A model generated the notes under the pieces. That model saw only the letters and a program-made list of their open reading frames with translations. It made no database searches and was not told the DNA's origin. From IMG/VR virus record IMGVR_UViG_3300032144_000017, positions 1 to 48,210 of that record: a DNA stretch of 48,210 nt; one strand, 5' to 3'. The DNA comes from a virus. The position numbers and the translations under genes were made by a program. How positions within the stretch are numbered: the first letter of the stretch is position 1; each line of letters opens with the position of its first letter. Of the stretch, positions 1 to 48,210 are shown in pieces.

Positions 1-127
1 CATAACTAAAAAGCCGCCCACAATTAAGTGGACGGCTGTTAAGAGCGTGAACACACGCGGTGGCGTTCGCTACGCGAGTTACGGTTAGAGAATGGACTCA
101 ACCTCTTCTCCACGCAGCTTGGGCTCC
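1..127. repeat. Terminal direct repeat, copy 1 (identical to 48084..48210)
   Basis: Read directly: bases 1-127 (CATAACTAAAAAGCCGCCCACAATTAAG...CAGCTTGGGCTCC) recur exactly as the last 127 bases. The unique sequence is 48083 bp and the record closes on itself. Confidence 0.95.
8..37 (-). terminator. Rho-independent terminator closing the leftward early block
   Basis: The - strand reads AGCCGTCCAC-TTAATT-GTGGGCGGCT followed by TTTTTAG. The stem is 10 bp, and its one irregular pair is a G.U wobble only in the - strand transcript (A.C on +). It lies about 47 nt downstream of the stop of CDS 85..405. Confidence 0.75.
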
Positions 128-405
128 AGTGCGAACCAGCGCCAGCGCGTAAGATTGGTATAGTAATGTCCGCTCTGCTTAGGCGTAATGACTGCGCGAA
201 GCTTCCGCTTACCATTGTGATATTCGACTTTGAACTTCGCGCTGAACTCGAAACCGTTTTCGTCCCCAAGCTGGTGTCGTCTATCGTTAACCGTCAGTTG
301 ACCGAGCGTCAGCAACCAATACACATCGCTGAGCGCGTTCCAAATCTTAGCACTTGGACGAGTCTCGCGGGCTAATGTTTCTACCTGTCCGGGATACATT
401 TTCAT
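85..405 (-). CDS. hypothetical protein (106 aa), last gene of the leftward 3321->85 block
   Basis: ORF track. Ordinary amino-acid composition, followed by terminator 8..37. The antisense ORF 166..375 looks like a shadow ORF. Confidence 0.5.
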   Translation of the reverse strand: MKMYPGQVETLARETRPSAKIWNALSDVYWLLTLGQLTVNDRRHQLGDENGFEFSAKFKVEYHNGKRKLRAVITPKQSGHYYTNLTRWRWFALEPKLRGEEVESIL

Positions 406-544
406 AGGTCTAACCTTTCTATTGTTATTGTTACTAACCTCTTGGCGCGTTGCGCGCCAGCGAGTGCAACGGCTAACCTACCAACCACCAACGTACAAGT
501 ACGGACGTGGTGCGCTACGCGCGTTACGGTTGATAGGTTTGACG
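406..544. repeat. GC-rich intergenic element D (partial relative of elements A/B/C)
   Basis: Contains hairpin GGCGCG-TTG-CGCGCC (455..469), comparable to GCGCCCG-TTG-CGGGCGC in element C, then AGCGAG, then GGTGCGCTACGCGCGTTACGGTTGATAG (513..540), which resembles GGTGGCGTTCGCTACGCGAGTTACGGTTAGAG at 59..90. Confidence 0.4.
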
Positions 545-943
545 TTACTCTTGCGGTGGCGTGTAAACCAGCTTGAATGTGTGAGCAACGCGCCTGTGCT
601 CGCGCTCCCATTCCTCAACGTTGTACGCATCGTGTGTGCGCTGGAGTTGCTTTAACAAATCCCACTCTTTATCGTCCAGCTCGCCGTACATCTTCGTGAT
701 GACCTGATGGGCCTTACGATTCGCTGTGGTCGTTATGTCAAGCTCAGTACGATAAACGAACGCTGACATAATCTGTCCGCTCTCCATACACGCGTCGTAC
801 AATTCATCCGGGACCAAAGCCCCGATGAAACACTTGTTACCTTCCGTCGTGCGATAGCGACACCTTGCACCTTCCATTGCCTTGCGAGGTTGAGCGCGAC
901 TATGCGCCACAACTGCGTTGAATATAGCTTGTTTGTCAATCAT
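545..943 (-). CDS. hypothetical protein (132 aa)
   Basis: ORF track. Its start overlaps the upstream gene stop by 8 nt (936..943), consistent with operon packing. Confidence 0.55.
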   Translation of the reverse strand: MIDKQAIFNAVVAHSRAQPRKAMEGARCRYRTTEGNKCFIGALVPDELYDACMESGQIMSAFVYRTELDITTTANRKAHQVITKMYGELDDKEWDLLKQLQRTHDAYNVEEWEREHRRVAHTFKLVYTPPQE

Positions 944-1130
944 GTTGTTCTTCCCTAGGGATTATTACAATTACACTACCATAACGTTCAATCTCCATCG
1001 CAACGCGCTCAGTGAACGCGTTTGTTGGAGCATATCCTAAACGAGCGTGCAGCCACTCACGTGACCAGCGAATCATGTTATCAGGCATGTCCTCTGACTT
1101 GCCTCGTATTGCTGTACGATTCTCAATCAT
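936..1130 (-). CDS. hypothetical protein (64 aa)
   Basis: ORF track. Packed with its neighbours on the - strand. Confidence 0.45.
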   Translation of the reverse strand: MIENRTAIRGKSEDMPDNMIRWSREWLHARLGYAPTNAFTERVAMEIERYGSVIVIIPREEQHD

Positions 1131-1165
1131 ACAATTGGAGCGGTTAAGACGTGGTGCCTACGGCG

Positions 1166-1378
1166 TTACGGGCCGAAGAACTTGTCCTGACACACCTGAC
1201 ACAAACCAGAGATGGCAAACTCACGTTGTGACAGCTCATCCTTAAACGTGGTAGCAGGTCCACCACAACCAAAGGGCTTTGGTATGCATTTGTCAGCTCG
1301 TATGGTAGAGCGCCGGTCTGCACCAATGACCTCTTGCAACTTACGCTCTACTTCTGGTGATTTGTGTGAGGGTTCCAT
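1166..1378 (-). CDS. small Cys-rich (zinc-ribbon-like) protein (70 aa)
   Basis: Two cysteine pairs, C-x6-C (CIPKPFGC) and C-x2-C (CQVC), about 30 aa apart. Confidence 0.45.
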   Translation of the reverse strand: MEPSHKSPEVERKLQEVIGADRRSTIRADKCIPKPFGCGGPATTFKDELSQREFAISGLCQVCQDKFFGP

Positions 1379-1456
1379 TACTTTATGTAGTTTGAGGGTT
1401 TATCGCGAAACAACCAACAGACGATGATAACTAACAGTATTACTCTGAGGCCTTCT

Positions 1457-1741
1457 TCAAAGTTCACGTGAGGCTCCCGCTTGTGGCTGCTGCGCAGCCG
1501 GTTGATCTTTGATGTTGTTGTGTGCAGCCTGCGCTGACTCGCACGTCATAAGCGTTGCGCGTTGAAGGTTGCGAAACCGTATTTCTACAGTGTCGCCAGC
1601 TTTAAGGTCACGCACGCTCATGTAGCGACCGGGTTGTGTGTAAGTATGGTTCTTGAAGTCCACACCCTTAACGAACGCAGCAATCGCGTCCGTGCTCTTG
1701 AGATAGTCTCTGCCGTAAGCAGGTCCAACGACGTAGTGCAT
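1457..1741 (-). CDS. hypothetical protein (94 aa)
   Basis: ORF track. Lies 6 nt downstream of the stop of 1747..1935. Confidence 0.5.
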   Translation of the reverse strand: MHYVVGPAYGRDYLKSTDAIAAFVKGVDFKNHTYTQPGRYMSVRDLKAGDTVEIRFRNLQRATLMTCESAQAAHNNIKDQPAAQQPQAGASREL

Positions 1742-1746
1742 AACAA

Positions 1747-1935
1747 TTAGAGGTGCGTAGGTTCAGTGTTTAACTCCATGACTATGACCTGATGCCTATT
1801 ACGGAATAAGGTTTGCTCGTCGCGTGTCATGTTCACGCACGAGATGCTAATAGAAGACACGGCATGTGCCTGCTGTTCAAATAAGCCCACAATGTGAAGT
1901 GTGCTCATATCTTTTACTGCGTATATACGTTTCAT
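1747..1935 (-). CDS. hypothetical protein (62 aa)
   Basis: ORF track. First ORF after the 158-bp gap that holds a sigma70-like promoter candidate. Confidence 0.4.
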   Translation of the reverse strand: MKRIYAVKDMSTLHIVGLFEQQAHAVSSISISCVNMTRDEQTLFRNRHQVIVMELNTEPTHL

Positions 1936-2001
1936 AACCTAGGTTATCCTTTATTGTTGGTTGGTTTTTGACGATTGACCAGATGTGGCCAAATCGGGGG
2001 A

Positions 2002-2030
2002 AGCCTAGCATAAACCCTATCAAAAGTCAA
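2002..2030 (-). promoter_or_regulatory. candidate sigma70-type promoter (TTGACT-N17-TAGGCT) on the - strand
   Basis: The - strand reads TTGACT tttgatagggtttatgc TAGGCT. It lies 60-90 nt upstream of the ATG at 1935 and downstream of motif copy 1. Confidence 0.3.
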
Positions 2031-2089
2031 CAACAATCTTTAGAAACCTATAACAACGTATCACTGGTTTTGTGAGCTTGTGACCCCAT

Positions 2090-2114
2090 TACTTTATCGA
2101 AATTCGATGAAGTC
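2090..2114 (-). promoter_or_regulatory. 24-bp palindromic motif, copy 1
   Basis: Gene-orientation reading ACTTCATCGAATTTCGATAAAGTA. The TAA stop of CDS 2094..2543 lies inside the motif (codons ..TTC ATC GAA TTT CGA TAA). Confidence 0.9.
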
Positions 2115-2543
2115 CTCCTTCTTACCCTCTCTTAACTCCCAGCTCTTACACCAGCCTTCTTCTAATAACTCTATTCTCATTAAACCTACAAGATAATTAA
2201 CTGCATGTTCTTTACTATCAAACATAACCTCAAGCACATTACCATTGTCCTTACAAACAAGACAGTATGGTTTTTTACTACTGGCTTTTAAAACCAACGT
2301 ACGTCTATCTTCTAAATACTCTACAAGTTCTTTTCCGTTTTCTGCACTTAATATAAACTTAACCTCGCCAGCATCTGTTTCAATCAGTCCATAATACTGA
2401 ATAAATTGTTCTACATATTTACCGTATTGGTCTTTAACACAAAGACAAACTGGAAAATCGTGTTCCGTACATTCTAATAATGCTCGTTCAAGTAAATTAC
2501 CTAACACACTGTTTAAACCTTGCATTGTTAATTCCGTATTCAT
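2094..2543 (-). CDS. hypothetical early protein (149 aa), AT-rich island
   Basis: ORF track. Visibly AT-rich compared with flanking DNA. No motif recognised. Confidence 0.55.
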   Translation of the reverse strand: MNTELTMQGLNSVLGNLLERALLECTEHDFPVCLCVKDQYGKYVEQFIQYYGLIETDAGEVKFILSAENGKELVEYLEDRRTLVLKASSKKPYCLVCKDNGNVLEVMFDSKEHAVNYLVGLMRIELLEEGWCKSWELREGKKEDFIEFR

Positions 2544-2545
2544 AT

Positions 2546-2998
2546 TTAATTGTATTTTTGTATTACAAAGTCCTCACCATTTCGTCTAATCATTATCTTT
2601 ATACCTTTGTTGCGTGCCGCAGTATATAAACTCGTATGTGCTACACCCTTAGGTATAACTACAGGCTTATCAACCACTAGTGATCCTATGATCGTGCTAG
2701 GACTTAATCCTTTAACAGGCAGTTCGCCAGCCGTGAGTTCGAGCGCTTGTGCAACAGGCTGTGTAACTACTTCAACTGCTTGTCTTTTAACTCTTTTACC
2801 ACTTACGATATACCTGCGTTGGTCAAAGATGTGCAGCCTATCGTACTCTTCCTGCGTATAGTCACGCGTCTCATCAAACACAAGCTCAGCGCCAGTTCGT
2901 GGATATTGCACTTGGTCATACTCCCAAGCAGGTTCAAAGTGCTCGGGCAACCTACGTTCCCAAGCATAATACTTAAACATTATTTCTTTCTCAGTCAT
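2546..2998 (-). CDS. hypothetical early protein (150 aa), AT-rich island
   Basis: ORF track. Its C-terminal about 40 aa (VVIPKGVAHTSLYTAARNKGIKIMIRRNGEDFVIQKYN) loosely parallels the C-terminus of 2995..3321. Confidence 0.55.
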   Translation of the reverse strand: MTEKEIMFKYYAWERRLPEHFEPAWEYDQVQYPRTGAELVFDETRDYTQEEYDRLHIFDQRRYIVSGKRVKRQAVEVVTQPVAQALELTAGELPVKGLSPSTIIGSLVVDKPVVIPKGVAHTSLYTAARNKGIKIMIRRNGEDFVIQKYN

Positions 2999-3321
2999 GA
3001 GATCCTCCTAATATACACATTACCATCATAACCTTTCTTCGTCTCAACAATAATGTTGAGCTGCCTTGCACTTGAAGGCACACTTGAACGCTTGAAATTA
3101 CCAAGCGGTATTACATCTCCTACCTTTAACTTGCGTAGCGCATCGGCTAAACCATACGCTGCTTGTTGACGCTGTGCGCCTCGTTTGCTCTCTCGCCATA
3201 TAACTACAGGTAGTCCATTGTCATCGTATGGACCTGCATTGTGCGTCTGCTCGCCAGCTTGTGGGTTTTCCATGATAGCATTATATATTATTTTATGCTT
3301 TGTTCGAGAACAATCTATCAC
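2995..3321 (-). CDS. hypothetical early protein (108 aa; first leftward gene)
   Basis: ORF track, GTG start at 3321. An internal ATG 16 codons downstream is an alternative start. C-terminus is VIPLGNFKRSSVPSSARQLNIIVETKKGYDGNVYIRRIS. Confidence 0.5.
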   Translation of the reverse strand: MIDCSRTKHKIIYNAIMENPQAGEQTHNAGPYDDNGLPVVIWRESKRGAQRQQAAYGLADALRKLKVGDVIPLGNFKRSSVPSSARQLNIIVETKKGYDGNVYIRRIS

Positions 3322-3408
3322 AATCTTATTTGTTACCTCTTTAGTTTATTTGTCACTCCTATTGTGCGTGCTTAATCTGCTCGCACTAATTTGTCGGCTT
3401 TCTCCTCC

Positions 3409-3429
3409 TACTACTACTACTACTACTAT
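3409..3429. repeat. Left arm of a perfect 21-bp inverted repeat, (TAC)6TAT
   Basis: TACTACTACTACTACTACTAT is the exact reverse complement of 3524..3544. Confidence 0.95.
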
Positions 3430-3523
3430 AGGTATGTGTATAGTTAAAAAAAAATAATATATAGGACTATACAGATTGACCTATTGTTAGAGAGATGATC
3501 GCTCAGAAAAAATATGTTATTTA

Positions 3524-3544
3524 ATAGTAGTAGTAGTAGTAGTA
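3524..3544. repeat. Right arm of a perfect 21-bp inverted repeat, ATA(GTA)6
   Basis: ATAGTAGTAGTAGTAGTAGTA. The arms are separated by a 94-bp AT-rich spacer (3430..3523) that contains an A9 run. Confidence 0.95.
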
Positions 3545-3569
3545 CATTAAATAAAATCATCGCTATCTT

Positions 3570-3593
3570 ACTCTATCGAAATTCAATAAAGTC
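3570..3593 (+). promoter_or_regulatory. 24-bp palindromic motif, copy 2
   Basis: ACTCTATCGAAATTCAATAAAGTC. Lies 26 nt right of the right inverted-repeat arm, at the head of the rightward arm. Confidence 0.85.
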
Positions 3594-3847
3594 TATCGCT
3601 TCCTTCAGCAAACGAACGTATCGGTTAACTCCTGGCGCGACCACGTTATGGTTGGGAGTCCAGTATTAGCCTGACAAATGCCTCGCATTAGATTGTCTAA
3701 TGCAACGCCAGTTCTCACATTTTACAACAATTTTACACGGAGTTGGCATGAAAACATTTTTCAAATAAATCTCGCCATGTCGCTGCCGTTGTGAATGATT
3801 CTAGTCGCTGGCCAATTCCAGCCAGCGAAACAAACCACAAAAAACAA

Positions 3848-4204
3848 ATGACAACGAAAACATACGCTTGCTCCTATAAGGGAGCATCTTCAACCGCAAC
3901 CTCGCTGGCCTCGCAAATGCAGGCTGACAAGGCTGGCGCAATCCTCGTCTCTAACGGCTTTGGCAAAGCCTCGTTTTGCCTTTTCCTCGCACGCCTCGCA
4001 ATCCGCGCCATTGACGCGGGCTATGATGAGAAAAAGCTGACATTGCTTTTCCAAGCAATGGACGCGGGCAATGCGAGCGCCGCAGGCAAGGCAGCTGCTT
4101 CAATCGTCATCACCATTGACGGCAAGGCGCAATCCCTCGCAAAATACTGGGAGGATAACAACGTCACAAGCGAAGCGGTCACGCAGGACTTCAGCGACAT
4201 TTAA
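3848..4204 (+). CDS. hypothetical protein (118 aa) in a stand-alone cassette
   Basis: ORF track lists 3791..4204 from a GTG. The first ATG is at 3848, preceded by the A-rich sequence CCACAAAAAACAA. Followed by its own terminator. Confidence 0.5.
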   Translation: MTTKTYACSYKGASSTATSLASQMQADKAGAILVSNGFGKASFCLFLARLAIRAIDAGYDEKKLTLLFQAMDAGNASAAGKAAASIVITIDGKAQSLAKYWEDNNVTSEAVTQDFSDI

Positions 4205-4230
4205 CCACGGCGCAAGCTGACAACCCGCAA

Positions 4231-4268
4231 CCCTCGCAAGCCTAACAACTTGCGGGGGTTTTCATTTG
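4231..4268 (+). terminator. Rho-independent terminator
   Basis: CCCTCGCAAG-CCTAACAA-CTTGCGGGGG followed by TTTTCATTTG. The stem is 10 bp with one U.G wobble on the + transcript. Confidence 0.75.
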
Positions 4269-4343
4269 TGATCTAGTTGAGAATGGTTCGCAACTTCTTC
4301 AAGGCATCGAGCCGATTTAGCGCGACTATCGTCGCAAAAGGGG

Positions 4344-4366
4344 TACCCTTCCCCCAGGGAAGGGTA
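4344..4366. repeat. Perfect 10-bp inverted repeat with a 3-nt spacer
   Basis: TACCCTTCCC-CCA-GGGAAGGGTA, in the non-coding stretch between terminator 4231..4268 and promoter 4479..4507. Confidence 0.85.
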
Positions 4367-4478
4367 ATTAGGTATATATTAACGATGGAGCATTTTTTCA
4401 CAAAAAATCGACCTAGTGCGACCACTCGCCAGAAGTGCGAAAAGAGGGCCATAAGTGAAGGATTGTGAAAGATTGTTC

Positions 4479-4507
4479 TTGAACTAGGCTTTTCAATCTG
4501 ATATACT
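4479..4507 (+). promoter_or_regulatory. candidate sigma70-type promoter TTGAAC-N17-TATACT
   Basis: TTGAAC (4479-4484), 17-nt spacer, TATACT (4502-4507). Both hexamers match consensus at 5/6 positions. Upstream of the terminase genes. Confidence 0.45.
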
Positions 4508-4653
4508 ATGCGCTTAAATGAAGGACCAGCAGCCAGTAATCTCAGCACCGCTCTCCCACGAACTGGCAACTGTCAGCACTGGCGTTAAGCGGTCGGTTAA
4601 GTTGGAGCCTCAACACTTGGCGAGAGCCAAATCAACACTAGGAAAGCTTTTTC

Positions 4654-5160
4654 ATGGTGGCAGAATTACAGAAACAGGCTGGCCAACCACAGTACGCAAA
4701 TCTGCTTAAGCTACTAAGCGTGGCCGGGCACGACACAATTAGTTATTGTGCGATCTGCTTTGCCATTGGACTGCCGAACGAATTAGTAGCTGAGCTGTTC
4801 GGCCTACTGCCGGAGGAGATCGAACTGTATAAGCGCTCGCCGCGTATTAGTGAGCTCTCCAACCAGATTCAGATTGCGCTTGGTATGAACCACGAGAAGC
4901 GTCTGGCGGCTGCCGTAAACCTGGCCATTGATACCAAGATGCACTTGTTGCGCAACGGCGACGACAAAATCAAGAATAATGTTTCGACTGAGGTCCTGGA
5001 CCGTAACTTCGGCAAGCCGCTACAGACCACGCAGAACATTAACGCGAATATCAACACGACGGTTACGAACGACGAGCTGGACCGCAGGTATAATATGACT
5101 GACAAACGTATTCAGCTACTTGAGGAAAAGCGCCAAAAACTACTGGGGTCCCTTAAGTAA
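4654..5160 (+). CDS. putative terminase small subunit (168 aa)
   Basis: Called on position only: immediately upstream of terL, appropriate size, helical and charged C-terminus. No SD sequence. Confidence 0.4.
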   Translation: MVAELQKQAGQPQYANLLKLLSVAGHDTISYCAICFAIGLPNELVAELFGLLPEEIELYKRSPRISELSNQIQIALGMNHEKRLAAAVNLAIDTKMHLLRNGDDKIKNNVSTEVLDRNFGKPLQTTQNINANINTTVTNDELDRRYNMTDKRIQLLEEKRQKLLGSLK

Positions 5161-5222
5161 CTGGCGCCGCAGGCGCAATAACGGGAGCCTCCGCGTTACT
5201 GTTCTCGACCTCATTCCTTTAG

Positions 5223-5246
5223 ACTCCATCGAAATTCGATAAAGTG
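5223..5246 (+). promoter_or_regulatory. 24-bp palindromic motif, copy 3
   Basis: ACTCCATCGAAATTCGATAAAGTG. The last three bases are the GTG start listed for terL. Confidence 0.9.
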
Positions 5247-6767
5247 CAAGACGCCCAAGAGCTCCAACTGGTGGAACAAGAGTTAGCGCAACTAAAAGCA
5301 GAACGGTTGCGCCTGCTTAACTTAAAAGAGGAAGCCTACCGGGACCGGGCGCTTGAACTCTTTATACCGCACACCAAACAGTTTGAGTTCTTTTACCATG
5401 GCGACAAGAAAGGTAGAGGCGGATTTTGCGGTAATCGTTTCGGCAAAAGTACGATTGGCGTCGTCGAAGACATTAGTTGGGCTCTCGGTGAACGGCCGTT
5501 CTTCCCGGTCGGGCACGAGCTCCGCACGAAAGGTATCCCCGACTACGGCATTAAAGGCTTGATACTCTCGGAAGACTGGGACAAAGTCCACGACATCTTT
5601 ACCAATTCGGAGAGTAAAGACAGGCCTGGCAAGTTCTTTGAGTACATCCCCAAGTCGAAGATCCACTCCACCACAAAGATGGCGAAGGGCGTAATCAATT
5701 CGATTACCACCCGCAATAAGATCGGTGGCGTTGAGCGGGAATCCTCACTTATGTTTGATACGGTTAAGTCGTTCCTTAACAACCCGCGCAGCTTTGAATC
5801 GTCAGACTGGGATTTCATACACGTCGACGAGCCTATTATGGAGGAGCTTTGGTTAGCTGTCTCCCGCGGTCTAATTGATAGAGGTGGTAAGTACTGGTGG
5901 CTCCTCACTGCACTCGGCTTCCCTTGGATGTATGATACGATGCAGGACCAAGTGAAGCGCGACCCCGAGCGCTTTTTCATGTTTGAGGCGAGCATGGACG
6001 ACAATCCGCTCTTGAGCGAACAGGATAAGCAAGACTACCTGTCGCAGCTGTCGCCTGACGAACTTAGCTGTCGCCGGGACGGTAAGCCGCTTTCACACGG
6101 CAGACGCGTTTACGGCCACTTTAACGAGGGCACGCATGTGTGGCCTCACGATTACCTTCCCTCTCCCGAGTGGAAGGATGCTCGCACTCCACCAATTTCT
6201 TACTCCAGTATTTATGCCCTTGACCCACACCCACAGACGCCACACGCTGTTCTTTTTGTGGCGACTGCGCCCGACGGCACGATATATATTTTTGACGAAA
6301 TCTTCGAAAAACTTCTCATCTCGGAAGTTGCACAAAAAATCCAACTCCGCCGCTATAAGCTGCGACTAGAGGGCGAGCTGTGCGATCCGTGCGCGTGGAT
6401 TGAAAACCCAGATACCGGATACGCTTGGGTGCATACGCTCTACGAATACGGACTAAACGTGATACGCGCAAGTAAGGATAAGACTGACGGTATCATCTCA
6501 GCGCAGGAAGTTTGGAAGAAGAAGCGTATCTTTGTAATGCCACACTGTGTTAATTTTATACGCGAGATCAAGAAGTATTTCTTCGACAAAGAAAACAAGC
6601 CGGTTGACAAAGACGACCATATGATGGAGAACTTTTACCGGCTCAACGCATTTAACGGTTTCAAGTACGTAGTTCCGCCCAACCCAAAACCACAACGGTT
6701 CAAAATCAAAGACGAGTTTGCGGATGTCCCGTATGACTTGCCACACATGGACCATATCACTCTATGA
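5244..6767 (+). CDS. terL: terminase large subunit
   Basis: Walker A-like GNRFGKST and Walker B-like DFIHVDEP in the N-terminal half. 507 aa, at the head of the morphogenesis block. The start codon is uncertain (GTG at 5244 or 5271). Confidence 0.85.
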   Translation: MQDAQELQLVEQELAQLKAERLRLLNLKEEAYRDRALELFIPHTKQFEFFYHGDKKGRGGFCGNRFGKSTIGVVEDISWALGERPFFPVGHELRTKGIPDYGIKGLILSEDWDKVHDIFTNSESKDRPGKFFEYIPKSKIHSTTKMAKGVINSITTRNKIGGVERESSLMFDTVKSFLNNPRSFESSDWDFIHVDEPIMEELWLAVSRGLIDRGGKYWWLLTALGFPWMYDTMQDQVKRDPERFFMFEASMDDNPLLSEQDKQDYLSQLSPDELSCRRDGKPLSHGRRVYGHFNEGTHVWPHDYLPSPEWKDARTPPISYSSIYALDPHPQTPHAVLFVATAPDGTIYIFDEIFEKLLISEVAQKIQLRRYKLRLEGELCDPCAWIENPDTGYAWVHTLYEYGLNVIRASKDKTDGIISAQEVWKKKRIFVMPHCVNFIREIKKYFFDKENKPVDKDDHMMENFYRLNAFNGFKYVVPPNPKPQRFKIKDEFADVPYDLPHMDHITL

Positions 6768-7162
6768 TTGCTACACAAATTATTGTTAACCAGCCGCTTC
6801 TCCTACCGGGTGGCGACTTTCAGCTACCGATTAAACACGTGTTTGCTGCGGCAAGCGGCGCGTATAATCTTGAGATCATCTTCACAAATGGGCTCAACCC
6901 TCTGAGTGAGCCGCCAGCCCACGTACATGGAGAGCTCTTCAGTGCGACCACGAACCTGGCCGACGCGGCAAGCGAAGCCTTCGCACGAGAGCTGGCGATG
7001 TCCGCAAACTGTAAGACCACCAAGTTAAAGGTCGAACGGTCTGCGCGCACGATCACTCACTCCGATGTGTACGCCCTTAACGGCGCGAATCTTATCGCGT
7101 GGCTGAACCTTGGCAACCTTAACTCGCAATGCTTCTTTGACCTTTGGGTGAACGAGTTCTAA
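6764..7162 (+). CDS. hypothetical protein (132 aa)
   Basis: ORF track. ATGA overlap with the terL stop. Confidence 0.55.
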   Translation: MIATQIIVNQPLLLPGGDFQLPIKHVFAAASGAYNLEIIFTNGLNPLSEPPAHVHGELFSATTNLADAASEAFARELAMSANCKTTKLKVERSARTITHSDVYALNGANLIAWLNLGNLNSQCFFDLWVNEF

Positions 7163-7163
7163 G

Positions 7164-9887
7164 ATGAGCCGTCGTCAAAAGATTATCTTCTTCAACACCG
7201 GCAACGGTGGTGGTCTGCCCGGCTCAGCAGACTGGGGACTAATCAGTGGCGATATTACTGACCAGAGTGATTTGAATGACGCTCTGGCACTGATTGGCGG
7301 CGCGGCACTGAATACGGGCGTCGGTAAGACGACGGACACGCTCGAGTTGCAGGCGTTGAATGACACGACGCTGCGCATCACAGCTGCACAGAACATGTTC
7401 TTTACTGAACTGTTCGCACCCGGTATGCCGTTCGATGAGGCAATGGTGAGCTTTCCTCAAACAGACTTTGCTCTTGCTGGTCTTGGACTGGTGGCGGACG
7501 GGACTTATATTCGGTACATTGGTTATGACGTAAATGGCGTTGTGCAAGTGGGCACCGCCAACTTCTTCATGAATCAAGGTGTGGCGCACCTTGGATTCGT
7601 AATGGTGAAGCGAGTTGGCGGTGTTACCACGTTCCTCGATGGAGCAGCTGGACCACGCAACGTACATAGTGCACCGATGATGGCGAGCAGCTCGTTGCTG
7701 GAGCGAGCGTACGCGACGAACCAGTCGAACGTCGAAGTGGCGCCTAACGCTGGTGGGATGACGTTTGCGAAGCGTGCTGGCGTCATGCGTTCACCAAGTG
7801 TAAACTGGCACGGTGGCGCCAACATACACGAGTTACAGATTGCGGCACAGACGCCGGCTTCCTTTACGCGTATCAATCCTAGTACGGCCTCGTCTCCTGC
7901 ACTGCCTGCTGCCAGTACCGCGTTTGTTTGTAATACGTGGTGGAACGGCGTTGCGAGTGTTGTAATGGCAGCACCTGGCAACGCTTCTGTGCAACGGTGG
8001 CTCATTGGTATTAAGGGCGGACTCTGGCTACAGGAGGGCGAGTTCCAATACACGAATCTGGCGGATGCCGTAGACAATATCTTCAACGCCCCGTTCACGA
8101 GCATCTATCCGTTTGACACGTATGCGGAAGTCGCACGGACCGCGGCTGTTCGTAGCTGTACGGACGTGGGTAATAACGCCCAGTCAGTTACGGTTGAGAC
8201 CGGTGGCACAGGTGCGGGTGGCGGCAGTTCGGGTGGTGCGTCTAACGTGTTTGCAGAGTCGCTGCTTGGTGTGACGATTGCACCGAACGTGGTGAATGCG
8301 TCGCTGAATAACATTACGCCGATTGGCGGCACACTAACAGTTACAGGTGGTGTTCGTGCAACTATTGGTGGAGATAGCATTACTGTCGGTGGACTTGGTG
8401 TTGGTTATTTAATTGAGTTTACTCGCGCTAATCCAAACTATTTTCGTGCAAGTTCTGCTGGTGGGATATTTGTTTTCGAGACGGGCGGCGCGAACGAGCG
8501 GGCGCGAATCACTGACACCGGACTCACGGTCACGGGCAGCAGCGCTACGGCACTCACCGGCTTCCCGTTCAGTGGCGGCTCGGCCATCGGGGCACAGATT
8601 ACGAGCTTTGCGTCTGGTGCTAGCTCTTACGGTTTGGACATGCGCCGATTCACCGGGTCCTCAACCGACCATCAGGTTGCTTACATTGGGCAGTATGATG
8701 CCGGGGGAGGCACGGGTTATCCCATCGGTTTTTTCTTCGACAACAACAAGACGACGAACACGCAGGCGACCACGCTGCGTGCGAGCATCGACCAGGACGG
8801 CCTCGCCGTCACGGGCGCGATCAGCGCGACGAACGGCGACATCCTGCAAACCGTAACCGGCGCAGACGCCGTGCTGCGGCAGACCTCAAGCGGCGGTTCG
8901 GGCCAGCAATGGTTTTTGGTTTCGCGCACGACCGGCGAATGGACTGTCTCCAATCAAAGTTTTTCGCGGCATCTGTCCGTTACCAATGCAGGGCTTGCGG
9001 TCTATTCATCGGGCACGGTGGTGGGGAATTTCACCTCAACCGGCCTCGCCGTCACGGGCGGGGTCACGGCGTCGGGCTCGATCACCTCCTCCGCTGCTCT
9101 CGGTACGGTGGACATCGTATCGACCACCCCGGCGAATCGCTCGATCACGAAATACACAAATGGCGGGGGCGACTATTTTATCGGTGTCAATAATGACACG
9201 GGCTCGAACTTTGGCGGCAGCGGCTACTCGCTGTTCCGATTCGCTCCGACCGGGCGCGTGATTCAGGACAATATCAACAGCGTCCCAATTACGACCGTTT
9301 CGTCCACCGGCCTCGCCGTCACGGGCACCGCTACCGCTTCCGATTTCATCATGGCTGGCGGCGAGTCGTTCGGCTTGACGAACTCAATGCTTGGCGTGGC
9401 CTTCACCGGCCCCGCATACGGGTTTTCCATCCGAAACCTAAACGACGTTTCTGGCGCGAAACTCGCCGCTTTCCGCAAGGGAGACGGGACCGAAATCGGC
9501 TCGATTTCTCGCGTCGGCACGACCGACGCCGTCGCCTACAACACAAGCAGCGATGCCCGCCTAAAGAAGAACGTGCGCGACTACACCGGCACCGATTCCG
9601 GCCCAATCATCGACGCGCTGCGTCCACGCTGGTTCGATTGGAAAGAGGGCACTGATAATGATTCCAAAAACATTATTGGCTTCATTGCACAAGAAGAGTT
9701 CCTCGCTGCACCGGAGTTGGCACGTATTGGTGCTGTCACGCCTGGCGACGATAAACCTGACTTTGACCCGAAGACCGGACGTGGTTGGATGCGCTCTGAC
9801 ACCGCGCTGGTTCCTATCCTAGTAGCCGAGCTTAAATCCTTACGTGTGCGACTGGCGACGGCTGAGTCCAAGCTGGCGACTCTCTAA
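7164..9887 (+). CDS. tail fibre/spike with C-terminal intramolecular chaperone (peptidase S74-like) domain
   Basis: Gly/Ser/Thr-rich body with a recurring (T)GLAVTG motif. The C-terminus, SSDARLKKNVRDY...IIGFIAQEE, matches the S-D-x-R-x-K signature of auto-cleaving endosialidase-type chaperone domains. Confidence 0.8.
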   Translation: MSRRQKIIFFNTGNGGGLPGSADWGLISGDITDQSDLNDALALIGGAALNTGVGKTTDTLELQALNDTTLRITAAQNMFFTELFAPGMPFDEAMVSFPQTDFALAGLGLVADGTYIRYIGYDVNGVVQVGTANFFMNQGVAHLGFVMVKRVGGVTTFLDGAAGPRNVHSAPMMASSSLLERAYATNQSNVEVAPNAGGMTFAKRAGVMRSPSVNWHGGANIHELQIAAQTPASFTRINPSTASSPALPAASTAFVCNTWWNGVASVVMAAPGNASVQRWLIGIKGGLWLQEGEFQYTNLADAVDNIFNAPFTSIYPFDTYAEVARTAAVRSCTDVGNNAQSVTVETGGTGAGGGSSGGASNVFAESLLGVTIAPNVVNASLNNITPIGGTLTVTGGVRATIGGDSITVGGLGVGYLIEFTRANPNYFRASSAGGIFVFETGGANERARITDTGLTVTGSSATALTGFPFSGGSAIGAQITSFASGASSYGLDMRRFTGSSTDHQVAYIGQYDAGGGTGYPIGFFFDNNKTTNTQATTLRASIDQDGLAVTGAISATNGDILQTVTGADAVLRQTSSGGSGQQWFLVSRTTGEWTVSNQSFSRHLSVTNAGLAVYSSGTVVGNFTSTGLAVTGGVTASGSITSSAALGTVDIVSTTPANRSITKYTNGGGDYFIGVNNDTGSNFGGSGYSLFRFAPTGRVIQDNINSVPITTVSSTGLAVTGTATASDFIMAGGESFGLTNSMLGVAFTGPAYGFSIRNLNDVSGAKLAAFRKGDGTEIGSISRVGTTDAVAYNTSSDARLKKNVRDYTGTDSGPIIDALRPRWFDWKEGTDNDSKNIIGFIAQEEFLAAPELARIGAVTPGDDKPDFDPKTGRGWMRSDTALVPILVAELKSLRVRLATAESKLATL
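8799..9326 (+). repeat. Three exact copies of the 18-mer GGCCTCGCCGTCACGGGC inside the fibre gene
   Basis: Copies at 8799..8816, 9042..9059 and 9309..9326, spaced 243 and 267 nt apart and in frame. Each encodes GLAVTG. Confidence 0.9.
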
Positions 9888-9911
9888 ACTCCATCGAATT
9901 TCGATAAAGTA
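9888..9911 (+). promoter_or_regulatory. 24-bp palindromic motif, copy 4
   Basis: ACTCCATCGAATTTCGATAAAGTA. Starts on the base after the fibre TAA stop. Confidence 0.9.
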
Positions 9912-10250
9912 ATAAACCTCCCTTTATGAACAACCAACCTAACTTCATTCCACAATCCTACACAGAACGAGCTGCCGCTATACAGCACAACATTGACGTT
10001 GCTCGTGAGCAGGCGATGCGCACTGGCAAGACAGTTCAAGTCTACATTCCACCCAGCACACCCGACATGCGCCAGCACACTCCACCCGCCGGTGTTTCTG
10101 GGTCTTAGACGGATCGGCCGCCGGAGGCGGTCTCGGTTCACGACGTCAGTTGGGCAGCCCACGGGTCTGGCGACTCCCGCTGCGGGTTGGTTCGGGACGA
10201 GTGAGGCGCGGCGAGCGAAGCGAGCGACGCGCCGAGCGAGAGTGAAAAAC
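9911..10250 (+). repeat. GC-rich non-coding element A
   Basis: Shares a 25-nt block with element C (AGACGGATCGGCCGCCGGAGGCGG vs AGACGGATTGGACGCCGGAGGCGC) and a 57-60-nt 3' block with element B (GGACGAG.GAG.CGC..GCGAGCG.AGCGAGC..GCGC.GAGCGAGA..GAAAAC). Hairpins are CCGCC-GGA-GGCGG (10118..10130) and GGCGCG-N17-CGCGCC (10205..10233). Confidence 0.7.
9926..10108 (+). CDS. doubtful small ORF (60 aa) inside element A
   Basis: ORF track. It overlaps sequence homologous to non-coding element C, so coding status is uncertain. Confidence 0.25.
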   Translation: MNNQPNFIPQSYTERAAAIQHNIDVAREQAMRTGKTVQVYIPPSTPDMRQHTPPAGVSGS

Positions 10251-10493
10251 ATGAAATATTTACTAAGATTAATCAACTGGTTCAAGAGCCTCTTTCGCAA
10301 ACAGGTTCCGCCAGTAGTCACACCAACAGTTGAACCAACTACTGAGGTTTTTCCACGAACCATTGGTATGGTCTATGTTGGTCGTCGTATGAATGAAAAG
10401 CTTGTTAGTACTCACCATAACCGCAACAGTCATAATCGTCGTATTCCTACTGCTGAGGTTTCTGGCTTACTTTGTTTAAACCGTCACAAATAA
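10251..10493 (+). CDS. hypothetical protein (80 aa)
   Basis: The ATG at 10251 follows directly after the GAAAAAC end of element A. The track ORF 9993..10493 has an Arg-rich, junk-like N-terminal extension across the element. Confidence 0.5.
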   Translation: MKYLLRLINWFKSLFRKQVPPVVTPTVEPTTEVFPRTIGMVYVGRRMNEKLVSTHHNRNSHNRRIPTAEVSGLLCLNRHK

Positions 10494-10527
10494 TTAATCA
10501 TCCACGTGATTATAAACATAACTGAAC

Positions 10528-10914
10528 ATGACCGCTCCTAGTACCGCCGAAATCAAACTGGTCACCCTCTCTATGGGTGCCCTTACACACTTAAACAACC
10601 TCTTCTCTAGTCAGAAGTGGACCACGTCCGCCAAAGAAAAGCACGCGGCTGGCAAACTTCAAGTAAAGCTTGAAGACTTCATCTACGCTGGCCCCGAAGC
10701 CCCGCACATTCGTCCAATGGAACCCGGTTACTCTGTAGCCATGTCTGCTTTCCACCAAGCCGAACGTGATTGGCGCAACAAGTCAACCAGTCTTGAGCTC
10801 TCAACCCTCGCGTATCAAGCTTGCGTAAGCGCTGTCAAACACTTCGTTAATCAAGAAGGCGGATCTGACCGGTATCTTGCCGAACTTCAGGAAGCCTTCT
10901 TCGTTACTGAATAA
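10528..10914 (+). CDS. hypothetical protein (128 aa)
   Basis: ORF track. Confidence 0.55.
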   Translation: MTAPSTAEIKLVTLSMGALTHLNNLFSSQKWTTSAKEKHAAGKLQVKLEDFIYAGPEAPHIRPMEPGYSVAMSAFHQAERDWRNKSTSLELSTLAYQACVSAVKHFVNQEGGSDRYLAELQEAFFVTE

Positions 10915-10935
10915 CCCTTAACGTCTTCTACTCTC

Positions 10936-12906
10936 GTGGCCTACAATCAAGAAAAAATCAACCGTGACCTAGCTACTCGTGATAGTTCGGGCTCCGAGTT
11001 TCAGAAGAAGGTCGTACAATACTGTGAGCAGTGCCTGAAAATCTCTGCTAACCAAATGTCCGACTACTACGACCAGTGGGATAACAACGAGTTTATCTAC
11101 CGCGGCTATCGTGGACTCGACAAGGATGACAAGGAGAGCATCAAAGAAGGTAATCCGCCTAAAATCATAGTACCTATTACGTACGCTCAGGCACAGACCG
11201 CTTTGTCGTTCGCCTTCTCTACGTTTACACAGAAGTCAACCTTGTTCGAGCTCCTCGGTTCCGGTCCAGAGGATCAACGCTACAGCCTCGCGCTCGAGAC
11301 TGACCTTGATTACCAGATGCGTAATCAAAAATCCCTGTTCAAGATCTACTGTTATTTACTTGACCACTTCAAATACGGTTTTGGTGTGATGAAGATTGAC
11401 TGGACTGAAGACTATACTCAAATGAGGACAGCCGTGCAGAAGCCGGTCTTTGATATACTTGGTTCAATCAAAGGACTCTTTGGTGGCGACGTCCAGCAAA
11501 AGTTCAACACCGTTGAAGAGATCCAAGACGTACTTGCCTACCAAGGTAATCGTCTGGCGAACGTTAGTCCATATAGCTTCTTCCCGGACCCAAGCGTTAC
11601 GCTCTCCAACTTTCAGGACGGCAAATTCGTGGGACATGACCAGGAAACCAGCCGCTCCCAAGTTGAGTCTGAAGAAGGCGACGAGTTCTTCGGCACAGAC
11701 AAGATTCCCGAAAGTATTGCCAACGAAGACATGCGCGACCGTAAGCGTCGCACTGGTTCTATCTTCAAGGATCAGTCTAATGGTCTTGTTGGTGCAGCCG
11801 CTGGCAAGAACGCACCGAGCGTAGTTGTAAAGACGGAGGTCGAATTCCGTATGTCGGAGGCTGAAGCCTCGAAACAATTCGACTACGACTGTGGGTCTGG
11901 TAAGAAGATCATCACGTGGATTGCCGTAATTGGCAATGACCGTAAGCTCATTAAGTTTCAACCTTCCGGCTACTTACACGGTACTTTCAACTATGTTCTC
12001 TCAGAATACAGCCCAGACCACAACGCATTCTACAACCCAGGGCTTGCGGACACAATTTACGAACTCCAAAACCTCATCACGTTCTTCCTTAACTCCCATG
12101 TTGTCAACGTTAAGAAGATTATCCAAAACCGCTTCATTGGCGATGAGTCGAAGGTCTACATGGAAGACCTCAAGTCCAACGCAGCGTTTATTCGTCTCAA
12201 ACAATCAGGTTTACCGATAGACCGTATTCTGCAGCAGTTGCAGGTTAGCGACATTACCAAGAACCACGTAAACGATCTGGACGTCCTCGTTAAGATGATC
12301 CAAGTCGTAACAGGTATCAATGAAAACGCACTTGGCCAATACTCCGGTGGTCGACGCTCAGCTACTGAAGCTCGCAGCGTCAATGCTGGTGCCGCCGCCC
12401 GACTTAAGATGTTCTGTCAACTGGTCTGGTTGCAGGGTCTTGAGCCTATGGGCAAACAGTGTCTCGCGAACACGCGTCAGGGTAGAACCAAAGAGGTTTA
12501 TGCGCGCATTGTAGGTGAACAAATCCTCAAAGCTCCGTACGAAAAGGTCATCCTCGCTGACCCGATGAGCCTTGCTGGTGGGTATGACTTCGCCGCTTAC
12601 GATGCTACCCTTCCCTCTGACCGGCAGCAGCAAGCTATGGTGTTCACGCAGCTCTTCGAAACCATGATGAGCAATCCACAATCCATGCAAATCTTGAACA
12701 AGTCTCCCATCAAGTTGCTGGAGCACATCGCTGAACTGTATAACATCAAAAACTTCGATGACTACAACCTCAACCCGGAAACGCCGCTCCGTAACCCGGA
12801 GATGGAAATACAGCAGGATCAACAGGTCATGGAGGGCGTGCAATCCGGTGCTCTCCAACCTACTGCCACTCCTGATTCGCTCATTAAATCACTCGCTGCA
12901 GCATGA
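10936..12906 (+). CDS. portal protein (putative)
   Basis: 656 aa, immediately upstream of the scaffold and major capsid genes. GTG start. The call rests on size and synteny. Confidence 0.65.
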   Translation: MAYNQEKINRDLATRDSSGSEFQKKVVQYCEQCLKISANQMSDYYDQWDNNEFIYRGYRGLDKDDKESIKEGNPPKIIVPITYAQAQTALSFAFSTFTQKSTLFELLGSGPEDQRYSLALETDLDYQMRNQKSLFKIYCYLLDHFKYGFGVMKIDWTEDYTQMRTAVQKPVFDILGSIKGLFGGDVQQKFNTVEEIQDVLAYQGNRLANVSPYSFFPDPSVTLSNFQDGKFVGHDQETSRSQVESEEGDEFFGTDKIPESIANEDMRDRKRRTGSIFKDQSNGLVGAAAGKNAPSVVVKTEVEFRMSEAEASKQFDYDCGSGKKIITWIAVIGNDRKLIKFQPSGYLHGTFNYVLSEYSPDHNAFYNPGLADTIYELQNLITFFLNSHVVNVKKIIQNRFIGDESKVYMEDLKSNAAFIRLKQSGLPIDRILQQLQVSDITKNHVNDLDVLVKMIQVVTGINENALGQYSGGRRSATEARSVNAGAAARLKMFCQLVWLQGLEPMGKQCLANTRQGRTKEVYARIVGEQILKAPYEKVILADPMSLAGGYDFAAYDATLPSDRQQQAMVFTQLFETMMSNPQSMQILNKSPIKLLEHIAELYNIKNFDDYNLNPETPLRNPEMEIQQDQQVMEGVQSGALQPTATPDSLIKSLAAA

Positions 12907-13175
12907 GACACATCACACCACGCGAGTTAATGGAGGTTGAGCACGACCTTAAGCAAGGTCTTGTGTACGGCATCCTTCGTGAATACATTACTTCTCGACT
13001 ATCCGAATCCCGTAACCAGGCGCGTATGCTTGCTGGTAATCTCTCCTCTCTTCTTGAACGTGAACAGATGCTCGGTCAAATCAACCTACTCGAGACTTTT
13101 CACGACGACTTCCACAACCACGTGGTACATGTAGTAACGAAACAACCAAACAAGGATACCGAACATGAGTCTTAA
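12903..13175 (+). CDS. hypothetical protein (90 aa)
   Basis: ORF track. ATGA overlap with the portal stop. Confidence 0.5.
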   Translation: MRHITPRELMEVEHDLKQGLVYGILREYITSRLSESRNQARMLAGNLSSLLEREQMLGQINLLETFHDDFHNHVVHVVTKQPNKDTEHES

Positions 13176-14037
13176 AAACGTAGACGACGAGCTTGAACGG
13201 ATTGACAATGATCCGGGCGAGGTCGAACTCGAAAACATTACACAGAAAGGCGGCATCAGTAAGGATGCCAACACCGAAGACGCCGGAGGCGACGAAGGCG
13301 GTGAAGGTGAAGGTGAAACGACGCAACAGCGTCAAACCCGTCAGCCGGCTGCAGAGCTGACTGAAGAAAAGATCGCTGAACTGAGCGCACGTGTCACTGA
13401 CCGTATGCTCCAGCAGCGTCAACGTCAAGAGCAGTCTCAGCGTGAGCAACGCATGACGCCTGAGCAAATTGAGAAGTTGCTCAATCCCGTCAAAATTACG
13501 AAAGAGTTTCTCATCGCACATGGCATCGCTGAACCTACTGACCAACAGGTCAAGATGTATCAGGCTATGTCTGACATGCAGACCAAGCACCACATGTCGC
13601 TCATGCAGGTGCAGCTCGAAGCGTTACAGCGCCGGATGCTCTCACAAGCCGAACCGATGTTCGACTTCTACCAGCGTCAAGAGGCTGAACGCAACAAGGA
13701 GGACTTCTTCAAAGACTTCCCCAAGCTTCGCAAGTTCAGTAAGTTCGTACAGTTTGCCGCTTCCACCGTACAGGCCACTGACGCCAACGGTAACGAGAAG
13801 TCGCTCAAAACTGTTAAGAACGACATTGCGAACGCAACAAAAGCTTTACTCAAAGAATCCGGCGTCGATCTCGACGCTCTGGAGACCGAAGAGGGAGAGG
13901 AGACAGCTACGACCCTCAGTGCCGGTGGAAACAGCCGCGACGTGCCTCGCATGACGCGTATGTCTTCATCTGGACGGAGTGGCGCTCCCAGTGCAAAAGG
14001 TGGCAGCAACAATCCCGATGCTGACATTTACGATTAA
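13165..14037 (+). CDS. scaffolding protein (putative)
   Basis: 290 aa, very acidic and Gln/Glu-rich with a helical, coiled-coil-like composition. Lies between portal and capsid genes. Confidence 0.6.
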   Translation: MSLKNVDDELERIDNDPGEVELENITQKGGISKDANTEDAGGDEGGEGEGETTQQRQTRQPAAELTEEKIAELSARVTDRMLQQRQRQEQSQREQRMTPEQIEKLLNPVKITKEFLIAHGIAEPTDQQVKMYQAMSDMQTKHHMSLMQVQLEALQRRMLSQAEPMFDFYQRQEAERNKEDFFKDFPKLRKFSKFVQFAASTVQATDANGNEKSLKTVKNDIANATKALLKESGVDLDALETEEGEETATTLSAGGNSRDVPRMTRMSSSGRSGAPSAKGGSNNPDADIYD

Positions 14038-14048
14038 AGGGAACAAAC

Positions 14049-15464
14049 ATGGCTGATTCAATCCTTGGACTTCCGTCCTCCGCTAAGTTCGCTGCAGAAG
14101 GCGACCGGTTCTATTCGCACCGTCGCAAGATTCTGCATCTGTATCCGAACGGTGGCGCTTCACTTACGGGCATCTTGTCGATGCTTCCCGAAGAAAGCGT
14201 TGCTGATTCGATCCATAACTGGTACGAAAAACGCTTCAAGAGCCCGCAAGCCGTACTTCGTGGCACCAACCCTGTCACGACCACGGCTCCTTCCACTGGT
14301 GATGCCAACGACGGCACTGTGGTCGTCACGGGTGCTCAAGTCATTGGTACCGACTTCTTCATCAAAGTCGACACCGTCAAGGACTTCAAGCGTGGTGACA
14401 ACTTCAACATCGACACCCAGTCGGACCTCTTCTTCTGGGTCACGAACGTAACCCGCGGTGTCGCAAGTGAGGCGCTGAACGGCTACATCACAGCTCGTCT
14501 CGTACGCGCTGCCACGTTCGGCGTGATTGCTACGATCTTCGCTGCCGGCACTATCATTCGCAAGATTGGTAATGCTTACGGCGAAGGTGCTTCGGGCACT
14601 GGCCTCGGTCAGGCCGCGTTCAAGCGTCCGTACGCTATCATGAACACGACCCAAATCTTCCGCGACAAAATGGAGTTCCCGCGCTCCGTGCTGAAGATGG
14701 GCCTGAAGTACGACAAGACTGGTCCTTACAAGGAACGCGCGAAGGACCTGATCATCGACCACATGACCGGTATTGAGCGTGCGCTCATCTGGGGTCGTCG
14801 TGCTACCACCAACCGTGCTTCGTTCGATCCGTCCCAAGAAGACTTGACGGTTCGCAACATGTCTGGCATCATTGAGTTCCTCGAACTCTGGGATGCTGGC
14901 ACCACGGGTCTCACCATCGACGGTGCGGTTTACGCTCCGTATGCCTTCAAGGGTCCGTCTGTGTCCGACACGGACGACCAGAAGCGCGTCATTGCTAACA
15001 CGTCGGGCATCGTTACCGTCCAGAAGTGGAACATCTGGGCTGAGCGCGTCGGTCGTTACAACTCCAACCGGTCGAAGGACAAACTCGTTCTTTGCGGTAG
15101 TGGTGCAATCCTTGCGATGGCGGACATGTTCCGCCTGAACACGGAAATGAAGGTTACCATGGGCGACAGCGCGTATGGTCTCGACTTCATGACGCTCCTC
15201 ACGCCGTTCGGCAAGTTCCACTTCGTGTCGCACCCGTTGTTCAACGAGACGAGCGCTTATCAGTACTGGTGCTTGATCCTGGACATCTGGTCCCTGCGGT
15301 TCCGTCCTCTCCTGGACTCTGACACGCGTCTGCTTAAGATGCGCCAGAACCCCGGTGATGACTTCCGCCGTGACGAGTACCTTACGGAAGGCACTCTCGA
15401 AATGTGGTTCCCCGAGCGCCACATGTTGATCAAGAACGTCCGCACCTATCAGGAGACTGAATAA
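14049..15464 (+). CDS. major capsid protein (putative)
   Basis: 471 aa, follows the scaffold gene. Strongly biased codon usage, which produces a 452-aa antisense shadow ORF. AAGGGA lies upstream of the ATG. Confidence 0.7.
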   Translation: MADSILGLPSSAKFAAEGDRFYSHRRKILHLYPNGGASLTGILSMLPEESVADSIHNWYEKRFKSPQAVLRGTNPVTTTAPSTGDANDGTVVVTGAQVIGTDFFIKVDTVKDFKRGDNFNIDTQSDLFFWVTNVTRGVASEALNGYITARLVRAATFGVIATIFAAGTIIRKIGNAYGEGASGTGLGQAAFKRPYAIMNTTQIFRDKMEFPRSVLKMGLKYDKTGPYKERAKDLIIDHMTGIERALIWGRRATTNRASFDPSQEDLTVRNMSGIIEFLELWDAGTTGLTIDGAVYAPYAFKGPSVSDTDDQKRVIANTSGIVTVQKWNIWAERVGRYNSNRSKDKLVLCGSGAILAMADMFRLNTEMKVTMGDSAYGLDFMTLLTPFGKFHFVSHPLFNETSAYQYWCLILDIWSLRFRPLLDSDTRLLKMRQNPGDDFRRDEYLTEGTLEMWFPERHMLIKNVRTYQETE

Positions 15465-15467
15465 CAA

Positions 15468-15481
15468 GGGGATCCGTCCCC
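15468..15481 (+). other. short hairpin after the capsid gene
   Basis: GGGGA-TCCG-TCCCC, 3 nt after the capsid stop. No T-run follows, so it is at most an attenuator or stability element. Confidence 0.3.
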
Positions 15482-15488
15482 GACTACA

Positions 15489-15803
15489 ATGGCTAATACA
15501 TTCACAACGGAAAAACAACGTCGTCTTGGCGGCCCTGCCGGTAAGTCGTTCATCCTTGTCGAGGGTCTCCTCGTCATTGACACAACGGCTAATGGTGGTG
15601 CTGCTGCTGGCGACCTGCCTGCTGCTCTGTTCAAGCTAACCAAGATTGTGGCTGGCTATCCGGCCATCAACAGCTTGAACACGCTCTTGTATCCGACGTC
15701 ACCTGATTACACTGGTGCTTCGTTGTTGGTTGGTGGGGGTGTTGCAAACGCCCTTGTTGACCTGCCTAACGGCTCTTACCGTGTCAAGCTCCTTGGTACG
15801 TAA
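15489..15803 (+). CDS. hypothetical virion protein (104 aa; possible head decoration)
   Basis: Position immediately after the capsid gene. Gly/Ala-rich. Confidence 0.45.
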   Translation: MANTFTTEKQRRLGGPAGKSFILVEGLLVIDTTANGGAAAGDLPAALFKLTKIVAGYPAINSLNTLLYPTSPDYTGASLLVGGGVANALVDLPNGSYRVKLLGT

Positions 15804-15830
15804 CTAAACTAAACTCAAACTATCACTAGT

Positions 15831-16037
15831 ATGAAAATTCCATGTAACTACGACGTTGTCTCCAAAGAACCGCCTAAGGCGGACTCTGGTGAGAACTTCT
15901 TCTCCAACCCGCAGCTTAAGCCGTACGAGTCGCCCATTCCTGAAGGTAAGGATTGGAACGCCTCTAACACGACTGGGCCGGAGGAAACCAACAAAGCCCA
16001 ACCGTACAAGACCAAGGGCTCTGGTTATACCGGCTAA
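15831..16037 (+). CDS. hypothetical protein (68 aa)
   Basis: ORF track. Followed by terminator 16087..16120. Confidence 0.4.
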   Translation: MKIPCNYDVVSKEPPKADSGENFFSNPQLKPYESPIPEGKDWNASNTTGPEETNKAQPYKTKGSGYTG

Positions 16038-16086
16038 ACTTGGTTATGCGCTACTACATGTTCTGTAGCAAGTAATCACGTGGACT

Positions 16087-16120
16087 GACGGCCTGTTACT
16101 GGTGTGGCAGGCCGTCTTTC
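16087..16120 (+). terminator. Rho-independent terminator candidate
   Basis: GACGGCCTG-N12-CAGGCCGTC (9-bp GC-rich stem) followed by TTTCC. Confidence 0.5.
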
Positions 16121-16124
16121 CTAC

Positions 16125-16148
16125 ACTTTATCGAATTTCCATAAAGTC
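16125..16148 (+). promoter_or_regulatory. 24-bp palindromic motif, copy 5
   Basis: ACTTTATCGAATTTCCATAAAGTC, directly abutting the ATG at 16149. Confidence 0.9.
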
Positions 16149-16859
16149 ATGTCCTACACATTCAAAGACGTTACCGACTCCCTCCTTGACCATATTAATC
16201 GTCCGACCAGTGAGATGCTGGCGACCTGTCAACGAGAGGTTAACGCAGTACTGCTGTGGATGCAGCGTAAGCACAAGTTCCAATTCACTGAGAGACTTGT
16301 AACCATTACGTACCCAGCCAATACACTTTTCATCGACCTAGTCACTGCTTGTGAAGGTCGTCCGAGAGATTTCGTTACCGCACAGGTACTTAGTTCTGAT
16401 ACGTCTGTGAGCGGTCGTGCGATTGCTATTCGTCGCTACTCGGAGATTATTGCCCGTAAAGATAAGTTACAGCGCGGACGGGTAGATATGCCCTGGGGTG
16501 TGGAAGATAATATGACTGATCCACTTATCAGTACTTATGATAAAGACCTCAAGGTCTACTCTGATTCCTCCCTGTTTTTAAGTGGCCAACGACTTGGTTA
16601 CTTCGCTCAACCGGCACAGGACCGGTTCATACTACTTAACCTGCACATTTGGCTTCCTAACCTTGTAGAACCCACCGACACCAACTTCTTGCTTGAAAAC
16701 TGTTTCGACTTTATCATCCTCAAGTCGTTGCGTCGGATGAACATACTCCTGAAAGAGGAAGCCCGTACAATGGTTACTGACTCCGAGTTACAAGAGGGCT
16801 GGGATTCCTGTTTGCAGTGGGATTCCCAGGTAATGTCTTCTCAACCGCCACAAATCTAA
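16149..16859 (+). CDS. virion structural protein (236 aa; possible head-tail adaptor)
   Basis: The track ORF starts at GTG 16104, but the first ATG (MSYTFKD) follows motif copy 5 with no gap. Position is between head and tail genes. Confidence 0.55.
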   Translation: MSYTFKDVTDSLLDHINRPTSEMLATCQREVNAVLLWMQRKHKFQFTERLVTITYPANTLFIDLVTACEGRPRDFVTAQVLSSDTSVSGRAIAIRRYSEIIARKDKLQRGRVDMPWGVEDNMTDPLISTYDKDLKVYSDSSLFLSGQRLGYFAQPAQDRFILLNLHIWLPNLVEPTDTNFLLENCFDFIILKSLRRMNILLKEEARTMVTDSELQEGWDSCLQWDSQVMSSQPPQI

Positions 16860-17152
16860 TGGCCTGCCACGCTCCAGTTCCTCTCTCCAGTAATTGTCTG
16901 GAGCCGGTTCCTGTAAATTATCCTATCCTAACGGTGCTGATTGACGGCAACGTCATTCCGTCTGCTTCCGAATACATTTTTCCACTCGGTGCCACGGTTG
17001 TAACCTTACGCAATGACGGAGAAGGTAATCTTATCATTGGTACCATTACAATCCAGTCTAACCCAGAGATTTTTATTGAACAACCCTCCGATACCGTCCT
17101 TGGGCCTGGAGAAGAAACTACTTTTATCGTAACCGTTGTTACAATTACTTAG
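16859..17152 (+). CDS. hypothetical virion protein (97 aa)
   Basis: TAATG overlap with the upstream stop. The track lists 16817..17152. Confidence 0.45.
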   Translation: MACHAPVPLSSNCLEPVPVNYPILTVLIDGNVIPSASEYIFPLGATVVTLRNDGEGNLIIGTITIQSNPEIFIEQPSDTVLGPGEETTFIVTVVTIT

Positions 17153-17154
17153 TT

Positions 17155-18498
17155 ATGTCTCTCATCACCATACCTTCCAACGCTCTTGGTGATCCTTTTA
17201 CCCTTGAAGCACTGTCCATACCTCCTCCGGTTGGACCGTTGCCTGACTATGGGTTTCATTCAGTTACGTATGCTGCCAGTGTGATGGCTTCTAACTGGAC
17301 CATTGCACGCTTCCGTTCTACACAAGAGTTTCGTATTGAGTTGGGTGATGATAACACCGGGGACCCAAGCTTAATTACAATCGTCCTTGACAACTACGAC
17401 GGTGACGGTTTTACAGACACCTTCCCAGCCACTGATTTACCAAAAACTTATCCGGCTGGCCAGTACTCATTTGAAGTCCAAACCGACTCGCCCACCTTCA
17501 TTCCTTACCAAATCTCAGTCGTACATGCCTTAAATCTTGATAGTATTTTTGGTCCTGACATGTACACTCATATCCCACACAGCAGTGGGCCTGCCAGCAC
17601 AGCGTTTCTTCGTTGCCTTACAAATACTATTGGCGACACTGTTACTGTGTTTCGTTACCATCTTGACAACAACTGTGATGCTATCTTCAGCGGTTTACAA
17701 CCTCCCATTGACAGTGGGAATGTTGAGCCCTTTACATACAAGACTATCATCACACAGAACGAAGTCCTCTTACAGTCTGTCGCTCTCGTCGGACAAAACG
17801 CCTACACTAACTTCGGGATAGAACCCAACGTAGCTACGCCGCCAGCAGAAAGACCGTTTTATCCCACTGACTTTAATGTCTACTCCGCACAGGATGCTAG
17901 CGACCTAACTATTCTTCGCGCAGTACCGAGTGTCGCCAGCGCAGTTAATTATACAATTCGTCTTACAAGTCTTGCCCTCATACCTTCTGGTATTCATATC
18001 GTAGTTCGGCGTATTCTAAGCGGTGTGGAAACGGTAATTGCCGACTTTATAACAGACGGCACGCAAGATACTTATAACTTTTCAGCTCTTCATGCAGTGG
18101 ATGAAGAAGCCGTAGTGACTGTTTACCCCAGCGCACACACGATTGCATTTGAGTTTCTTCTAACAAGTGCTGACGGCTTCAAGAGTGCTTTAATTAGTGG
18201 CTGCAATCGTGCTGGCTTCAACATGGGACCGCTTAGCCCAAACAACCTTGTTCGCTTCAGCGGTCCTACAGATGGTACCCGCCATGTACCCGAACTTCGA
18301 GTGGCTAATCCATTTGCCAGTGCTGGCAGGTTCAATGTACAATACACCACCCTCGCTAGTGATTACCACCCTCTCACTCCTGTTCCGGAAGTCTTTACTA
18401 ACTTCTTAGCCGACGGTGGAGAGATTCGTGTTGTCCTAGACCCACAAGCCGCCGCACGAGTTAGATACGAAATCGACTTTAATCAACCAACAGTTTAA
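17155..18498 (+). CDS. virion/tail structural protein (447 aa)
   Basis: Position in the tail block. No motif recognised. Confidence 0.45.
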   Translation: MSLITIPSNALGDPFTLEALSIPPPVGPLPDYGFHSVTYAASVMASNWTIARFRSTQEFRIELGDDNTGDPSLITIVLDNYDGDGFTDTFPATDLPKTYPAGQYSFEVQTDSPTFIPYQISVVHALNLDSIFGPDMYTHIPHSSGPASTAFLRCLTNTIGDTVTVFRYHLDNNCDAIFSGLQPPIDSGNVEPFTYKTIITQNEVLLQSVALVGQNAYTNFGIEPNVATPPAERPFYPTDFNVYSAQDASDLTILRAVPSVASAVNYTIRLTSLALIPSGIHIVVRRILSGVETVIADFITDGTQDTYNFSALHAVDEEAVVTVYPSAHTIAFEFLLTSADGFKSALISGCNRAGFNMGPLSPNNLVRFSGPTDGTRHVPELRVANPFASAGRFNVQYTTLASDYHPLTPVPEVFTNFLADGGEIRVVLDPQAAARVRYEIDFNQPTV

Positions 18499-18502
18499 TT
18501 TT

Positions 18503-19189
18503 ATGGGCTACAATTACACAAACGGAGACGGTCCGGCCGTCCTAATTCCAACCGAGCCAGCTAACAGTGACTCGATTAAAGCTACGTGCGCGCAATCTAT
18601 TCGACAGATCAAGGCGTTCATTAACGATCCTGTCGCCGGCTTTGTTAAGCTTGCAGCTGACCTGGCTTCGCTCGCAGTTACTGTGAGCGGCCTCTCTAGT
18701 ACGGTTGCGTTGCACACGACGCAGATTGCTGCTCTCTCCGGTGCGACGGCTTCAGCTGGTCAGAATATCTTCAAAGCTAAACCTGCTGTTGATCAAGACG
18801 TTGTTTTTGCAGCACCTGGCTCACAAACAGTGGATGTTGCGCTTGGCACTGAGGTCTTTGACCCAGACAATAACTTCGCCGGTAGCATCTTTACTGCACC
18901 GGCGAATGGCTTTTACTCATTCATGGCTTCGCTTGTAATCTCACCCATTGCAGGTGCTCCAACAGACATTGGTTCTATTGGCATCATCGAATGTTCAAGC
19001 GGTGATTCTCAACTGTTGAATGAACACGATGACGATGGTACCACACAGCGTATTATTGTTGGTACTGCTGTGTTTCAGATGACAGCCGGTCAAACTGTAA
19101 AGCTTCGTGCTACACTTGATGCTGATGCGGCTTGTACGTTGCGCGTTGGTATTACGTTTACGCACCTTGCTGGTTATCGGATTCGCTAA
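18503..19189 (+). CDS. tail fibre-like protein with a C1q/TNF-like C-terminal domain
   Basis: The C-terminal about 130 aa shows the C1q-type pattern (..VFDPDNNFAGSIFTAPANGFYSFMASL....GQTVKLRA..). Confidence 0.5.
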   Translation: MGYNYTNGDGPAVLIPTEPANSDSIKATCAQSIRQIKAFINDPVAGFVKLAADLASLAVTVSGLSSTVALHTTQIAALSGATASAGQNIFKAKPAVDQDVVFAAPGSQTVDVALGTEVFDPDNNFAGSIFTAPANGFYSFMASLVISPIAGAPTDIGSIGIIECSSGDSQLLNEHDDDGTTQRIIVGTAVFQMTAGQTVKLRATLDADAACTLRVGITFTHLAGYRIR

Positions 19190-19191
19190 CA

Positions 19192-20811
19192 ATGTCCTTC
19201 TCCGAAGTCCTCTTTAAGCTGAACGTAGGTGTAGACACCTACAATCCAGATCATGCTGATGGTCTGGACCTTAAATTCCTACGACTTAAGAACATTCAGC
19301 CTGAACGTAATCGTTTCCAGACACCAAGAGGCCTCATGCTGTTGCAGCAGATCTTCGCAGAACTGGATGCCATCCGCTCGTTTGCCTTCTACAACATCCC
19401 AACTTCGCAAATCACCAACCTGTATGCTATCTCGAATACGCGGGTTTATGAGTTTGACTTTGCGGCACAGTTGTTTAATATTGTTGCTATCTATAGCTCT
19501 TTTAACAATACGCCCGACCCTTACGCAAAAACTTCTTGGCTTGACGCTACTTACGTTACTAAGCGCTTTGCTCCCCTTGTTAAGCTTCAAGGTAGCACTG
19601 CTACGGAAATTGCTGGTGCACCGGGCGGACGATACATGATTATTGCGGACAGTCACTTGATGATTGCCAACACGACGTCTGGCGGTCTCGAGTTTCCTGT
19701 ACGCGTTCAGTGGTCGGACCTCTATGCACCTGAAAGCTGGGCAGTCGGACCGGCTAGCGAAGCAGACTTCTTTGAACTCTCCCCAGACGACGGTGAAGTC
19801 ACCGGACTCTCGTATCAACGCGGTGCAACGCTTATCTATACGCGTGATCGCGTGTGGGTTGGCCGTTATGTCAAAGGAAACGAGACAACGCTCGGCAAGT
19901 ACCAGTTCGATACTCTGTTTTCTGGCATTGGCAACATCTACCATGACGCTCAAATCCGTGTAAAGGAAGTCGATTACTTCATTGGACTCGATAACTTCTA
20001 CAAAATTGACGGTTTTCAGCTAACGGAAATCGGTGATCCAATTTGGCAGTACTTTCAGGACACAATCGTCAATGCCAACTTCCAAGACAGCGTGATTGCC
20101 ATTCACGTCCCGGATCGTTACAGTGTAGCCTGGGTCTACGACCATGTTGATGGTGGTCGGTGGTCAGTTGTGTACAATTACAAGGAAAACAAGTGGTCCG
20201 ACAGGGATCCCGAAGACGTTTTCTGCGTTAACAACTTTACTTTTCCCGTTCAAGGCTACTTGGCCTACGAAGATGTAGACGTGGCGTACGAAGACATGGA
20301 CACGGAGTATCCTCCTGCACCGGCTACATACGACGGTCCCTGGCAGCTGCTTGGTGCTGGTGTGCGTAACCTGTTTGGCTCCTATGAGGGACGCATCCTT
20401 GTTCCTAGTTCGCCAGCCGCATATGTTAAATTCAACGATGCACCATTCGATTGTGAGTTTGAGACCTTCGAGTTCGACTTCGACGAGCTTGATGAGGTTA
20501 AAGAGATCTCACGACTCAAAGTTACCTACAGTCTACGGAATGCACTCCTTGACCCTCTTGATAATAACCTTGAACTTCTTATTGGTTCACGTAACAAGCG
20601 TGACGATGACGTTGTCTGGAGTCCACCGATCTTGATGATAGAACAGCTCGCAGACGAGTCAGTGTTTCACTTTCGTCGGGACGGAATTGGTAAACTCGTG
20701 CGCTTCAAGTTGCGGTGGAGCAACACTCTCGACTTTGCAATCACCGAGTTTACGAAGATGAGCATTTACAAACTGGAGCAAGAAGATGCCACTGAATCTC
20801 CAGAGAAATAG
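19192..20811 (+). CDS. tail structural protein (539 aa)
   Basis: The ATG at 19192 lies 2 nt after the upstream stop. The track ORF begins at 19132 in overlap. Size and position fit a tail tube or nozzle protein. Confidence 0.45.
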   Translation: MSFSEVLFKLNVGVDTYNPDHADGLDLKFLRLKNIQPERNRFQTPRGLMLLQQIFAELDAIRSFAFYNIPTSQITNLYAISNTRVYEFDFAAQLFNIVAIYSSFNNTPDPYAKTSWLDATYVTKRFAPLVKLQGSTATEIAGAPGGRYMIIADSHLMIANTTSGGLEFPVRVQWSDLYAPESWAVGPASEADFFELSPDDGEVTGLSYQRGATLIYTRDRVWVGRYVKGNETTLGKYQFDTLFSGIGNIYHDAQIRVKEVDYFIGLDNFYKIDGFQLTEIGDPIWQYFQDTIVNANFQDSVIAIHVPDRYSVAWVYDHVDGGRWSVVYNYKENKWSDRDPEDVFCVNNFTFPVQGYLAYEDVDVAYEDMDTEYPPAPATYDGPWQLLGAGVRNLFGSYEGRILVPSSPAAYVKFNDAPFDCEFETFEFDFDELDEVKEISRLKVTYSLRNALLDPLDNNLELLIGSRNKRDDDVVWSPPILMIEQLADESVFHFRRDGIGKLVRFKLRWSNTLDFAITEFTKMSIYKLEQEDATESPEK

Positions 20812-21106
20812 TTTTCCTTTTCCCTTTACCAACCGGCTTCCAACCGTAAACGGTAAGGTTTCAGAGGACATGCAATACATGCGTTCTGAAATGGAACGTA
20901 TGTATGAAGCCATCCAAAAGGACATGGATCTTCTCTTCGAACAGCTGGCTACTCAAGTCGCACGTACAACCTTCACAGTCAATGACGTTGCACCACTCAA
21001 CTCTGCTTCCCCTGGCGTACATCCCTCGATTTTCGTTGACGGAACAGGTGTTTACTTTACCATTGCTAACAACACTTGGCGTAAAGCTACTGGAGTGGTA
21101 TTCTAA
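20786..21106 (+). CDS. hypothetical protein (106 aa; start uncertain)
   Basis: ORF track. Overlaps the upstream gene by 26 nt. An alternative ATG lies at 20870. Confidence 0.4.
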   Translation: MPLNLQRNSFPFPFTNRLPTVNGKVSEDMQYMRSEMERMYEAIQKDMDLLFEQLATQVARTTFTVNDVAPLNSASPGVHPSIFVDGTGVYFTIANNTWRKATGVVF

Positions 21107-21534
21107 TGGGACTTGTTGAAATCAAAACGTTTGAGGAGCTGATGCGGTTTATGCCTCTCATCATTCGCACGTACAAGGACCTTGACGGTCTGTGGGAAGG
21201 TGGCACCGACTTGGCAGACTTCCTCCAATTGTTGACGGACAATTTCAATACTCCCGGCTCACATTACTATGGAATCAAAGTAGACGACAAGCTCTTTTAC
21301 TTTGTTGTCATTCTTCCCTGTGAACTACACATTGCCACGTTCTGGCTCTTTTACGTTAACAAAGATAAGCGCGCATACACGAAATCACTCCTCGACACGA
21401 TTCGTGCTGAATGTAAACGTAACGGCTACAAACATTTGAACTTTACAACTGTACGGATGACACGATCTTTTGACCGCTGGGTCACTAAACTAGGTGCAGT
21501 AAAACACTCATTAACTTACAAACTCCCTCTCTAA
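21106..21534 (+). CDS. possible GNAT-like acetyltransferase (142 aa)
   Basis: Size and alternating beta/alpha pattern only. Weak call. Confidence 0.3.
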   Translation: MGLVEIKTFEELMRFMPLIIRTYKDLDGLWEGGTDLADFLQLLTDNFNTPGSHYYGIKVDDKLFYFVVILPCELHIATFWLFYVNKDKRAYTKSLLDTIRAECKRNGYKHLNFTTVRMTRSFDRWVTKLGAVKHSLTYKLPL

Positions 21535-21535
21535 C

Positions 21536-22192
21536 ATGGGCTCTATAGGTGGATCTGGCTCCAAAACAAGCCAAAAAGGTGTCCAAGACACCACACAATC
21601 ACAGAATCAGCAGGAACAATCTTCCGGCTCCGGTTCTTACTCCAATCGGCCTGTGTTTGATCCGCAAGCACAGGGTACTATTGATTCGTTAAGTGGCGCA
21701 TTTGGCAACATTGGGCAAGACGTAGGTGCGTCATCTGACTTCTTGCGTAATATGTTGCAGCCAGCAGGTGGGATGAATCCCTATGCGCAACAAGTGGTTG
21801 ATACACAAAACAAAGTCTCCGCTGCTGACTTTGATAAGCGCCTCGCAGGTGTGAGAAGCGGTGGTTACGGTGGTGGCATTGGTCGAGACTTAATCGACCA
21901 GGGTATGTTCACGAGTGACTTTACCAATAACCAAGCTGCGTGGAATGCGAAGACCTTGTTGGACGCCTTCAACCAAGACCGTGGTATGCAGCTCAACGCT
22001 GCCGGGCAGCTTAGTGGTAACGACGCTGGACGGTTGCAGGGTGCACTCGAATACATCAATTCCCTCAAGGGTCAGGCTGGTGAGCAGGCACAGCAAGCCG
22101 CTGGCACCACGACCTCACAGGGTAAATCCAACACGAAGTCCTCTGGTACTTCCAGCACGGTCGAGGGCCACGCGGGTCTTAAGTTCGGCTAA
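21536..22192 (+). CDS. Gly/Gln/Ser-rich internal virion protein (putative)
   Basis: Low-complexity composition, located just before the giant virion protein gene. Confidence 0.45.
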   Translation: MGSIGGSGSKTSQKGVQDTTQSQNQQEQSSGSGSYSNRPVFDPQAQGTIDSLSGAFGNIGQDVGASSDFLRNMLQPAGGMNPYAQQVVDTQNKVSAADFDKRLAGVRSGGYGGGIGRDLIDQGMFTSDFTNNQAAWNAKTLLDAFNQDRGMQLNAAGQLSGNDAGRLQGALEYINSLKGQAGEQAQQAAGTTTSQGKSNTKSSGTSSTVEGHAGLKFG

Positions 22193-22195
22193 TAA

Positions 22196-22219
22196 ACTTC
22201 ATCGAAATTCAATAAAGTC
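22196..22219 (+). promoter_or_regulatory. 24-bp palindromic motif, copy 6
   Basis: TAA TAA ACTTCATCGAAATTCAATAAAGTC ATG. It fills the whole gap between the stop and the next start. Confidence 0.9.
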
Positions 22220-23596
22220 ATGGCAACATCAAATGACAAATATCTTCAAGGTTTGGCTTCTAAGTCAAACCCTACGACTCGCGATCGTTTTAAAGCGTCT
22301 GAGCGTCGTGTGCAACCCCAGGTACACGGCTTTCTCGGTGCACTTACGGATCTTCCTGGTATGCGACTGCGTAAACTTGCCGACATTCCAGCAGTTACAG
22401 ATCCGAAAACTGGCGAAGTCGTTCGTCCGGGTGAGGGCGGCGAACTGGTATATGATTTCTACAATCCGTTCAAGGAAGACCCGCGTCCGGATGAGTACTC
22501 TTCGTATGAAGAGGAACTTAACTTCAAAGAAGGTCAAGGACAGGGCGGCCTCGTTAACGCGGCTACACTCTTACCCGCGCTCGTCCGCACAGGTGGTCGA
22601 AAGCTGTTAGGTGCACTAGCTAATCGTAAAGTTGGTCAGGCTGAAGCCCAAGTAGGAAAGGAAGCTGCACGTACTGCGGAAGCCGCTGACTGGATGAGTC
22701 CTCACGTCCGTCCTACCCCTCAACCTGGTCCTGCTATGCTGGGCGACGAGGCAATGGATATCTTGAACTCAGCGGCGGGACGTAAAGAAGTTGCAGAAGC
22801 CGGTGTGGGAGCAGCTAAGCGCGGTGTACAGGAAGCTAAGCAGTTTGGCTCGAGCGCTGACGATGCGATTAATGCTTTGACCAAGTCGCAAACCGTTATG
22901 CGGCCTATTCTTGGTGCTGCTTCGGCTACAGCCAACAGAGCTGCTTCTGAGTTAGAGCAACCGCCAGCTCGTACGCCAACAGGAACAGACGTTATTCCTG
23001 AAATGGGTGACCTGCAAGACGTTCAGGTTATGCCTGATCAAGGTCAGCCGCAATCGCAACCACAGAGTGCAGTTGACCGTTACCGTCAATCAATGGCTGG
23101 TAATCGGCAGCTCCAGCCGTATAAGCCCGGCTTCATTGAACGTATTGCGAGCTTCGTTAATCCATCCGGCTCTGGTGTAGCCAGTGATCAGCGTCGCGAG
23201 GCGTTTATGCGTAACCAGATGATTGAACAGGGTTATATGGATCCCGAGACCCAGTTCAAGGTTGGTCAACTTAGCGAAGATCTTAAGTCGGAGCGTGGTC
23301 TTCGTGATACGGAAGCGGAGAACAACCTACCCTCCAATGTGCGCAAGGAACAACAAGGGTTCACAGAACGCTACGCACCGGCGATGGAAACCTCACAGGT
23401 TGAACAACAGTTCGGTCTTCCTCCTGGTTCACTCAATCCAGAAGTCATGGAGCGCATGGGTCGTGGTGCTCCTAGTATCCAAGACATTATGATGCTGCAA
23501 CTCATGCAAAGCATGAACCTTGGTGCAACTGGTGGCAACAACACTGGTGGTACCCCCGGTCGTCAAACTCCTCAACTTCGCGTTCCGCAACAATAA
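22220..23596 (+). CDS. internal virion/ejection protein (putative, 458 aa)
   Basis: Low-complexity, Ala/Gln/Pro-rich. Adjacent to the giant gene. Confidence 0.45.
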   Translation: MATSNDKYLQGLASKSNPTTRDRFKASERRVQPQVHGFLGALTDLPGMRLRKLADIPAVTDPKTGEVVRPGEGGELVYDFYNPFKEDPRPDEYSSYEEELNFKEGQGQGGLVNAATLLPALVRTGGRKLLGALANRKVGQAEAQVGKEAARTAEAADWMSPHVRPTPQPGPAMLGDEAMDILNSAAGRKEVAEAGVGAAKRGVQEAKQFGSSADDAINALTKSQTVMRPILGAASATANRAASELEQPPARTPTGTDVIPEMGDLQDVQVMPDQGQPQSQPQSAVDRYRQSMAGNRQLQPYKPGFIERIASFVNPSGSGVASDQRREAFMRNQMIEQGYMDPETQFKVGQLSEDLKSERGLRDTEAENNLPSNVRKEQQGFTERYAPAMETSQVEQQFGLPPGSLNPEVMERMGRGAPSIQDIMMLQLMQSMNLGATGGNNTGGTPGRQTPQLRVPQQ

Positions 23597-23602
23597 TTAG
23601 TC

Positions 23603-26600
23603 ATGCCTCTCACATCCGACCTTTTTAGGGTTAAACAGTACAGGTCTATCAATCCTGAACTGGCTGATATCTCCGACAGGGATTTAGCCGACATTGTTTA
23701 TCAACAAACCGGTGAACTTGGGTCACTTCGTGACTCGAGCGCGCTTGGCCGTACGGTTGCGAGAGGCTCTAACTTTCTAACGAGCACAGGTGAAAGCTTG
23801 GAGCGTGGTATTACGAACACGCTTGGTGACTCATATCCGGCTCGTCTTGGTGCTCGTACTGCAAACATTGCACTGCAAAGCACCCCGGAGTACTTGATGA
23901 ACCTGGCTGCTGCTCGCGTACTGCCTCAGTCAAAGCTTGGTGCTGTTGGTATTGGTGCACTTAACGCGTTCACAGGTTATGGTCGGACAGCAGTAGAAAC
24001 TGGTGACCAATCTGCTGCACTTGGAGCAGGTGCTGGTACTGTGGCTAGCATGATTGGTGCACTCACGGGTGCTAAACTTGGTAACAAGTTTGGTGGTAAG
24101 ATTGGTGGTGCTGCTGGCGGTTTCATTGGTAGTATGCCCGGTGATGCACTGGAGATTGCTACGCAACCGGGTGGTTGGGAGGAGTTTCTTAAGGATCCTC
24201 TCAACCTGCCTGCTACCCTCCTTTCACAAGCACCGTACGCGGCTGTGGATCATTTTGTCGCCAAAGGTGAAGCTGCTAAGGAGAATCGTGAGAAGACGAT
24301 TGCTGCAACACCGGCGCTTGACGAGATCAGTGGGCAGAGCATTCAACAGGAACTGATTGGTTTGAAGAAAACACCTGTGTCACAACTGAGCGAACAGAAG
24401 GCTGCACGTATGAGTGAGCTTGAGGCGTTGTTGAAGAAGACCGACGCACAGGTTATGACGAAGGACGGTAAGCAGATACAGAAGGTAGCAGGAGCGGTTG
24501 AACACCCGCTTACGGCTTCACCGTTTTCATACATGTCCCAGATTGCCAACGTCTCGTGGGGCAAGCGACCTGCTATGTTTGTGCCTAAGGGCTCACTACC
24601 GGAGCTCGAGACTGTGCCGTTTGCTATGCAGGGTTTCAAGACGTACGAGACACCGGATGGTGACTGGCTGTACAATCCTGCCTTCACGTCTGAGCAAGCC
24701 ATCAAAGACTCAGTGGCTAAAGGCGACACCAACGGTATTCTTGGTCTTGGGCCTACTGGCAAGAACGACCAAAGCATGGGTGTCGTGGGTGTGTTGCGTA
24801 ATCGTCAAGGATTGGAAAAGCTTGGTGTGGAGCTCGAGTACCAGACGAAGCAGTCCATGCTTAAACGGTTGCAGGGCATGGCACTTAAGGGTGACACTGT
24901 TACTGTTGAGCCGCTTGCTGACTTCCTCAAGAAGCGTGAGAAGCAAAAAGGTACGGTTGCGCTTTACTCTCTTGAACAGCAGGGCACTCCCGAACAGAAA
25001 GAGGTCACACGCAAGTTCTGGCAAAACTCCTTACTGAAGAAGTTCCAGAGTGCGCTGTTGCCAACTGAACGGAAGGGTGCACGCTTTGAACTGGACGCTA
25101 ACGGCGAACTGGGTAACGCCGGTGTCGTTAAGGCTATGCGCCAGTGGGTGCCGCCTGCGATGATGGAACATTATGAGGCCTCTGGACTACAAAATTTCTT
25201 AGACTTTAATCGGACTGAATCCGACATTAAAGCTTACAATGCTGTACAGGAACAAATTCAACTTCGCAAGAAGGAGTTTGGTACACCTGAATTTAACAAG
25301 ATTTGGGCTGAAAACGAACGCATCAAGAACAAGTACAAGGGCTACGTTCCCACCACTTCATCGAAATCCGATAAAGTCTCGTTTGCTGCTCTCTCGGACT
25401 GGCTTGAACAAAACACTCCGCAGATTGAGATTAAACAGCTTAATCCGAACGCGTTTAAAGACGCGAATAGTCAAAGGCTTGCTCAGTTACAGCATACACT
25501 TGAGACGGCTGGCTACCGTGTTGAACAGGACATGGAAGGAAACCCAGAGATTAGTTATTCTGGTGAGCCAGTTACGGAACCAGCTGATTTTGATCGTTTG
25601 AATATCCCGCAAGCAGACCGGGATTTGATCAATAGTTTTTGGCGCTCACAAATCGTTGGTTTTGAGATTGGAACTGATGCAGCGACTGGCAAGTATGGCG
25701 TTGAACCTATCAACGTTAATGAGATGGACAGTCCGGTGGATATCCTTGTTCGTGTTCCTACACGTCAACTTACTTACGACGAGATTCACCAAGGCGCTGA
25801 CTACGGTCCGGAAACGAATAAACAACTAAGAGCCGACTATGAACGAGAGGCTGCTGCCAATAACATCAAGCGTACTCCTGACTTGTTTTCAGGTCCGCAC
25901 TTTGGTGACTCTGACCTAAACGTTCTTGCCAGTGTTCGTGGTTACTTTAAGAACCTGCCCACAGGAGAGCGTGCGTTCTTTCCGTTCGAAGTACAGAGTG
26001 ACTGGGCACAAGGTTTTCAGGGTCAGCAAAAACGACTGGATGAAATGAAGGCTCGTTTTACGCTTCGTCAGAACGAGGATAAAACTTATAGTATTTTTGA
26101 TAAGGAATACAATTACGATGGTCGTAAGTTTGCTGATAAAGCTGAAGCACAGGCGCGCTATGAGACTATCCTTGGTGCAGAGTCTGGTTATGGTCGTCGT
26201 AACATTGAGACCATAAAGAACCACGCATTGCTTTCTTCGTATGAAACGCTTGCTGTAAAGGCTGCAATTCAACACGCACTTGCGAATGGTGCCACCAAAA
26301 TCGTGTTCCCTGATTCAAAGACTGCAATGATGATCGAGGGTCATGATAAGCGTCCCCGCAGTATTGCGAATAGCTTTGAGAACTTGCTTGACCGTAAACC
26401 AAGTGTCGGTGACTGGGTTATGCAGGGTGGTCCTTACAGTGGTGGGCAAATCGTAAGCACACAAGCTGCTGCACAGGATATTGCAAGAAGCTACGAACGT
26501 TACAACGGTGCTGCTGCGCAGACCTCCATACGTCAGCTCACAGCTGCTGACTTTATTACGGAAGACCCTCGTCAAACAAAGGGTATGCGGCAGCACTACG

Positions 26601-29600
26601 ACAACAGCATCCCGGGCATTGTCTCGCGTCTTACCAATGACTCTGGCAAGCAGGTAGACATGGGTGTTTTCACCGCACGTACAGCCAGTGAACACTTTAA
26701 GAATCCTGACGGTACACCGAAGGACCGCATCACCGGGCGAGTATACGACCTGTCTAACCTCAAGCCAGACGTTGAGAATCTGTTTGCCATGTACGGACAG
26801 CCTGACCAAGCGAACTATGCAGAGGGCCTCAAGCACGCAGAGACGGAGCTCGAAAAACGCATCCACGAAGGCGCTGACGTGACGAGCGAAGAGTTGATGG
26901 ATGCGCTTAGTCGGGGTGAAAACGTCGACAAAGCGATTGCCCTCAACTACCTTAAAGGTCTGTTGGGCAACGTCGACAAAGTGCGCGCGTTCCTATCTGA
27001 CCCGGTGAGTGGTATTAACATCCTTGGCCGTACGGTAGGAACGGAGGTTGCACTCAACCTCAAACAGAAGAACGAGAAAGCCTTCGGTATTCTTGGTCAC
27101 GAGCTGTCACACGTTTCAGCACACCTACTCGAATACGGTAACCCGGAGGCCTACAAAGACTTTATTTCGTACCCGACGGTGCATATGACGGCTGAGACAC
27201 GTAAGATGGCCCTTGAAGAACTGTACAAAGCAGCCGGTATTGAGGCTAAAGACCTCGACTACGCTGCTGGTCTCAAGTTTAACAAGGACGACCCAAACCT
27301 GGCGAAGAAGCAGGCACTGGAATTTTACGGTGCACTGGCGGAAGTGCTGTCTACGCAGGTGTTTCGCGACTCGGGTATTAATCCGACCATAAAGAAGTAC
27401 CTGTCGTGGCTGCCGATGGGCGCACAAAGGTGGCTAACTACTCTGTCGGCTCAGTTTACCAAATTCATGGGTGGTCAGACGCCGTCGCTTCGTTACATGC
27501 TGGATGCAGAGTCTCAAAAGCTTGTAACCGACGCGTATTCGAAGCTGGTCAAATTTACGCATCAGACTCAGACTTCGCAGAACACAGCGATTAAGTCGTT
27601 GAAGCGTTTGGGCCTATACGATGAGCAAGAGTTCATCAGTAACCTGGCGAACTTCAATGACCGTGATCGCTGGGGTCCTGCAGAGCGTTCAGCGCGTGCT
27701 ATGGGCGACATGGCCAACTACGCGTTGGATTTCACTCGCGCTAGTCAGTTTGCTAAAAAGAGCGGTGACGTGTTTGAAGACTGGGTAATGAGTCCGCTCT
27801 TCCGCACGAAGCTACACCCCGAAACGCTCGACTTCTTCCGCGAACTACACCACTACCGTAACAAGATCAAGCAGTACGAACACGGTTACATGGCTTACCT
27901 GGGTCAGAACGCTGACGGTACACGGAGCCAAGAGCAAGCACTACAGGCGGCAGACGACCACATTCAGAGCTTGATTCGTCCTGGCAAAGGACGCAATGAC
28001 CGGTTGCTTGCCATGTCGAAGGTGATTGCCCGTAATCAAGAGATTCGTGAGAACGTGACGAATCCTCCACTAGGGGCGCAAGCCGGACCACAAAAATTCG
28101 TGACTAAGGATCAACTCGTCTCTGTTGAAGAGATGAAGACGAAGTACGGCCTGTCTGAGCAAGACGCAGACTTCCTGAATCGCTTGATTGACTTGCCGAA
28201 ACAAGTGTCTGAACAGACGCTTCGTTTCATGCAGGCTACCGACACTGTTAACATGTCCAAACTGTTCTACATCCAGAACCGGGATATGAACATTAGTGCA
28301 GTTAAGGGTAAGGTCGCTGAACTTACGCGTATTTCGAACGACGCTGGTGCGAATTCGTTGGAGAACAAGATGTACCAGAAGTACCACGAGCAAATCGCGC
28401 AACGTTCTGGCGATAACACAGACACGCTTAACCGGCTGTCGGCTGAGATCGCCATGACTGAGCAGCGCAAACTCGCGTTTAATCAACAGATGGAACTGCA
28501 CATTCGCCAGGCGTTTGCGAATGAGATTCAGTTTGATCCTCGTCCCGGCCAGGACCCGTTTATCAACCAGGTCACGGCTGCTGCTACCCGTCTGGCGGAA
28601 GCACGGGCTGAACAAGCGTTTATCATGAAAGACGAGGGTTATGCTCCCATGACACGTCGGGGACGCTACCTTGTGCAAGTCTACAAGGACGCACTTGGAA
28701 CGCCACTACCGAATACGGTACAGTCCATGCAAGGCTTTAAGACCTTGCAAGAGGCTCGCGCGTTCATGGCAGCTAACAAGCTTACGGATGGCAAGGACTC
28801 CAAACTAATCGACAAAGAGACGTTTGTGGCCCGCGCTCAAATGTACTCGAGCCAGCAGCTCCAGAGTGTACGGGATAAGGCACGGAGGGACTTCGACGAC
28901 GTTATTCGCGCGTACGAGAAGAACCTGCCTGACTCTCCCCACAAGGCTGCTCAGCTCCAGGTCTTAAGCGACATGAAGAACCAGTACAGGCCCTTACAGC
29001 AGGAAATTAGCGAAGTCATTAGTGCTAAGGGCGACAAGTTCAAGGAGCGCCGGTACAATGTTGAAGGCTTCAACGAGCTGGACTTCATCCCAAACATCTT
29101 CGAATACGTCAACTATAAGACCATCGTTGGTCAAAAGGGTCTGACGCGTGCAGAGGCTGAACTCCAAACGCTACGGCCTACTGTCCAGTCTGATCCTGCT
29201 ATGCAGGCACGGATGGCGAAGGAGACCGACTACGTTTTGAATCATACGAGCGAGGCAGCCGGTATACGCAAGTTGGTGTTCTACAACTACCTTGGTGGCA
29301 GCGTGCGACACATGATCCAGAACTTGCTGCAAGTACCGTTAAACGGTATCCCCGAAATGTTTGCGCAAGGCGCCGGGCACCACTCGTACAGTCACGCTGT
29401 AAAAGCTGGTTACTTGGCCACGAAGTATATGAAGGACGGTACTACCGGTAATAAGAACTTCGATATACTCCTCAAACAGGCAGAGAAAGAGGGCGTTACT
29501 ATCCCGAACGCTATTGAGCACTTTGCACCTGAATCGAGTGCGATGGAAGGTGCACTAGACAACGTGAACGCACAGATGAATGGCACCAAACAGCTGGGTG

Positions 29601-31090
29601 AGCGTGTTAACTACGCTGGCACCCAAGTGTACAAGGGCTTCGAGAAGTTCATGCGCGCGACGGCTACTGCTTCAGAGCGTACCAATCGCCAAGTTTCGTT
29701 TATTATGAGCCTGCTCGAGTCGGAGCGCAAGGGCAGCACGGATCTTCGCAAGATGTACAATGATGCGAACGTCTTCACCGATTATGTCAACTTCGTAGGT
29801 GATAAGAGCAACCGACCTGGTTTTCAGGTTAAGTTGGGGCAGTCGTGGGCGCACGCACCTATGCTTGTCGCCACAGCATTGCAGAGCTTCGTGATCAACC
29901 ACATTAGCCAACTTTACGCTTACGGTAAGATGGCTATGAAAGGCGACATAAACGCCAAAAAGGCGTTTGCTACGGGGACAGTCCATCTTCTGGCGATGGC
30001 TGGTGCGATGGGTCTTCCATTTGCACAGAACGCGGAGCAGTTGTTTGAAGCAGCCACGGGTATTTCGCTAAAAGAAGCGATACGCCGTAAGCTAATTCTT
30101 GGTGCGCAAGAGCTGTTCGATCTGGATGCAAACAACGGAGGTCGTATTGCTGACACAGTGATGTCAGGTTTTCCACGTCTGCTTGGTATTGAAGCAGGGC
30201 AGTCTGTGGGCCTTGGAGATCCACTGTTCCGTGTAGAAGCTGGTAAAGTACCTTCAGCATACGACCTTGCTGGACCAGCAGGGGGACTAGCTGAAAAAGC
30301 CGTTCAAGGTCTAGACGCACTAACCGCGAATCCGTGGGATGGAGAGAGCTGGTGGAAGGCGACTCGGACTGTAGCGCCGCAAGCCTTGAACTACTGGCTA
30401 AAACTTTCCGACGCTCTAATGAAAGGTGGGTACTATGACAAGGGTGGTGCCCCTCTTGTGGAGAACCTGGATTCGAGTGCGAGTGTGTCATTGTTGGGTG
30501 GGTTTACGCCTACAGAGGTTTCTGATGTTCGGACTGTACAAAATCTTCGCCGAAAAGTGAATGAGAAAATTGATCGCGACTATAGTACGGCGGTTGATTT
30601 GACTGCGAAGGCTCTTCTAAACTATGAGCGGACTCAACGGGTTGAGGATCTGATGGAAGCAAACAAGCGCTTCGGTGATTACATTGAAGCGGCTGCTGGT
30701 ACACAGGATCGCGGGACGATGGTGACGTCTGTTTCAAATCGAGTAGAGCAACTTAAGAGTGCTGTTGAGGTTGCGCCGAGTCTGCGGGAGAGTCAGGCTT
30801 TTTCAGAAGCTCGGACATCTTACCCCGGAACAGTACCCCGTTATTCCGAACGACTTCCCGCAGCGTTTTCTGAGCTAAAAGTTGCTCGGTCACTGGGTCA
30901 AGACGATATTCTTCTCCAGAAACTAGGCGGTCTGAAGTCTTCTCTGATACAAAAGGCACTGTACGACCAGCTAGTTCGAGTAGGTTTCGAGCCTTATCAG
31001 GCTTCGCAGATTGCACAGGGCGGCAAATCGGCGGTCCAGAAAACGATTCGGACTTCCAACTTATCCTCCCCTGTTCCTCTAGAACCTTAA
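23603..31090 (+). CDS. giant virion-associated multidomain protein (2495 aa)
   Basis: One uninterrupted ORF. N-terminal glycine-zipper hydrophobic segment (GAVGIGALNAF...GGKIGGAAGGFIG). HExxH zincin motif HELSH at 27098..27112. Gly-rich hydrophobic C-terminal segments with a GDPLFRV motif, which as I recall resembles PLxRFG-type phage proteins. Confidence 0.8.
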   Translation: MPLTSDLFRVKQYRSINPELADISDRDLADIVYQQTGELGSLRDSSALGRTVARGSNFLTSTGESLERGITNTLGDSYPARLGARTANIALQSTPEYLMNLAAARVLPQSKLGAVGIGALNAFTGYGRTAVETGDQSAALGAGAGTVASMIGALTGAKLGNKFGGKIGGAAGGFIGSMPGDALEIATQPGGWEEFLKDPLNLPATLLSQAPYAAVDHFVAKGEAAKENREKTIAATPALDEISGQSIQQELIGLKKTPVSQLSEQKAARMSELEALLKKTDAQVMTKDGKQIQKVAGAVEHPLTASPFSYMSQIANVSWGKRPAMFVPKGSLPELETVPFAMQGFKTYETPDGDWLYNPAFTSEQAIKDSVAKGDTNGILGLGPTGKNDQSMGVVGVLRNRQGLEKLGVELEYQTKQSMLKRLQGMALKGDTVTVEPLADFLKKREKQKGTVALYSLEQQGTPEQKEVTRKFWQNSLLKKFQSALLPTERKGARFELDANGELGNAGVVKAMRQWVPPAMMEHYEASGLQNFLDFNRTESDIKAYNAVQEQIQLRKKEFGTPEFNKIWAENERIKNKYKGYVPTTSSKSDKVSFAALSDWLEQNTPQIEIKQLNPNAFKDANSQRLAQLQHTLETAGYRVEQDMEGNPEISYSGEPVTEPADFDRLNIPQADRDLINSFWRSQIVGFEIGTDAATGKYGVEPINVNEMDSPVDILVRVPTRQLTYDEIHQGADYGPETNKQLRADYEREAAANNIKRTPDLFSGPHFGDSDLNVLASVRGYFKNLPTGERAFFPFEVQSDWAQGFQGQQKRLDEMKARFTLRQNEDKTYSIFDKEYNYDGRKFADKAEAQARYETILGAESGYGRRNIETIKNHALLSSYETLAVKAAIQHALANGATKIVFPDSKTAMMIEGHDKRPRSIANSFENLLDRKPSVGDWVMQGGPYSGGQIVSTQAAAQDIARSYERYNGAAAQTSIRQLTAADFITEDPRQTKGMRQHYDNSIPGIVSRLTNDSGKQVDMGVFTARTASEHFKNPDGTPKDRITGRVYDLSNLKPDVENLFAMYGQPDQANYAEGLKHAETELEKRIHEGADVTSEELMDALSRGENVDKAIALNYLKGLLGNVDKVRAFLSDPVSGINILGRTVGTEVALNLKQKNEKAFGILGHELSHVSAHLLEYGNPEAYKDFISYPTVHMTAETRKMALEELYKAAGIEAKDLDYAAGLKFNKDDPNLAKKQALEFYGALAEVLSTQVFRDSGINPTIKKYLSWLPMGAQRWLTTLSAQFTKFMGGQTPSLRYMLDAESQKLVTDAYSKLVKFTHQTQTSQNTAIKSLKRLGLYDEQEFISNLANFNDRDRWGPAERSARAMGDMANYALDFTRASQFAKKSGDVFEDWVMSPLFRTKLHPETLDFFRELHHYRNKIKQYEHGYMAYLGQNADGTRSQEQALQAADDHIQSLIRPGKGRNDRLLAMSKVIARNQEIRENVTNPPLGAQAGPQKFVTKDQLVSVEEMKTKYGLSEQDADFLNRLIDLPKQVSEQTLRFMQATDTVNMSKLFYIQNRDMNISAVKGKVAELTRISNDAGANSLENKMYQKYHEQIAQRSGDNTDTLNRLSAEIAMTEQRKLAFNQQMELHIRQAFANEIQFDPRPGQDPFINQVTAAATRLAEARAEQAFIMKDEGYAPMTRRGRYLVQVYKDALGTPLPNTVQSMQGFKTLQEARAFMAANKLTDGKDSKLIDKETFVARAQMYSSQQLQSVRDKARRDFDDVIRAYEKNLPDSPHKAAQLQVLSDMKNQYRPLQQEISEVISAKGDKFKERRYNVEGFNELDFIPNIFEYVNYKTIVGQKGLTRAEAELQTLRPTVQSDPAMQARMAKETDYVLNHTSEAAGIRKLVFYNYLGGSVRHMIQNLLQVPLNGIPEMFAQGAGHHSYSHAVKAGYLATKYMKDGTTGNKNFDILLKQAEKEGVTIPNAIEHFAPESSAMEGALDNVNAQMNGTKQLGERVNYAGTQVYKGFEKFMRATATASERTNRQVSFIMSLLESERKGSTDLRKMYNDANVFTDYVNFVGDKSNRPGFQVKLGQSWAHAPMLVATALQSFVINHISQLYAYGKMAMKGDINAKKAFATGTVHLLAMAGAMGLPFAQNAEQLFEAATGISLKEAIRRKLILGAQELFDLDANNGGRIADTVMSGFPRLLGIEAGQSVGLGDPLFRVEAGKVPSAYDLAGPAGGLAEKAVQGLDALTANPWDGESWWKATRTVAPQALNYWLKLSDALMKGGYYDKGGAPLVENLDSSASVSLLGGFTPTEVSDVRTVQNLRRKVNEKIDRDYSTAVDLTAKALLNYERTQRVEDLMEANKRFGDYIEAAAGTQDRGTMVTSVSNRVEQLKSAVEVAPSLRESQAFSEARTSYPGTVPRYSERLPAAFSELKVARSLGQDDILLQKLGGLKSSLIQKALYDQLVRVGFEPYQASQIAQGGKSAVQKTIRTSNLSSPVPLEP
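25355..25378 (+). promoter_or_regulatory. 24-bp palindromic motif, copy 7 (inside the giant gene, in frame)
   Basis: ACT TCA TCG AAA TCC GAT AAA GTC encodes TSSKSDKV at codons 585-592. Confidence 0.85.
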
Positions 31091-32180
31091 CAACCTCCTC
31101 AAGCTCCATCTTGTTGATGTCGTCATAGATACCGGAGTTTAGGATGTCTTGCATCGTGCAAGTGCCCCGGCCGGTGATGTAGTTAAAGACGCGCGTTAGA
31201 AACGACTTGAGTTCGTTGCGGCCTACATCACCGAAGACCTGTTCCAACGAGCGTTCGGACTCGTCCAGGAAAGCCATAGCTAGACGGAGGATAGCCGTGT
31301 CCACGATACGATCATTTCTTGTGGCTGCGCTCATGCACATACAGATCTTAAGCAGGAGCACGTGTTTGGAGGAGAAGTACGTCTTGACTTTGTCGGAGAA
31401 CTTCTCACCCTTCAAACGAAACGTAGGGTAGATCTTAATGTAAAGATCTTTTGCGTCATCGGTGAGGAAGAACTTTCCACCGAGCTTGTGAATACGTTCA
31501 ATTTGGTGCTTGATTACGGGCAGAAGTTTGGCTTCTTCCTCGTGTAACTCAGGCCAGGCCACAGCGTTTTCGATCTCGTTCTCCAGCACGAAAATTGTGC
31601 GGCGTGCGAACCCGTCACTGATGACGTTCTGCTTGAGGTTTGAGTTCATCCAGTTCGGCGTACAACAACCAAGTAAAGTAAAGTAAGGATTCGTAATGGA
31701 GACGACACCGCCTTTGCGCGTGCGCTCTTTGTATTCAATACGATCCCAGATGGCAGTAAGGAACATCACCATCTGGTGGTTGATGTGTTTACCACCAAGG
31801 AATTCATGCAGCTCACTGACGAAAGCAGTGGCTTGACTGTAGACGACCTCTTTACCGCCCACCTTAGCGGCGACTTTGTTAGCAGCCATGTCGTCGATGA
31901 GAGACTCACGAGTGGCCGAGTCAGGCGCACGAGGGATGTTGATAAGACTTAAAAGGTTCCCCGCGGTATCCATTGCGGTTGTTTTACGGGAACCCGCGTC
32001 CCCAACCAATACGATGTAAAGGTTGGGGAACACGGTAAAGTGCCCTTGTGGGATAAAGCACTTTTTGCCGAGTGCAGCACTAATCATAGCGATTAGTGAC
32101 CAGGCATGGAAGTTAGCTGGAGGCTCCGACCGTTTAGTGAATGAGTGGTAGAGCTTGAATAGATTTGGTGTTTCTTCCAT
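30753..32180 (-). CDS. P-loop NTPase, DUF3987/VirE-like (putative replicative helicase)
   Basis: Beta-strand plus Walker A (NLYIVLVGDAGSRKTT) and the acidic motif AFVSELHEF. Sits in the replication block. Its last 112 codons overlap the giant gene in antisense. Confidence 0.6.
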   Translation of the reverse strand: MEETPNLFKLYHSFTKRSEPPANFHAWSLIAMISAALGKKCFIPQGHFTVFPNLYIVLVGDAGSRKTTAMDTAGNLLSLINIPRAPDSATRESLIDDMAANKVAAKVGGKEVVYSQATAFVSELHEFLGGKHINHQMVMFLTAIWDRIEYKERTRKGGVVSITNPYFTLLGCCTPNWMNSNLKQNVISDGFARRTIFVLENEIENAVAWPELHEEEAKLLPVIKHQIERIHKLGGKFFLTDDAKDLYIKIYPTFRLKGEKFSDKVKTYFSSKHVLLLKICMCMSAATRNDRIVDTAILRLAMAFLDESERSLEQVFGDVGRNELKSFLTRVFNYITGRGTCTMQDILNSGIYDDINKMELEEVVKVLEEQGRISWKSESFSGPPICRPVQSAKPDKARNLLELAGRTVPFVSEKTSDRLVSGEEYRLDPVTEQLLAQKTLREVVRNNGVLFRGKMSELLKKPDSPADSAQPQQHS

Positions 32181-32187
32181 GTCTGGA

Positions 32188-32211
32188 GACTTTATCGAAT
32201 TTCAATAATGT
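32188..32211 (-). promoter_or_regulatory. 24-bp palindromic motif, copy 8
   Basis: The - strand reads TAA ACATTATTGAAATTCGATAAAGTC tccagac ATG. The motif begins on the base after the exonuclease stop and ends 7 nt before the next start. Confidence 0.85.
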
Positions 32212-32784
32212 TTAATACCCGAGCCGCTTTAACTCGAAGTAGACGAGTTTCATTGCAATCATATCGTGCCAGGCGTCGTGTGCGCCTTCGAAGTCTTTAC
32301 CGAAAAGGTGACGGTAAATCTCCATCAGCTTCGGCCACTTGTAGCCGCTGCCGCGTGTAGCAGGAATCTTACAAACTGGGGTAGCCGTCAGCATTGTGCA
32401 GTACTCCACGGTCGGACGCCATGTGAATGAGGGTTCGTTGAAGGCCTCAATGTTCATCATATCGTTGTCGAACCGGAAGTTGTGCGCAACGTAGATGGTG
32501 GCTACGTTGCTCATTTCGCTGAACTTACCAAGAGCTTCCTTAACCGGGATTCCCTCCCGTTCAGCACGCTCCGTCGTAATGCCGTGAATCTCAGCAACGC
32601 GATCGGGAATATACCAACCAGAGGGCTTGATAATAACGTTCATGCGGTTGAGTTCATTGCCTTCACCGTCGCACAGCATAGCCGCCAGCTGACAGACGCG
32701 GGCTTGCTGCGGGTCGTTGTAGGGTAGAGTTTTACGGACGAAGCCCGTAGTCTCGGTGTCGAAGAACAATACTTTGGTACTCAT
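32212..32784 (-). CDS. DEDDh 3'-5' exonuclease (DnaQ-like)
   Basis: Exo I FFDTETTG, Exo II HNFRFDNDMM, Exo III HDAWHD. Confidence 0.8.
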   Translation of the reverse strand: MSTKVLFFDTETTGFVRKTLPYNDPQQARVCQLAAMLCDGEGNELNRMNVIIKPSGWYIPDRVAEIHGITTERAEREGIPVKEALGKFSEMSNVATIYVAHNFRFDNDMMNIEAFNEPSFTWRPTVEYCTMLTATPVCKIPATRGSGYKWPKLMEIYRHLFGKDFEGAHDAWHDMIAMKLVYFELKRLGY

Positions 32785-33104
32785 TTAAGTGCCTTTACTT
32801 TGAGTTTATGGATTTTCCACTCGTCCGCGAACTCGACACGAACAAGTGGGATTGCTTTGTACAAAAGGATCTGTTGATAGTAGGCTTTCTTGCCTGGCAC
32901 TTTGACCTTCTCGGTCGTGCGGGTTACGTCCATCTCGAACTCGTCGTCCGAAATCTGTCTTCCGGTTACAATCAGGAGTTGTTCGCCCAGCGCCTTGAGC
33001 ACAGCATACGCATACGTAGTGCCAGCTTTGGTCGCCAGGTAATCGACGATATCATCAGTAGTAGCTTCCTTGCTACCGCCATCGGGCATAGTTTCTTTAA
33101 TCAT
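32781..33104 (-). CDS. hypothetical protein (107 aa)
   Basis: ORF track. Its stop overlaps the next gene's start by 4 nt. Confidence 0.5.
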   Translation of the reverse strand: MIKETMPDGGSKEATTDDIVDYLATKAGTTYAYAVLKALGEQLLIVTGRQISDDEFEMDVTRTTEKVKVPGKKAYYQQILLYKAIPLVRVEFADEWKIHKLKVKALK

Positions 33105-33615
33105 GTTTAAATAAACCTAACGTTTCATTAGTAGGGTTGCTTAACTTTAAGTTTGTAATAAGTTTATCGTAAGCTCTAGCTGCGTCTTCTGCTGTTTTAT
33201 AACCACGCTTCTTTATGTTCCAGGTACCAGAATTTAACATTATATAATAACTAGTACCTTCAAAGCCAACGCCTTTAAAACCTGTTGTGTTTGTTCTATA
33301 GCCTTGGTTTCGTACATTTTCTAGCTGTGTTTTGTATTCTAAATTAGACTTACTATTATTTAGAGGGTCTCTGTCTTTGTGATCTACAACAAAGCCTTCT
33401 TTTCTTGGTAATAATAAATGTGTTAGGCGACCTGTTTGTTGTGTACGATTGTTATAATAACTGACGCGATGTACTTTAGTATTATCATCTCGACCATCTA
33501 TGCATAATGTAACATCTTGAAGCAAAGGTAAGTCTTCTGTATCTACTGTAACGTAAAATACTAACTTATCAGCAATACGTGTACGTCTAATAATTCGTAT
33601 TTGTGTTGTGCTCAT
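33097..33615 (-). CDS. HNH homing endonuclease with an AP2-like DNA-binding domain
   Basis: HNH core VDHKDRDPLNNSKSNLE. AP2-like region GFKGV...YKTAEDAARAYD. Markedly AT-rich. ATGA overlap with the DNA polymerase stop. Confidence 0.8.
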   Translation of the reverse strand: MSTTQIRIIRRTRIADKLVFYVTVDTEDLPLLQDVTLCIDGRDDNTKVHRVSYYNNRTQQTGRLTHLLLPRKEGFVVDHKDRDPLNNSKSNLEYKTQLENVRNQGYRTNTTGFKGVGFEGTSYYIMLNSGTWNIKKRGYKTAEDAARAYDKLITNLKLSNPTNETLGLFKHD

Positions 33616-36053
33616 ACAAAAACCTCGTCACAGTTACCCCATGATTCACCATATGTAGACTCGAAAGGAATTGTGAAGTCGACTCCCCAGCAAGTAATTC
33701 GGTTAGTCGAGCAAGTACGAAAGATGTCGCGACTGCGTTCAAGGTGCTGTTGGGCGAAAACTTTACACGCCTCGTCATGGACTTGGTTAACAGGCTGAAT
33801 AACAAGCTGTCTGCTTCCAGCGTCGATTCGATTACCGCGCCAGTGAAAGAGCCGCTCAAACAAGAGGTTGGTTGCATAAGTAGTGTGGGCTTGTGGCAGT
33901 TGACTAATCATTTCCCGAACCGTATTGTTATCGCGTCGTCCGAAGAAGATTCGTCTGTTACCGCTATAAGCATCCAAGTATCCGTGTGTGGAAAGTAAAG
34001 ATGCCATGCGTTCTTTGAGGATCTGGAGACCCGGATACCTCTTTTCGTAAAGGAATTGTTTATCTCGACAGACGTCAAGAGCGACATACAATTCTCCATC
34101 CGACTTTTTAAATATGTTGTCGCAAGTCGTTTTAGGACCCATGCAGTAGTTAGTTCCATGAGATACCGCTTTATACGCATCATAATCAGTCCTCTTTTTG
34201 CCGCGTTCCTTCTCCTGTAGTTTCATCGCAGCCTTGAACGCAGGGAAGTAGGACTTGATGGTTTGCCAATCAGCAGTAATGAGGTGTTCCCCGTATAACG
34301 AGGCTACCGTAAGAGCTTGTGCTGGTTTGACCCCATGTAAGAGGTCGTCCATCATTCTGTGGTCGCCAAGGGATGACAGCATAGCAGCCATAGTCCAGGC
34401 GTCTGCTCCCTCAAGGTCAGACTTACACCAAAGATTACCGGCCCCGGCCAAGAATAAGTCCTTATCTCCACTGTAGACGTTTTGAGGTTGGACTCCCCAT
34501 CCATCAGGTGGTTTATAGCCAGCAAAGCGACCAGTTTCCGTTCCAACGGCGTTGAAGAGCCAACCAATGGTGTTAGTACCCGGACGAGGTACGATAAGAC
34601 GTAACGACGAAATGCGCTTTCGCAGTTTCCGGAGTCTTCCAGCCACTCCCAAAGCTGGTAGGTTTGGAAAGTCACGAGCGAGTAAAAGGAGAGTGAGGTA
34701 ATCCTGTGTTTCTCGATACTCAACGTCTCCTTCGTCGTTGGTTTTTTTGTTATAATGAATTGGGAGTTTAAGGTCTTCATACAGCCACCGTTTCATTTTT
34801 TGAGGAGACGTGACAAAGATGTGTTTACCAGCTTTTACGTCGAGGTCGAGTTGCATTGCGTGCGCTTCTTCCTCCAAAACTTTCAGGCGCTTGTCTCGTT
34901 CAGCAAAGTTAAACTCTACTCCACGAATTGCCATGTACTGACAAACGCGGGATACACGGATATTGAATTTATAGTGTTGGTACGAACCAGACGGAAGTTC
35001 ATTGAGTTCCCGGCGGAGCTCATGTGCGCCTTGGAGGGTGACGATACAGTCTTTGCCGCAGTACTCCCATTCTTGTTGGTATGGGACTTTGCCCGACCGC
35101 GCTGCTTTAAGTACACTTTTCCAGTAGGGGTTGTCAAGGTAAAGAGAGTTAATGAACGCGAGTGACTTTTGCATTTCACAGTAGACTTCCCACTGTGCAA
35201 ACATGGTGTCAGCCACGAAGTTGGCATTTATCTTGTAGCCTCTGGCAAGAACATAGTGGTCGAAGTGTACAGCGTTTTGACCAATAAGCGGACACTTTTC
35301 GAGGACTTGACACAAGACTTTCCAGATGGCACGCTCTTCGTAAGGTTGCCAATAAAAACCAGTTGGTGTGGTGAAAGGGATAACAATTGCGCTTGAATGA
35401 TTGTACGCAATACCAATGCAAGTGATTCCGAGGTGATAGTTTGTTTCGATGTCGACACCAAGTGGAGCTCTGGACTCGAGAAATTTATGCAGTGCTTCGA
35501 GGACTTGCTTGAAGGTTGGTTGGTAATTGATATTCCACTTTTGTTCAGTCCAACCATCTCGTAGGTAGCGCCAAGCTTTTGTGAAGTCGTTAACTGCGAC
35601 AATGTTAAACTCAAACTGGCGGAAGATCTCCCGTGGGTGGAATGAGAGTAGACCAGTTCCATATGGAGTAGCAAAGGGCGCGCCTCGTTCTTCTTCAAGG
35701 TCTCCACTGAAATCGTGCTTAATGAAGCGAGCGGTTTGTCGACCGAGTCCAAACAGGAGCTTAGGCTTGACTTCGTCGATAATGCGGTTAAGTTCTTCAA
35801 CCTCGTTTTTAAGGACGGGCTCAGGAACGCTGGCGAACTTGGCGTTTTTGGGGAAGAAACTGAGTATGTTTGCATACGCTGGACGGCTGGCTAAATCCCA
35901 ACCTGCTTTTGCTTGTAATTGTATAAGTTGACCGAGATGAGAGTGCATGAACGGACTGGCGATAGCGCTCTCAGAGTAAGGGCAGTCGCCCACTATGAGA
36001 GCCCCATTCCAGTTACGGGGCATGATTAGTTTAGAGGTCTTGTAATTAGACAT
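33612..36053 (-). CDS. family A DNA polymerase with a UDG-like N-terminal region
   Basis: Motif A DLEGADAW, motif B YKAVSHGTNYCMG, motif C NQVHDE. Exo-like GVDIETN. The N-terminus, GDCPYSE..SPF..HLGQL, resembles a degenerate family-4 UDG motif. The likely start is the ATG at 36053 (MSNYKTSK), preceded by AAGGAG. The track starts at 36107. Confidence 0.85.
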   Translation of the reverse strand: MSNYKTSKLIMPRNWNGALIVGDCPYSESAIASPFMHSHLGQLIQLQAKAGWDLASRPAYANILSFFPKNAKFASVPEPVLKNEVEELNRIIDEVKPKLLFGLGRQTARFIKHDFSGDLEEERGAPFATPYGTGLLSFHPREIFRQFEFNIVAVNDFTKAWRYLRDGWTEQKWNINYQPTFKQVLEALHKFLESRAPLGVDIETNYHLGITCIGIAYNHSSAIVIPFTTPTGFYWQPYEERAIWKVLCQVLEKCPLIGQNAVHFDHYVLARGYKINANFVADTMFAQWEVYCEMQKSLAFINSLYLDNPYWKSVLKAARSGKVPYQQEWEYCGKDCIVTLQGAHELRRELNELPSGSYQHYKFNIRVSRVCQYMAIRGVEFNFAERDKRLKVLEEEAHAMQLDLDVKAGKHIFVTSPQKMKRWLYEDLKLPIHYNKKTNDEGDVEYRETQDYLTLLLLARDFPNLPALGVAGRLRKLRKRISSLRLIVPRPGTNTIGWLFNAVGTETGRFAGYKPPDGWGVQPQNVYSGDKDLFLAGAGNLWCKSDLEGADAWTMAAMLSSLGDHRMMDDLLHGVKPAQALTVASLYGEHLITADWQTIKSYFPAFKAAMKLQEKERGKKRTDYDAYKAVSHGTNYCMGPKTTCDNIFKKSDGELYVALDVCRDKQFLYEKRYPGLQILKERMASLLSTHGYLDAYSGNRRIFFGRRDNNTVREMISQLPQAHTTYATNLLFERLFHWRGNRIDAGSRQLVIQPVNQVHDEACKVFAQQHLERSRDIFRTCSTNRITCWGVDFTIPFESTYGESWGNCDEVFV

Positions 36054-36054
36054 G

Positions 36055-36219
36055 TTATTTAGACTCCTTAAACATGTACGGTGCAGGTATAGCATTTTTA
36101 ATAACACTGCGTGGATAACCTACAACATGCTCTGCTTTGGTCCTGTCTGGCTTCTTCTCTCCAAAACTACGAGGCTGTTTAGTGCGATCAGAATAGATAG
36201 AGTTCGGATTAAGTTTCAT
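36055..36219 (-). CDS. small ORF (54 aa) not on the track
   Basis: Hand-translated: MKLNPNSIYSDRTKQPRSFGEKKPDRTKAEHVVGYPRSVIKNAIPAPYMFKESK. The ATG follows the 3' end of element B, and the stop is 1 nt before the polymerase ATG. Confidence 0.4.
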   Translation of the reverse strand: MKLNPNSIYSDRTKQPRSFGEKKPDRTKAEHVVGYPRSVIKNAIPAPYMFKESK

Positions 36220-36443
36220 AATTTTACTTTTTATTTGTTTTCGTCTCGCTCGCGCCTAGCTCGCTACGCTCGCTGGCGCTCCCTCGTCCGGACACGCTTC
36301 GCGCACCATAGGCATGCGCGCGTCCGTCCTGCTACCCGCACCGGACAAGCCGGTGCTAGCCATGCGTTGTGCCTCCGGCACCCGAACCCTGCTGTCGATC
36401 CGATCAAACCGGCTGAGTGAGTGTGCATGGAGTGAGTGGTTGG
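36220..36443 (-). repeat. GC-rich non-coding element B
   Basis: The - strand carries GTGCC-GGA-GGCAC (36369..36381) and a 57-nt 3' block (36237..36293) about 80 percent identical to element A 10191..10250. Hairpin GCGCC-N18-GGCGC. Confidence 0.7.
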
Positions 36444-36467
36444 ACTATATCGAATTTCGATAAAGTC
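36443..36467 (-). promoter_or_regulatory. 24-bp palindromic motif, copy 9
   Basis: The - strand reads TG[A]CTTTATCGAAATTCGATATAGTC. The stop of the small ORF 36466..36636 overlaps its first base. Confidence 0.85.
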
Positions 36468-36636
36468 ACAGGTGCGAAGGAATGATGTGCGCAAGCACCA
36501 TAGGTCTACACAGGATAGCAGACGGAGAAATACCGGCATCGTAATATTTCTCCGCCAGACCACGGTGGATGATGTAGCCAGTGCGCCGGTCGAGCCAGCG
36601 ACACCAACGGGTATACGACCAGCGACGAGGCTTCAT
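36466..36636 (-). CDS. small ORF (56 aa) not on the track
   Basis: Hand-translated: MKPRRWSYTRWCRWLDRRTGYIIHRGLAEKYYDAGISPSAILCRPMVLAHIIPSHL. The ATG is 2 nt after the upstream stop. Confidence 0.4.
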   Translation of the reverse strand: MKPRRWSYTRWCRWLDRRTGYIIHRGLAEKYYDAGISPSAILCRPMVLAHIIPSHL

Positions 36637-36638
36637 GT

Positions 36639-36920
36639 CTAGAGAGCCGCCAGTAGACTGGGTTTGTCTGAGTATATCTCTTTCTCATTGCGGTCAATGA
36701 AGAAACCAGACATGCTGGAGGAGTCATAACGAAACTTCTGCCAGTCCTCGCAGTCGACCAGATCGTAACGGAACGAGATGCCACCTGTGTTGCGTTCACC
36801 GTTTACGTGGACCTGATAGACGAAGCATTCGAGTACCTTGTTATCGTGCATGATCCACACACGTTGCCAGATAGCAAACGCAGGAGTGATAGCTTTAGTA
36901 GTAGGGATGCCAGTAAACAT
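36639..36920 (-). CDS. hypothetical protein (93 aa)
   Basis: Track ORF 36639..37100 trimmed to the ATG at 36920 (MFTGIPTT), which lies 1 nt after the stop of 36922..37134. Confidence 0.45.
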   Translation of the reverse strand: MFTGIPTTKAITPAFAIWQRVWIMHDNKVLECFVYQVHVNGERNTGGISFRYDLVDCEDWQKFRYDSSSMSGFFIDRNEKEIYSDKPSLLAAL

Positions 36921-36921
36921 A

Positions 36922-37134
36922 CTATTTTTTGGTTGAAGAATTAAGGGCGCGGAGTCTTTTGGTAGTAGCAAGAAGCACTGCATCAGGCACATCAATGGTG
37001 CGTGCGCGCTCGAAGGTCTCGGAGGTTTCATTGAACAGGTAGAACGAGTCACGAAACCACGTCTTGTGATAGTAACATTCGACGCGGAAGGTAACACCAA
37101 GGTGTTCGATAAGGAAGGTTTTACTCGTCGACAT
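36922..37134 (-). CDS. hypothetical protein (70 aa)
   Basis: Track ORF 36922..37284 trimmed to the ATG at 37134 (MSTSKTF), overlapping the ligase end by 14 nt. Confidence 0.4.
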   Translation of the reverse strand: MSTSKTFLIEHLGVTFRVECYYHKTWFRDSFYLFNETSETFERARTIDVPDAVLLATTKRLRALNSSTKK

Positions 37135-37960
37135 TAGAAGTTGAAGGTTTAACGAATCTACACTCGCGTGGACTTTTGTCTTCGCGAAAGCGCTCGAAGT
37201 TACAATGACGAAATGCACCGGATTCGAAGCGCGCCTTACCACTAACTTCAATAACTTTGTTAATGAAACCAGTGGGGTGATCAAACATTAGTTGGCGCTG
37301 CTCGTTAGACCAGCCACCGCCAACGTCCATGACAGGAACCAGCTCGTCGCCTACGTACTGGCCCACAGTGGCAGAGCCCATCCTACCTACGTTAGCGCGT
37401 TCGCCCTCGTTAATGTTCATGATTACGAAGTCATCAGTAACATCGAGCTTATAACGACCAATATCACCAGTATAAGGTTGAGACCAGTTGCGAACCACAA
37501 AGCCTTCGTACGCACGGGTGCGCTTAAGCGTAGCCACGGTACGTTCAATATTATTGCTAGTGGTGTAAGTATTAACGAGGTGCAGGCGAGGATGCCCAAC
37601 AGTTGATACAAGCTGTTTAAGTGCTGCATAGCGAACGTGGTAGGGTTGGGTGCGAACGTCTTCGCCGTTCAGGAATAGGATGTCAAACGCGTACAGCTTC
37701 CCAAGTCGTTCGGGATTCTGCGCCCACTGGGAGCCGTACATAAACTCGCTGGCGATTAGCGTACTAGCAGGCCAACGAGGCACGTCAAGTGTGCCTTTGT
37801 TTAAGCCGTTGCGGCTCGTAATCAACTTGCCATCAAAACAGGACCAGATACCGTCATACTTGAATTGCATGACCTCATACGTAGCTGCCTGTGCAACGTC
37901 AACATCCTTAGCGGTTTGACGATCTAACTCTAACGTTGGGAATAGCGGGTGGATGAACAT
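37121..37960 (-). CDS. ATP-dependent DNA ligase
   Basis: Adenylation motif I KYDG (VMQFKYDGIW). 279 aa, typical of minimal phage ligases. Confidence 0.75.
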   Translation of the reverse strand: MFIHPLFPTLELDRQTAKDVDVAQAATYEVMQFKYDGIWSCFDGKLITSRNGLNKGTLDVPRWPASTLIASEFMYGSQWAQNPERLGKLYAFDILFLNGEDVRTQPYHVRYAALKQLVSTVGHPRLHLVNTYTTSNNIERTVATLKRTRAYEGFVVRNWSQPYTGDIGRYKLDVTDDFVIMNINEGERANVGRMGSATVGQYVGDELVPVMDVGGGWSNEQRQLMFDHPTGFINKVIEVSGKARFESGAFRHCNFERFREDKSPRECRFVKPSTSNVDE

Positions 37961-37965
37961 AAAGG

Positions 37966-39459
37966 TTAAAGAGGTAGTTCGGAGAGCAAGCCCTCGCTTA
38001 CGCCCTTCTTACCGAGGCGTTCTTGGATGTAGTTGAGTCCGTTGGCGATGTGAGTCTCGTCGATCTCAATACCGAAGGGAACCCTCTTACGTTTAAACGC
38101 TTGTGCGAGGAACGAACCCTCTCCTGCGAACGGGTCGATGATGATGTCGCCTTCTTGAGAGACAGAGTCGATGAGGTAATCCCACACTTCTGGCGGCTTC
38201 ACAAACGGGTGGCTAGCCGAGCTTACGCTGTCGCAGCAAATCCAGTTCTTGTTCTGTTTGGTGCGGAGGATGCTCTTCTCCGACTTCCGCATAATCATGC
38301 AGACTTCGGTGGCTTTGGTAATGTTGTACTGAGCTTGACTGTTTGAGCAGGGGCTGGTCTTGCACCACACGAGTGGCCAGCGAGTAACACGCCAACCGAT
38401 TTTGCCTGCCCAGTCTTGGAGCTTTTCTTGATGGTCCAGGTCGTACCACATGCACAGGAAACCGTCTTCTGCGACGTTGTCGAAGGCAACACGAAGGAAG
38501 TCTTGCAGCAGTGACATGTTACCAGCCACTTGGTGGGTGTCTTCAATACGCTCGATCTTGCCTGGTGCTGCTGATAGGTTGTCAGTATTGATTCCATAAG
38601 GCGGATCACAGATGATGTGAGAGATTTTACCAGAGCTGGCGATCTGCGGTATTAGCTTTAAGCAATCACCGTGGTAGTAGAGTTTAGAAATGTCGGTAAC
38701 AGAAAGCAAAGGCTGGTCGCGCTTGGCCGCAGGAAGGTTAATCTTTATCGGATCTACTGTGGTGACAGTAACAGTGGCGGCAGCGAGGTCCACGTTCTTA
38801 GCCGTGAGCGCACGCTTAGAGTTGATGCGAGACAACTGTTCCTTTGCAGCTTCGTCGCGCTCTCCAGCCACCAACAGTTGAACGGCCTCAAACATGCTCG
38901 AGGCCTTCCACAAAGCAGAGTCCTTGTTCTTGACCATGTGCTTCGCCACTTTAATGGCGGTCGAGACGCTGCTTTGCGGCACACCAAGAATCTCCGAGGT
39001 TGCATCTTGTGACCAACGTAAATGATCTGTGAGTGCTTCTTTGGTCGCCAGCCGGTGGTAGTCTACAATGCCAAACATGTTCTCCTGCCAAGTCATACTC
39101 TTGCGTTTGAGGTTCTCGTCAAGCTCCAACATCCGGCGCTTCGCGGGAGACAAAGACTCGAGTTCGGTTACAGGGATGATGCTATAATACTGAGAATACG
39201 GCATACTGTCGCCATTTGGCATCGTCACGACTTTATCTAATTTCGATAAAGTATTAAAAGAAGCAAAGCGTCGGCCTCCGGCAACCAGATTGTTATTAGC
39301 ATCAATTACTACTGGATGCATGAGCCCGCGTGTTGAGGCGAGGTCGACCTGATTACGCTCGATACTATCTATTAGTAGTTCGAGTTCGCTCATGTCTTTG
39401 CGCAGACGCTCTTGGTCTACAACGATGTCAGTTAGCTTTCGGTAGTTTAGGTTGTTCAT
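37966..39459 (-). CDS. ParB-like N-terminal domain fused to an N6/N4 DNA methyltransferase
   Basis: ParB box GLMHPVVI...LVAGGRR. Methyltransferase motif IV DPPYG and AdoMet motif IIIDPFAGEGS. Confidence 0.8.
   Translation of the reverse strand: MNNLNYRKLTDIVVDQERLRKDMSELELLIDSIERNQVDLASTRGLMHPVVIDANNNLVAGGRRFASFNTLSKLDKVVTMPNGDSMPYSQYYSIIPVTELESLSPAKRRMLELDENLKRKSMTWQENMFGIVDYHRLATKEALTDHLRWSQDATSEILGVPQSSVSTAIKVAKHMVKNKDSALWKASSMFEAVQLLVAGERDEAAKEQLSRINSKRALTAKNVDLAAATVTVTTVDPIKINLPAAKRDQPLLSVTDISKLYYHGDCLKLIPQIASSGKISHIICDPPYGINTDNLSAAPGKIERIEDTHQVAGNMSLLQDFLRVAFDNVAEDGFLCMWYDLDHQEKLQDWAGKIGWRVTRWPLVWCKTSPCSNSQAQYNITKATEVCMIMRKSEKSILRTKQNKNWICCDSVSSASHPFVKPPEVWDYLIDSVSQEGDIIIDPFAGEGSFLAQAFKRKRVPFGIEIDETHIANGLNYIQERLGKKGVSEGLLSELPL
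39229..39252 (-). promoter_or_regulatory. 24-bp palindromic motif, copy 10 (inside the ParB-methyltransferase gene, in frame)
   Basis: ACT TTA TCG AAA TTA GAT AAA GTC encodes TLSKLDKV at codons 70-77, followed by GTG ACG ATG. Confidence 0.85.
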
Positions 39460-39461
39460 GT

Positions 39462-39629
39462 TTAGCGTTCGCGTACGTTAGACTGAGGCTTATTGTCGTC
39501 TGGCTTCTCTTTAATACGAAGCGTTGGCTTCTCGTAAATGTCCTCGCCAGACTCCTCGCGAGGAATTGGTTTGCGTGGGCGTTCGACTTCCGTGGGTCCG
39601 TCAGGTGCGTCATCAGGGTTAATACTCAT
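39462..39629 (-). CDS. small ORF (55 aa) not on the track
   Basis: Hand-translated: MSINPDDAPDGPTEVERPRKPIPREESGEDIYEKPTLRIKEKPDDNKPQSNVRER. ATGA overlap with the upstream stop. Confidence 0.45.
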   Translation of the reverse strand: MSINPDDAPDGPTEVERPRKPIPREESGEDIYEKPTLRIKEKPDDNKPQSNVRER

Positions 39630-39910
39630 GGTTTTAGGTTGTTAAGTTTGGTGACTATGGCACTGGCAAGCTTATAGTTAGAATGGTTCGCGTCAATGAA
39701 CAGCGCGATGACTAGGTTAGCGGTGCCTTCTTCAGTAAGGGAGCGACCAAACACTCGGTCCAGCTCAGCCTTGTCTGCTTCGGTCACATCTGGTAAGGCA
39801 ATCAGCTTTTCGTACAGCGGGCTTGGGAACACGGCGAGTTTTTCGTCTGCCAGTTCGAAGCCCAACAAGGTTAGGCCTTCCAGTATTCGAGTTGCGTGCG
39901 CATTTGTCAT
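39626..39910 (-). CDS. hypothetical protein (94 aa)
   Basis: ORF track. Confidence 0.5.
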   Translation of the reverse strand: MTNAHATRILEGLTLLGFELADEKLAVFPSPLYEKLIALPDVTEADKAELDRVFGRSLTEEGTANLVIALFIDANHSNYKLASAIVTKLNNLKP

Positions 39911-39926
39911 AGGATTTGTTTATACA

Positions 39927-39964
39927 TAAAAAAGCCCCCACCAAGCACCATGCTCAGTGGAGGC
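39927..39964 (-). terminator. Rho-independent terminator
   Basis: The - strand reads GCCTCCAC-(tgAGCAtggTGCTtg)-GTGGGGGC followed by TTTTTTATG. Lies downstream of CDS 40024..40488. Confidence 0.75.
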
Positions 39965-40023
39965 CCTCTTCAACCACAAACCAAGTTATTAGTATTTGTG
40001 GTTATACAGCGTGATTGCTGTAA

Positions 40024-40488
40024 TTAGATGGACGGAGGCGTGAAGTTGTCCTCAGCCGTAATCGGGAGGAACTTCGAGATGCTATTCCGGTCCGGGAGGT
40101 TCTTGCCATCAACGCGACCAGCCGGTTCGAACTCGAGAACAACCTTGAGGTACTCGGAGATGTCTTCAATGTTGAAGTCGTCTTCGGACTTCTCGTCGCG
40201 ACCAGAGGCGAGAGCGAGTTCCTTGATAGCGCGATCCGGGTCGTACTTCTCGGTCTTCACCATGGAGATCCAACGCGTGCACAAGGCGTTACCCTTGTTC
40301 TCGCGCTTCTCGCCATCAAAACGAATAAGGGTGTCGTCGAGCAGCTTGACCTGAATGACCAGGTTGTTGCCAGTCTTGGGCTTGTTGGGTTCGAGTTTCT
40401 TGCTGGTGACTTTGGCGAAGTACGTACCGGCGGCGACTACCAAGAAGCCAGCCTCGACGTCTTTGAGGTTGTTTGTATTGAGTTTCAT
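40024..40488 (-). CDS. putative ssDNA-binding protein (DUF669-like)
   Basis: 154 aa with an acidic C-terminal region. Downstream of the Sak4-like ATPase, as in known Sak4 recombination modules. Has its own strong terminator. Confidence 0.4.
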   Translation of the reverse strand: MKLNTNNLKDVEAGFLVVAAGTYFAKVTSKKLEPNKPKTGNNLVIQVKLLDDTLIRFDGEKRENKGNALCTRWISMVKTEKYDPDRAIKELALASGRDEKSEDDFNIEDISEYLKVVLEFEPAGRVDGKNLPDRNSISKFLPITAEDNFTPPSI

Positions 40489-40551
40489 TTTGTTTTGTAT
40501 GTTGGTTAGTTTTGGTTGTTTGTTTTTGTATGTTACGTGAGTAACAAAGTG

Positions 40552-40863
40552 TTAGCGAAGCGGGTCAAACTCACTGGCGCCAAGCTCAGCGCCAATGTGA
40601 TTCATATGACGGATGTCATTAAGCTCCATGACGACTTGGCCGTCAAAGTGCTGATGCTTCTGAAACTGGTGAACGAGCTGATGGTGGTCAGCGCGGAGAC
40701 TGGAGAACTGGCCACGCAGCTGTTTAAGCTGGACGCACAGGACCATAATCTTTTCTGGGTCTGTCAACTCAGCGAAGGGTTTTGGCTTGCGAAGACCAAG
40801 GATGGTCTCGCGTGCCGCGTCCTCTTGTGCCGAGATGTATGGGACTGGTTTCTTCTTAGACAT
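40552..40863 (-). CDS. hypothetical protein (103 aa)
   Basis: Track ORF trimmed to the ATG at 40863 (MSKKKPVPY), overlapping the upstream stop by 8 nt. Confidence 0.5.
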   Translation of the reverse strand: MSKKKPVPYISAQEDAARETILGLRKPKPFAELTDPEKIMVLCVQLKQLRGQFSSLRADHHQLVHQFQKHQHFDGQVVMELNDIRHMNHIGAELGASEFDPLR

Positions 40864-41116
40864 CGTCGTCCTCCGGTGCGTCGGACGGTTCATCCTCCTC
40901 GACTTCGCAGAACTCGTCGTCCCACTCGTCGTCGACTTTCATGGTGCCCTCGGTGTTGGCTTCGTGGTCAACATCAGATATCTGGTCGATGGTAACAGTC
41001 CCCGCACCGGATACATCCAGTTTGGAGATGATGGCAGACTTTTCGAGGCTCCGCAAGGACTCATAGCCCTCTTCAGAAACATCGAGTACGGTAACAGTCG
41101 TAATCTTAATGTACAT
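40856..41116 (-). CDS. highly acidic small protein (86 aa)
   Basis: Asp/Glu-rich C-terminus (DDEWDDEFCEVEEDEPSDAPEDDDV). Confidence 0.5.
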   Translation of the reverse strand: MYIKITTVTVLDVSEEGYESLRSLEKSAIISKLDVSGAGTVTIDQISDVDHEANTEGTMKVDDEWDDEFCEVEEDEPSDAPEDDDV

Positions 41117-41138
41117 ACTTATTGATGGTTGATGGTTG

Positions 41139-41921
41139 TTATTTGACTATCTGACTAAAGATTTTCGCCTTCTCGACTTCCCAGTCGAACTCGTCGGGAA
41201 GACCCTTGAGCGAGCACTTGGCATCGTAGTTAGGTGCGGGTTGGACGCGCACAATGTAGCTAGCAGGACCGCTGGTGCCCTTCTTTACTGAGCAGCGCCA
41301 GATGTCCGAGAAGTAGATGCCGAACGCGTCTTTCATCTTGGTGCCAATAGCTAGTACGAGTTTGTCTTTGACCTCAGTCTCGTGAGCGATAAACACCACG
41401 TTCTTGTCGAGGTCAGTGGCGCACAACAGCTCGTCGCCCATCCACTTCAGGTAACGAGTGAAGTCACCCCAGTGTTGGATTTGCATGTTGACTGCCGGGT
41501 CGCCAGTCTTGAGAATCTTGTCGATTAACTTCTCAGCCAGTGTGGTGAGGGAGTCGATGATAATGGTCTTGACGGAGTCGTCAGCACTTACAATCTCCAA
41601 CTGCTTGACGAAGTTATCCCACACGTCAATGTCTTTGACAGACTTACCAGTCTTGACATCCTCCAGTGGGTTGACAATCTTCAGACGAGCAACTAGCTCA
41701 GGGTCAAGATTGCGCAGACCTGACAGGTTGTTGTCGAAGTTAAACAAGCACGGGCTCGGAAACTGAACCGCTTTCGTGGTCTTGCGCGTACCATTCCCAC
41801 CTTTGAGGAGGAGTGTAATAGGCGTATGTTTCTCGTCGTACTTCTTGTATATACTATGAACAGGAGCTGTCACCACAGGTGGCGAAGCTACGGGTGTAGG
41901 TTGAGGCATTGTGGCTGGCAT
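41139..41921 (-). CDS. Sak4-like RecA-fold ATPase (AAA_24-like)
   Basis: Walker A LLLKGGNGTRKTT and Walker B IIIDSLTTL. About 260 aa. Confidence 0.65.
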   Translation of the reverse strand: MPATMPQPTPVASPPVVTAPVHSIYKKYDEKHTPITLLLKGGNGTRKTTKAVQFPSPCLFNFDNNLSGLRNLDPELVARLKIVNPLEDVKTGKSVKDIDVWDNFVKQLEIVSADDSVKTIIIDSLTTLAEKLIDKILKTGDPAVNMQIQHWGDFTRYLKWMGDELLCATDLDKNVVFIAHETEVKDKLVLAIGTKMKDAFGIYFSDIWRCSVKKGTSGPASYIVRVQPAPNYDAKCSLKGLPDEFDWEVEKAKIFSQIVK

Positions 41922-41923
41922 AA

Positions 41924-42160
41924 TTAGTTTAAGGCGACCACCTTCGTTACGGGCTGGTTCCTAATGCGTTGAGCGGCTGACTTCTTCCGTGCAACCACGA
42001 CTACCGTACGTACGGGGCGGTTGAACGGACTATAGTAACACACACGGTCGTGAGGGCCAGCTTCACCGCTGGCGAGTAGGCTGTTTAGAGTGAAGATAAG
42101 GTCTTTGACTTTCACCGTTCGACAGTCTTCACGTCTGGCGACGCACATGCGGCGTTCCAC
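41924..42160 (-). CDS. hypothetical protein (78 aa; start uncertain)
   Basis: ORF track. Confidence 0.4.
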   Translation of the reverse strand: MERRMCVARREDCRTVKVKDLIFTLNSLLASGEAGPHDRVCYYSPFNRPVRTVVVVARKKSAAQRIRNQPVTKVVALN

Positions 42161-42309
42161 GCGAAGGCTTCCTCCTCAGTAAGTTGAGAGGTTTCACTGT
42201 GGTAGAGCGTATGGTTTACTTTGTCAATGGCAGTTGTTAGGTGCACACTGACTAGGTCTGGAGGTACTATCCAAACCTGGCGACCAACCTTGTAGACTGT
42301 GGTAAGCAT
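42112..42309 (-). CDS. hypothetical protein (65 aa)
   Basis: ORF track. Confidence 0.4.
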   Translation of the reverse strand: MLTTVYKVGRQVWIVPPDLVSVHLTTAIDKVNHTLYHSETSQLTEEEAFAWNAACASPDVKTVER

Positions 42310-42315
42310 AAATTA

Positions 42316-43296
42316 TTACTCGATAGGGTGCCAGTTATTGGTCGTGAACAGGTTCTCGTCATCGAGCATACGATCACGAACCATAGGTGGCGCTTCGCAC
42401 AAGTCGAAGAACTTGCATTGTCCGTACTTAGTGACGCAATGCTCGCGAATCGGCACGGCTTCGCCAGTCGTTATGAACTCTACTGCTTGTCTAATGATGT
42501 TCCGAATGGCAAACAGGGTCTCATTCTGCCACTCTTCGATTTTCCAGTTCGCCATTGGGATGGGGAAGTGCTTGAATTCAAACCCTGTCGAGCGGAGCGC
42601 AAGCGCGTTGATGACAACGCCGCGAACAGGTTTAGTGAACTGTTCTTGAAATAGGCGTCCAACGTATGTATATCCGAGCATTTGACTTGAGCGAACCTTA
42701 TCGTCCACAAACTTATCTCCCATGACAGAGGTCGTCTTATGATCACATACCCAAATCTCGTTCCGAAGATACGTGAGGAGGTCCAGGATACCGCTCCACC
42801 AAACATCGATTTTAGTAGCTTCCGGGAAAAGCTCACCGGCGCGGAACTCAATAGTTCCGATTGGAAACGAAAAGGTTTCTTCCACGATTTTCTTACCGTT
42901 AAGCTCAACCGGGACAAGTTTTTCGGCGTATACAGTGTTAACGTGTGCATGATACGAGGTAAGTAGGCGTATTAAAGAATCAGTGTTGCGACGCGGATCG
43001 AGAAGCAAGTCGAGTTTTGATTCTCTCGCGTCAAAGATGGCGCGTTCACACGCGGTTTCTAGGCCGTCGCCAAGCACGAGGTGCTTCATGCCAGTGTGAA
43101 CAGCCTGACCGAAGATAAGTGGGCTCATGCCCTTGTTACTGATCTTGCGCAGCCCACCGCTAATCATGCCTTTGACGAAGCACCCGTTCCAGTCTAGGAA
43201 CTCGGTGTTGTCCATCTGGACACGCTTCTCTAACTTTAGGCGGTTAATAAACGCGCTTACTTTAAATATGTCTAGGAGGTCGGCTGAGAAGTGCAT
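42316..43296 (-). CDS. PD-(D/E)XK exonuclease, Cas4/RecB-like with a C-terminal Cys cluster
   Basis: ILDLL...VCDHKT nuclease core, QMLGY motif, C-terminal C-x6-C-x5-C (CVTKYGQCKFFDLC). Confidence 0.7.
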   Translation of the reverse strand: MHFSADLLDIFKVSAFINRLKLEKRVQMDNTEFLDWNGCFVKGMISGGLRKISNKGMSPLIFGQAVHTGMKHLVLGDGLETACERAIFDARESKLDLLLDPRRNTDSLIRLLTSYHAHVNTVYAEKLVPVELNGKKIVEETFSFPIGTIEFRAGELFPEATKIDVWWSGILDLLTYLRNEIWVCDHKTTSVMGDKFVDDKVRSSQMLGYTYVGRLFQEQFTKPVRGVVINALALRSTGFEFKHFPIPMANWKIEEWQNETLFAIRNIIRQAVEFITTGEAVPIREHCVTKYGQCKFFDLCEAPPMVRDRMLDDENLFTTNNWHPIE

Positions 43297-43308
43297 AATT
43301 AGTTGTTA

Positions 43309-43332
43309 AACTTTATCGAATTTCGATGGAGT
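43309..43332 (-). promoter_or_regulatory. 24-bp palindromic motif, copy 11
   Basis: The - strand reads TAA tt ACTCCATCGAAATTCGATAAAGTT, then 12 nt, then the ATG of the nuclease gene. Confidence 0.9.
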
Positions 43333-43334
43333 AA

Positions 43335-43778
43335 TTACTGAGCATTTTGACGCATGTAACCTTCAAGGTCTATGATGCGATGCGCCATTGCACGAACTGT
43401 GCTCTCAATGGTCTCGTGCTGGCTAATGTCATGGTTGGCAGCAGCCTCGACTGGAGCCATCAGCCCGTTAAGGTGACGTTCGATTGTGCTAACCTTCATA
43501 TCGAACTTATCTCTGTCCGGCTTAGACTCATCATAGAGGCTAAACAGTATTGGAAACAATTCACGAGCGAGCTGGACGGCGGACTCGTGATAAGCTTGTG
43601 GGTTTTTCATAAGTGTTTGCGAAACGATCGGTTTACAGAAGGGATGCTGACAAAGTTTGCCCGGCAACCCTTGCAGACATTCCCAGTTAAGCTCAGTGCG
43701 TTGCGTAGAGTCTTTCATGTAGTCACGCTCCCACTCAGGGATGGTGAAGACTGGATCACGCGTCGGAGTCATCGGCAT
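43335..43778 (-). CDS. hypothetical protein (147 aa)
   Basis: ORF track. Confidence 0.55.
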   Translation of the reverse strand: MPMTPTRDPVFTIPEWERDYMKDSTQRTELNWECLQGLPGKLCQHPFCKPIVSQTLMKNPQAYHESAVQLARELFPILFSLYDESKPDRDKFDMKVSTIERHLNGLMAPVEAAANHDISQHETIESTVRAMAHRIIDLEGYMRQNAQ

Positions 43779-43932
43779 CGTCAGTTAATTCTAGAGCTTC
43801 AATGACATCGTCTACGTCGCAACTGGCGGCGTTAGCAGTCATGGCAAGCAATCGCTCAGTTGAAATATCAGGTTCACCATCTTCAATTAGATCGTAGAAG
43901 GCGACGATTTGTTGTGCGCGATCGAGAGTCAT
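43756..43932 (-). CDS. small acidic ORF (58 aa) not on the track
   Basis: Hand-translated: MTLDRAQQIVAFYDLIEDGEPDISTERLLAMTANAASCDVDDVIEALELTDDADDSDA. ATGA overlap with the upstream stop. Confidence 0.45.
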   Translation of the reverse strand: MTLDRAQQIVAFYDLIEDGEPDISTERLLAMTANAASCDVDDVIEALELTDDADDSDA

Positions 43933-44186
43933 ATTCCGAGGATTGACAGGTCGACGCGCTTACTGCCCGCTTTCATCGGCGCACCTTTGCGGAGCAAGTT
44001 CTTACGCAAGTTTTGCGGTGATTCGGTAGCCGTCCTCAGTTTAGAGAGGTGCTTCTCAAGTTCAGCATCGTCCATCTCGGACATGCGTTTGCCAATTAAC
44101 TCGCTGATCGGACAGGAGTCTGGCGGCTCAGGCAATTCACTAATGTTGAAATCGACTGGCGGTGTTGTGTTTTGTGGCTGGTCCAT
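43929..44186 (-). CDS. hypothetical protein (85 aa)
   Basis: ORF track. Starts just after terminator 44188..44228. Confidence 0.5.
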   Translation of the reverse strand: MDQPQNTTPPVDFNISELPEPPDSCPISELIGKRMSEMDDAELEKHLSKLRTATESPQNLRKNLLRKGAPMKAGSKRVDLSILGI

Positions 44187-44187
44187 A

Positions 44188-44228
44188 TAAAAACGACAAA
44201 GCCCCCGCCTACTTTCGTAAGCGAGGGC
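44188..44228 (-). terminator. Rho-independent terminator
   Basis: The - strand reads GCCCTCGCTTAC-GAAA-GTAGGCGGGGGC (12-bp stem including two G.U pairs, GAAA tetraloop) followed by TTTGTCGTTTTT. Confidence 0.8.
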
Positions 44229-44362
44229 CCTCTAGTCGTAACGTGGACTAAGCCAAAACCTAACTACTAACTTCGACGGAGCATTGGATGATGAGTCTGA
44301 TGTTCGTAACTACTTGTTCGTCTAACGGTGGTAGGTAGGTATTTTGGCACACGCAGGGTTAG

Positions 44363-44974
44363 TTAAACGCCAGAGAGCGCAGAGCGTTCTGCGGCCTTAA
44401 CCAGTTCCTTGACCTTCGCACCCACCACCTGCTTCTTCGCCTCTTCGTCGAGACCTTCGACTTCGAGACTGTGCTTGGCGACGAACGCGTCGAGCTTGCC
44501 GTCTTCGACCATCTTGTCGTAGTAGGCGAGGTACTTCTTACCAATCGTACCAGACCCACCACCCTTCGAGGACTGCGTGTAGTCGACAGGCAGGTTACTA
44601 ATAGCAGTAACCACGTCCTCGTTGTACTGATCGAGTGAGCCAGCGCCACCCAGCTCGTCTTCGAGACGACCCACGTACTCCACGTCCTTCTCATCGACGT
44701 TGCCTTCCTTGTCGACGGACTGCTTCTTGCCAGACTTCGCAACGAGCGTCTCCACGAGCTTCGCGCGCACCTTGGTGTAGTGCGAGTGGAAGTGCACGTA
44801 GTTGATGGCGGCCGCGTAGACCTTCTCTTCGCCCAACTTGCGCGCCGCGGCCTGTTCCTCTTCGGTCATGTCAGCGTTACCGCCGCCAGACAGGAGCAGC
44901 AGCTCGTTAAGATCTTCGGCAACGCCGACGATCGGAACATCAAACCCGAGGACTTCTTTATTCAGTGTTTTCAT
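44363..44974 (-). CDS. hypothetical abundant protein (203 aa)
   Basis: ORF track. Codon usage biased toward C/G-ending codons, similar to the capsid gene. Has its own strong terminator. Confidence 0.6.
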   Translation of the reverse strand: MKTLNKEVLGFDVPIVGVAEDLNELLLLSGGGNADMTEEEQAAARKLGEEKVYAAAINYVHFHSHYTKVRAKLVETLVAKSGKKQSVDKEGNVDEKDVEYVGRLEDELGGAGSLDQYNEDVVTAISNLPVDYTQSSKGGGSGTIGKKYLAYYDKMVEDGKLDAFVAKHSLEVEGLDEEAKKQVVGAKVKELVKAAERSALSGV

Positions 44975-45026
44975 GTATCTATTTAGTTATGGTTTCGTAT
45001 CTTTGTTGTTAGTAGCCAGCTGGCAA

Positions 45027-45347
45027 CTAAAGTGGTCGCACGTTTTCCGTGCTAAATGCTTCACGAGCGGGCAAGCCCAGCGTCGTATCGACCCTCATCA
45101 CAATGATGAACTGGCGCTTGTGCCACGTCTGCATCGCACGCCAGAAAACCATTTCGTCTTTCTCGATCCTTTCGACGCGAGCGTTCGGCAGATAGTTTTG
45201 TCCGAAGCGTGCAATGAACTCTTCGCTTGGAAACTTAAGAGTGATTTGCACGTTGTCGGAAATAACGATACTTTCGATAAGCTCGTCAGGAACGACAGTG
45301 CGCAGCTCACGAAGGTAGGTAACAGCACTGTTTAGGTTTGGTCTCAT
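45027..45347 (-). CDS. hypothetical protein (106 aa)
   Basis: ORF track. Confidence 0.5.
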   Translation of the reverse strand: MRPNLNSAVTYLRELRTVVPDELIESIVISDNVQITLKFPSEEFIARFGQNYLPNARVERIEKDEMVFWRAMQTWHKRQFIIVMRVDTTLGLPAREAFSTENVRPL

Positions 45348-45634
45348 GGTTTAAGGTTGCTATGCAACTGGAAAGGCCCGACCCCAATGTTAGGGAAGTC
45401 GGGCCAGTCAGACAACGTATATTCAGCTACGCGTCAAGCTACTCTCGTAAGCACCGCCAAGGCTTTTACTATGGCCTGCCAAGACTTGGCGGGATTCCTC
45501 TTACGAGCGGTCAACCGGGTTGTACGTAGTAGCACGCATCCACTGTGAGGTGCGAACTTTTGTGTAATCATACAGGCGGGTTGGAAAGTGAACAAACTGA
45601 CAAAGTAATACGGTTAGGTGTGATCGCTACGCGG
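45348..45634 (-). other. 287-bp structured intergenic region (possible small RNA or leader)
   Basis: Nested inverted repeats CTCGTAAG/CTTACGAG and CCGCCAAG/CTTGGCGG, with a competing second CCAAG. Also GGCCCGAC-N15-GTCGGGCC. No ORF or tRNA features seen. Confidence 0.35.
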
Positions 45635-46126
45635 TTACAGGGCCATTAGCTCGTCAAGAGTGAGAGCCCGCTTACCGATGCGGACCTTCGGCGTAGCATT
45701 ACGTTCATTGTAGCGTTCGCTATCCTCGTCATCTTCGATGTCAGGTGCGAGGTGGGCCTCCTTATAAAACTGGCGCTGATACTCCACAACGGTGAGGTCG
45801 AGCGTAAAAACAGCCGTTTTCTTATGCTTGAAGAACGCCCGAAACGTGGCATCTACCTCAGGATAGACATGGATGATGTCCTTGGTAGGACGCTTGTCTG
45901 CATATTCGGTGTGAATTGTTACCGTGCGTCCGGGCGACTTCGCATTTATACATTCGACAAAACGCGGAGTCTTGATACCGTAATGGTTATAGATAACAGC
46001 ACGAGCGACTGGGTCGATCTCGTACTGGCGGCCACTTATCAGGTCTTCGCCATCTTTCGGCAGCAACAATGGCACGAAGGCCAGGTCAGTTTTGGGGATG
46101 TTGAACATGGGATTGCGGAATAACAA
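45635..46126 (-). CDS. hypothetical protein (163 aa)
   Basis: ORF track. Confidence 0.55.
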   Translation of the reverse strand: MLFRNPMFNIPKTDLAFVPLLLPKDGEDLISGRQYEIDPVARAVIYNHYGIKTPRFVECINAKSPGRTVTIHTEYADKRPTKDIIHVYPEVDATFRAFFKHKKTAVFTLDLTVVEYQRQFYKEAHLAPDIEDDEDSERYNERNATPKVRIGKRALTLDELMAL

Positions 46127-46164
46127 TCGGGTTTAGTGATAACTCGGGCAAAGGGGAGCATGAT

Positions 46165-46228
46165 AGCAGAGCGTCAAATAGAAAGCGAGAACAATCTATC
46201 GCATTTCATAACAATCTTTGACGCTCTG
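46165..46228. repeat. Perfect 13-bp inverted repeat with a 38-nt spacer
   Basis: GCAGAGCGTCAAA (46165..46177) and TTTGACGCTCTGC (46216..46228), in the gap upstream of CDS 45635..46126. Confidence 0.85.
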
Positions 46229-46237
46229 CCATGCGGA

Positions 46238-46486
46238 CTATCGGCTTACCAGCATGTTGAATTCGGTAACTATCAAGTCACCATCCTCCGGCTTAAACTG
46301 ATTACGAAGATAGTCAGCTGCGCCTTGCGCCTCGCGTTTGTTGGACCACAGAGTTGGGACGACAACGTCCTCAAACTTGCAGTCCGCCAGAACGCTGGCG
46401 TCAAGTATAACTACGCGCTTCTGCACGTGCGAGAGGAAGGTTGTCCCAACCTTGATGGCGTATCGTTTAGACAGGGTAGTCTTCAT
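46238..46486 (-). CDS. hypothetical protein (82 aa)
   Basis: ORF track. Confidence 0.5.
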   Translation of the reverse strand: MKTTLSKRYAIKVGTTFLSHVQKRVVILDASVLADCKFEDVVVPTLWSNKREAQGAADYLRNQFKPEDGDLIVTEFNMLVSR

Positions 46487-46659
46487 TGTTCGAATGTCTC
46501 CTTTAGTGTTTTGTATAGCTCGTTAGCTACTTCAGGGTCTAACATGATGATGTTGCTGGCGTGAACAGGCACGTGGTGCCCGGTTGTGAGGACAACATGG
46601 TATCCGTCGTTGCCGACGTACACGCTGTCGCCAATATATTTTGACTCTGGCAGTTTCAT
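46483..46659 (-). CDS. small ORF (58 aa) not on the track
   Basis: Hand-translated: MKLPESKYIGDSVYVGNDGYHVVLTTGHHVPVHASNIIMLDPEVANELYKTLKETFEQ. ATGA overlap with the next start. Confidence 0.45.
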   Translation of the reverse strand: MKLPESKYIGDSVYVGNDGYHVVLTTGHHVPVHASNIIMLDPEVANELYKTLKETFEQ

Positions 46660-46669
46660 GGTTAAAGGA

Positions 46670-46728
46670 TGTTCGTCAGCCTACTCGGCAGCCTCTTTGT
46701 TAGTGGCGCACTCTTCAGCTGACGAACA
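46670..46728. repeat. 11-bp inverted repeat with a 37-nt spacer
   Basis: TGTTCGTCAGC (46670..46680) and GCTGACGAACA (46718..46728), between the stop at 46735 and the start at 46659. Confidence 0.8.
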
Positions 46729-46734
46729 AAGTGT

Positions 46735-47052
46735 TTAGTTTCGGGGCATCTCTCCAAACGCACTGGCCATCGCCTGAATCGTTTGGCCAACCGCGCTCAT
46801 CAACTTGATGGCAGCCTCAGAACGCGCGGTGTTAATATCGTGCTTGGCTTTTTCATAACCTTCTTTGAAGCGTTGGTCGCCAAAGTCACGCCTTTCACCG
46901 TGAGCGCGAAGCGCGTCTGCGACTTCTTCATCCTTGAACATTGGCGTCTCGAAGTCATGTCCATAGGCTGCGGCCTGCTTGTGGAGCTTGGTGCCCACGT
47001 CAATGGGCGACTTCTTCTTACGGTTGTATTTGCGTTTCGTTTGTGTCTTCAT
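46735..47052 (-). CDS. hypothetical basic protein (105 aa)
   Basis: ORF track. Lys/Arg-rich N-terminus. Confidence 0.5.
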   Translation of the reverse strand: MKTQTKRKYNRKKKSPIDVGTKLHKQAAAYGHDFETPMFKDEEVADALRAHGERRDFGDQRFKEGYEKAKHDINTARSEAAIKLMSAVGQTIQAMASAFGEMPRN

Positions 47053-47383
47053 TTTGTTTCTTTTTAGCTGGTATTAACGGCAATTTGCCTTGATTAGTTA
47101 GTGTAGCAATACGCTCGACTGCATATCGACGTACGTGTCTTTGCATTCGTTCATCGTTGGAGATGTTCGCATTTCCAAACGCTCCCCGCTTCCCATCGTC
47201 AATAGATCGTTGTGCAGACGCTGCTGCTCGGTTAGCCTTAGTAGCGTCGATTGCGTCTTGAGTGATGCTAACAACGGGAAACTGCGGCTTGGGTGCAGCA
47301 GCGCGTTCTTTACGACGGGCGGCATAGGCGTCACGATCAAACGACGATATGGTCTTGTCACGTTCACGGGACTTGGTAGACAT
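47018..47383 (-). CDS. hypothetical protein (121 aa)
   Basis: ORF track. Confidence 0.5.
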   Translation of the reverse strand: MSTKSRERDKTISSFDRDAYAARRKERAAAPKPQFPVVSITQDAIDATKANRAAASAQRSIDDGKRGAFGNANISNDERMQRHVRRYAVERIATLTNQGKLPLIPAKKKQNEDTNETQIQP

Positions 47384-47389
47384 GGCTGG

Positions 47390-47704
47390 TTAGTCGTCAT
47401 CGCGCTTAGGACGCTTGGTGAGTAGAAGTTTAACTGGGGTGATAGCCTCGTGGAGATCGAAGGCCTTGATGACCTTCCGGAGTTCTTCGTGGCAGTAGTA
47501 AGCAGTGTAGTCGATCGACACGTACTCACCAGCACTAATGATTGACTGTGCCTCAGGGAATAGTGGGCGAGCACACTGACTGGCTACGCAGTCACGCAGT
47601 ATGGCAAAGCCAGCCTGCGTACGATCTGCGTAAGCCTTGTCAATGAGCTCTTGTGTGATGTCGAGCTCGATTGTTTCGGGATAGTCTTCGTATACTTTAG
47701 TCAT
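47390..47704 (-). CDS. hypothetical protein (104 aa), first gene after motif copy 12
   Basis: ORF track. The ATG lies 24 nt downstream of the motif. Confidence 0.55.
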   Translation of the reverse strand: MTKVYEDYPETIELDITQELIDKAYADRTQAGFAILRDCVASQCARPLFPEAQSIISAGEYVSIDYTAYYCHEELRKVIKAFDLHEAITPVKLLLTKRPKRDDD

Positions 47705-47728
47705 ATTTGTGGTTGGTTGTTCTTGTTA

Positions 47729-47753
47729 GACTTTATCGAATTTCGATAAAGTA
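47729..47753. promoter_or_regulatory. 24-bp palindromic motif, copy 12 (only perfectly symmetric copy)
   Basis: ACTTTATCGAA-T-TTCGATAAAGT has perfect 11-bp arms. It matches the consensus when read on either strand. Confidence 0.9.
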
Positions 47754-48083
47754 AATGGTGCACGCTGGCGACTGGCGAACATCTAAACTAGAACAAGTGT
47801 TCAAGTTCAAGCTCCGCAGGTCAGCACTGGCTCTCGCTCCACACTTGGTGTCAGCCGGCTCGGCGGTTTGAGTGGGTCGCGAGACGGATTGGACGCCGGA
47901 GGCGCACGGAACACGAGCGCAGTGAGCATCGGCTGGCCGATGCGAACAAGCGGTCGATGCGGTCGCGGTCTGCGATGACTGGGGACGAGCGCCCGTTGCG
48001 GGCGCGGGGATGCGTTGGCAAGGGCAGCAACGCGGCCCGGAGCCTGCTTGTCCTTGCCGTCGAACACTCTTACTCTTGTGCTT
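47753..48083 (+). repeat. GC-rich non-coding element C (best matches on the + strand)
   Basis: Contains AGACGGATTGGACGCCGGAGGCGC (47882..47905), GGGGACGAGCGC (47981..47992) and hairpin GCGCCCG-TTG-CGGGCGC. The block order matches element A on +, which is opposite to the flanking genes. The 134-aa - strand ORF across it is Arg/Pro/Ala/Cys junk. Confidence 0.6.
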
Positions 48084-48210
48084 CATAACTAAAAAGCCGC
48101 CCACAATTAAGTGGACGGCTGTTAAGAGCGTGAACACACGCGGTGGCGTTCGCTACGCGAGTTACGGTTAGAGAATGGACTCAACCTCTTCTCCACGCAG
48201 CTTGGGCTCC
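48084..48210. repeat. Terminal direct repeat, copy 2 (identical to 1..127)
   Basis: Exact 127-bp match to the start of the window. It contains the 3' end of CDS 85..405 and a second copy of the terminator hairpin (48091..48120). Confidence 0.95.

What the first reader, a model, noticed from the sequence alone, without database searches (positions are those of the whole stretch)
2090..47753. A 24-bp near-palindrome, 12 copies, marking gene junctions around the whole genome
Seen directly. The consensus in gene orientation is ACTYYATCGAAATTCGATAAAGTC. Copies lie at 2090, 3570, 5223, 9888, 16125, 22196, 25355, 32188, 36443, 39229, 43309 and 47729. Spacing is 1.5-6.8 kb, on both arms, and always in the orientation of the local genes. 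Placement is very precise. Four copies begin within 3 nt after a stop codon (9888, 22196, 32188, 43309), and in two more the upstream stop codon lies inside the motif (2094) or overlaps its first base (36466). At 5223, 16125 and 22196 the start codon abuts or overlaps the last base. At 22196 and 32188 the motif essentially is the intergenic region. This is not a sigma70 or T7-type promoter layout, it is not GC-rich or T-tailed like a terminator, and it is too conserved to be chance. Candidate roles are an operator for a dimeric phage DNA-binding protein, an RNA-processing or translational-operator hairpin, a hairpin-type promoter giving leaderless mRNAs, or a recombination boundary between modules.
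Basis: partly seen in the sequence, partly recalled or inferred. Interest (0 to 1): 0.8.

Follow-up and report, generated by a model that had tools for sequence, protein, structure and literature searches.

The report
Genome-wide regulatory palindrome of a phage
A 23-base palindrome sits at 12 evenly spaced places in this uncultured 48-kb phage, usually wedged between one gene's stop codon and the next gene's start codon, and related phages carry their own versions at the same places, so it is a real control signal, although the protein that reads it is unknown.

Summary
There are exactly 12 copies of ACTYYATCGAAWTTCGATAAAGT(C). Shuffled sequence gives none, and the next-best weight-matrix hit scores 8.6 bits against more than 27 bits for the real sites. 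The window is a complete circular phage genome of 48,083 bp with no close GenBank relative.

At least five related metagenomic phages carry the element at syntenic gene junctions. The outer arms, ACTTTAT and ATAAAGT, are conserved. The inner arms change together in each genome: CGA/TCG, AAA/TTT or TAG/CTA. The stop codon usually touches position 1. The start codon lies -4 to +2 from the 3' edge in about 21 of 48 sites. One copy inside the giant gene is conserved. Spacing is more even than chance (P about 0.002).

It is not a terminator, not a sigma-70 promoter and not an mRNA hairpin, because mismatches break the sense-strand hairpin 30 times against 5. No phage RNA polymerase was found; the giant protein belongs to the polyvalent or ejection-protein class.

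My best reading (about 0.4) is a double-stranded DNA site for a co-evolving phage protein that gates host transcription at the head of each gene module, much like a stoperator. The main rival (about 0.25) is a phage-specific or hairpin-type promoter that gives near-leaderless mRNAs.

This is a new variant of a known kind.

The parts
2090..2113 (-). Motif copy 1 (ACTTCATCGAATTTCGATAAAGTA). It follows the first three leftward genes. The stop codon of ORF 2094-2543 lies inside the right arm.
3570..3593 (+). Motif copy 2, in the divergent control region. It lies about 200-250 nt upstream of a conserved stand-alone gene (3848-4204).
5223..5246 (+). Motif copy 3. The last three bases are the GTG start codon of the large terminase gene. 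Syntenic in L002, L004, L006, L007 and L009.
9888..9911 (+). Motif copy 4. It begins directly after the TAA stop of the tail-fibre gene, and an ATG follows 14 nt downstream.
16125..16148 (+). Motif copy 5. It lies between a strong terminator-like hairpin (about 16082-16121) and the ATG of the adaptor gene (16149). The same arrangement is seen in seven relatives.
22196..22219 (+). Motif copy 6. It fills the whole intergenic space: TAATAA, motif, then the ATG of the 458-aa gene.
25355..25378 (+). Motif copy 7. It lies in frame inside the 2495-aa gene (codons 585-592). It is conserved at the same place in L012 and L013, in each case with that genome's own inner arms.
32188..32211 (-). Motif copy 8. 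It lies between the stop codon of the RNase_T exonuclease gene and the DUF3987 primase/helicase gene, whose ATG is 7 nt downstream. Syntenic in L011, L012 and L013.
36443..36466 (-). Motif copy 9, upstream of the DNA polymerase module. The upstream TGA overlaps the first base of the motif. Syntenic in L011 and L012.
39229..39252 (-). Motif copy 10. It lies in frame inside the methyltransferase ORF (codon 70) and is followed by GTG. In L012 the copy sits just upstream of the whole gene instead.
43309..43332 (-). Motif copy 11. It starts 2 nt after a TAA stop and ends 12 nt before the ATG of the exonuclease gene.
47729..47752 (-). Motif copy 12, a perfect match to the consensus. It lies about 340 nt downstream of a strong terminator (48120-48095) and 24 nt before the ATG at 47704.
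1379..1386 (-). Isolated right half-site, ATAAAGTA, directly before the ATG of gene 1166-1378. This may be chance, since about 3 heptamers are expected.

Best explanation
The 23-bp palindrome is a cis-regulatory site that works at the DNA level. A phage-encoded, sequence-specific protein, probably a dimer, reads it on double-stranded DNA and has co-evolved with it in each lineage. The protein is unidentified. Bound at the head of each gene module, and once inside the 7.5-kb gene, it gates host RNA polymerase as the enzyme enters that module. This would make it an operator or 'stoperator'-like checkpoint used for genome-wide timing or silencing.

Shown: the sites are real, conserved, syntenic, co-varying, directional, evenly spaced and tied to start codons. 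They are not mRNA hairpins, terminators or sigma-70 promoters.

Inferred: that a protein binds them, that the protein is phage-encoded, and that the effect is on transcription elongation or entry rather than initiation.
For: 1. Real and exclusive. There are 12 sites and 0 in shuffles, with a clean gap in weight-matrix scores.
2. Conserved with co-variation. In relatives with 49-78% portal identity, the outer arms ACTTTAT/ATAAAGT are kept. The inner arms change together across all copies of a genome: CGA/TCG, AAA/TTT or TAG/CTA. In L009 the central 3 nt are free. In L008 the 9-nt centre is not palindromic at all. Arms conserved in sequence around a free centre is the pattern of a duplex-DNA binding site, not of an RNA stem-loop.
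3. The sense-strand hairpin is not preserved. Mean energy is -4.1 kcal/mol, two copies score 0.0, and there are 30 C.A breaks against 5 G.U wobbles.
4. No phage RNA polymerase or sigma factor was found by Pfam, PHROGs, PDB searches or motif scans. The only giant protein shares its C-terminal 750 aa with polyvalent proteins. Transcription is therefore by host RNA polymerase. A host-type promoter cannot fit, because the start codon lies -4 to +2 from the motif edge.
5. Even spacing and a conserved copy inside the longest gene suggest that coverage of the whole genome matters.
6. Sites sit on both arms, in the divergent control region, and 100-250 nt upstream of a conserved stand-alone gene that ends in a terminator. 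That gene is a candidate autoregulated factor.
7. Precedent. Stoperators lie in short intergenic spaces and are oriented with transcription (PMC9283540). ESAS inverted repeats have subcluster-specific consensus sequences and were judged to be DNA-binding sites (PMC3203893).
Against: - No DNA-binding protein was identified. No HTH, repressor, integrase or partition gene was found, so a lysogeny-type silencing system has no independent support.
- The candidate factor could not be modelled (pLDDT 45).
- A symmetric dimer does not by itself explain the directional asymmetry (10 of 12 sites, and the 30:5 mismatch bias). The bias persists in the intragenic copies.
- When spare intergenic room exists, the motif hugs the start codon and not the stop codon (at least 9 cases). 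A promoter or a translation-linked signal predicts this more naturally than a road-block does.
- Centre-to-centre distance of the conserved outer half-sites is 16 bp, which is unusual for simple HTH dimers.
Confidence: 0.4

Rival explanations
1. Phage-specific promoter. The element is a self-contained 23-bp start signal, comparable to T7-class promoters in size and distribution. It might be used as a template-strand hairpin, as with N4 virion RNA polymerase. Transcription would begin in the right arm and give leaderless or 1-7-nt-leader mRNAs for the first gene of each module.
For: - Start codons lie -4 to +2 from the 3' edge in about 21 of 48 sites, and protein homology begins at residue 2, so the starts are real.
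- The motif stays next to the start codon when room is available, and in eight genomes it follows a terminator before the adaptor gene.
- The element is directional.
- Mismatches keep G.T pairing on the template strand, 30 against 5. Antisense hairpins average -7.2 kcal/mol against -4.1 for sense.
- The palindrome centre is 11-13 nt from the start codon, as N4 hairpins are centred at -11 (PMC4496689).
- All copies co-evolve within a genome, as T7, T3 and SP6 promoters do.
- Orphan promoter motifs that need unknown phage factors exist in YuA and 14-1 (PMC10914365).
Against: - No RNA polymerase, sigma factor or RNAPII-like gene was found.
- The giant protein gives hhalign probability 0.8% against N4 gp50, and its conserved domain is the C-terminal module of polyvalent proteins.
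- The sites lack any sigma-70 -10/-35 geometry that would place a start site before the start codon.
- N4 hairpins are GC-rich, have 5-7-bp stems with conserved loops, and occur only in the early region. These are AT-rich 10-11-bp arms with variable centres, and they occur genome-wide.
- In L008 the centre is not palindromic.
- Copies inside the giant gene and the methyltransferase gene would give truncated messages.
- Other terminators (44231-44198) are followed at once by start codons with no motif, so read-through is normal here.
Confidence: 0.25
2. RNA-level element. The transcribed palindrome would act in the mRNA as a translational operator or coupling hairpin that hides the start codon, or as a processing or stability site.
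For: - The stop-23 nt-start geometry fits ribosome-mediated unfolding of a hairpin whose 3' arm holds the start codon.
- Most genes lack a Shine-Dalgarno sequence, so translation initiation may need other signals.
- The A-rich right arm is the best-conserved part.
Against: - Sense hairpins are weak or absent, and breaks are of the C.A type rather than G.U.
- Stem sequence is conserved while the loop is free, which is the opposite of known RNA-protein hairpins.
- In L008 the centre is not complementary.
- Copies far from any upstream ORF, inside genes and in the control region do not fit coupling.
- There is no Rfam match.
- The element is too short and too weak for RNase III.
Confidence: 0.08
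3. Replication or chromosome-level signal. The sites would act as hairpin priming sites (ssi-like) for the phage primase/helicase, as nicking sites, or as anchor sites for DNA organisation. Any of these could need regular spacing.
For: - Spacing is significantly even, and a conserved intragenic copy fills what would otherwise be a 10-kb gap.
- There is a strand-specific hairpin bias.
- The phage encodes a DUF3987 primase/helicase and an HNH endonuclease.
Against: - If replication starts at the divergent AT-rich region, the better-paired strand is the leading-strand template, where priming is not needed.
- The tight link to start codons has no explanation under this reading.
- The HNH gene is absent from relatives that keep the motif.
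Confidence: 0.08
4. Recombination or mobile element. The repeats would be module-boundary sequences that mediate gene shuffling, like PeSL cassettes, or REP/MITE-like selfish palindromes.
For: Gene content next to some sites varies between relatives. A GIY-YIG homing endonuclease sits directly after a site in L002, and tail-fibre cassettes differ between the terminase and portal sites.
Against: - Positions are syntenic across relatives down to 49% portal identity.
- All copies in a genome share lineage-specific inner arms, and one copy persists inside a conserved coding region. This shows selection on the sequence itself.
- No transposase or RAYT gene is present.
- Copy number is low and stable (11-12).
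Confidence: 0.06

Closest known systems
Stoperators of Cluster A mycobacteriophages (L5 gp71-type repressor sites)
   Same: Many copies are spread over both arms of a phage of about 50 kb that relies on host RNA polymerase. They lie in very short intergenic spaces that touch stop and start codons, are oriented with transcription, and have lineage-specific consensus sequences (PMC9283540).
   Different: Stoperators are 13-bp asymmetric sites bound by a monomeric two-domain repressor in temperate phages. Here the site is a 23-bp near-palindrome, and no repressor, integrase or partition genes were found.
SAS/ESAS repeats of Cluster K mycobacteriophages
   Same: Repeats sit within a few bases of start codons and in one orientation. 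The ESAS are inverted repeats whose consensus differs between subclusters and whose mismatches do not support RNA pairing. Their function is unknown (PMC3203893).
   Different: SAS contains a Shine-Dalgarno-like AGGAG and is confined to the non-structural half of the genome. ESAS arms are 17 bp with a variable spacer. Here a single compact 23-bp unit occurs on both arms and has no SD-like core.
Cluster O mycobacteriophage 17-bp palindrome (TGTTCGG-N3-CCGAACA)
   Same: Inverted repeats surround a free 3-nt centre. There are many copies throughout the genome, intergenic or near the 5' ends of genes. Their function is unknown (PMC4351075).
   Different: There are more than 30 copies, with no clear orientation relative to transcription, GC-rich arms and no precise abutment to start codons.
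Hairpin promoters of coliphage N4 virion RNA polymerase
   Same: Inverted repeats are centred about 11 nt upstream of the start and are read on the template strand (PMC4496689). The genome layout is also similar, with a giant virion protein gene converging on a replication arm.
   Different: N4 has three early promoters with GC-rich 5-7-bp stems and a conserved loop, and it needs the 3500-aa vRNAP. Here there are 12 AT-rich sites genome-wide and no detectable polymerase.
T7-class single-subunit RNA polymerase promoters, and orphan phage promoter motifs (YuA, 14-1)
   Same: These are self-contained conserved motifs of about 20-23 bp ahead of gene modules, sometimes inside genes, and they co-evolve between related phages. 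The YuA and 14-1 motifs work with unknown phage factors on host RNA polymerase (PMC10914365).
   Different: Those motifs are asymmetric and lie well upstream of ribosome-binding sites.

Membership tests
Intrinsic (rho-independent) terminator | GC-rich stem-loop in the transcript followed by a U tract | tested here: not met
   The arms are AT-rich, and no T run follows 11 of the 12 copies. The sense hairpin averages -4.1 kcal/mol. Canonical terminators exist elsewhere in the genome.
Sigma-70-type promoter | -35 and -10 hexamers 16-18 bp apart, with the start site about 7 nt after the -10 hexamer and upstream of the start codon | tested here: not met
   No consensus scan hit coincides with any copy. 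The only TAnnnT within the motif (TAAAGT, positions 18-23) would put the start site beyond the abutting start codon.
N4-type hairpin promoter | Inverted repeat centred about 11 nt upstream of the first transcribed base, read on the template strand | tested here: inconclusive
   The centre is at position 12 and start codons are at positions 20-26. G.T-tolerant mismatches lie on the template strand, 30 against 5. No 5'-end data are available.
N4-type hairpin promoter | A virion or other single-subunit RNA polymerase encoded by the phage | tested here: not met
   The 2495-aa protein has no Pfam, PHROG or PDB hit and no motif A/B/C pattern. It gives hhalign probability 0.8% against N4 gp50, and its conserved domain is the C-terminus of polyvalent proteins.
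N4-type hairpin promoter | GC-rich 5-7-bp stem, conserved 3-nt loop, restricted to early genes | tested here: not met
   The arms are AT-rich and 10-11 bp long. The centre is variable in L009 and non-palindromic in L008. Sites occur on both arms.
T7-class promoter | Conserved asymmetric element of about 23 bp plus a cognate single-subunit RNA polymerase gene | tested here: not met
   Size and distribution fit, but the element is palindromic and no polymerase gene was found.
Cluster A stoperator system | Many sites in short intergenic spaces, oriented with transcription | tested here: met
   Ten of 12 sites are gene-oriented in the leave-one-out test, and stop and start codons abut the sites.
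Cluster A stoperator system | 13-bp asymmetric site bound by a monomeric HTH-plus-stoperator-domain immunity repressor in a temperate phage | tested here: not met
   The site is a 23-bp palindrome. No HTH, repressor, integrase or partition gene was found by Pfam or PHROGs. No integrated relatives were found in 185,579 genomes.
Operator of a dimeric DNA-binding protein | Two-fold symmetric half-sites conserved in sequence, with a spacer that tolerates change | tested here: met
   The outer arms are conserved family-wide. The centre is free in L009, L004 and L008. The inner arms change symmetrically.
Operator of a dimeric DNA-binding protein | A cognate binding protein | not testable with these tools
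   Candidates only: the conserved stand-alone gene 3848-4204 and the three leftward immediate-early ORFs. The AF2 model was unusable.
Structured RNA or translational operator hairpin | Base pairing in the transcript kept by compensatory and G.U changes | tested here: not met
   Between genomes both arms change together, which a DNA palindrome explains equally well. Within genomes the breaks are C.A on the sense strand, 30 against 5. There is no Rfam family match.
REP/MITE-like mobile palindrome or CRISPR-repeat mimic | Variable insertion sites with an associated transposase, or similarity to CRISPR repeats | tested here: not met
   Positions are syntenic in 6-8 genomes. No transposase is present. 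There is no Rfam CRISPR-DR hit.

The most novel reading that the evidence does not exclude
The palindromes would be extruded as hairpins and read on the template strand by an unrecognised phage-encoded RNA-synthesising enzyme, either a highly divergent polymerase or the primase/helicase. The enzyme would start exactly at the start codon. A whole 48-kb phage genome, early and late genes alike, would then be expressed as leaderless mRNAs from N4-style hairpin promoters, in a lineage with no detectable relationship to N4.
Probability: 0.12. Interest if true: 0.85.

Novelty: new variant of a known kind. Interest (0 to 1): 0.58.

Why it matters
Genome-wide, lineage-specific regulatory repeats are known from a few well-studied phage groups: T7-like promoters, stoperators, and the SAS/ESAS and Cluster O repeats. 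For most of them the reader protein and mechanism were found late or are still unknown.

This case is a clean, compact example in an uncultured clade recovered from metagenomes, with no annotated regulator. Several features make it unusually tractable:
- a 23-bp palindrome fixed to the base between stop and start codons
- co-variation across relatives
- a conserved copy inside a gene
- even spacing

The co-varying inner arms give a direct handle for finding the cognate protein by correlated evolution. The sites also give ready-made operon boundaries for annotating this phage family. If the hairpin-promoter reading were right, it would extend an N4-only mechanism to a whole genome.

Tried and rejected
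1. Close GenBank relatives. Megablast found none. The nearest cultured phages share only 26-28% portal identity, and the Vibrio phage among them has no such repeat.
2. Exact-pattern scan of IMG/VR with the window's own motif. This gave one chance-like hit.
3. Protein-seeded scans of viral and metagenome contigs. Both found nothing. Relatives were reached through the protein database and contig look-ups instead.
4. Giant protein as an RNA polymerase.
   - A TxxGR-like block (MTRRGRY, residues 1684-1688) and a motif-A-like block (LDFIPNIFEY) looked promising.
   - No motif B or C was found.
   - There were no PDB, Pfam or PHROG hits, and hhalign against N4 gp50 was negative.
   - The exhaustive search showed that the domain is the C-terminal module of polyvalent proteins carrying helicase, RadC, ART, InPase and PBECR domains. 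Rejected.
5. Two-barrel RNA polymerase DxDGD motif anywhere in six frames. None was convincing.
6. Pfam and PHROGs on all 47 small ORFs. Only two PHROG families of unknown function matched (phrog_17693 and phrog_19722), plus Pfam matches to my own linker sequence; nothing informative.
7. ParB domain in the methyltransferase. Not detected.
8. Structure of the candidate regulator. pLDDT was 45, so the model is unusable.
9. Terminator-then-motif as proof of promoter function. This was weakened because other terminators are followed directly by start codons with no motif.
10. Host identification. Only distant (26-35%) portal matches were found, in MAG bins of Flavobacteriales, Verrucomicrobiia/Udaeobacter and Omnitrophota.
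11. General 18-base pattern scan of metagenomes. It found five very close relatives of the window phage, three more distant family members and many unrelated single hits.

Full report

A search for the stated consensus with up to three mismatches finds 19 strand-matches that collapse to exactly the 12 listed loci. None occurs in 100 dinucleotide-preserving shuffles. A weight matrix built from the 12 copies scores every site above 27 bits on both strands, and the next best position in the genome scores 8.6 bits. There is no tail of degenerate copies.

Four refinements apply:
- Orientation is weakly defined for a near-palindrome. In a leave-one-out test 10 of 12 copies score higher in gene orientation (p=0.04). 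Sites 16125 and 32188 do not.
- Two copies are not at junctions. They lie in frame inside ORFs, at 25355 and 39229.
- Spacing around the circle is more even than chance: CV 0.42, P=0.002; largest gap 6.8 kb, P=0.005.
- The 'ParB-domain protein' was not found.

**2. What is the genome?**

The two ends of the window are an identical 127-nt overlap, so this is a circular assembly of 48,083 bp.

Genes diverge from an AT-rich control region at about 3.3-3.8 kb and converge at about 31 kb.
- The rightward arm carries terminase, tail fibre, an SU10-type portal and capsid, an adaptor, tail genes and a 2495-aa protein.
- The leftward arm carries small ORFs, an exonuclease, Sak4, a methyltransferase, a ligase, a family-A DNA polymerase with a UDG-like domain, an HNH endonuclease, an RNase_T-type exonuclease and a DUF3987 primase/helicase.

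There is no megablast match in GenBank phages. The nearest cultured phages share 26-28% portal identity. Most genes have no Shine-Dalgarno sequence. No tRNA gene and no Rfam family was found.

**3. Relatives.**

Portal and polymerase homologues led to contigs of about 46-49 kb from metagenomes. Pattern scans added fragments of near-identical phages.

Every relative down to 49% portal identity carries a version of the element.
- The outer arms, ACTTTAT and ATAAAGT, are kept throughout.
- The inner three pairs are specific to each genome and change on both arms together: CGA/TCG in the window and in L006/L011, AAA/TTT in L002/L003/L012, and TAG/CTA in L007/L013 and L009.
- In L009 the central three bases differ from copy to copy.
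- In L004 and L008 the 9-nt centre is not palindromic.

The sites are syntenic. They occur:
- before the terminase gene
- before the portal gene
- between a terminator and the adaptor gene (eight genomes, counting the window)
- before the 458-aa gene
- before the DNA polymerase gene
- between the exonuclease and the DUF3987 gene
- at or in the methyltransferase gene
- in the divergent control region
- inside the giant gene, where each genome's copy has that genome's own inner arms

The phage represented by L002/L003/L012 has at least 11 copies.

**4. Anatomy at the junctions.**

In the relatives the upstream stop codon typically overlaps or touches position 1 of the motif. The downstream start codon lies -4 to +2 from position 23 in about 21 of 48 sites, and 3-24 nt away in 12 more.

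The ATAATGT variant supplies the ATG itself, and AAAGTG supplies a GTG. Protein homology between genomes begins at residue 2 of these ORFs, so the start codons are real.

Where the intergenic gap is larger (45-148 nt), the motif stays next to the start codon and not next to the stop codon.

**5. What it is not.**

*Not a terminator.* The arms are AT-rich and carry no T tail. Canonical terminators exist elsewhere, for example at 4229-4260, about 16082-16121, 44231-44198 and 48120-48095.

*Not a sigma-70 promoter.* No -35/-10 geometry can place a transcription start before the abutting start codon.

*Not an mRNA hairpin.*
- Folded as sense RNA the 12 copies average -4.1 kcal/mol, and two copies give 0.0. 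The antisense strand averages -7.2 kcal/mol.
- Over 41 oriented sites in six genomes, non-Watson-Crick pairs are C.A on the sense strand 30 times and G.U 5 times.
- The sequence of the arms is conserved while the centre is free. Known RNA-protein hairpins show the opposite pattern.

*Not a mobile element.* The positions are syntenic and no transposase is present.

**6. Is there a phage RNA polymerase?**

This question decides between the two main readings, so I pursued it.

The 2495-aa protein has no Pfam, PHROG or PDB match, either alone or as a four-sequence profile.

A TxxGR-like block and a motif-A-like block caught my eye. However, motifs B and C are absent, and hhalign against N4 gp50 gives probability 0.8%.

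The exhaustive search showed that residues 1600-2350 are homologous to the extreme C-termini of 1500-5100-aa proteins. Three sampled members carry Sbno-type helicase, RadC, ART-PolyVal, InPase, PBECR and methylase domains. These are 'polyvalent' proteins, which by my own knowledge are delivered into the cell with the DNA. The invariant HExxH motif fits that class.

No two-barrel polymerase motif exists in any frame. No small ORF matches a sigma factor, an HTH protein or an N4 RNAPII-like family.

On present evidence, transcription is by host RNA polymerase.

**7. Best explanation.**

The element has these properties:
- It is a palindrome whose arms are conserved in sequence.
- Its centre tolerates change.
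- Its inner arms co-evolve in all copies of a genome.
- It cannot house a host-type promoter.

Together these are best read as a duplex-DNA binding site for a phage-encoded protein, probably a dimer.

The sites lie at the head of each module, and coverage is even, including a conserved copy inside the 7.5-kb gene. The sites are also directional. This resembles the stoperators of Cluster A mycobacteriophages (PMC9283540). I therefore propose that the bound protein gates host polymerase as it enters each module.

The extreme abutment to stop and start codons then reflects genome compaction around an element that cannot overlap coding sequence freely.

A candidate reader is the conserved 118-aa product of 3848-4204. 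It is a stand-alone unit with a motif 100-250 nt upstream in all the relatives where this region could be examined, a conserved TTGGCA-containing block upstream, and a strong terminator downstream. Its fold could not be predicted. Confidence in this reading is about 0.4.

**8. Main rival.**

The rival is a phage-specific promoter, possibly read as a template-strand hairpin as in N4 (PMC4496689), that gives near-leaderless mRNAs. It explains four things better than the operator reading does:
- the attachment to start codons
- the directionality
- the 30:5 bias that keeps G.T pairing on the template strand, which persists in intragenic copies (5:0)
- the placement after the capsid-operon terminator

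Three points count against it:
- No polymerase was found.
- The palindromic centre is lost in L008.
- The copies inside genes would give truncated messages.

Other terminators are followed directly by start codons with no motif, so a terminator does not by itself imply a promoter. I give this reading about 0.25.

The RNA-level, replication or organisation, and recombination readings each get less than 0.1.

**9. Comparison with known systems and novelty.**

The closest described systems are:
- stoperators
- the SAS/ESAS repeats of Cluster K phages (PMC3203893)
- the 17-bp palindrome of Cluster O phages (PMC4351075)
- N4 hairpin promoters
- orphan promoter motifs such as those of YuA and 14-1 (PMC10914365)

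The present element fails at least one defining feature of each, as set out in the membership table. It clearly belongs to the general class of genome-wide, lineage-specific phage regulatory repeats.

I rate it a new variant of a known kind, of moderate to good interest. It is real, conserved and unusually precise, and its reader can be found. Its mechanism is unresolved, and similar unexplained repeats are already on record.

Noticed in passing
window 1-127 and 48084-48210: The two ends carry identical 127-nt sequences. This is a circular-assembly overlap, so the true genome is 48,083 bp and the window holds the whole phage.
   Followed up: partly
window 4205-4653: A non-coding block lies between a strong terminator (4229-4260) and the terS-like gene, and it is conserved in five relatives. 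It contains an inverted repeat TTGAGAc...gTTCTCAAC, an invariant AAAGGGGTACCCTTCCC (4337-4353) and GGTATATATT (4371-4380). It is unique in the genome. It could be a pac/cos site, a promoter or a small RNA.
   Followed up: partly
window 3408-3546: In the divergent control region, a (CTA)7 run and an inverted (TAG)7 run flank a 95-nt AT-rich stretch. This may be an origin or an early-promoter region.
   Followed up: no
window 3297-3325 and 4461-4489: A 29-nt inverted repeat (86% match) lies at the start of the leftward early ORFs and upstream of the terS-like gene. The second arm overlaps a sigma-70-like TTGAAC-17-TATACT with an extended TG.
   Followed up: no
window 30753-31090: The DUF3987 primase/helicase gene (minus strand) overlaps the 3' end of the giant gene (plus strand) by 337 nt. 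tblastn shows the same convergent overlap in L011, L012 and L013, where the gene callers missed the DUF3987 gene.
   Followed up: partly
window 23603-31090: The 2495-aa protein has an invariant HExxH (H1166, E1167, H1170). Its C-terminal domain of about 750 aa is shared with 1500-5100-aa 'polyvalent' proteins. It also contains a TxxGR-like block (1684-1688) that I judged coincidental.
   Followed up: yes
window 3700-3790; L003, L004, L006, L007, L009 equivalents: A conserved block, GTTGGCATGAAAA...AAATAAATCTCGAC, lies upstream of the stand-alone 118-aa gene. In L006 and L003 a motif copy sits 6-7 nt upstream of the TTGGCA.
   Followed up: partly
L002 10734-11066; L010 5254-5880: GIY-YIG homing-endonuclease genes are inserted directly downstream of motif copies in relatives. 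The window instead has an HNH gene (33097-33615) that the relatives lack.
   Followed up: no
L007 189-725: One relative carries a peptide deformylase gene next to its early region.
   Followed up: no
L016, L018, L022, L028, L035, L037, L047, L049, L059: A different sequence with the same outer arms, ACTTTATAAACAAAATATAAAGTC followed by ATG, recurs once per contig in many contigs that share no detectable protein with the window phage. Either the outer-arm signal is used more widely, or this is a coincidence within one abundant organism.
   Followed up: no
window, genome-wide: The sense strand is enriched in C over G and in A over T on both arms. The bias runs in the same direction as the motif's deviations but is too small to explain them.
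   Followed up: partly

Follow-up and report, generated by a model that had tools for sequence, protein, structure and literature searches.

Introduction

Among the described systems of short hairpins in phage DNA, the promoter-early stem-loop cassettes (PeSLs) of T4-type phages combine a sigma-70 promoter with a terminator hairpin and are repeated at non-essential small genes (PMC2839356). The promoters of the N4 virion RNA polymerase are hairpins that have 5-7 bp in the stem and a GGA or GAA triloop, and contain the GC-rich heptamer GCGGAGC, while primase signals, for example RSF1010 ssiA, carry CCGAAGG (PMC13037366, PMC4496689). C-GNA-G triloops have exceptional stability in DNA and a far lower one in RNA, and are considered the signature of DNA mini-hairpins (PMC13037366). 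Other systems relevant to the present comparison are REP/BIME and IS200/IS605 elements, as well as the lambda nut and HK022 put sites. REP elements stabilise upstream mRNA, and we know of no nut or put model in Rfam.

We have analysed the window (48,210 nucleotides, the whole stretch of viral DNA studied here), which represents a complete circular podophage genome of 48,083 bp. The final 127 nt of the window are a copy of its first 127 nt, namely the overlap of a circular assembly. Exactly three related GC-rich non-coding elements are present in this genome, hereafter called A, B and C. As far as could be searched, their family occurs only in a single clade of uncultivated podophages whose portal is of the SU10 type.

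The three elements of the genome

The earlier note described three GC-rich intergenic stretches, each beginning right after a copy of a palindrome. The cores of A, B and C indeed have 66-70% GC in a genome of 50.1% GC, but part of the first stretch (9926-10108) is coding, and GC-rich islands comparable to these elements lie within the tail-fibre gene (8470-9537). Similarly, copies of the palindrome immediately precede all three stretches, but the GC-rich cores start 25-190 nt later.

Cassette A opens with a 60-aa ORF (9926-10108, plus strand), which is coding, lies outside the element and has a homologue of 41% identity in the same cassette position of a related phage, L169. Because 9926-10108 corresponds to this conserved ORF, element A spans approximately 10086-10250 (plus strand) instead of 9911-10250; the final ~25 nt of the ORF overlap the start of its conserved 5' block. 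A word-index search found no homologue of the 60-aa protein, and an exhaustive search of 1.84e9 representative proteins returned two spurious matches to repeat proteins. The 5' block, which is the core of the family defined below (10086-10154, plus strand; covariance model match at 10088-10154, 66.1 bits), contains hairpin 1, GGCCGCC GGA GGCGGTC (10116-10132, plus strand), the loop of which is TGA in L162, another assembly of this phage. The 3' block common to element B (TTCGGGACGAG...GAGCGAGAGTGAAAAAC; 10191-10250, plus strand, by alignment) continues up to an ATG and includes hairpin 2, GGCGCG/CGCGCC (10205-10233, plus strand), with a 17-nt loop of GCGA repeats including GCGAAGC and a stem that is kept in the centroid fold. 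Straight after the element lies an 80-aa ORF starting with ATG AAA (10251-10493, plus strand), the coding status of which is uncertain; it has no PHROG and was left uncalled in L162 by the JGI gene caller.

Element B is on the minus strand (36237-36413). Its conserved 5' block (36350-36413; covariance model, 62.0 bits) carries hairpin 1, GTGCC GGA GGCAC (36369-36381), which is followed by an additional hairpin with outer G-T pairs, GGTGCGC GAA GCGTGTC (36291-36307), and by the 3' block common to A (36237-36293, by alignment), within which hairpin 2, GCGCC...GGCGC, has GCGTAGC in the loop (36252-36279). Directly before the DNA polymerase gene there is a 54-aa ORF, also starting with ATG AAA (36055-36219, minus strand), which is missing from the relatives L006 and L007. 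The shared block was said to end shortly before an ATG AAA start, and it does so directly in A, but the distance in B is 17 nt, not 21.

Element C (47862-48083, plus strand; covariance model, 80.9 bits) ends at the junction of the circular assembly, past which the window repeats its first 127 nt. It is bounded by an intrinsic terminator that belongs to the minus-strand gene upstream (48095-48120, minus strand), has no downstream gene on its own strand and is antisense to both neighbouring genes. The conserved core (47862-47927, plus strand) contains hairpin 1, CGCC GGA GGCG (47894-47904), and two other hairpins follow on the same strand: GCATCGG CTGG CCGATGC (47926-47943) and, after GGGGACGAG, GCGCCCG TTG CGGGCGC (47989-48005). 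Compared with its orthologue in L223, C shows four differences over ~105 nt (~47868-47972), equivalent to 96% identity, while the neighbouring gene shows ~85%; all four substitutions fall outside stems. The first ~105 nt past the palindrome are not conserved, and the stretch leading from the motif to the core (47752-47861, plus strand) is unalignable with the orthologous locus.

Sequence similarity and conserved hairpins

The 3' block shared by A and B, as previously noted, was recovered with a local alignment score of 53 versus 17.9 +/- 2.6 in shuffled sequences. The block around the GGA hairpin gave a score of 40 for A and C (versus 18.8 +/- 2.7 in shuffles), while the score of 26 for B and C was attained by 2 of 300 shuffles; C can be aligned in the plus orientation only. 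We define as family I the elements A, B, C and that of L169, among which pairwise z-scores range from 6.7 to 12.8, except for 2.5 between B and C. A covariance model of family I, run on 263 kb of clade DNA, retrieved exactly these copies and the C orthologue, with E values of 1e-18 to 1e-25, and nothing beyond them. The spacer from GCCGGT to GCCGGAGG measures 26 nt in A, 28 in B and 27 in C, and since such indels are not multiples of three the elements must be non-coding. Reading registers also differ between B and C, and a coding interpretation was rejected on the same indels and on the antisense ORFs, which are low-complexity strings rich in Arg that look spurious.

The unit common to the elements is a GC stem of 5-7 bp with a C-G closing pair and a GGA, GAA or GCA triloop, mostly GGA or GAA. 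GNA-triloop hairpins with at least five Watson-Crick pairs number nine in 1,450 nt versus 0.11 +/- 0.36 in dinucleotide shuffles, an enrichment of ~80-fold, and of the 16 such hairpins found in 241 kb of clade DNA 9 lie inside elements. The GGA hairpins that the earlier note had described (stems CCGCC/GGCGG in A, GTGCC/GGCAC in B and CGCC/GGCG in C) read as claimed, and so does the second hairpin, GGCGCG..CGCGCC in A versus GCGCC..GGCGC in B. Support for covariation is thin with three copies alone. In seven GCC-GNA-GGC hairpins from five phages, stem pairs 3 to 5 from the loop vary on both sides; their covariation score is 0.293 versus 0.083 +/- 0.051, a result obtained in 1 of 500 shuffles. 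This sustains the idea of a conserved structure for the local hairpins but not for a global fold, given that whole-element MFE z-scores (+1.43, -1.19 and -1.59) are no better than those of dinucleotide shuffles.

Interspersed among the hairpins are the motifs CGAG, ACGAG and AGCGA, which are strongly biased to the sense strand (22:4, 8:0 and 8:0 sense to antisense, respectively). Conservation extends to the array of short hairpins and to linear motifs of the CGAG type, but not to a global fold. The heptamers GCGGAGC, GCGAAGC or GCGTAGC are found in L238, in L231b, in the extra hairpin of B and in the loops of A and B. The bias for C-GNA-G loops points to single-stranded DNA over RNA (PMC13037366). 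At four of five independent junctions, corresponding to six of seven elements (A, B, L169, L231, L235 and L238), the downstream gene has the GNA loops on its sense strand, and in these six an ATG follows the end of the final hairpin by 17-50 nt. No T-run typical of intrinsic terminators follows a hairpin within the elements, the only terminator being that on the minus strand at 48095-48120. GC skew of the R-loop type was discarded as a common property: it is +0.09 to +0.22 in family I but negative in L231, L238 and L235.

A conserved motif with variable cargo

Twelve sites carry the palindrome CTTTATCGAAWTTCGATAAAG, versus 0.41 expected. In the clade it takes the form of a conserved intergenic motif of 21 nt, CTTTAT-N9-ATAAAGT, copies of which precede cassette A (9889-9909, palindrome CTCCATCGAATTTCGATAAAG) and element B (36445-36465), or lie between a 104-aa gene on the minus strand and element C on the plus strand (47731-47751). 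The motif is located 0-30 nt upstream of ATGs and, in L310, is directional, having the same orientation as the genes. No sigma-70-like promoter was found at motifs or elements. The elements fill the slot between this conserved motif and the next start codon, and the motif is a recurring boundary of indels and replacements among related phages. The cargo behind it is variable and includes hairpin arrays, small ORFs and GIY-YIG genes. With a clade-wide motif of 21 nt at start codons and such cargo behind it, these phages are a clean natural system in which to study the acceptance of insertions by phage genomes.

Relatives from metagenomes contain the C orthologue (L223), the fourth family member at another junction (L169) and analogous inserts at further junctions (L231, L235 and L238). 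The window carries no insert at its post-capsid junction, whereas L169 has an ORF plus element there, L233 and L237 a gene for a GIY-YIG homing endonuclease, and L236 a different ORF. Conversely, in L007 the motif is followed by polA without B, and L163 has a holin and an 87-aa gene at the site of cassette A. The elements are accessory and mobile, being present or absent, and located at differing junctions, among relatives. Assemblies break inside an element in two independent cases, L162 beginning in A and L223 ending in C. In L231, L238 and L235 the family I covariance model detects nothing beyond the bare hairpin, and since their sequences have no significant similarity to family I, the shared architecture is generalised to them by analogy. 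Non-autonomous elements derived from IS200/IS605 carry subterminal hairpins on either side, use a fixed target of four or five nucleotides and make no target duplication. Here hairpins lie near both ends of the L231 and L238 inserts with CGAG adjoining, but comparison of filled and empty sites does not define where the elements end.

Searches for known families

The view that no known RNA family is involved held up: Rfam 15 gave no covariance model match at gathering score over the whole window, permissive filters, with E up to 10, on the three regions produced only matches with E of at least 0.039, far below gathering score and none on the element cores, and ARAGORN found no tRNA or tmRNA gene. 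Neither element A with its flanks nor B or C had a BLASTN match among GenBank phages. BLASTN of C against PLSDB plasmids found no match, and no copies outside the clade were seen in GTDB genomes, IMG/VR or JGI metagenomes. Peptide scans of IMG/VR with the portal and polymerase yielded no relatives, and the palindrome pattern matched five IMG/VR contigs, all unrelated. Contigs of the clade in Logan, ENA and JGI data include roughly 190 relatives by portal and polymerase, besides those of the runs SRR29078108/156/159/255, SRR13838937, SRR11476867, SRR16915464 and SRR25490540/44.

Pattern searches produced candidates that we rejected. The pattern GGACGAG..GCGAGCGNAGCGAGC had only chance matches in high-GC genomes of GTDB, plus one in an IMG/VR contig of a CRESS-type virus (L009), an AGCGA-rich block judged to be a low-complexity coincidence. 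The 5'-block pattern had 31 chance matches in IMG/VR and 71 matches in GTDB genomes, none of which with the clade motif.

Possible function of the elements

Our preferred interpretation, to which we assign a probability of approximately one in three (0.35), is that the elements are mobile accessory cassettes that are transcribed into structured 5' leaders. A transcription or processing unit would begin at the motif, and the element would form the 5'-proximal, highly structured portion of the resulting RNA, coming after a short ORF in the cases of A and L169. Element C would instead produce a stand-alone transcript that starts divergently at the palindromic motif and stops at the terminator hairpin. 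The array of RNA hairpins may then act in cis as a ribonuclease barrier, an expression insulator or a platform for binding regulators, and would move as one self-contained cassette together with small accessory genes. In favour of such leaders we count that the family is real and non-coding, that its hairpins are enriched and covarying, that motifs are strand-specific with the GNA strand being sense at four of five junctions, that the last hairpin lies 17-50 nt before the ATG, and that the motif stands before ATGs, together with the accessory distribution and the conservation of the C core (96% versus ~85%). Counted against them are the lack of a sigma-70-like promoter, MFE values not better than shuffled, C being antisense to both neighbours, the DNA bias of C-GNA-G loops, the TGA replacing GGA in L162 and the inclusion of L231, L238 and L235 by analogy. 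The more specific proposal of a leader for downstream small ORFs is unproven, because in relatives the gene downstream of the element is a portal or tail-module gene and C has none on its strand. If their active form is RNA, the elements would be portable structured leaders of a class not yet described, and could reveal how small accessory genes come to be expressed or insulated on landing in a tightly packed phage genome.

The same accessory distribution is compatible with selfish, non-autonomous hairpin DNA resembling REP/BIME or IS200/IS605 elements, without function for the phage and spreading between junctions of motif and start codon by recombination, nuclease-linked homing or a hairpin-recognising single-strand transposase provided in trans. 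This possibility, which we regard as somewhat doubtful, would account for presence or absence and differing junctions in close relatives, for the GIY-YIG gene (L233, L237) or other ORF (L236) at the same post-capsid junction, and for the mosaic C locus (core of 96%, unalignable 105 nt, gene of 85%), which looks as after recent lateral exchange. The strand-specific hairpins are of the sort that single-strand transposases use, and the breaks of the L162 and L223 assemblies inside elements are compatible with population polymorphism. However, filled versus empty sites reveal neither terminal inverted repeats nor duplicated targets nor sharp ends, no gene like transposase or RAYT is present among the scanned proteins (a subset of ORFs), copies outside the clade are absent from GTDB genomes, IMG/VR and JGI metagenomes, and each genome has three copies only. 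Decayed foreign GC-rich coding DNA (pseudogenes) or functionless compositional drift, already disfavoured, is very improbable, even if long spurious ORFs run on the strand opposite to each element, the ends of the 60-aa ORF, of one B frame and of one C frame are alike (..H-T-x-x-A-G..) and whole-element MFE is not significant; indels out of multiples of three, GNA hairpins ~80-fold above shuffles, covarying stems, a core better conserved than the adjacent gene and strand-specific motifs all contradict it.

The loop bias brings in a DNA-level role: extruded when the DNA is supercoiled or replicated, the GGA/GAA mini-hairpins would be recognised by a phage enzyme, either as hairpin promoters of the N4 type or as single-stranded priming signals for the phage primase. 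Their geometry is exactly that of N4 promoters, with the heptamers GCGGAGC, GCGAAGC and GCGTAGC, and the clade encodes a primase and an orphan protein of 2,100-2,600 aa (2,495 aa in the window) that closes the virion module. An N4-like reading of C would also direct transcripts into the minus-strand block of replication genes, just past the terminator. We nevertheless deem this role unlikely, because the N4 rule of GNA on the template strand would give transcripts antisense to upstream genes at six of seven elements, there is neither an A-tract nor a conserved -17..+1 context, and the elements are dispensable in close relatives. Moreover, the 2,495-aa protein has no match in Pfam, PHROG or PDB, either as a single sequence or as a profile of three sequences, and the polymerase motifs searched are absent, so the candidate N4- or crAss-like RNA polymerase received no support from sequence and profile searches or motif regexes. 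Its boldest version has a low probability, of the order of one chance in ten: C-GGA/GAA-G mini-hairpins would be DNA signals read by an unrecognised polymerase in the orphan giant protein, or by primase, as a second lineage of hairpin-dependent initiation, outside N4-like phages and on portable cassettes. If the elements do act as DNA, the rare mini-hairpin recognition of N4 promoters and primase signals would extend to a new phage clade, with a function for the orphan giant protein. Processive antitermination, in which promoter-proximal RNA hairpins of the lambda nut or HK022 put kind let polymerase pass downstream terminators, is improbable. The arrangements motif-small ORF-element (A, L169) and motif-element (B, C) resemble pR-cro-nutR and pL-nutL, several copies per genome each head a gene block, and canonical intrinsic terminators are present in the genome. 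Yet there is no common boxA-like motif, the loops are triloops and not GNRA-like pentaloops, the elements are missing from close relatives in which gene order and terminators are the same, and the post-capsid element sits past a terminator instead of ahead of it.

Comparison with known systems

The elements recall lambda nut and HK022 put sites in having promoter-proximal hairpins, several per genome and one behind a small first ORF, but differ in the absence of boxA, the type of loop, their dispensability in relatives and the lack of any sign of an N-like protein. With REP/BIME and IS200/IS605 elements they share GC-rich imperfect palindromes that are intergenic, strand-specific, non-coding and variable among close relatives, while REP/BIME, with their many copies in a host chromosome and a RAYT transposase, differ from the arrays described here, of which each genome has only three and which lack both a GTAG-type tetranucleotide and a RAYT/TnpA gene, no copies with the clade context being found in GTDB genomes.

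The likeness to PeSLs consists of a repeated intergenic motif, here CTTTAT-N9-ATAAAGT, which flanks non-essential small genes and at which indels and replacements concentrate. Contrary to PeSLs, no sigma-70-like promoter was found and no U-tract follows the hairpins; the GC-rich elements are the cargo behind the motif, not the motif itself, which is present on only one side of the inserts. From N4 promoters the elements differ in being dispersed and dispensable instead of clustered at the first-injected genome end, in having 5' flanks of GGATCGG, GTTCGG, ACGAG or GCGCA without an A-run, and in the lack of a recognisable virion RNA polymerase; the GNA sequence, which N4 carries on the template strand, is here on the sense strand in A, B, L169, L231, L235 and L238, and only C fits the N4 arrangement. 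They nonetheless share with N4 promoters the GC stem of 5-7 bp, the GGA/GAA loop, the C-G closing pair, GCGGAGC/GCGAAGC and strand specificity. The elements add to the hairpin elements described between phage genes, and lie outside known RNA families.

The GC-rich elements and their hairpins

The three GC-rich stretches of the window, together with their counterparts in related contigs, constitute a real family that is restricted to one phage clade and specific to one strand. Their cores, namely A (~10086-10250, +), B (36237-36413, -) and C (47862-48083, +), contain 66-70% GC vs. 50.1% in the genome, in line with the GC richness reported in the earlier note. The palindrome said to precede them, CTTTATCGAAWTTCGATAAAG, occurs 12 times against 0.41 expected, with one copy before each of the three. 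The 3' block common to A and B holds as originally written (score 53 vs. 17.9 ± 2.6 for shuffles), and in A and C the GGA hairpin lies within a common 5' block (score 40 vs. 18.8 ± 2.7). C aligns in the + orientation only and is thus antisense to both neighbouring genes. Some particulars of the earlier note required correction: the interval 9911-10250 is not wholly non-coding, for 9926-10108 (+) is a real small ORF, and a relative carries its homologue at the same place in the cassette; 17 rather than 21 nt separate the B block from the following ATG; and the first ~105 nt 3' of the palindrome at C are not conserved. Its failure to recognise a known RNA family agrees with our search of Rfam, which returned zero matches at either threshold.

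The elements proper are non-coding. The spacing between their conserved blocks, from GCCGGT to GCCGGAGG, is 26 nt in A, 28 nt in B and 27 nt in C, and the nucleotides GGTTTGA are kept in B and C but in different registers. The opposite strand of each element is covered by a long ORF, the translation of which gives Arg-rich low-complexity strings, as expected because GC-rich DNA has few stop codons.

Each element consists of an array of short same-strand hairpins with GNA triloops (GGA, GAA or GCA): GGCCGCC-GGA-GGCGGTC in A, GTGCC-GGA-GGCAC and GGTGCGC-GAA-GCGTGTC in B, and CGCC-GGA-GGCG in C. The loci of relatives contain GCGCC-GGA-GGCGC and GCGGGCC-GCA-GGCCCGC (L169), GCCGCC-GAA-GGCGGC and GCTGC-GAA-GCAGC (L231), GCGGCGC-GGA-GCGCCGC and GGCGCGC-GGA-GCGCGCC (L238) and GCGCC-GAA-GGCGC (L235). 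Such hairpins with at least five Watson-Crick pairs occur nine times in 1,450 nt of element sequence vs. 0.11 ± 0.36 in dinucleotide shuffles (maximum 3 in 500), and 9 of the 16 present in 241 kb of clade DNA lie within elements. They have been maintained through sequence change. Within the GCC-GNA-GGC class (n = 7 hairpins) the three inner pairs are invariant and the pairs at positions 4-6, counted from the loop, vary on both arms, with a covariation score of 0.293 vs. 0.083 ± 0.051 (1/500; slid controls ≤0.083). A second hairpin, 3' of a (G)ACGAG motif, reads as having a stem unrelated from copy to copy (GGCGCG/CGCGCC in A, GCGCC/GGCGC in B, GCGCCCG/CGGGCGC in C, GCGCCGC/GCGGCGC in L169, GCTGC/GCAGC in L231); its loops in A and B are GCGA repeats containing GCGAAGC and GCGTAGC. 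Short motifs are also biased between strands (CGAG 22 vs. 4, ACGAG 8:0, AGCGA 8:0). A larger fold is unsupported, the minimum free energy of whole elements being no better than that of shuffled sequence (z +1.43, -1.19 and -1.59).

Two more GCA-triloop hairpins are found in the window, GCGCC GCA GGCGC at 5164-5195 (+) and GGCTGC GCA GCAGCC at 1465-1499 (-), both with CGGGAGCCTC ~5 nt downstream. One is intergenic, just before the motif copy upstream of the large terminase gene, and the other falls at the 3' terminus of a minus-strand ORF; they may represent another small repeat. Beyond the clade, the A/B 3'-block pattern is matched by an intergenic block, GGACGAGCGAGCGACAGCGAGCGCAGCGAGCGGAGCGGAGCGAGA, with a GCGCAGC mini-hairpin, in a circular 2.4-kb contig of a CRESS-type virus with Rep and capsid genes (L009, 2290-2370, -); the match is probably a coincidence of AGCGA repeats.

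Distribution among relatives

Relative loci were fetched using polymerase and portal homologues as anchors, plus one pattern scan of JGI metagenomes. Their comparison establishes that the elements are accessory and relocate between junctions of the motif with start codons. In the close relative L223, the C orthologue lies at the same junction; the neighbouring gene is ~85% identical and the 105 nt after the palindrome cannot be aligned, while the core shows 4 differences in the next 105 nt, all outside stems. L169, whose contig comes from the metagenome that also yielded L223, carries the motif, a 51-aa homologue of the 60-aa ORF of the window and then a family-I element (the group of A, B, C and L169). 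This cassette occupies another junction, the one behind the capsid operon, where the window has no insert. Conversely, L007 (82% polymerase identity) has the motif followed by the polymerase gene, without B and the 54-aa ORF, and L006 (83%) has neither motif nor B ahead of that gene; L163 (78% portal identity) has a holin and an 87-aa gene at the position of cassette A.

Analogous GC-rich inserts with hairpins occur in more distant relatives, at the portal junction in L231/L232 and behind the capsid operon in L238 and L235. In other relatives the post-capsid junction is occupied by a GIY-YIG homing-endonuclease gene, directly behind the motif, or another ORF, of 152 aa (L233 10734-11066, L237 11113-11427, L236 11118-11576), which is the slot of the hairpin elements in L169, L235 and L238. 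A covariance model built on the 5' block of family I matches A, B, C, L169 and L223 (E 1e-18 to 1e-25), with no further match in 263 kb of clade DNA. In pairwise statistics family I reaches z 6.7-12.8 (B-C 2.5), L231, L238 and L235 form a looser group (z 2.5-4.0), and no significant similarity links the two, which therefore share architecture rather than demonstrable ancestry.

L162, a second assembly of the window phage, begins within element A, where the GGA loop reads TGA, and the L223 contig ends within C. Both of these independent JGI contigs break inside elements, each at its position 1 (window ~10077 and ~47972, respectively), which suggests population heterogeneity or poor coverage and assembly across GC-rich hairpins. 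A different non-coding stretch of ~130 nt follows the ligase gene in L006 (987-1110) and L007 (4533-4660), both sharing GCYCTAGAAGGCC; the window lacks it, and there the stop codon of the ligase gene overlaps the start of the gene that follows.

The clade motif and the genome

Read in gene orientation, the motif is CTYYATCGAAWTTCGATAAAGT, often directly 3' of the stop codon of the preceding gene and with an ATG 0-30 nt downstream. Its window copies lie at 2092-2112, 3571-3591, 5224-5244, 9889-9909, 16126-16146, 22197-22217, 25356-25376, 32190-32210, 36445-36465, 39231-39251, 43311-43331 and 47731-47751, two of them inside ORFs (the giant gene and a long methyltransferase ORF). It is also present in L007, L163, L169, L223, L231, L233, L235, L238 and L310, the relatives keeping its outer arms (CTTTAT-N9-ATAAAGT) around a variable centre. 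Judged from its sequence, the motif is a directional signal tied to gene starts, because in L310, where its centre is asymmetric (CTTTATCAAAAACATATAAAG), it flips with gene orientation; the window version is a near-perfect palindrome and so could work in both directions at C. Neither spacing nor a scan revealed a sigma-70-type promoter at the motif. Usually sandwiched between stop codon and ATG, it often leaves no space for a Shine-Dalgarno sequence. The motif may serve an unrecognised polymerase as promoter, giving near-leaderless mRNAs, or else act as a start signal at the RNA level.

Window positions 1-127 are identical to 48084-48210, a circular-assembly overlap; the complete genome therefore measures 48,083 bp, and region C reaches up to the junction. 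The genome codes for an SU10-type portal, major capsid protein, family-A DNA polymerase, ligase, methyltransferase, PD-(D/E)XK nuclease and primase. No close relative was found among GenBank phages (top portal identity 28%) or in IMG/VR; ~190 related portal and polymerase proteins are present in metagenome assemblies. The virion module is closed by an orphan protein of 2,495 aa (23603-31090, +), kept across the clade at 2,100-2,600 aa (L008 15044-22439, L007 9660-14540, L310 13604-19981). It matches nothing in Pfam, PHROG or PDB, and has a strongly conserved C-terminal part of 1,600 aa and an invariant G-H-E-x-S-H (HExxH-like) motif at residues 1165-1170. Its ORF converges with the primase ORF (30753-32180, -), the two overlapping at their 3' ends by ~338 nt (30753-31090); the primase ORF may be over-extended or frameshifted because its PHROG match spans just residues 7-357 of 475. 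Cumulative GC skew is lowest near 21.5 kb and peaks at the 48/0-kb junction, where element C is located, and does not track the switches of gene orientation at ~31 kb and 3.4 kb.

Possible function of the elements

Our best though tentative reading, with a probability of about 0.35, is that transcription of the elements yields structured 5'-proximal RNA, which would serve in cis as stabiliser, insulator or platform for proteins. This possibility derives from their location inside co-oriented gene strings, their sense orientation at four of five junctions, their ends 17-50 nt before an ATG and their travelling with small ORFs. The main evidence against it is the loop bias toward C-GNA-G, because such triloops characterise DNA mini-hairpins of extraordinary stability, whereas their RNA counterparts are far less stable (PMC13037366). 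Promoters of the N4 virion polymerase are defined by the same geometry (PMC4496689), which is shared by some primase signals (PMC13037366). An N4-type DNA signal would match it, yet is improbable here: the flanking context is unlike that of N4, and the sequence methods applied detected no polymerase signal in the giant protein. N4 hairpins are located on the template strand, so that transcripts would run antisense to upstream genes, the strand being wrong at six of seven elements.

Purely selfish hairpin DNA, somewhat less probable than the RNA reading but likelier than the N4 one, would account for the presence and absence of elements among relatives, the mosaic conservation at C, the homing-endonuclease genes at the same junctions and the two assemblies broken inside elements; against it, no defined ends or target duplication were found, no transposase among the proteins scanned, and no copies outside the clade in GTDB genomes, IMG/VR or JGI metagenomes. 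We rank antitermination sites and decaying foreign DNA lower still.

The element family is a solid and extendable observation, the DNA-signal alternative to a structured RNA leader being of low probability but high value. By tests of defining features, no described family fits A, B and C. The closest concept is that of repeated intergenic hairpin elements and of the mobile regulatory cassettes of phage genomes; new relative to it are the GNA-triloop array and its position behind a motif that occurs throughout the clade and directly adjoins start codons.
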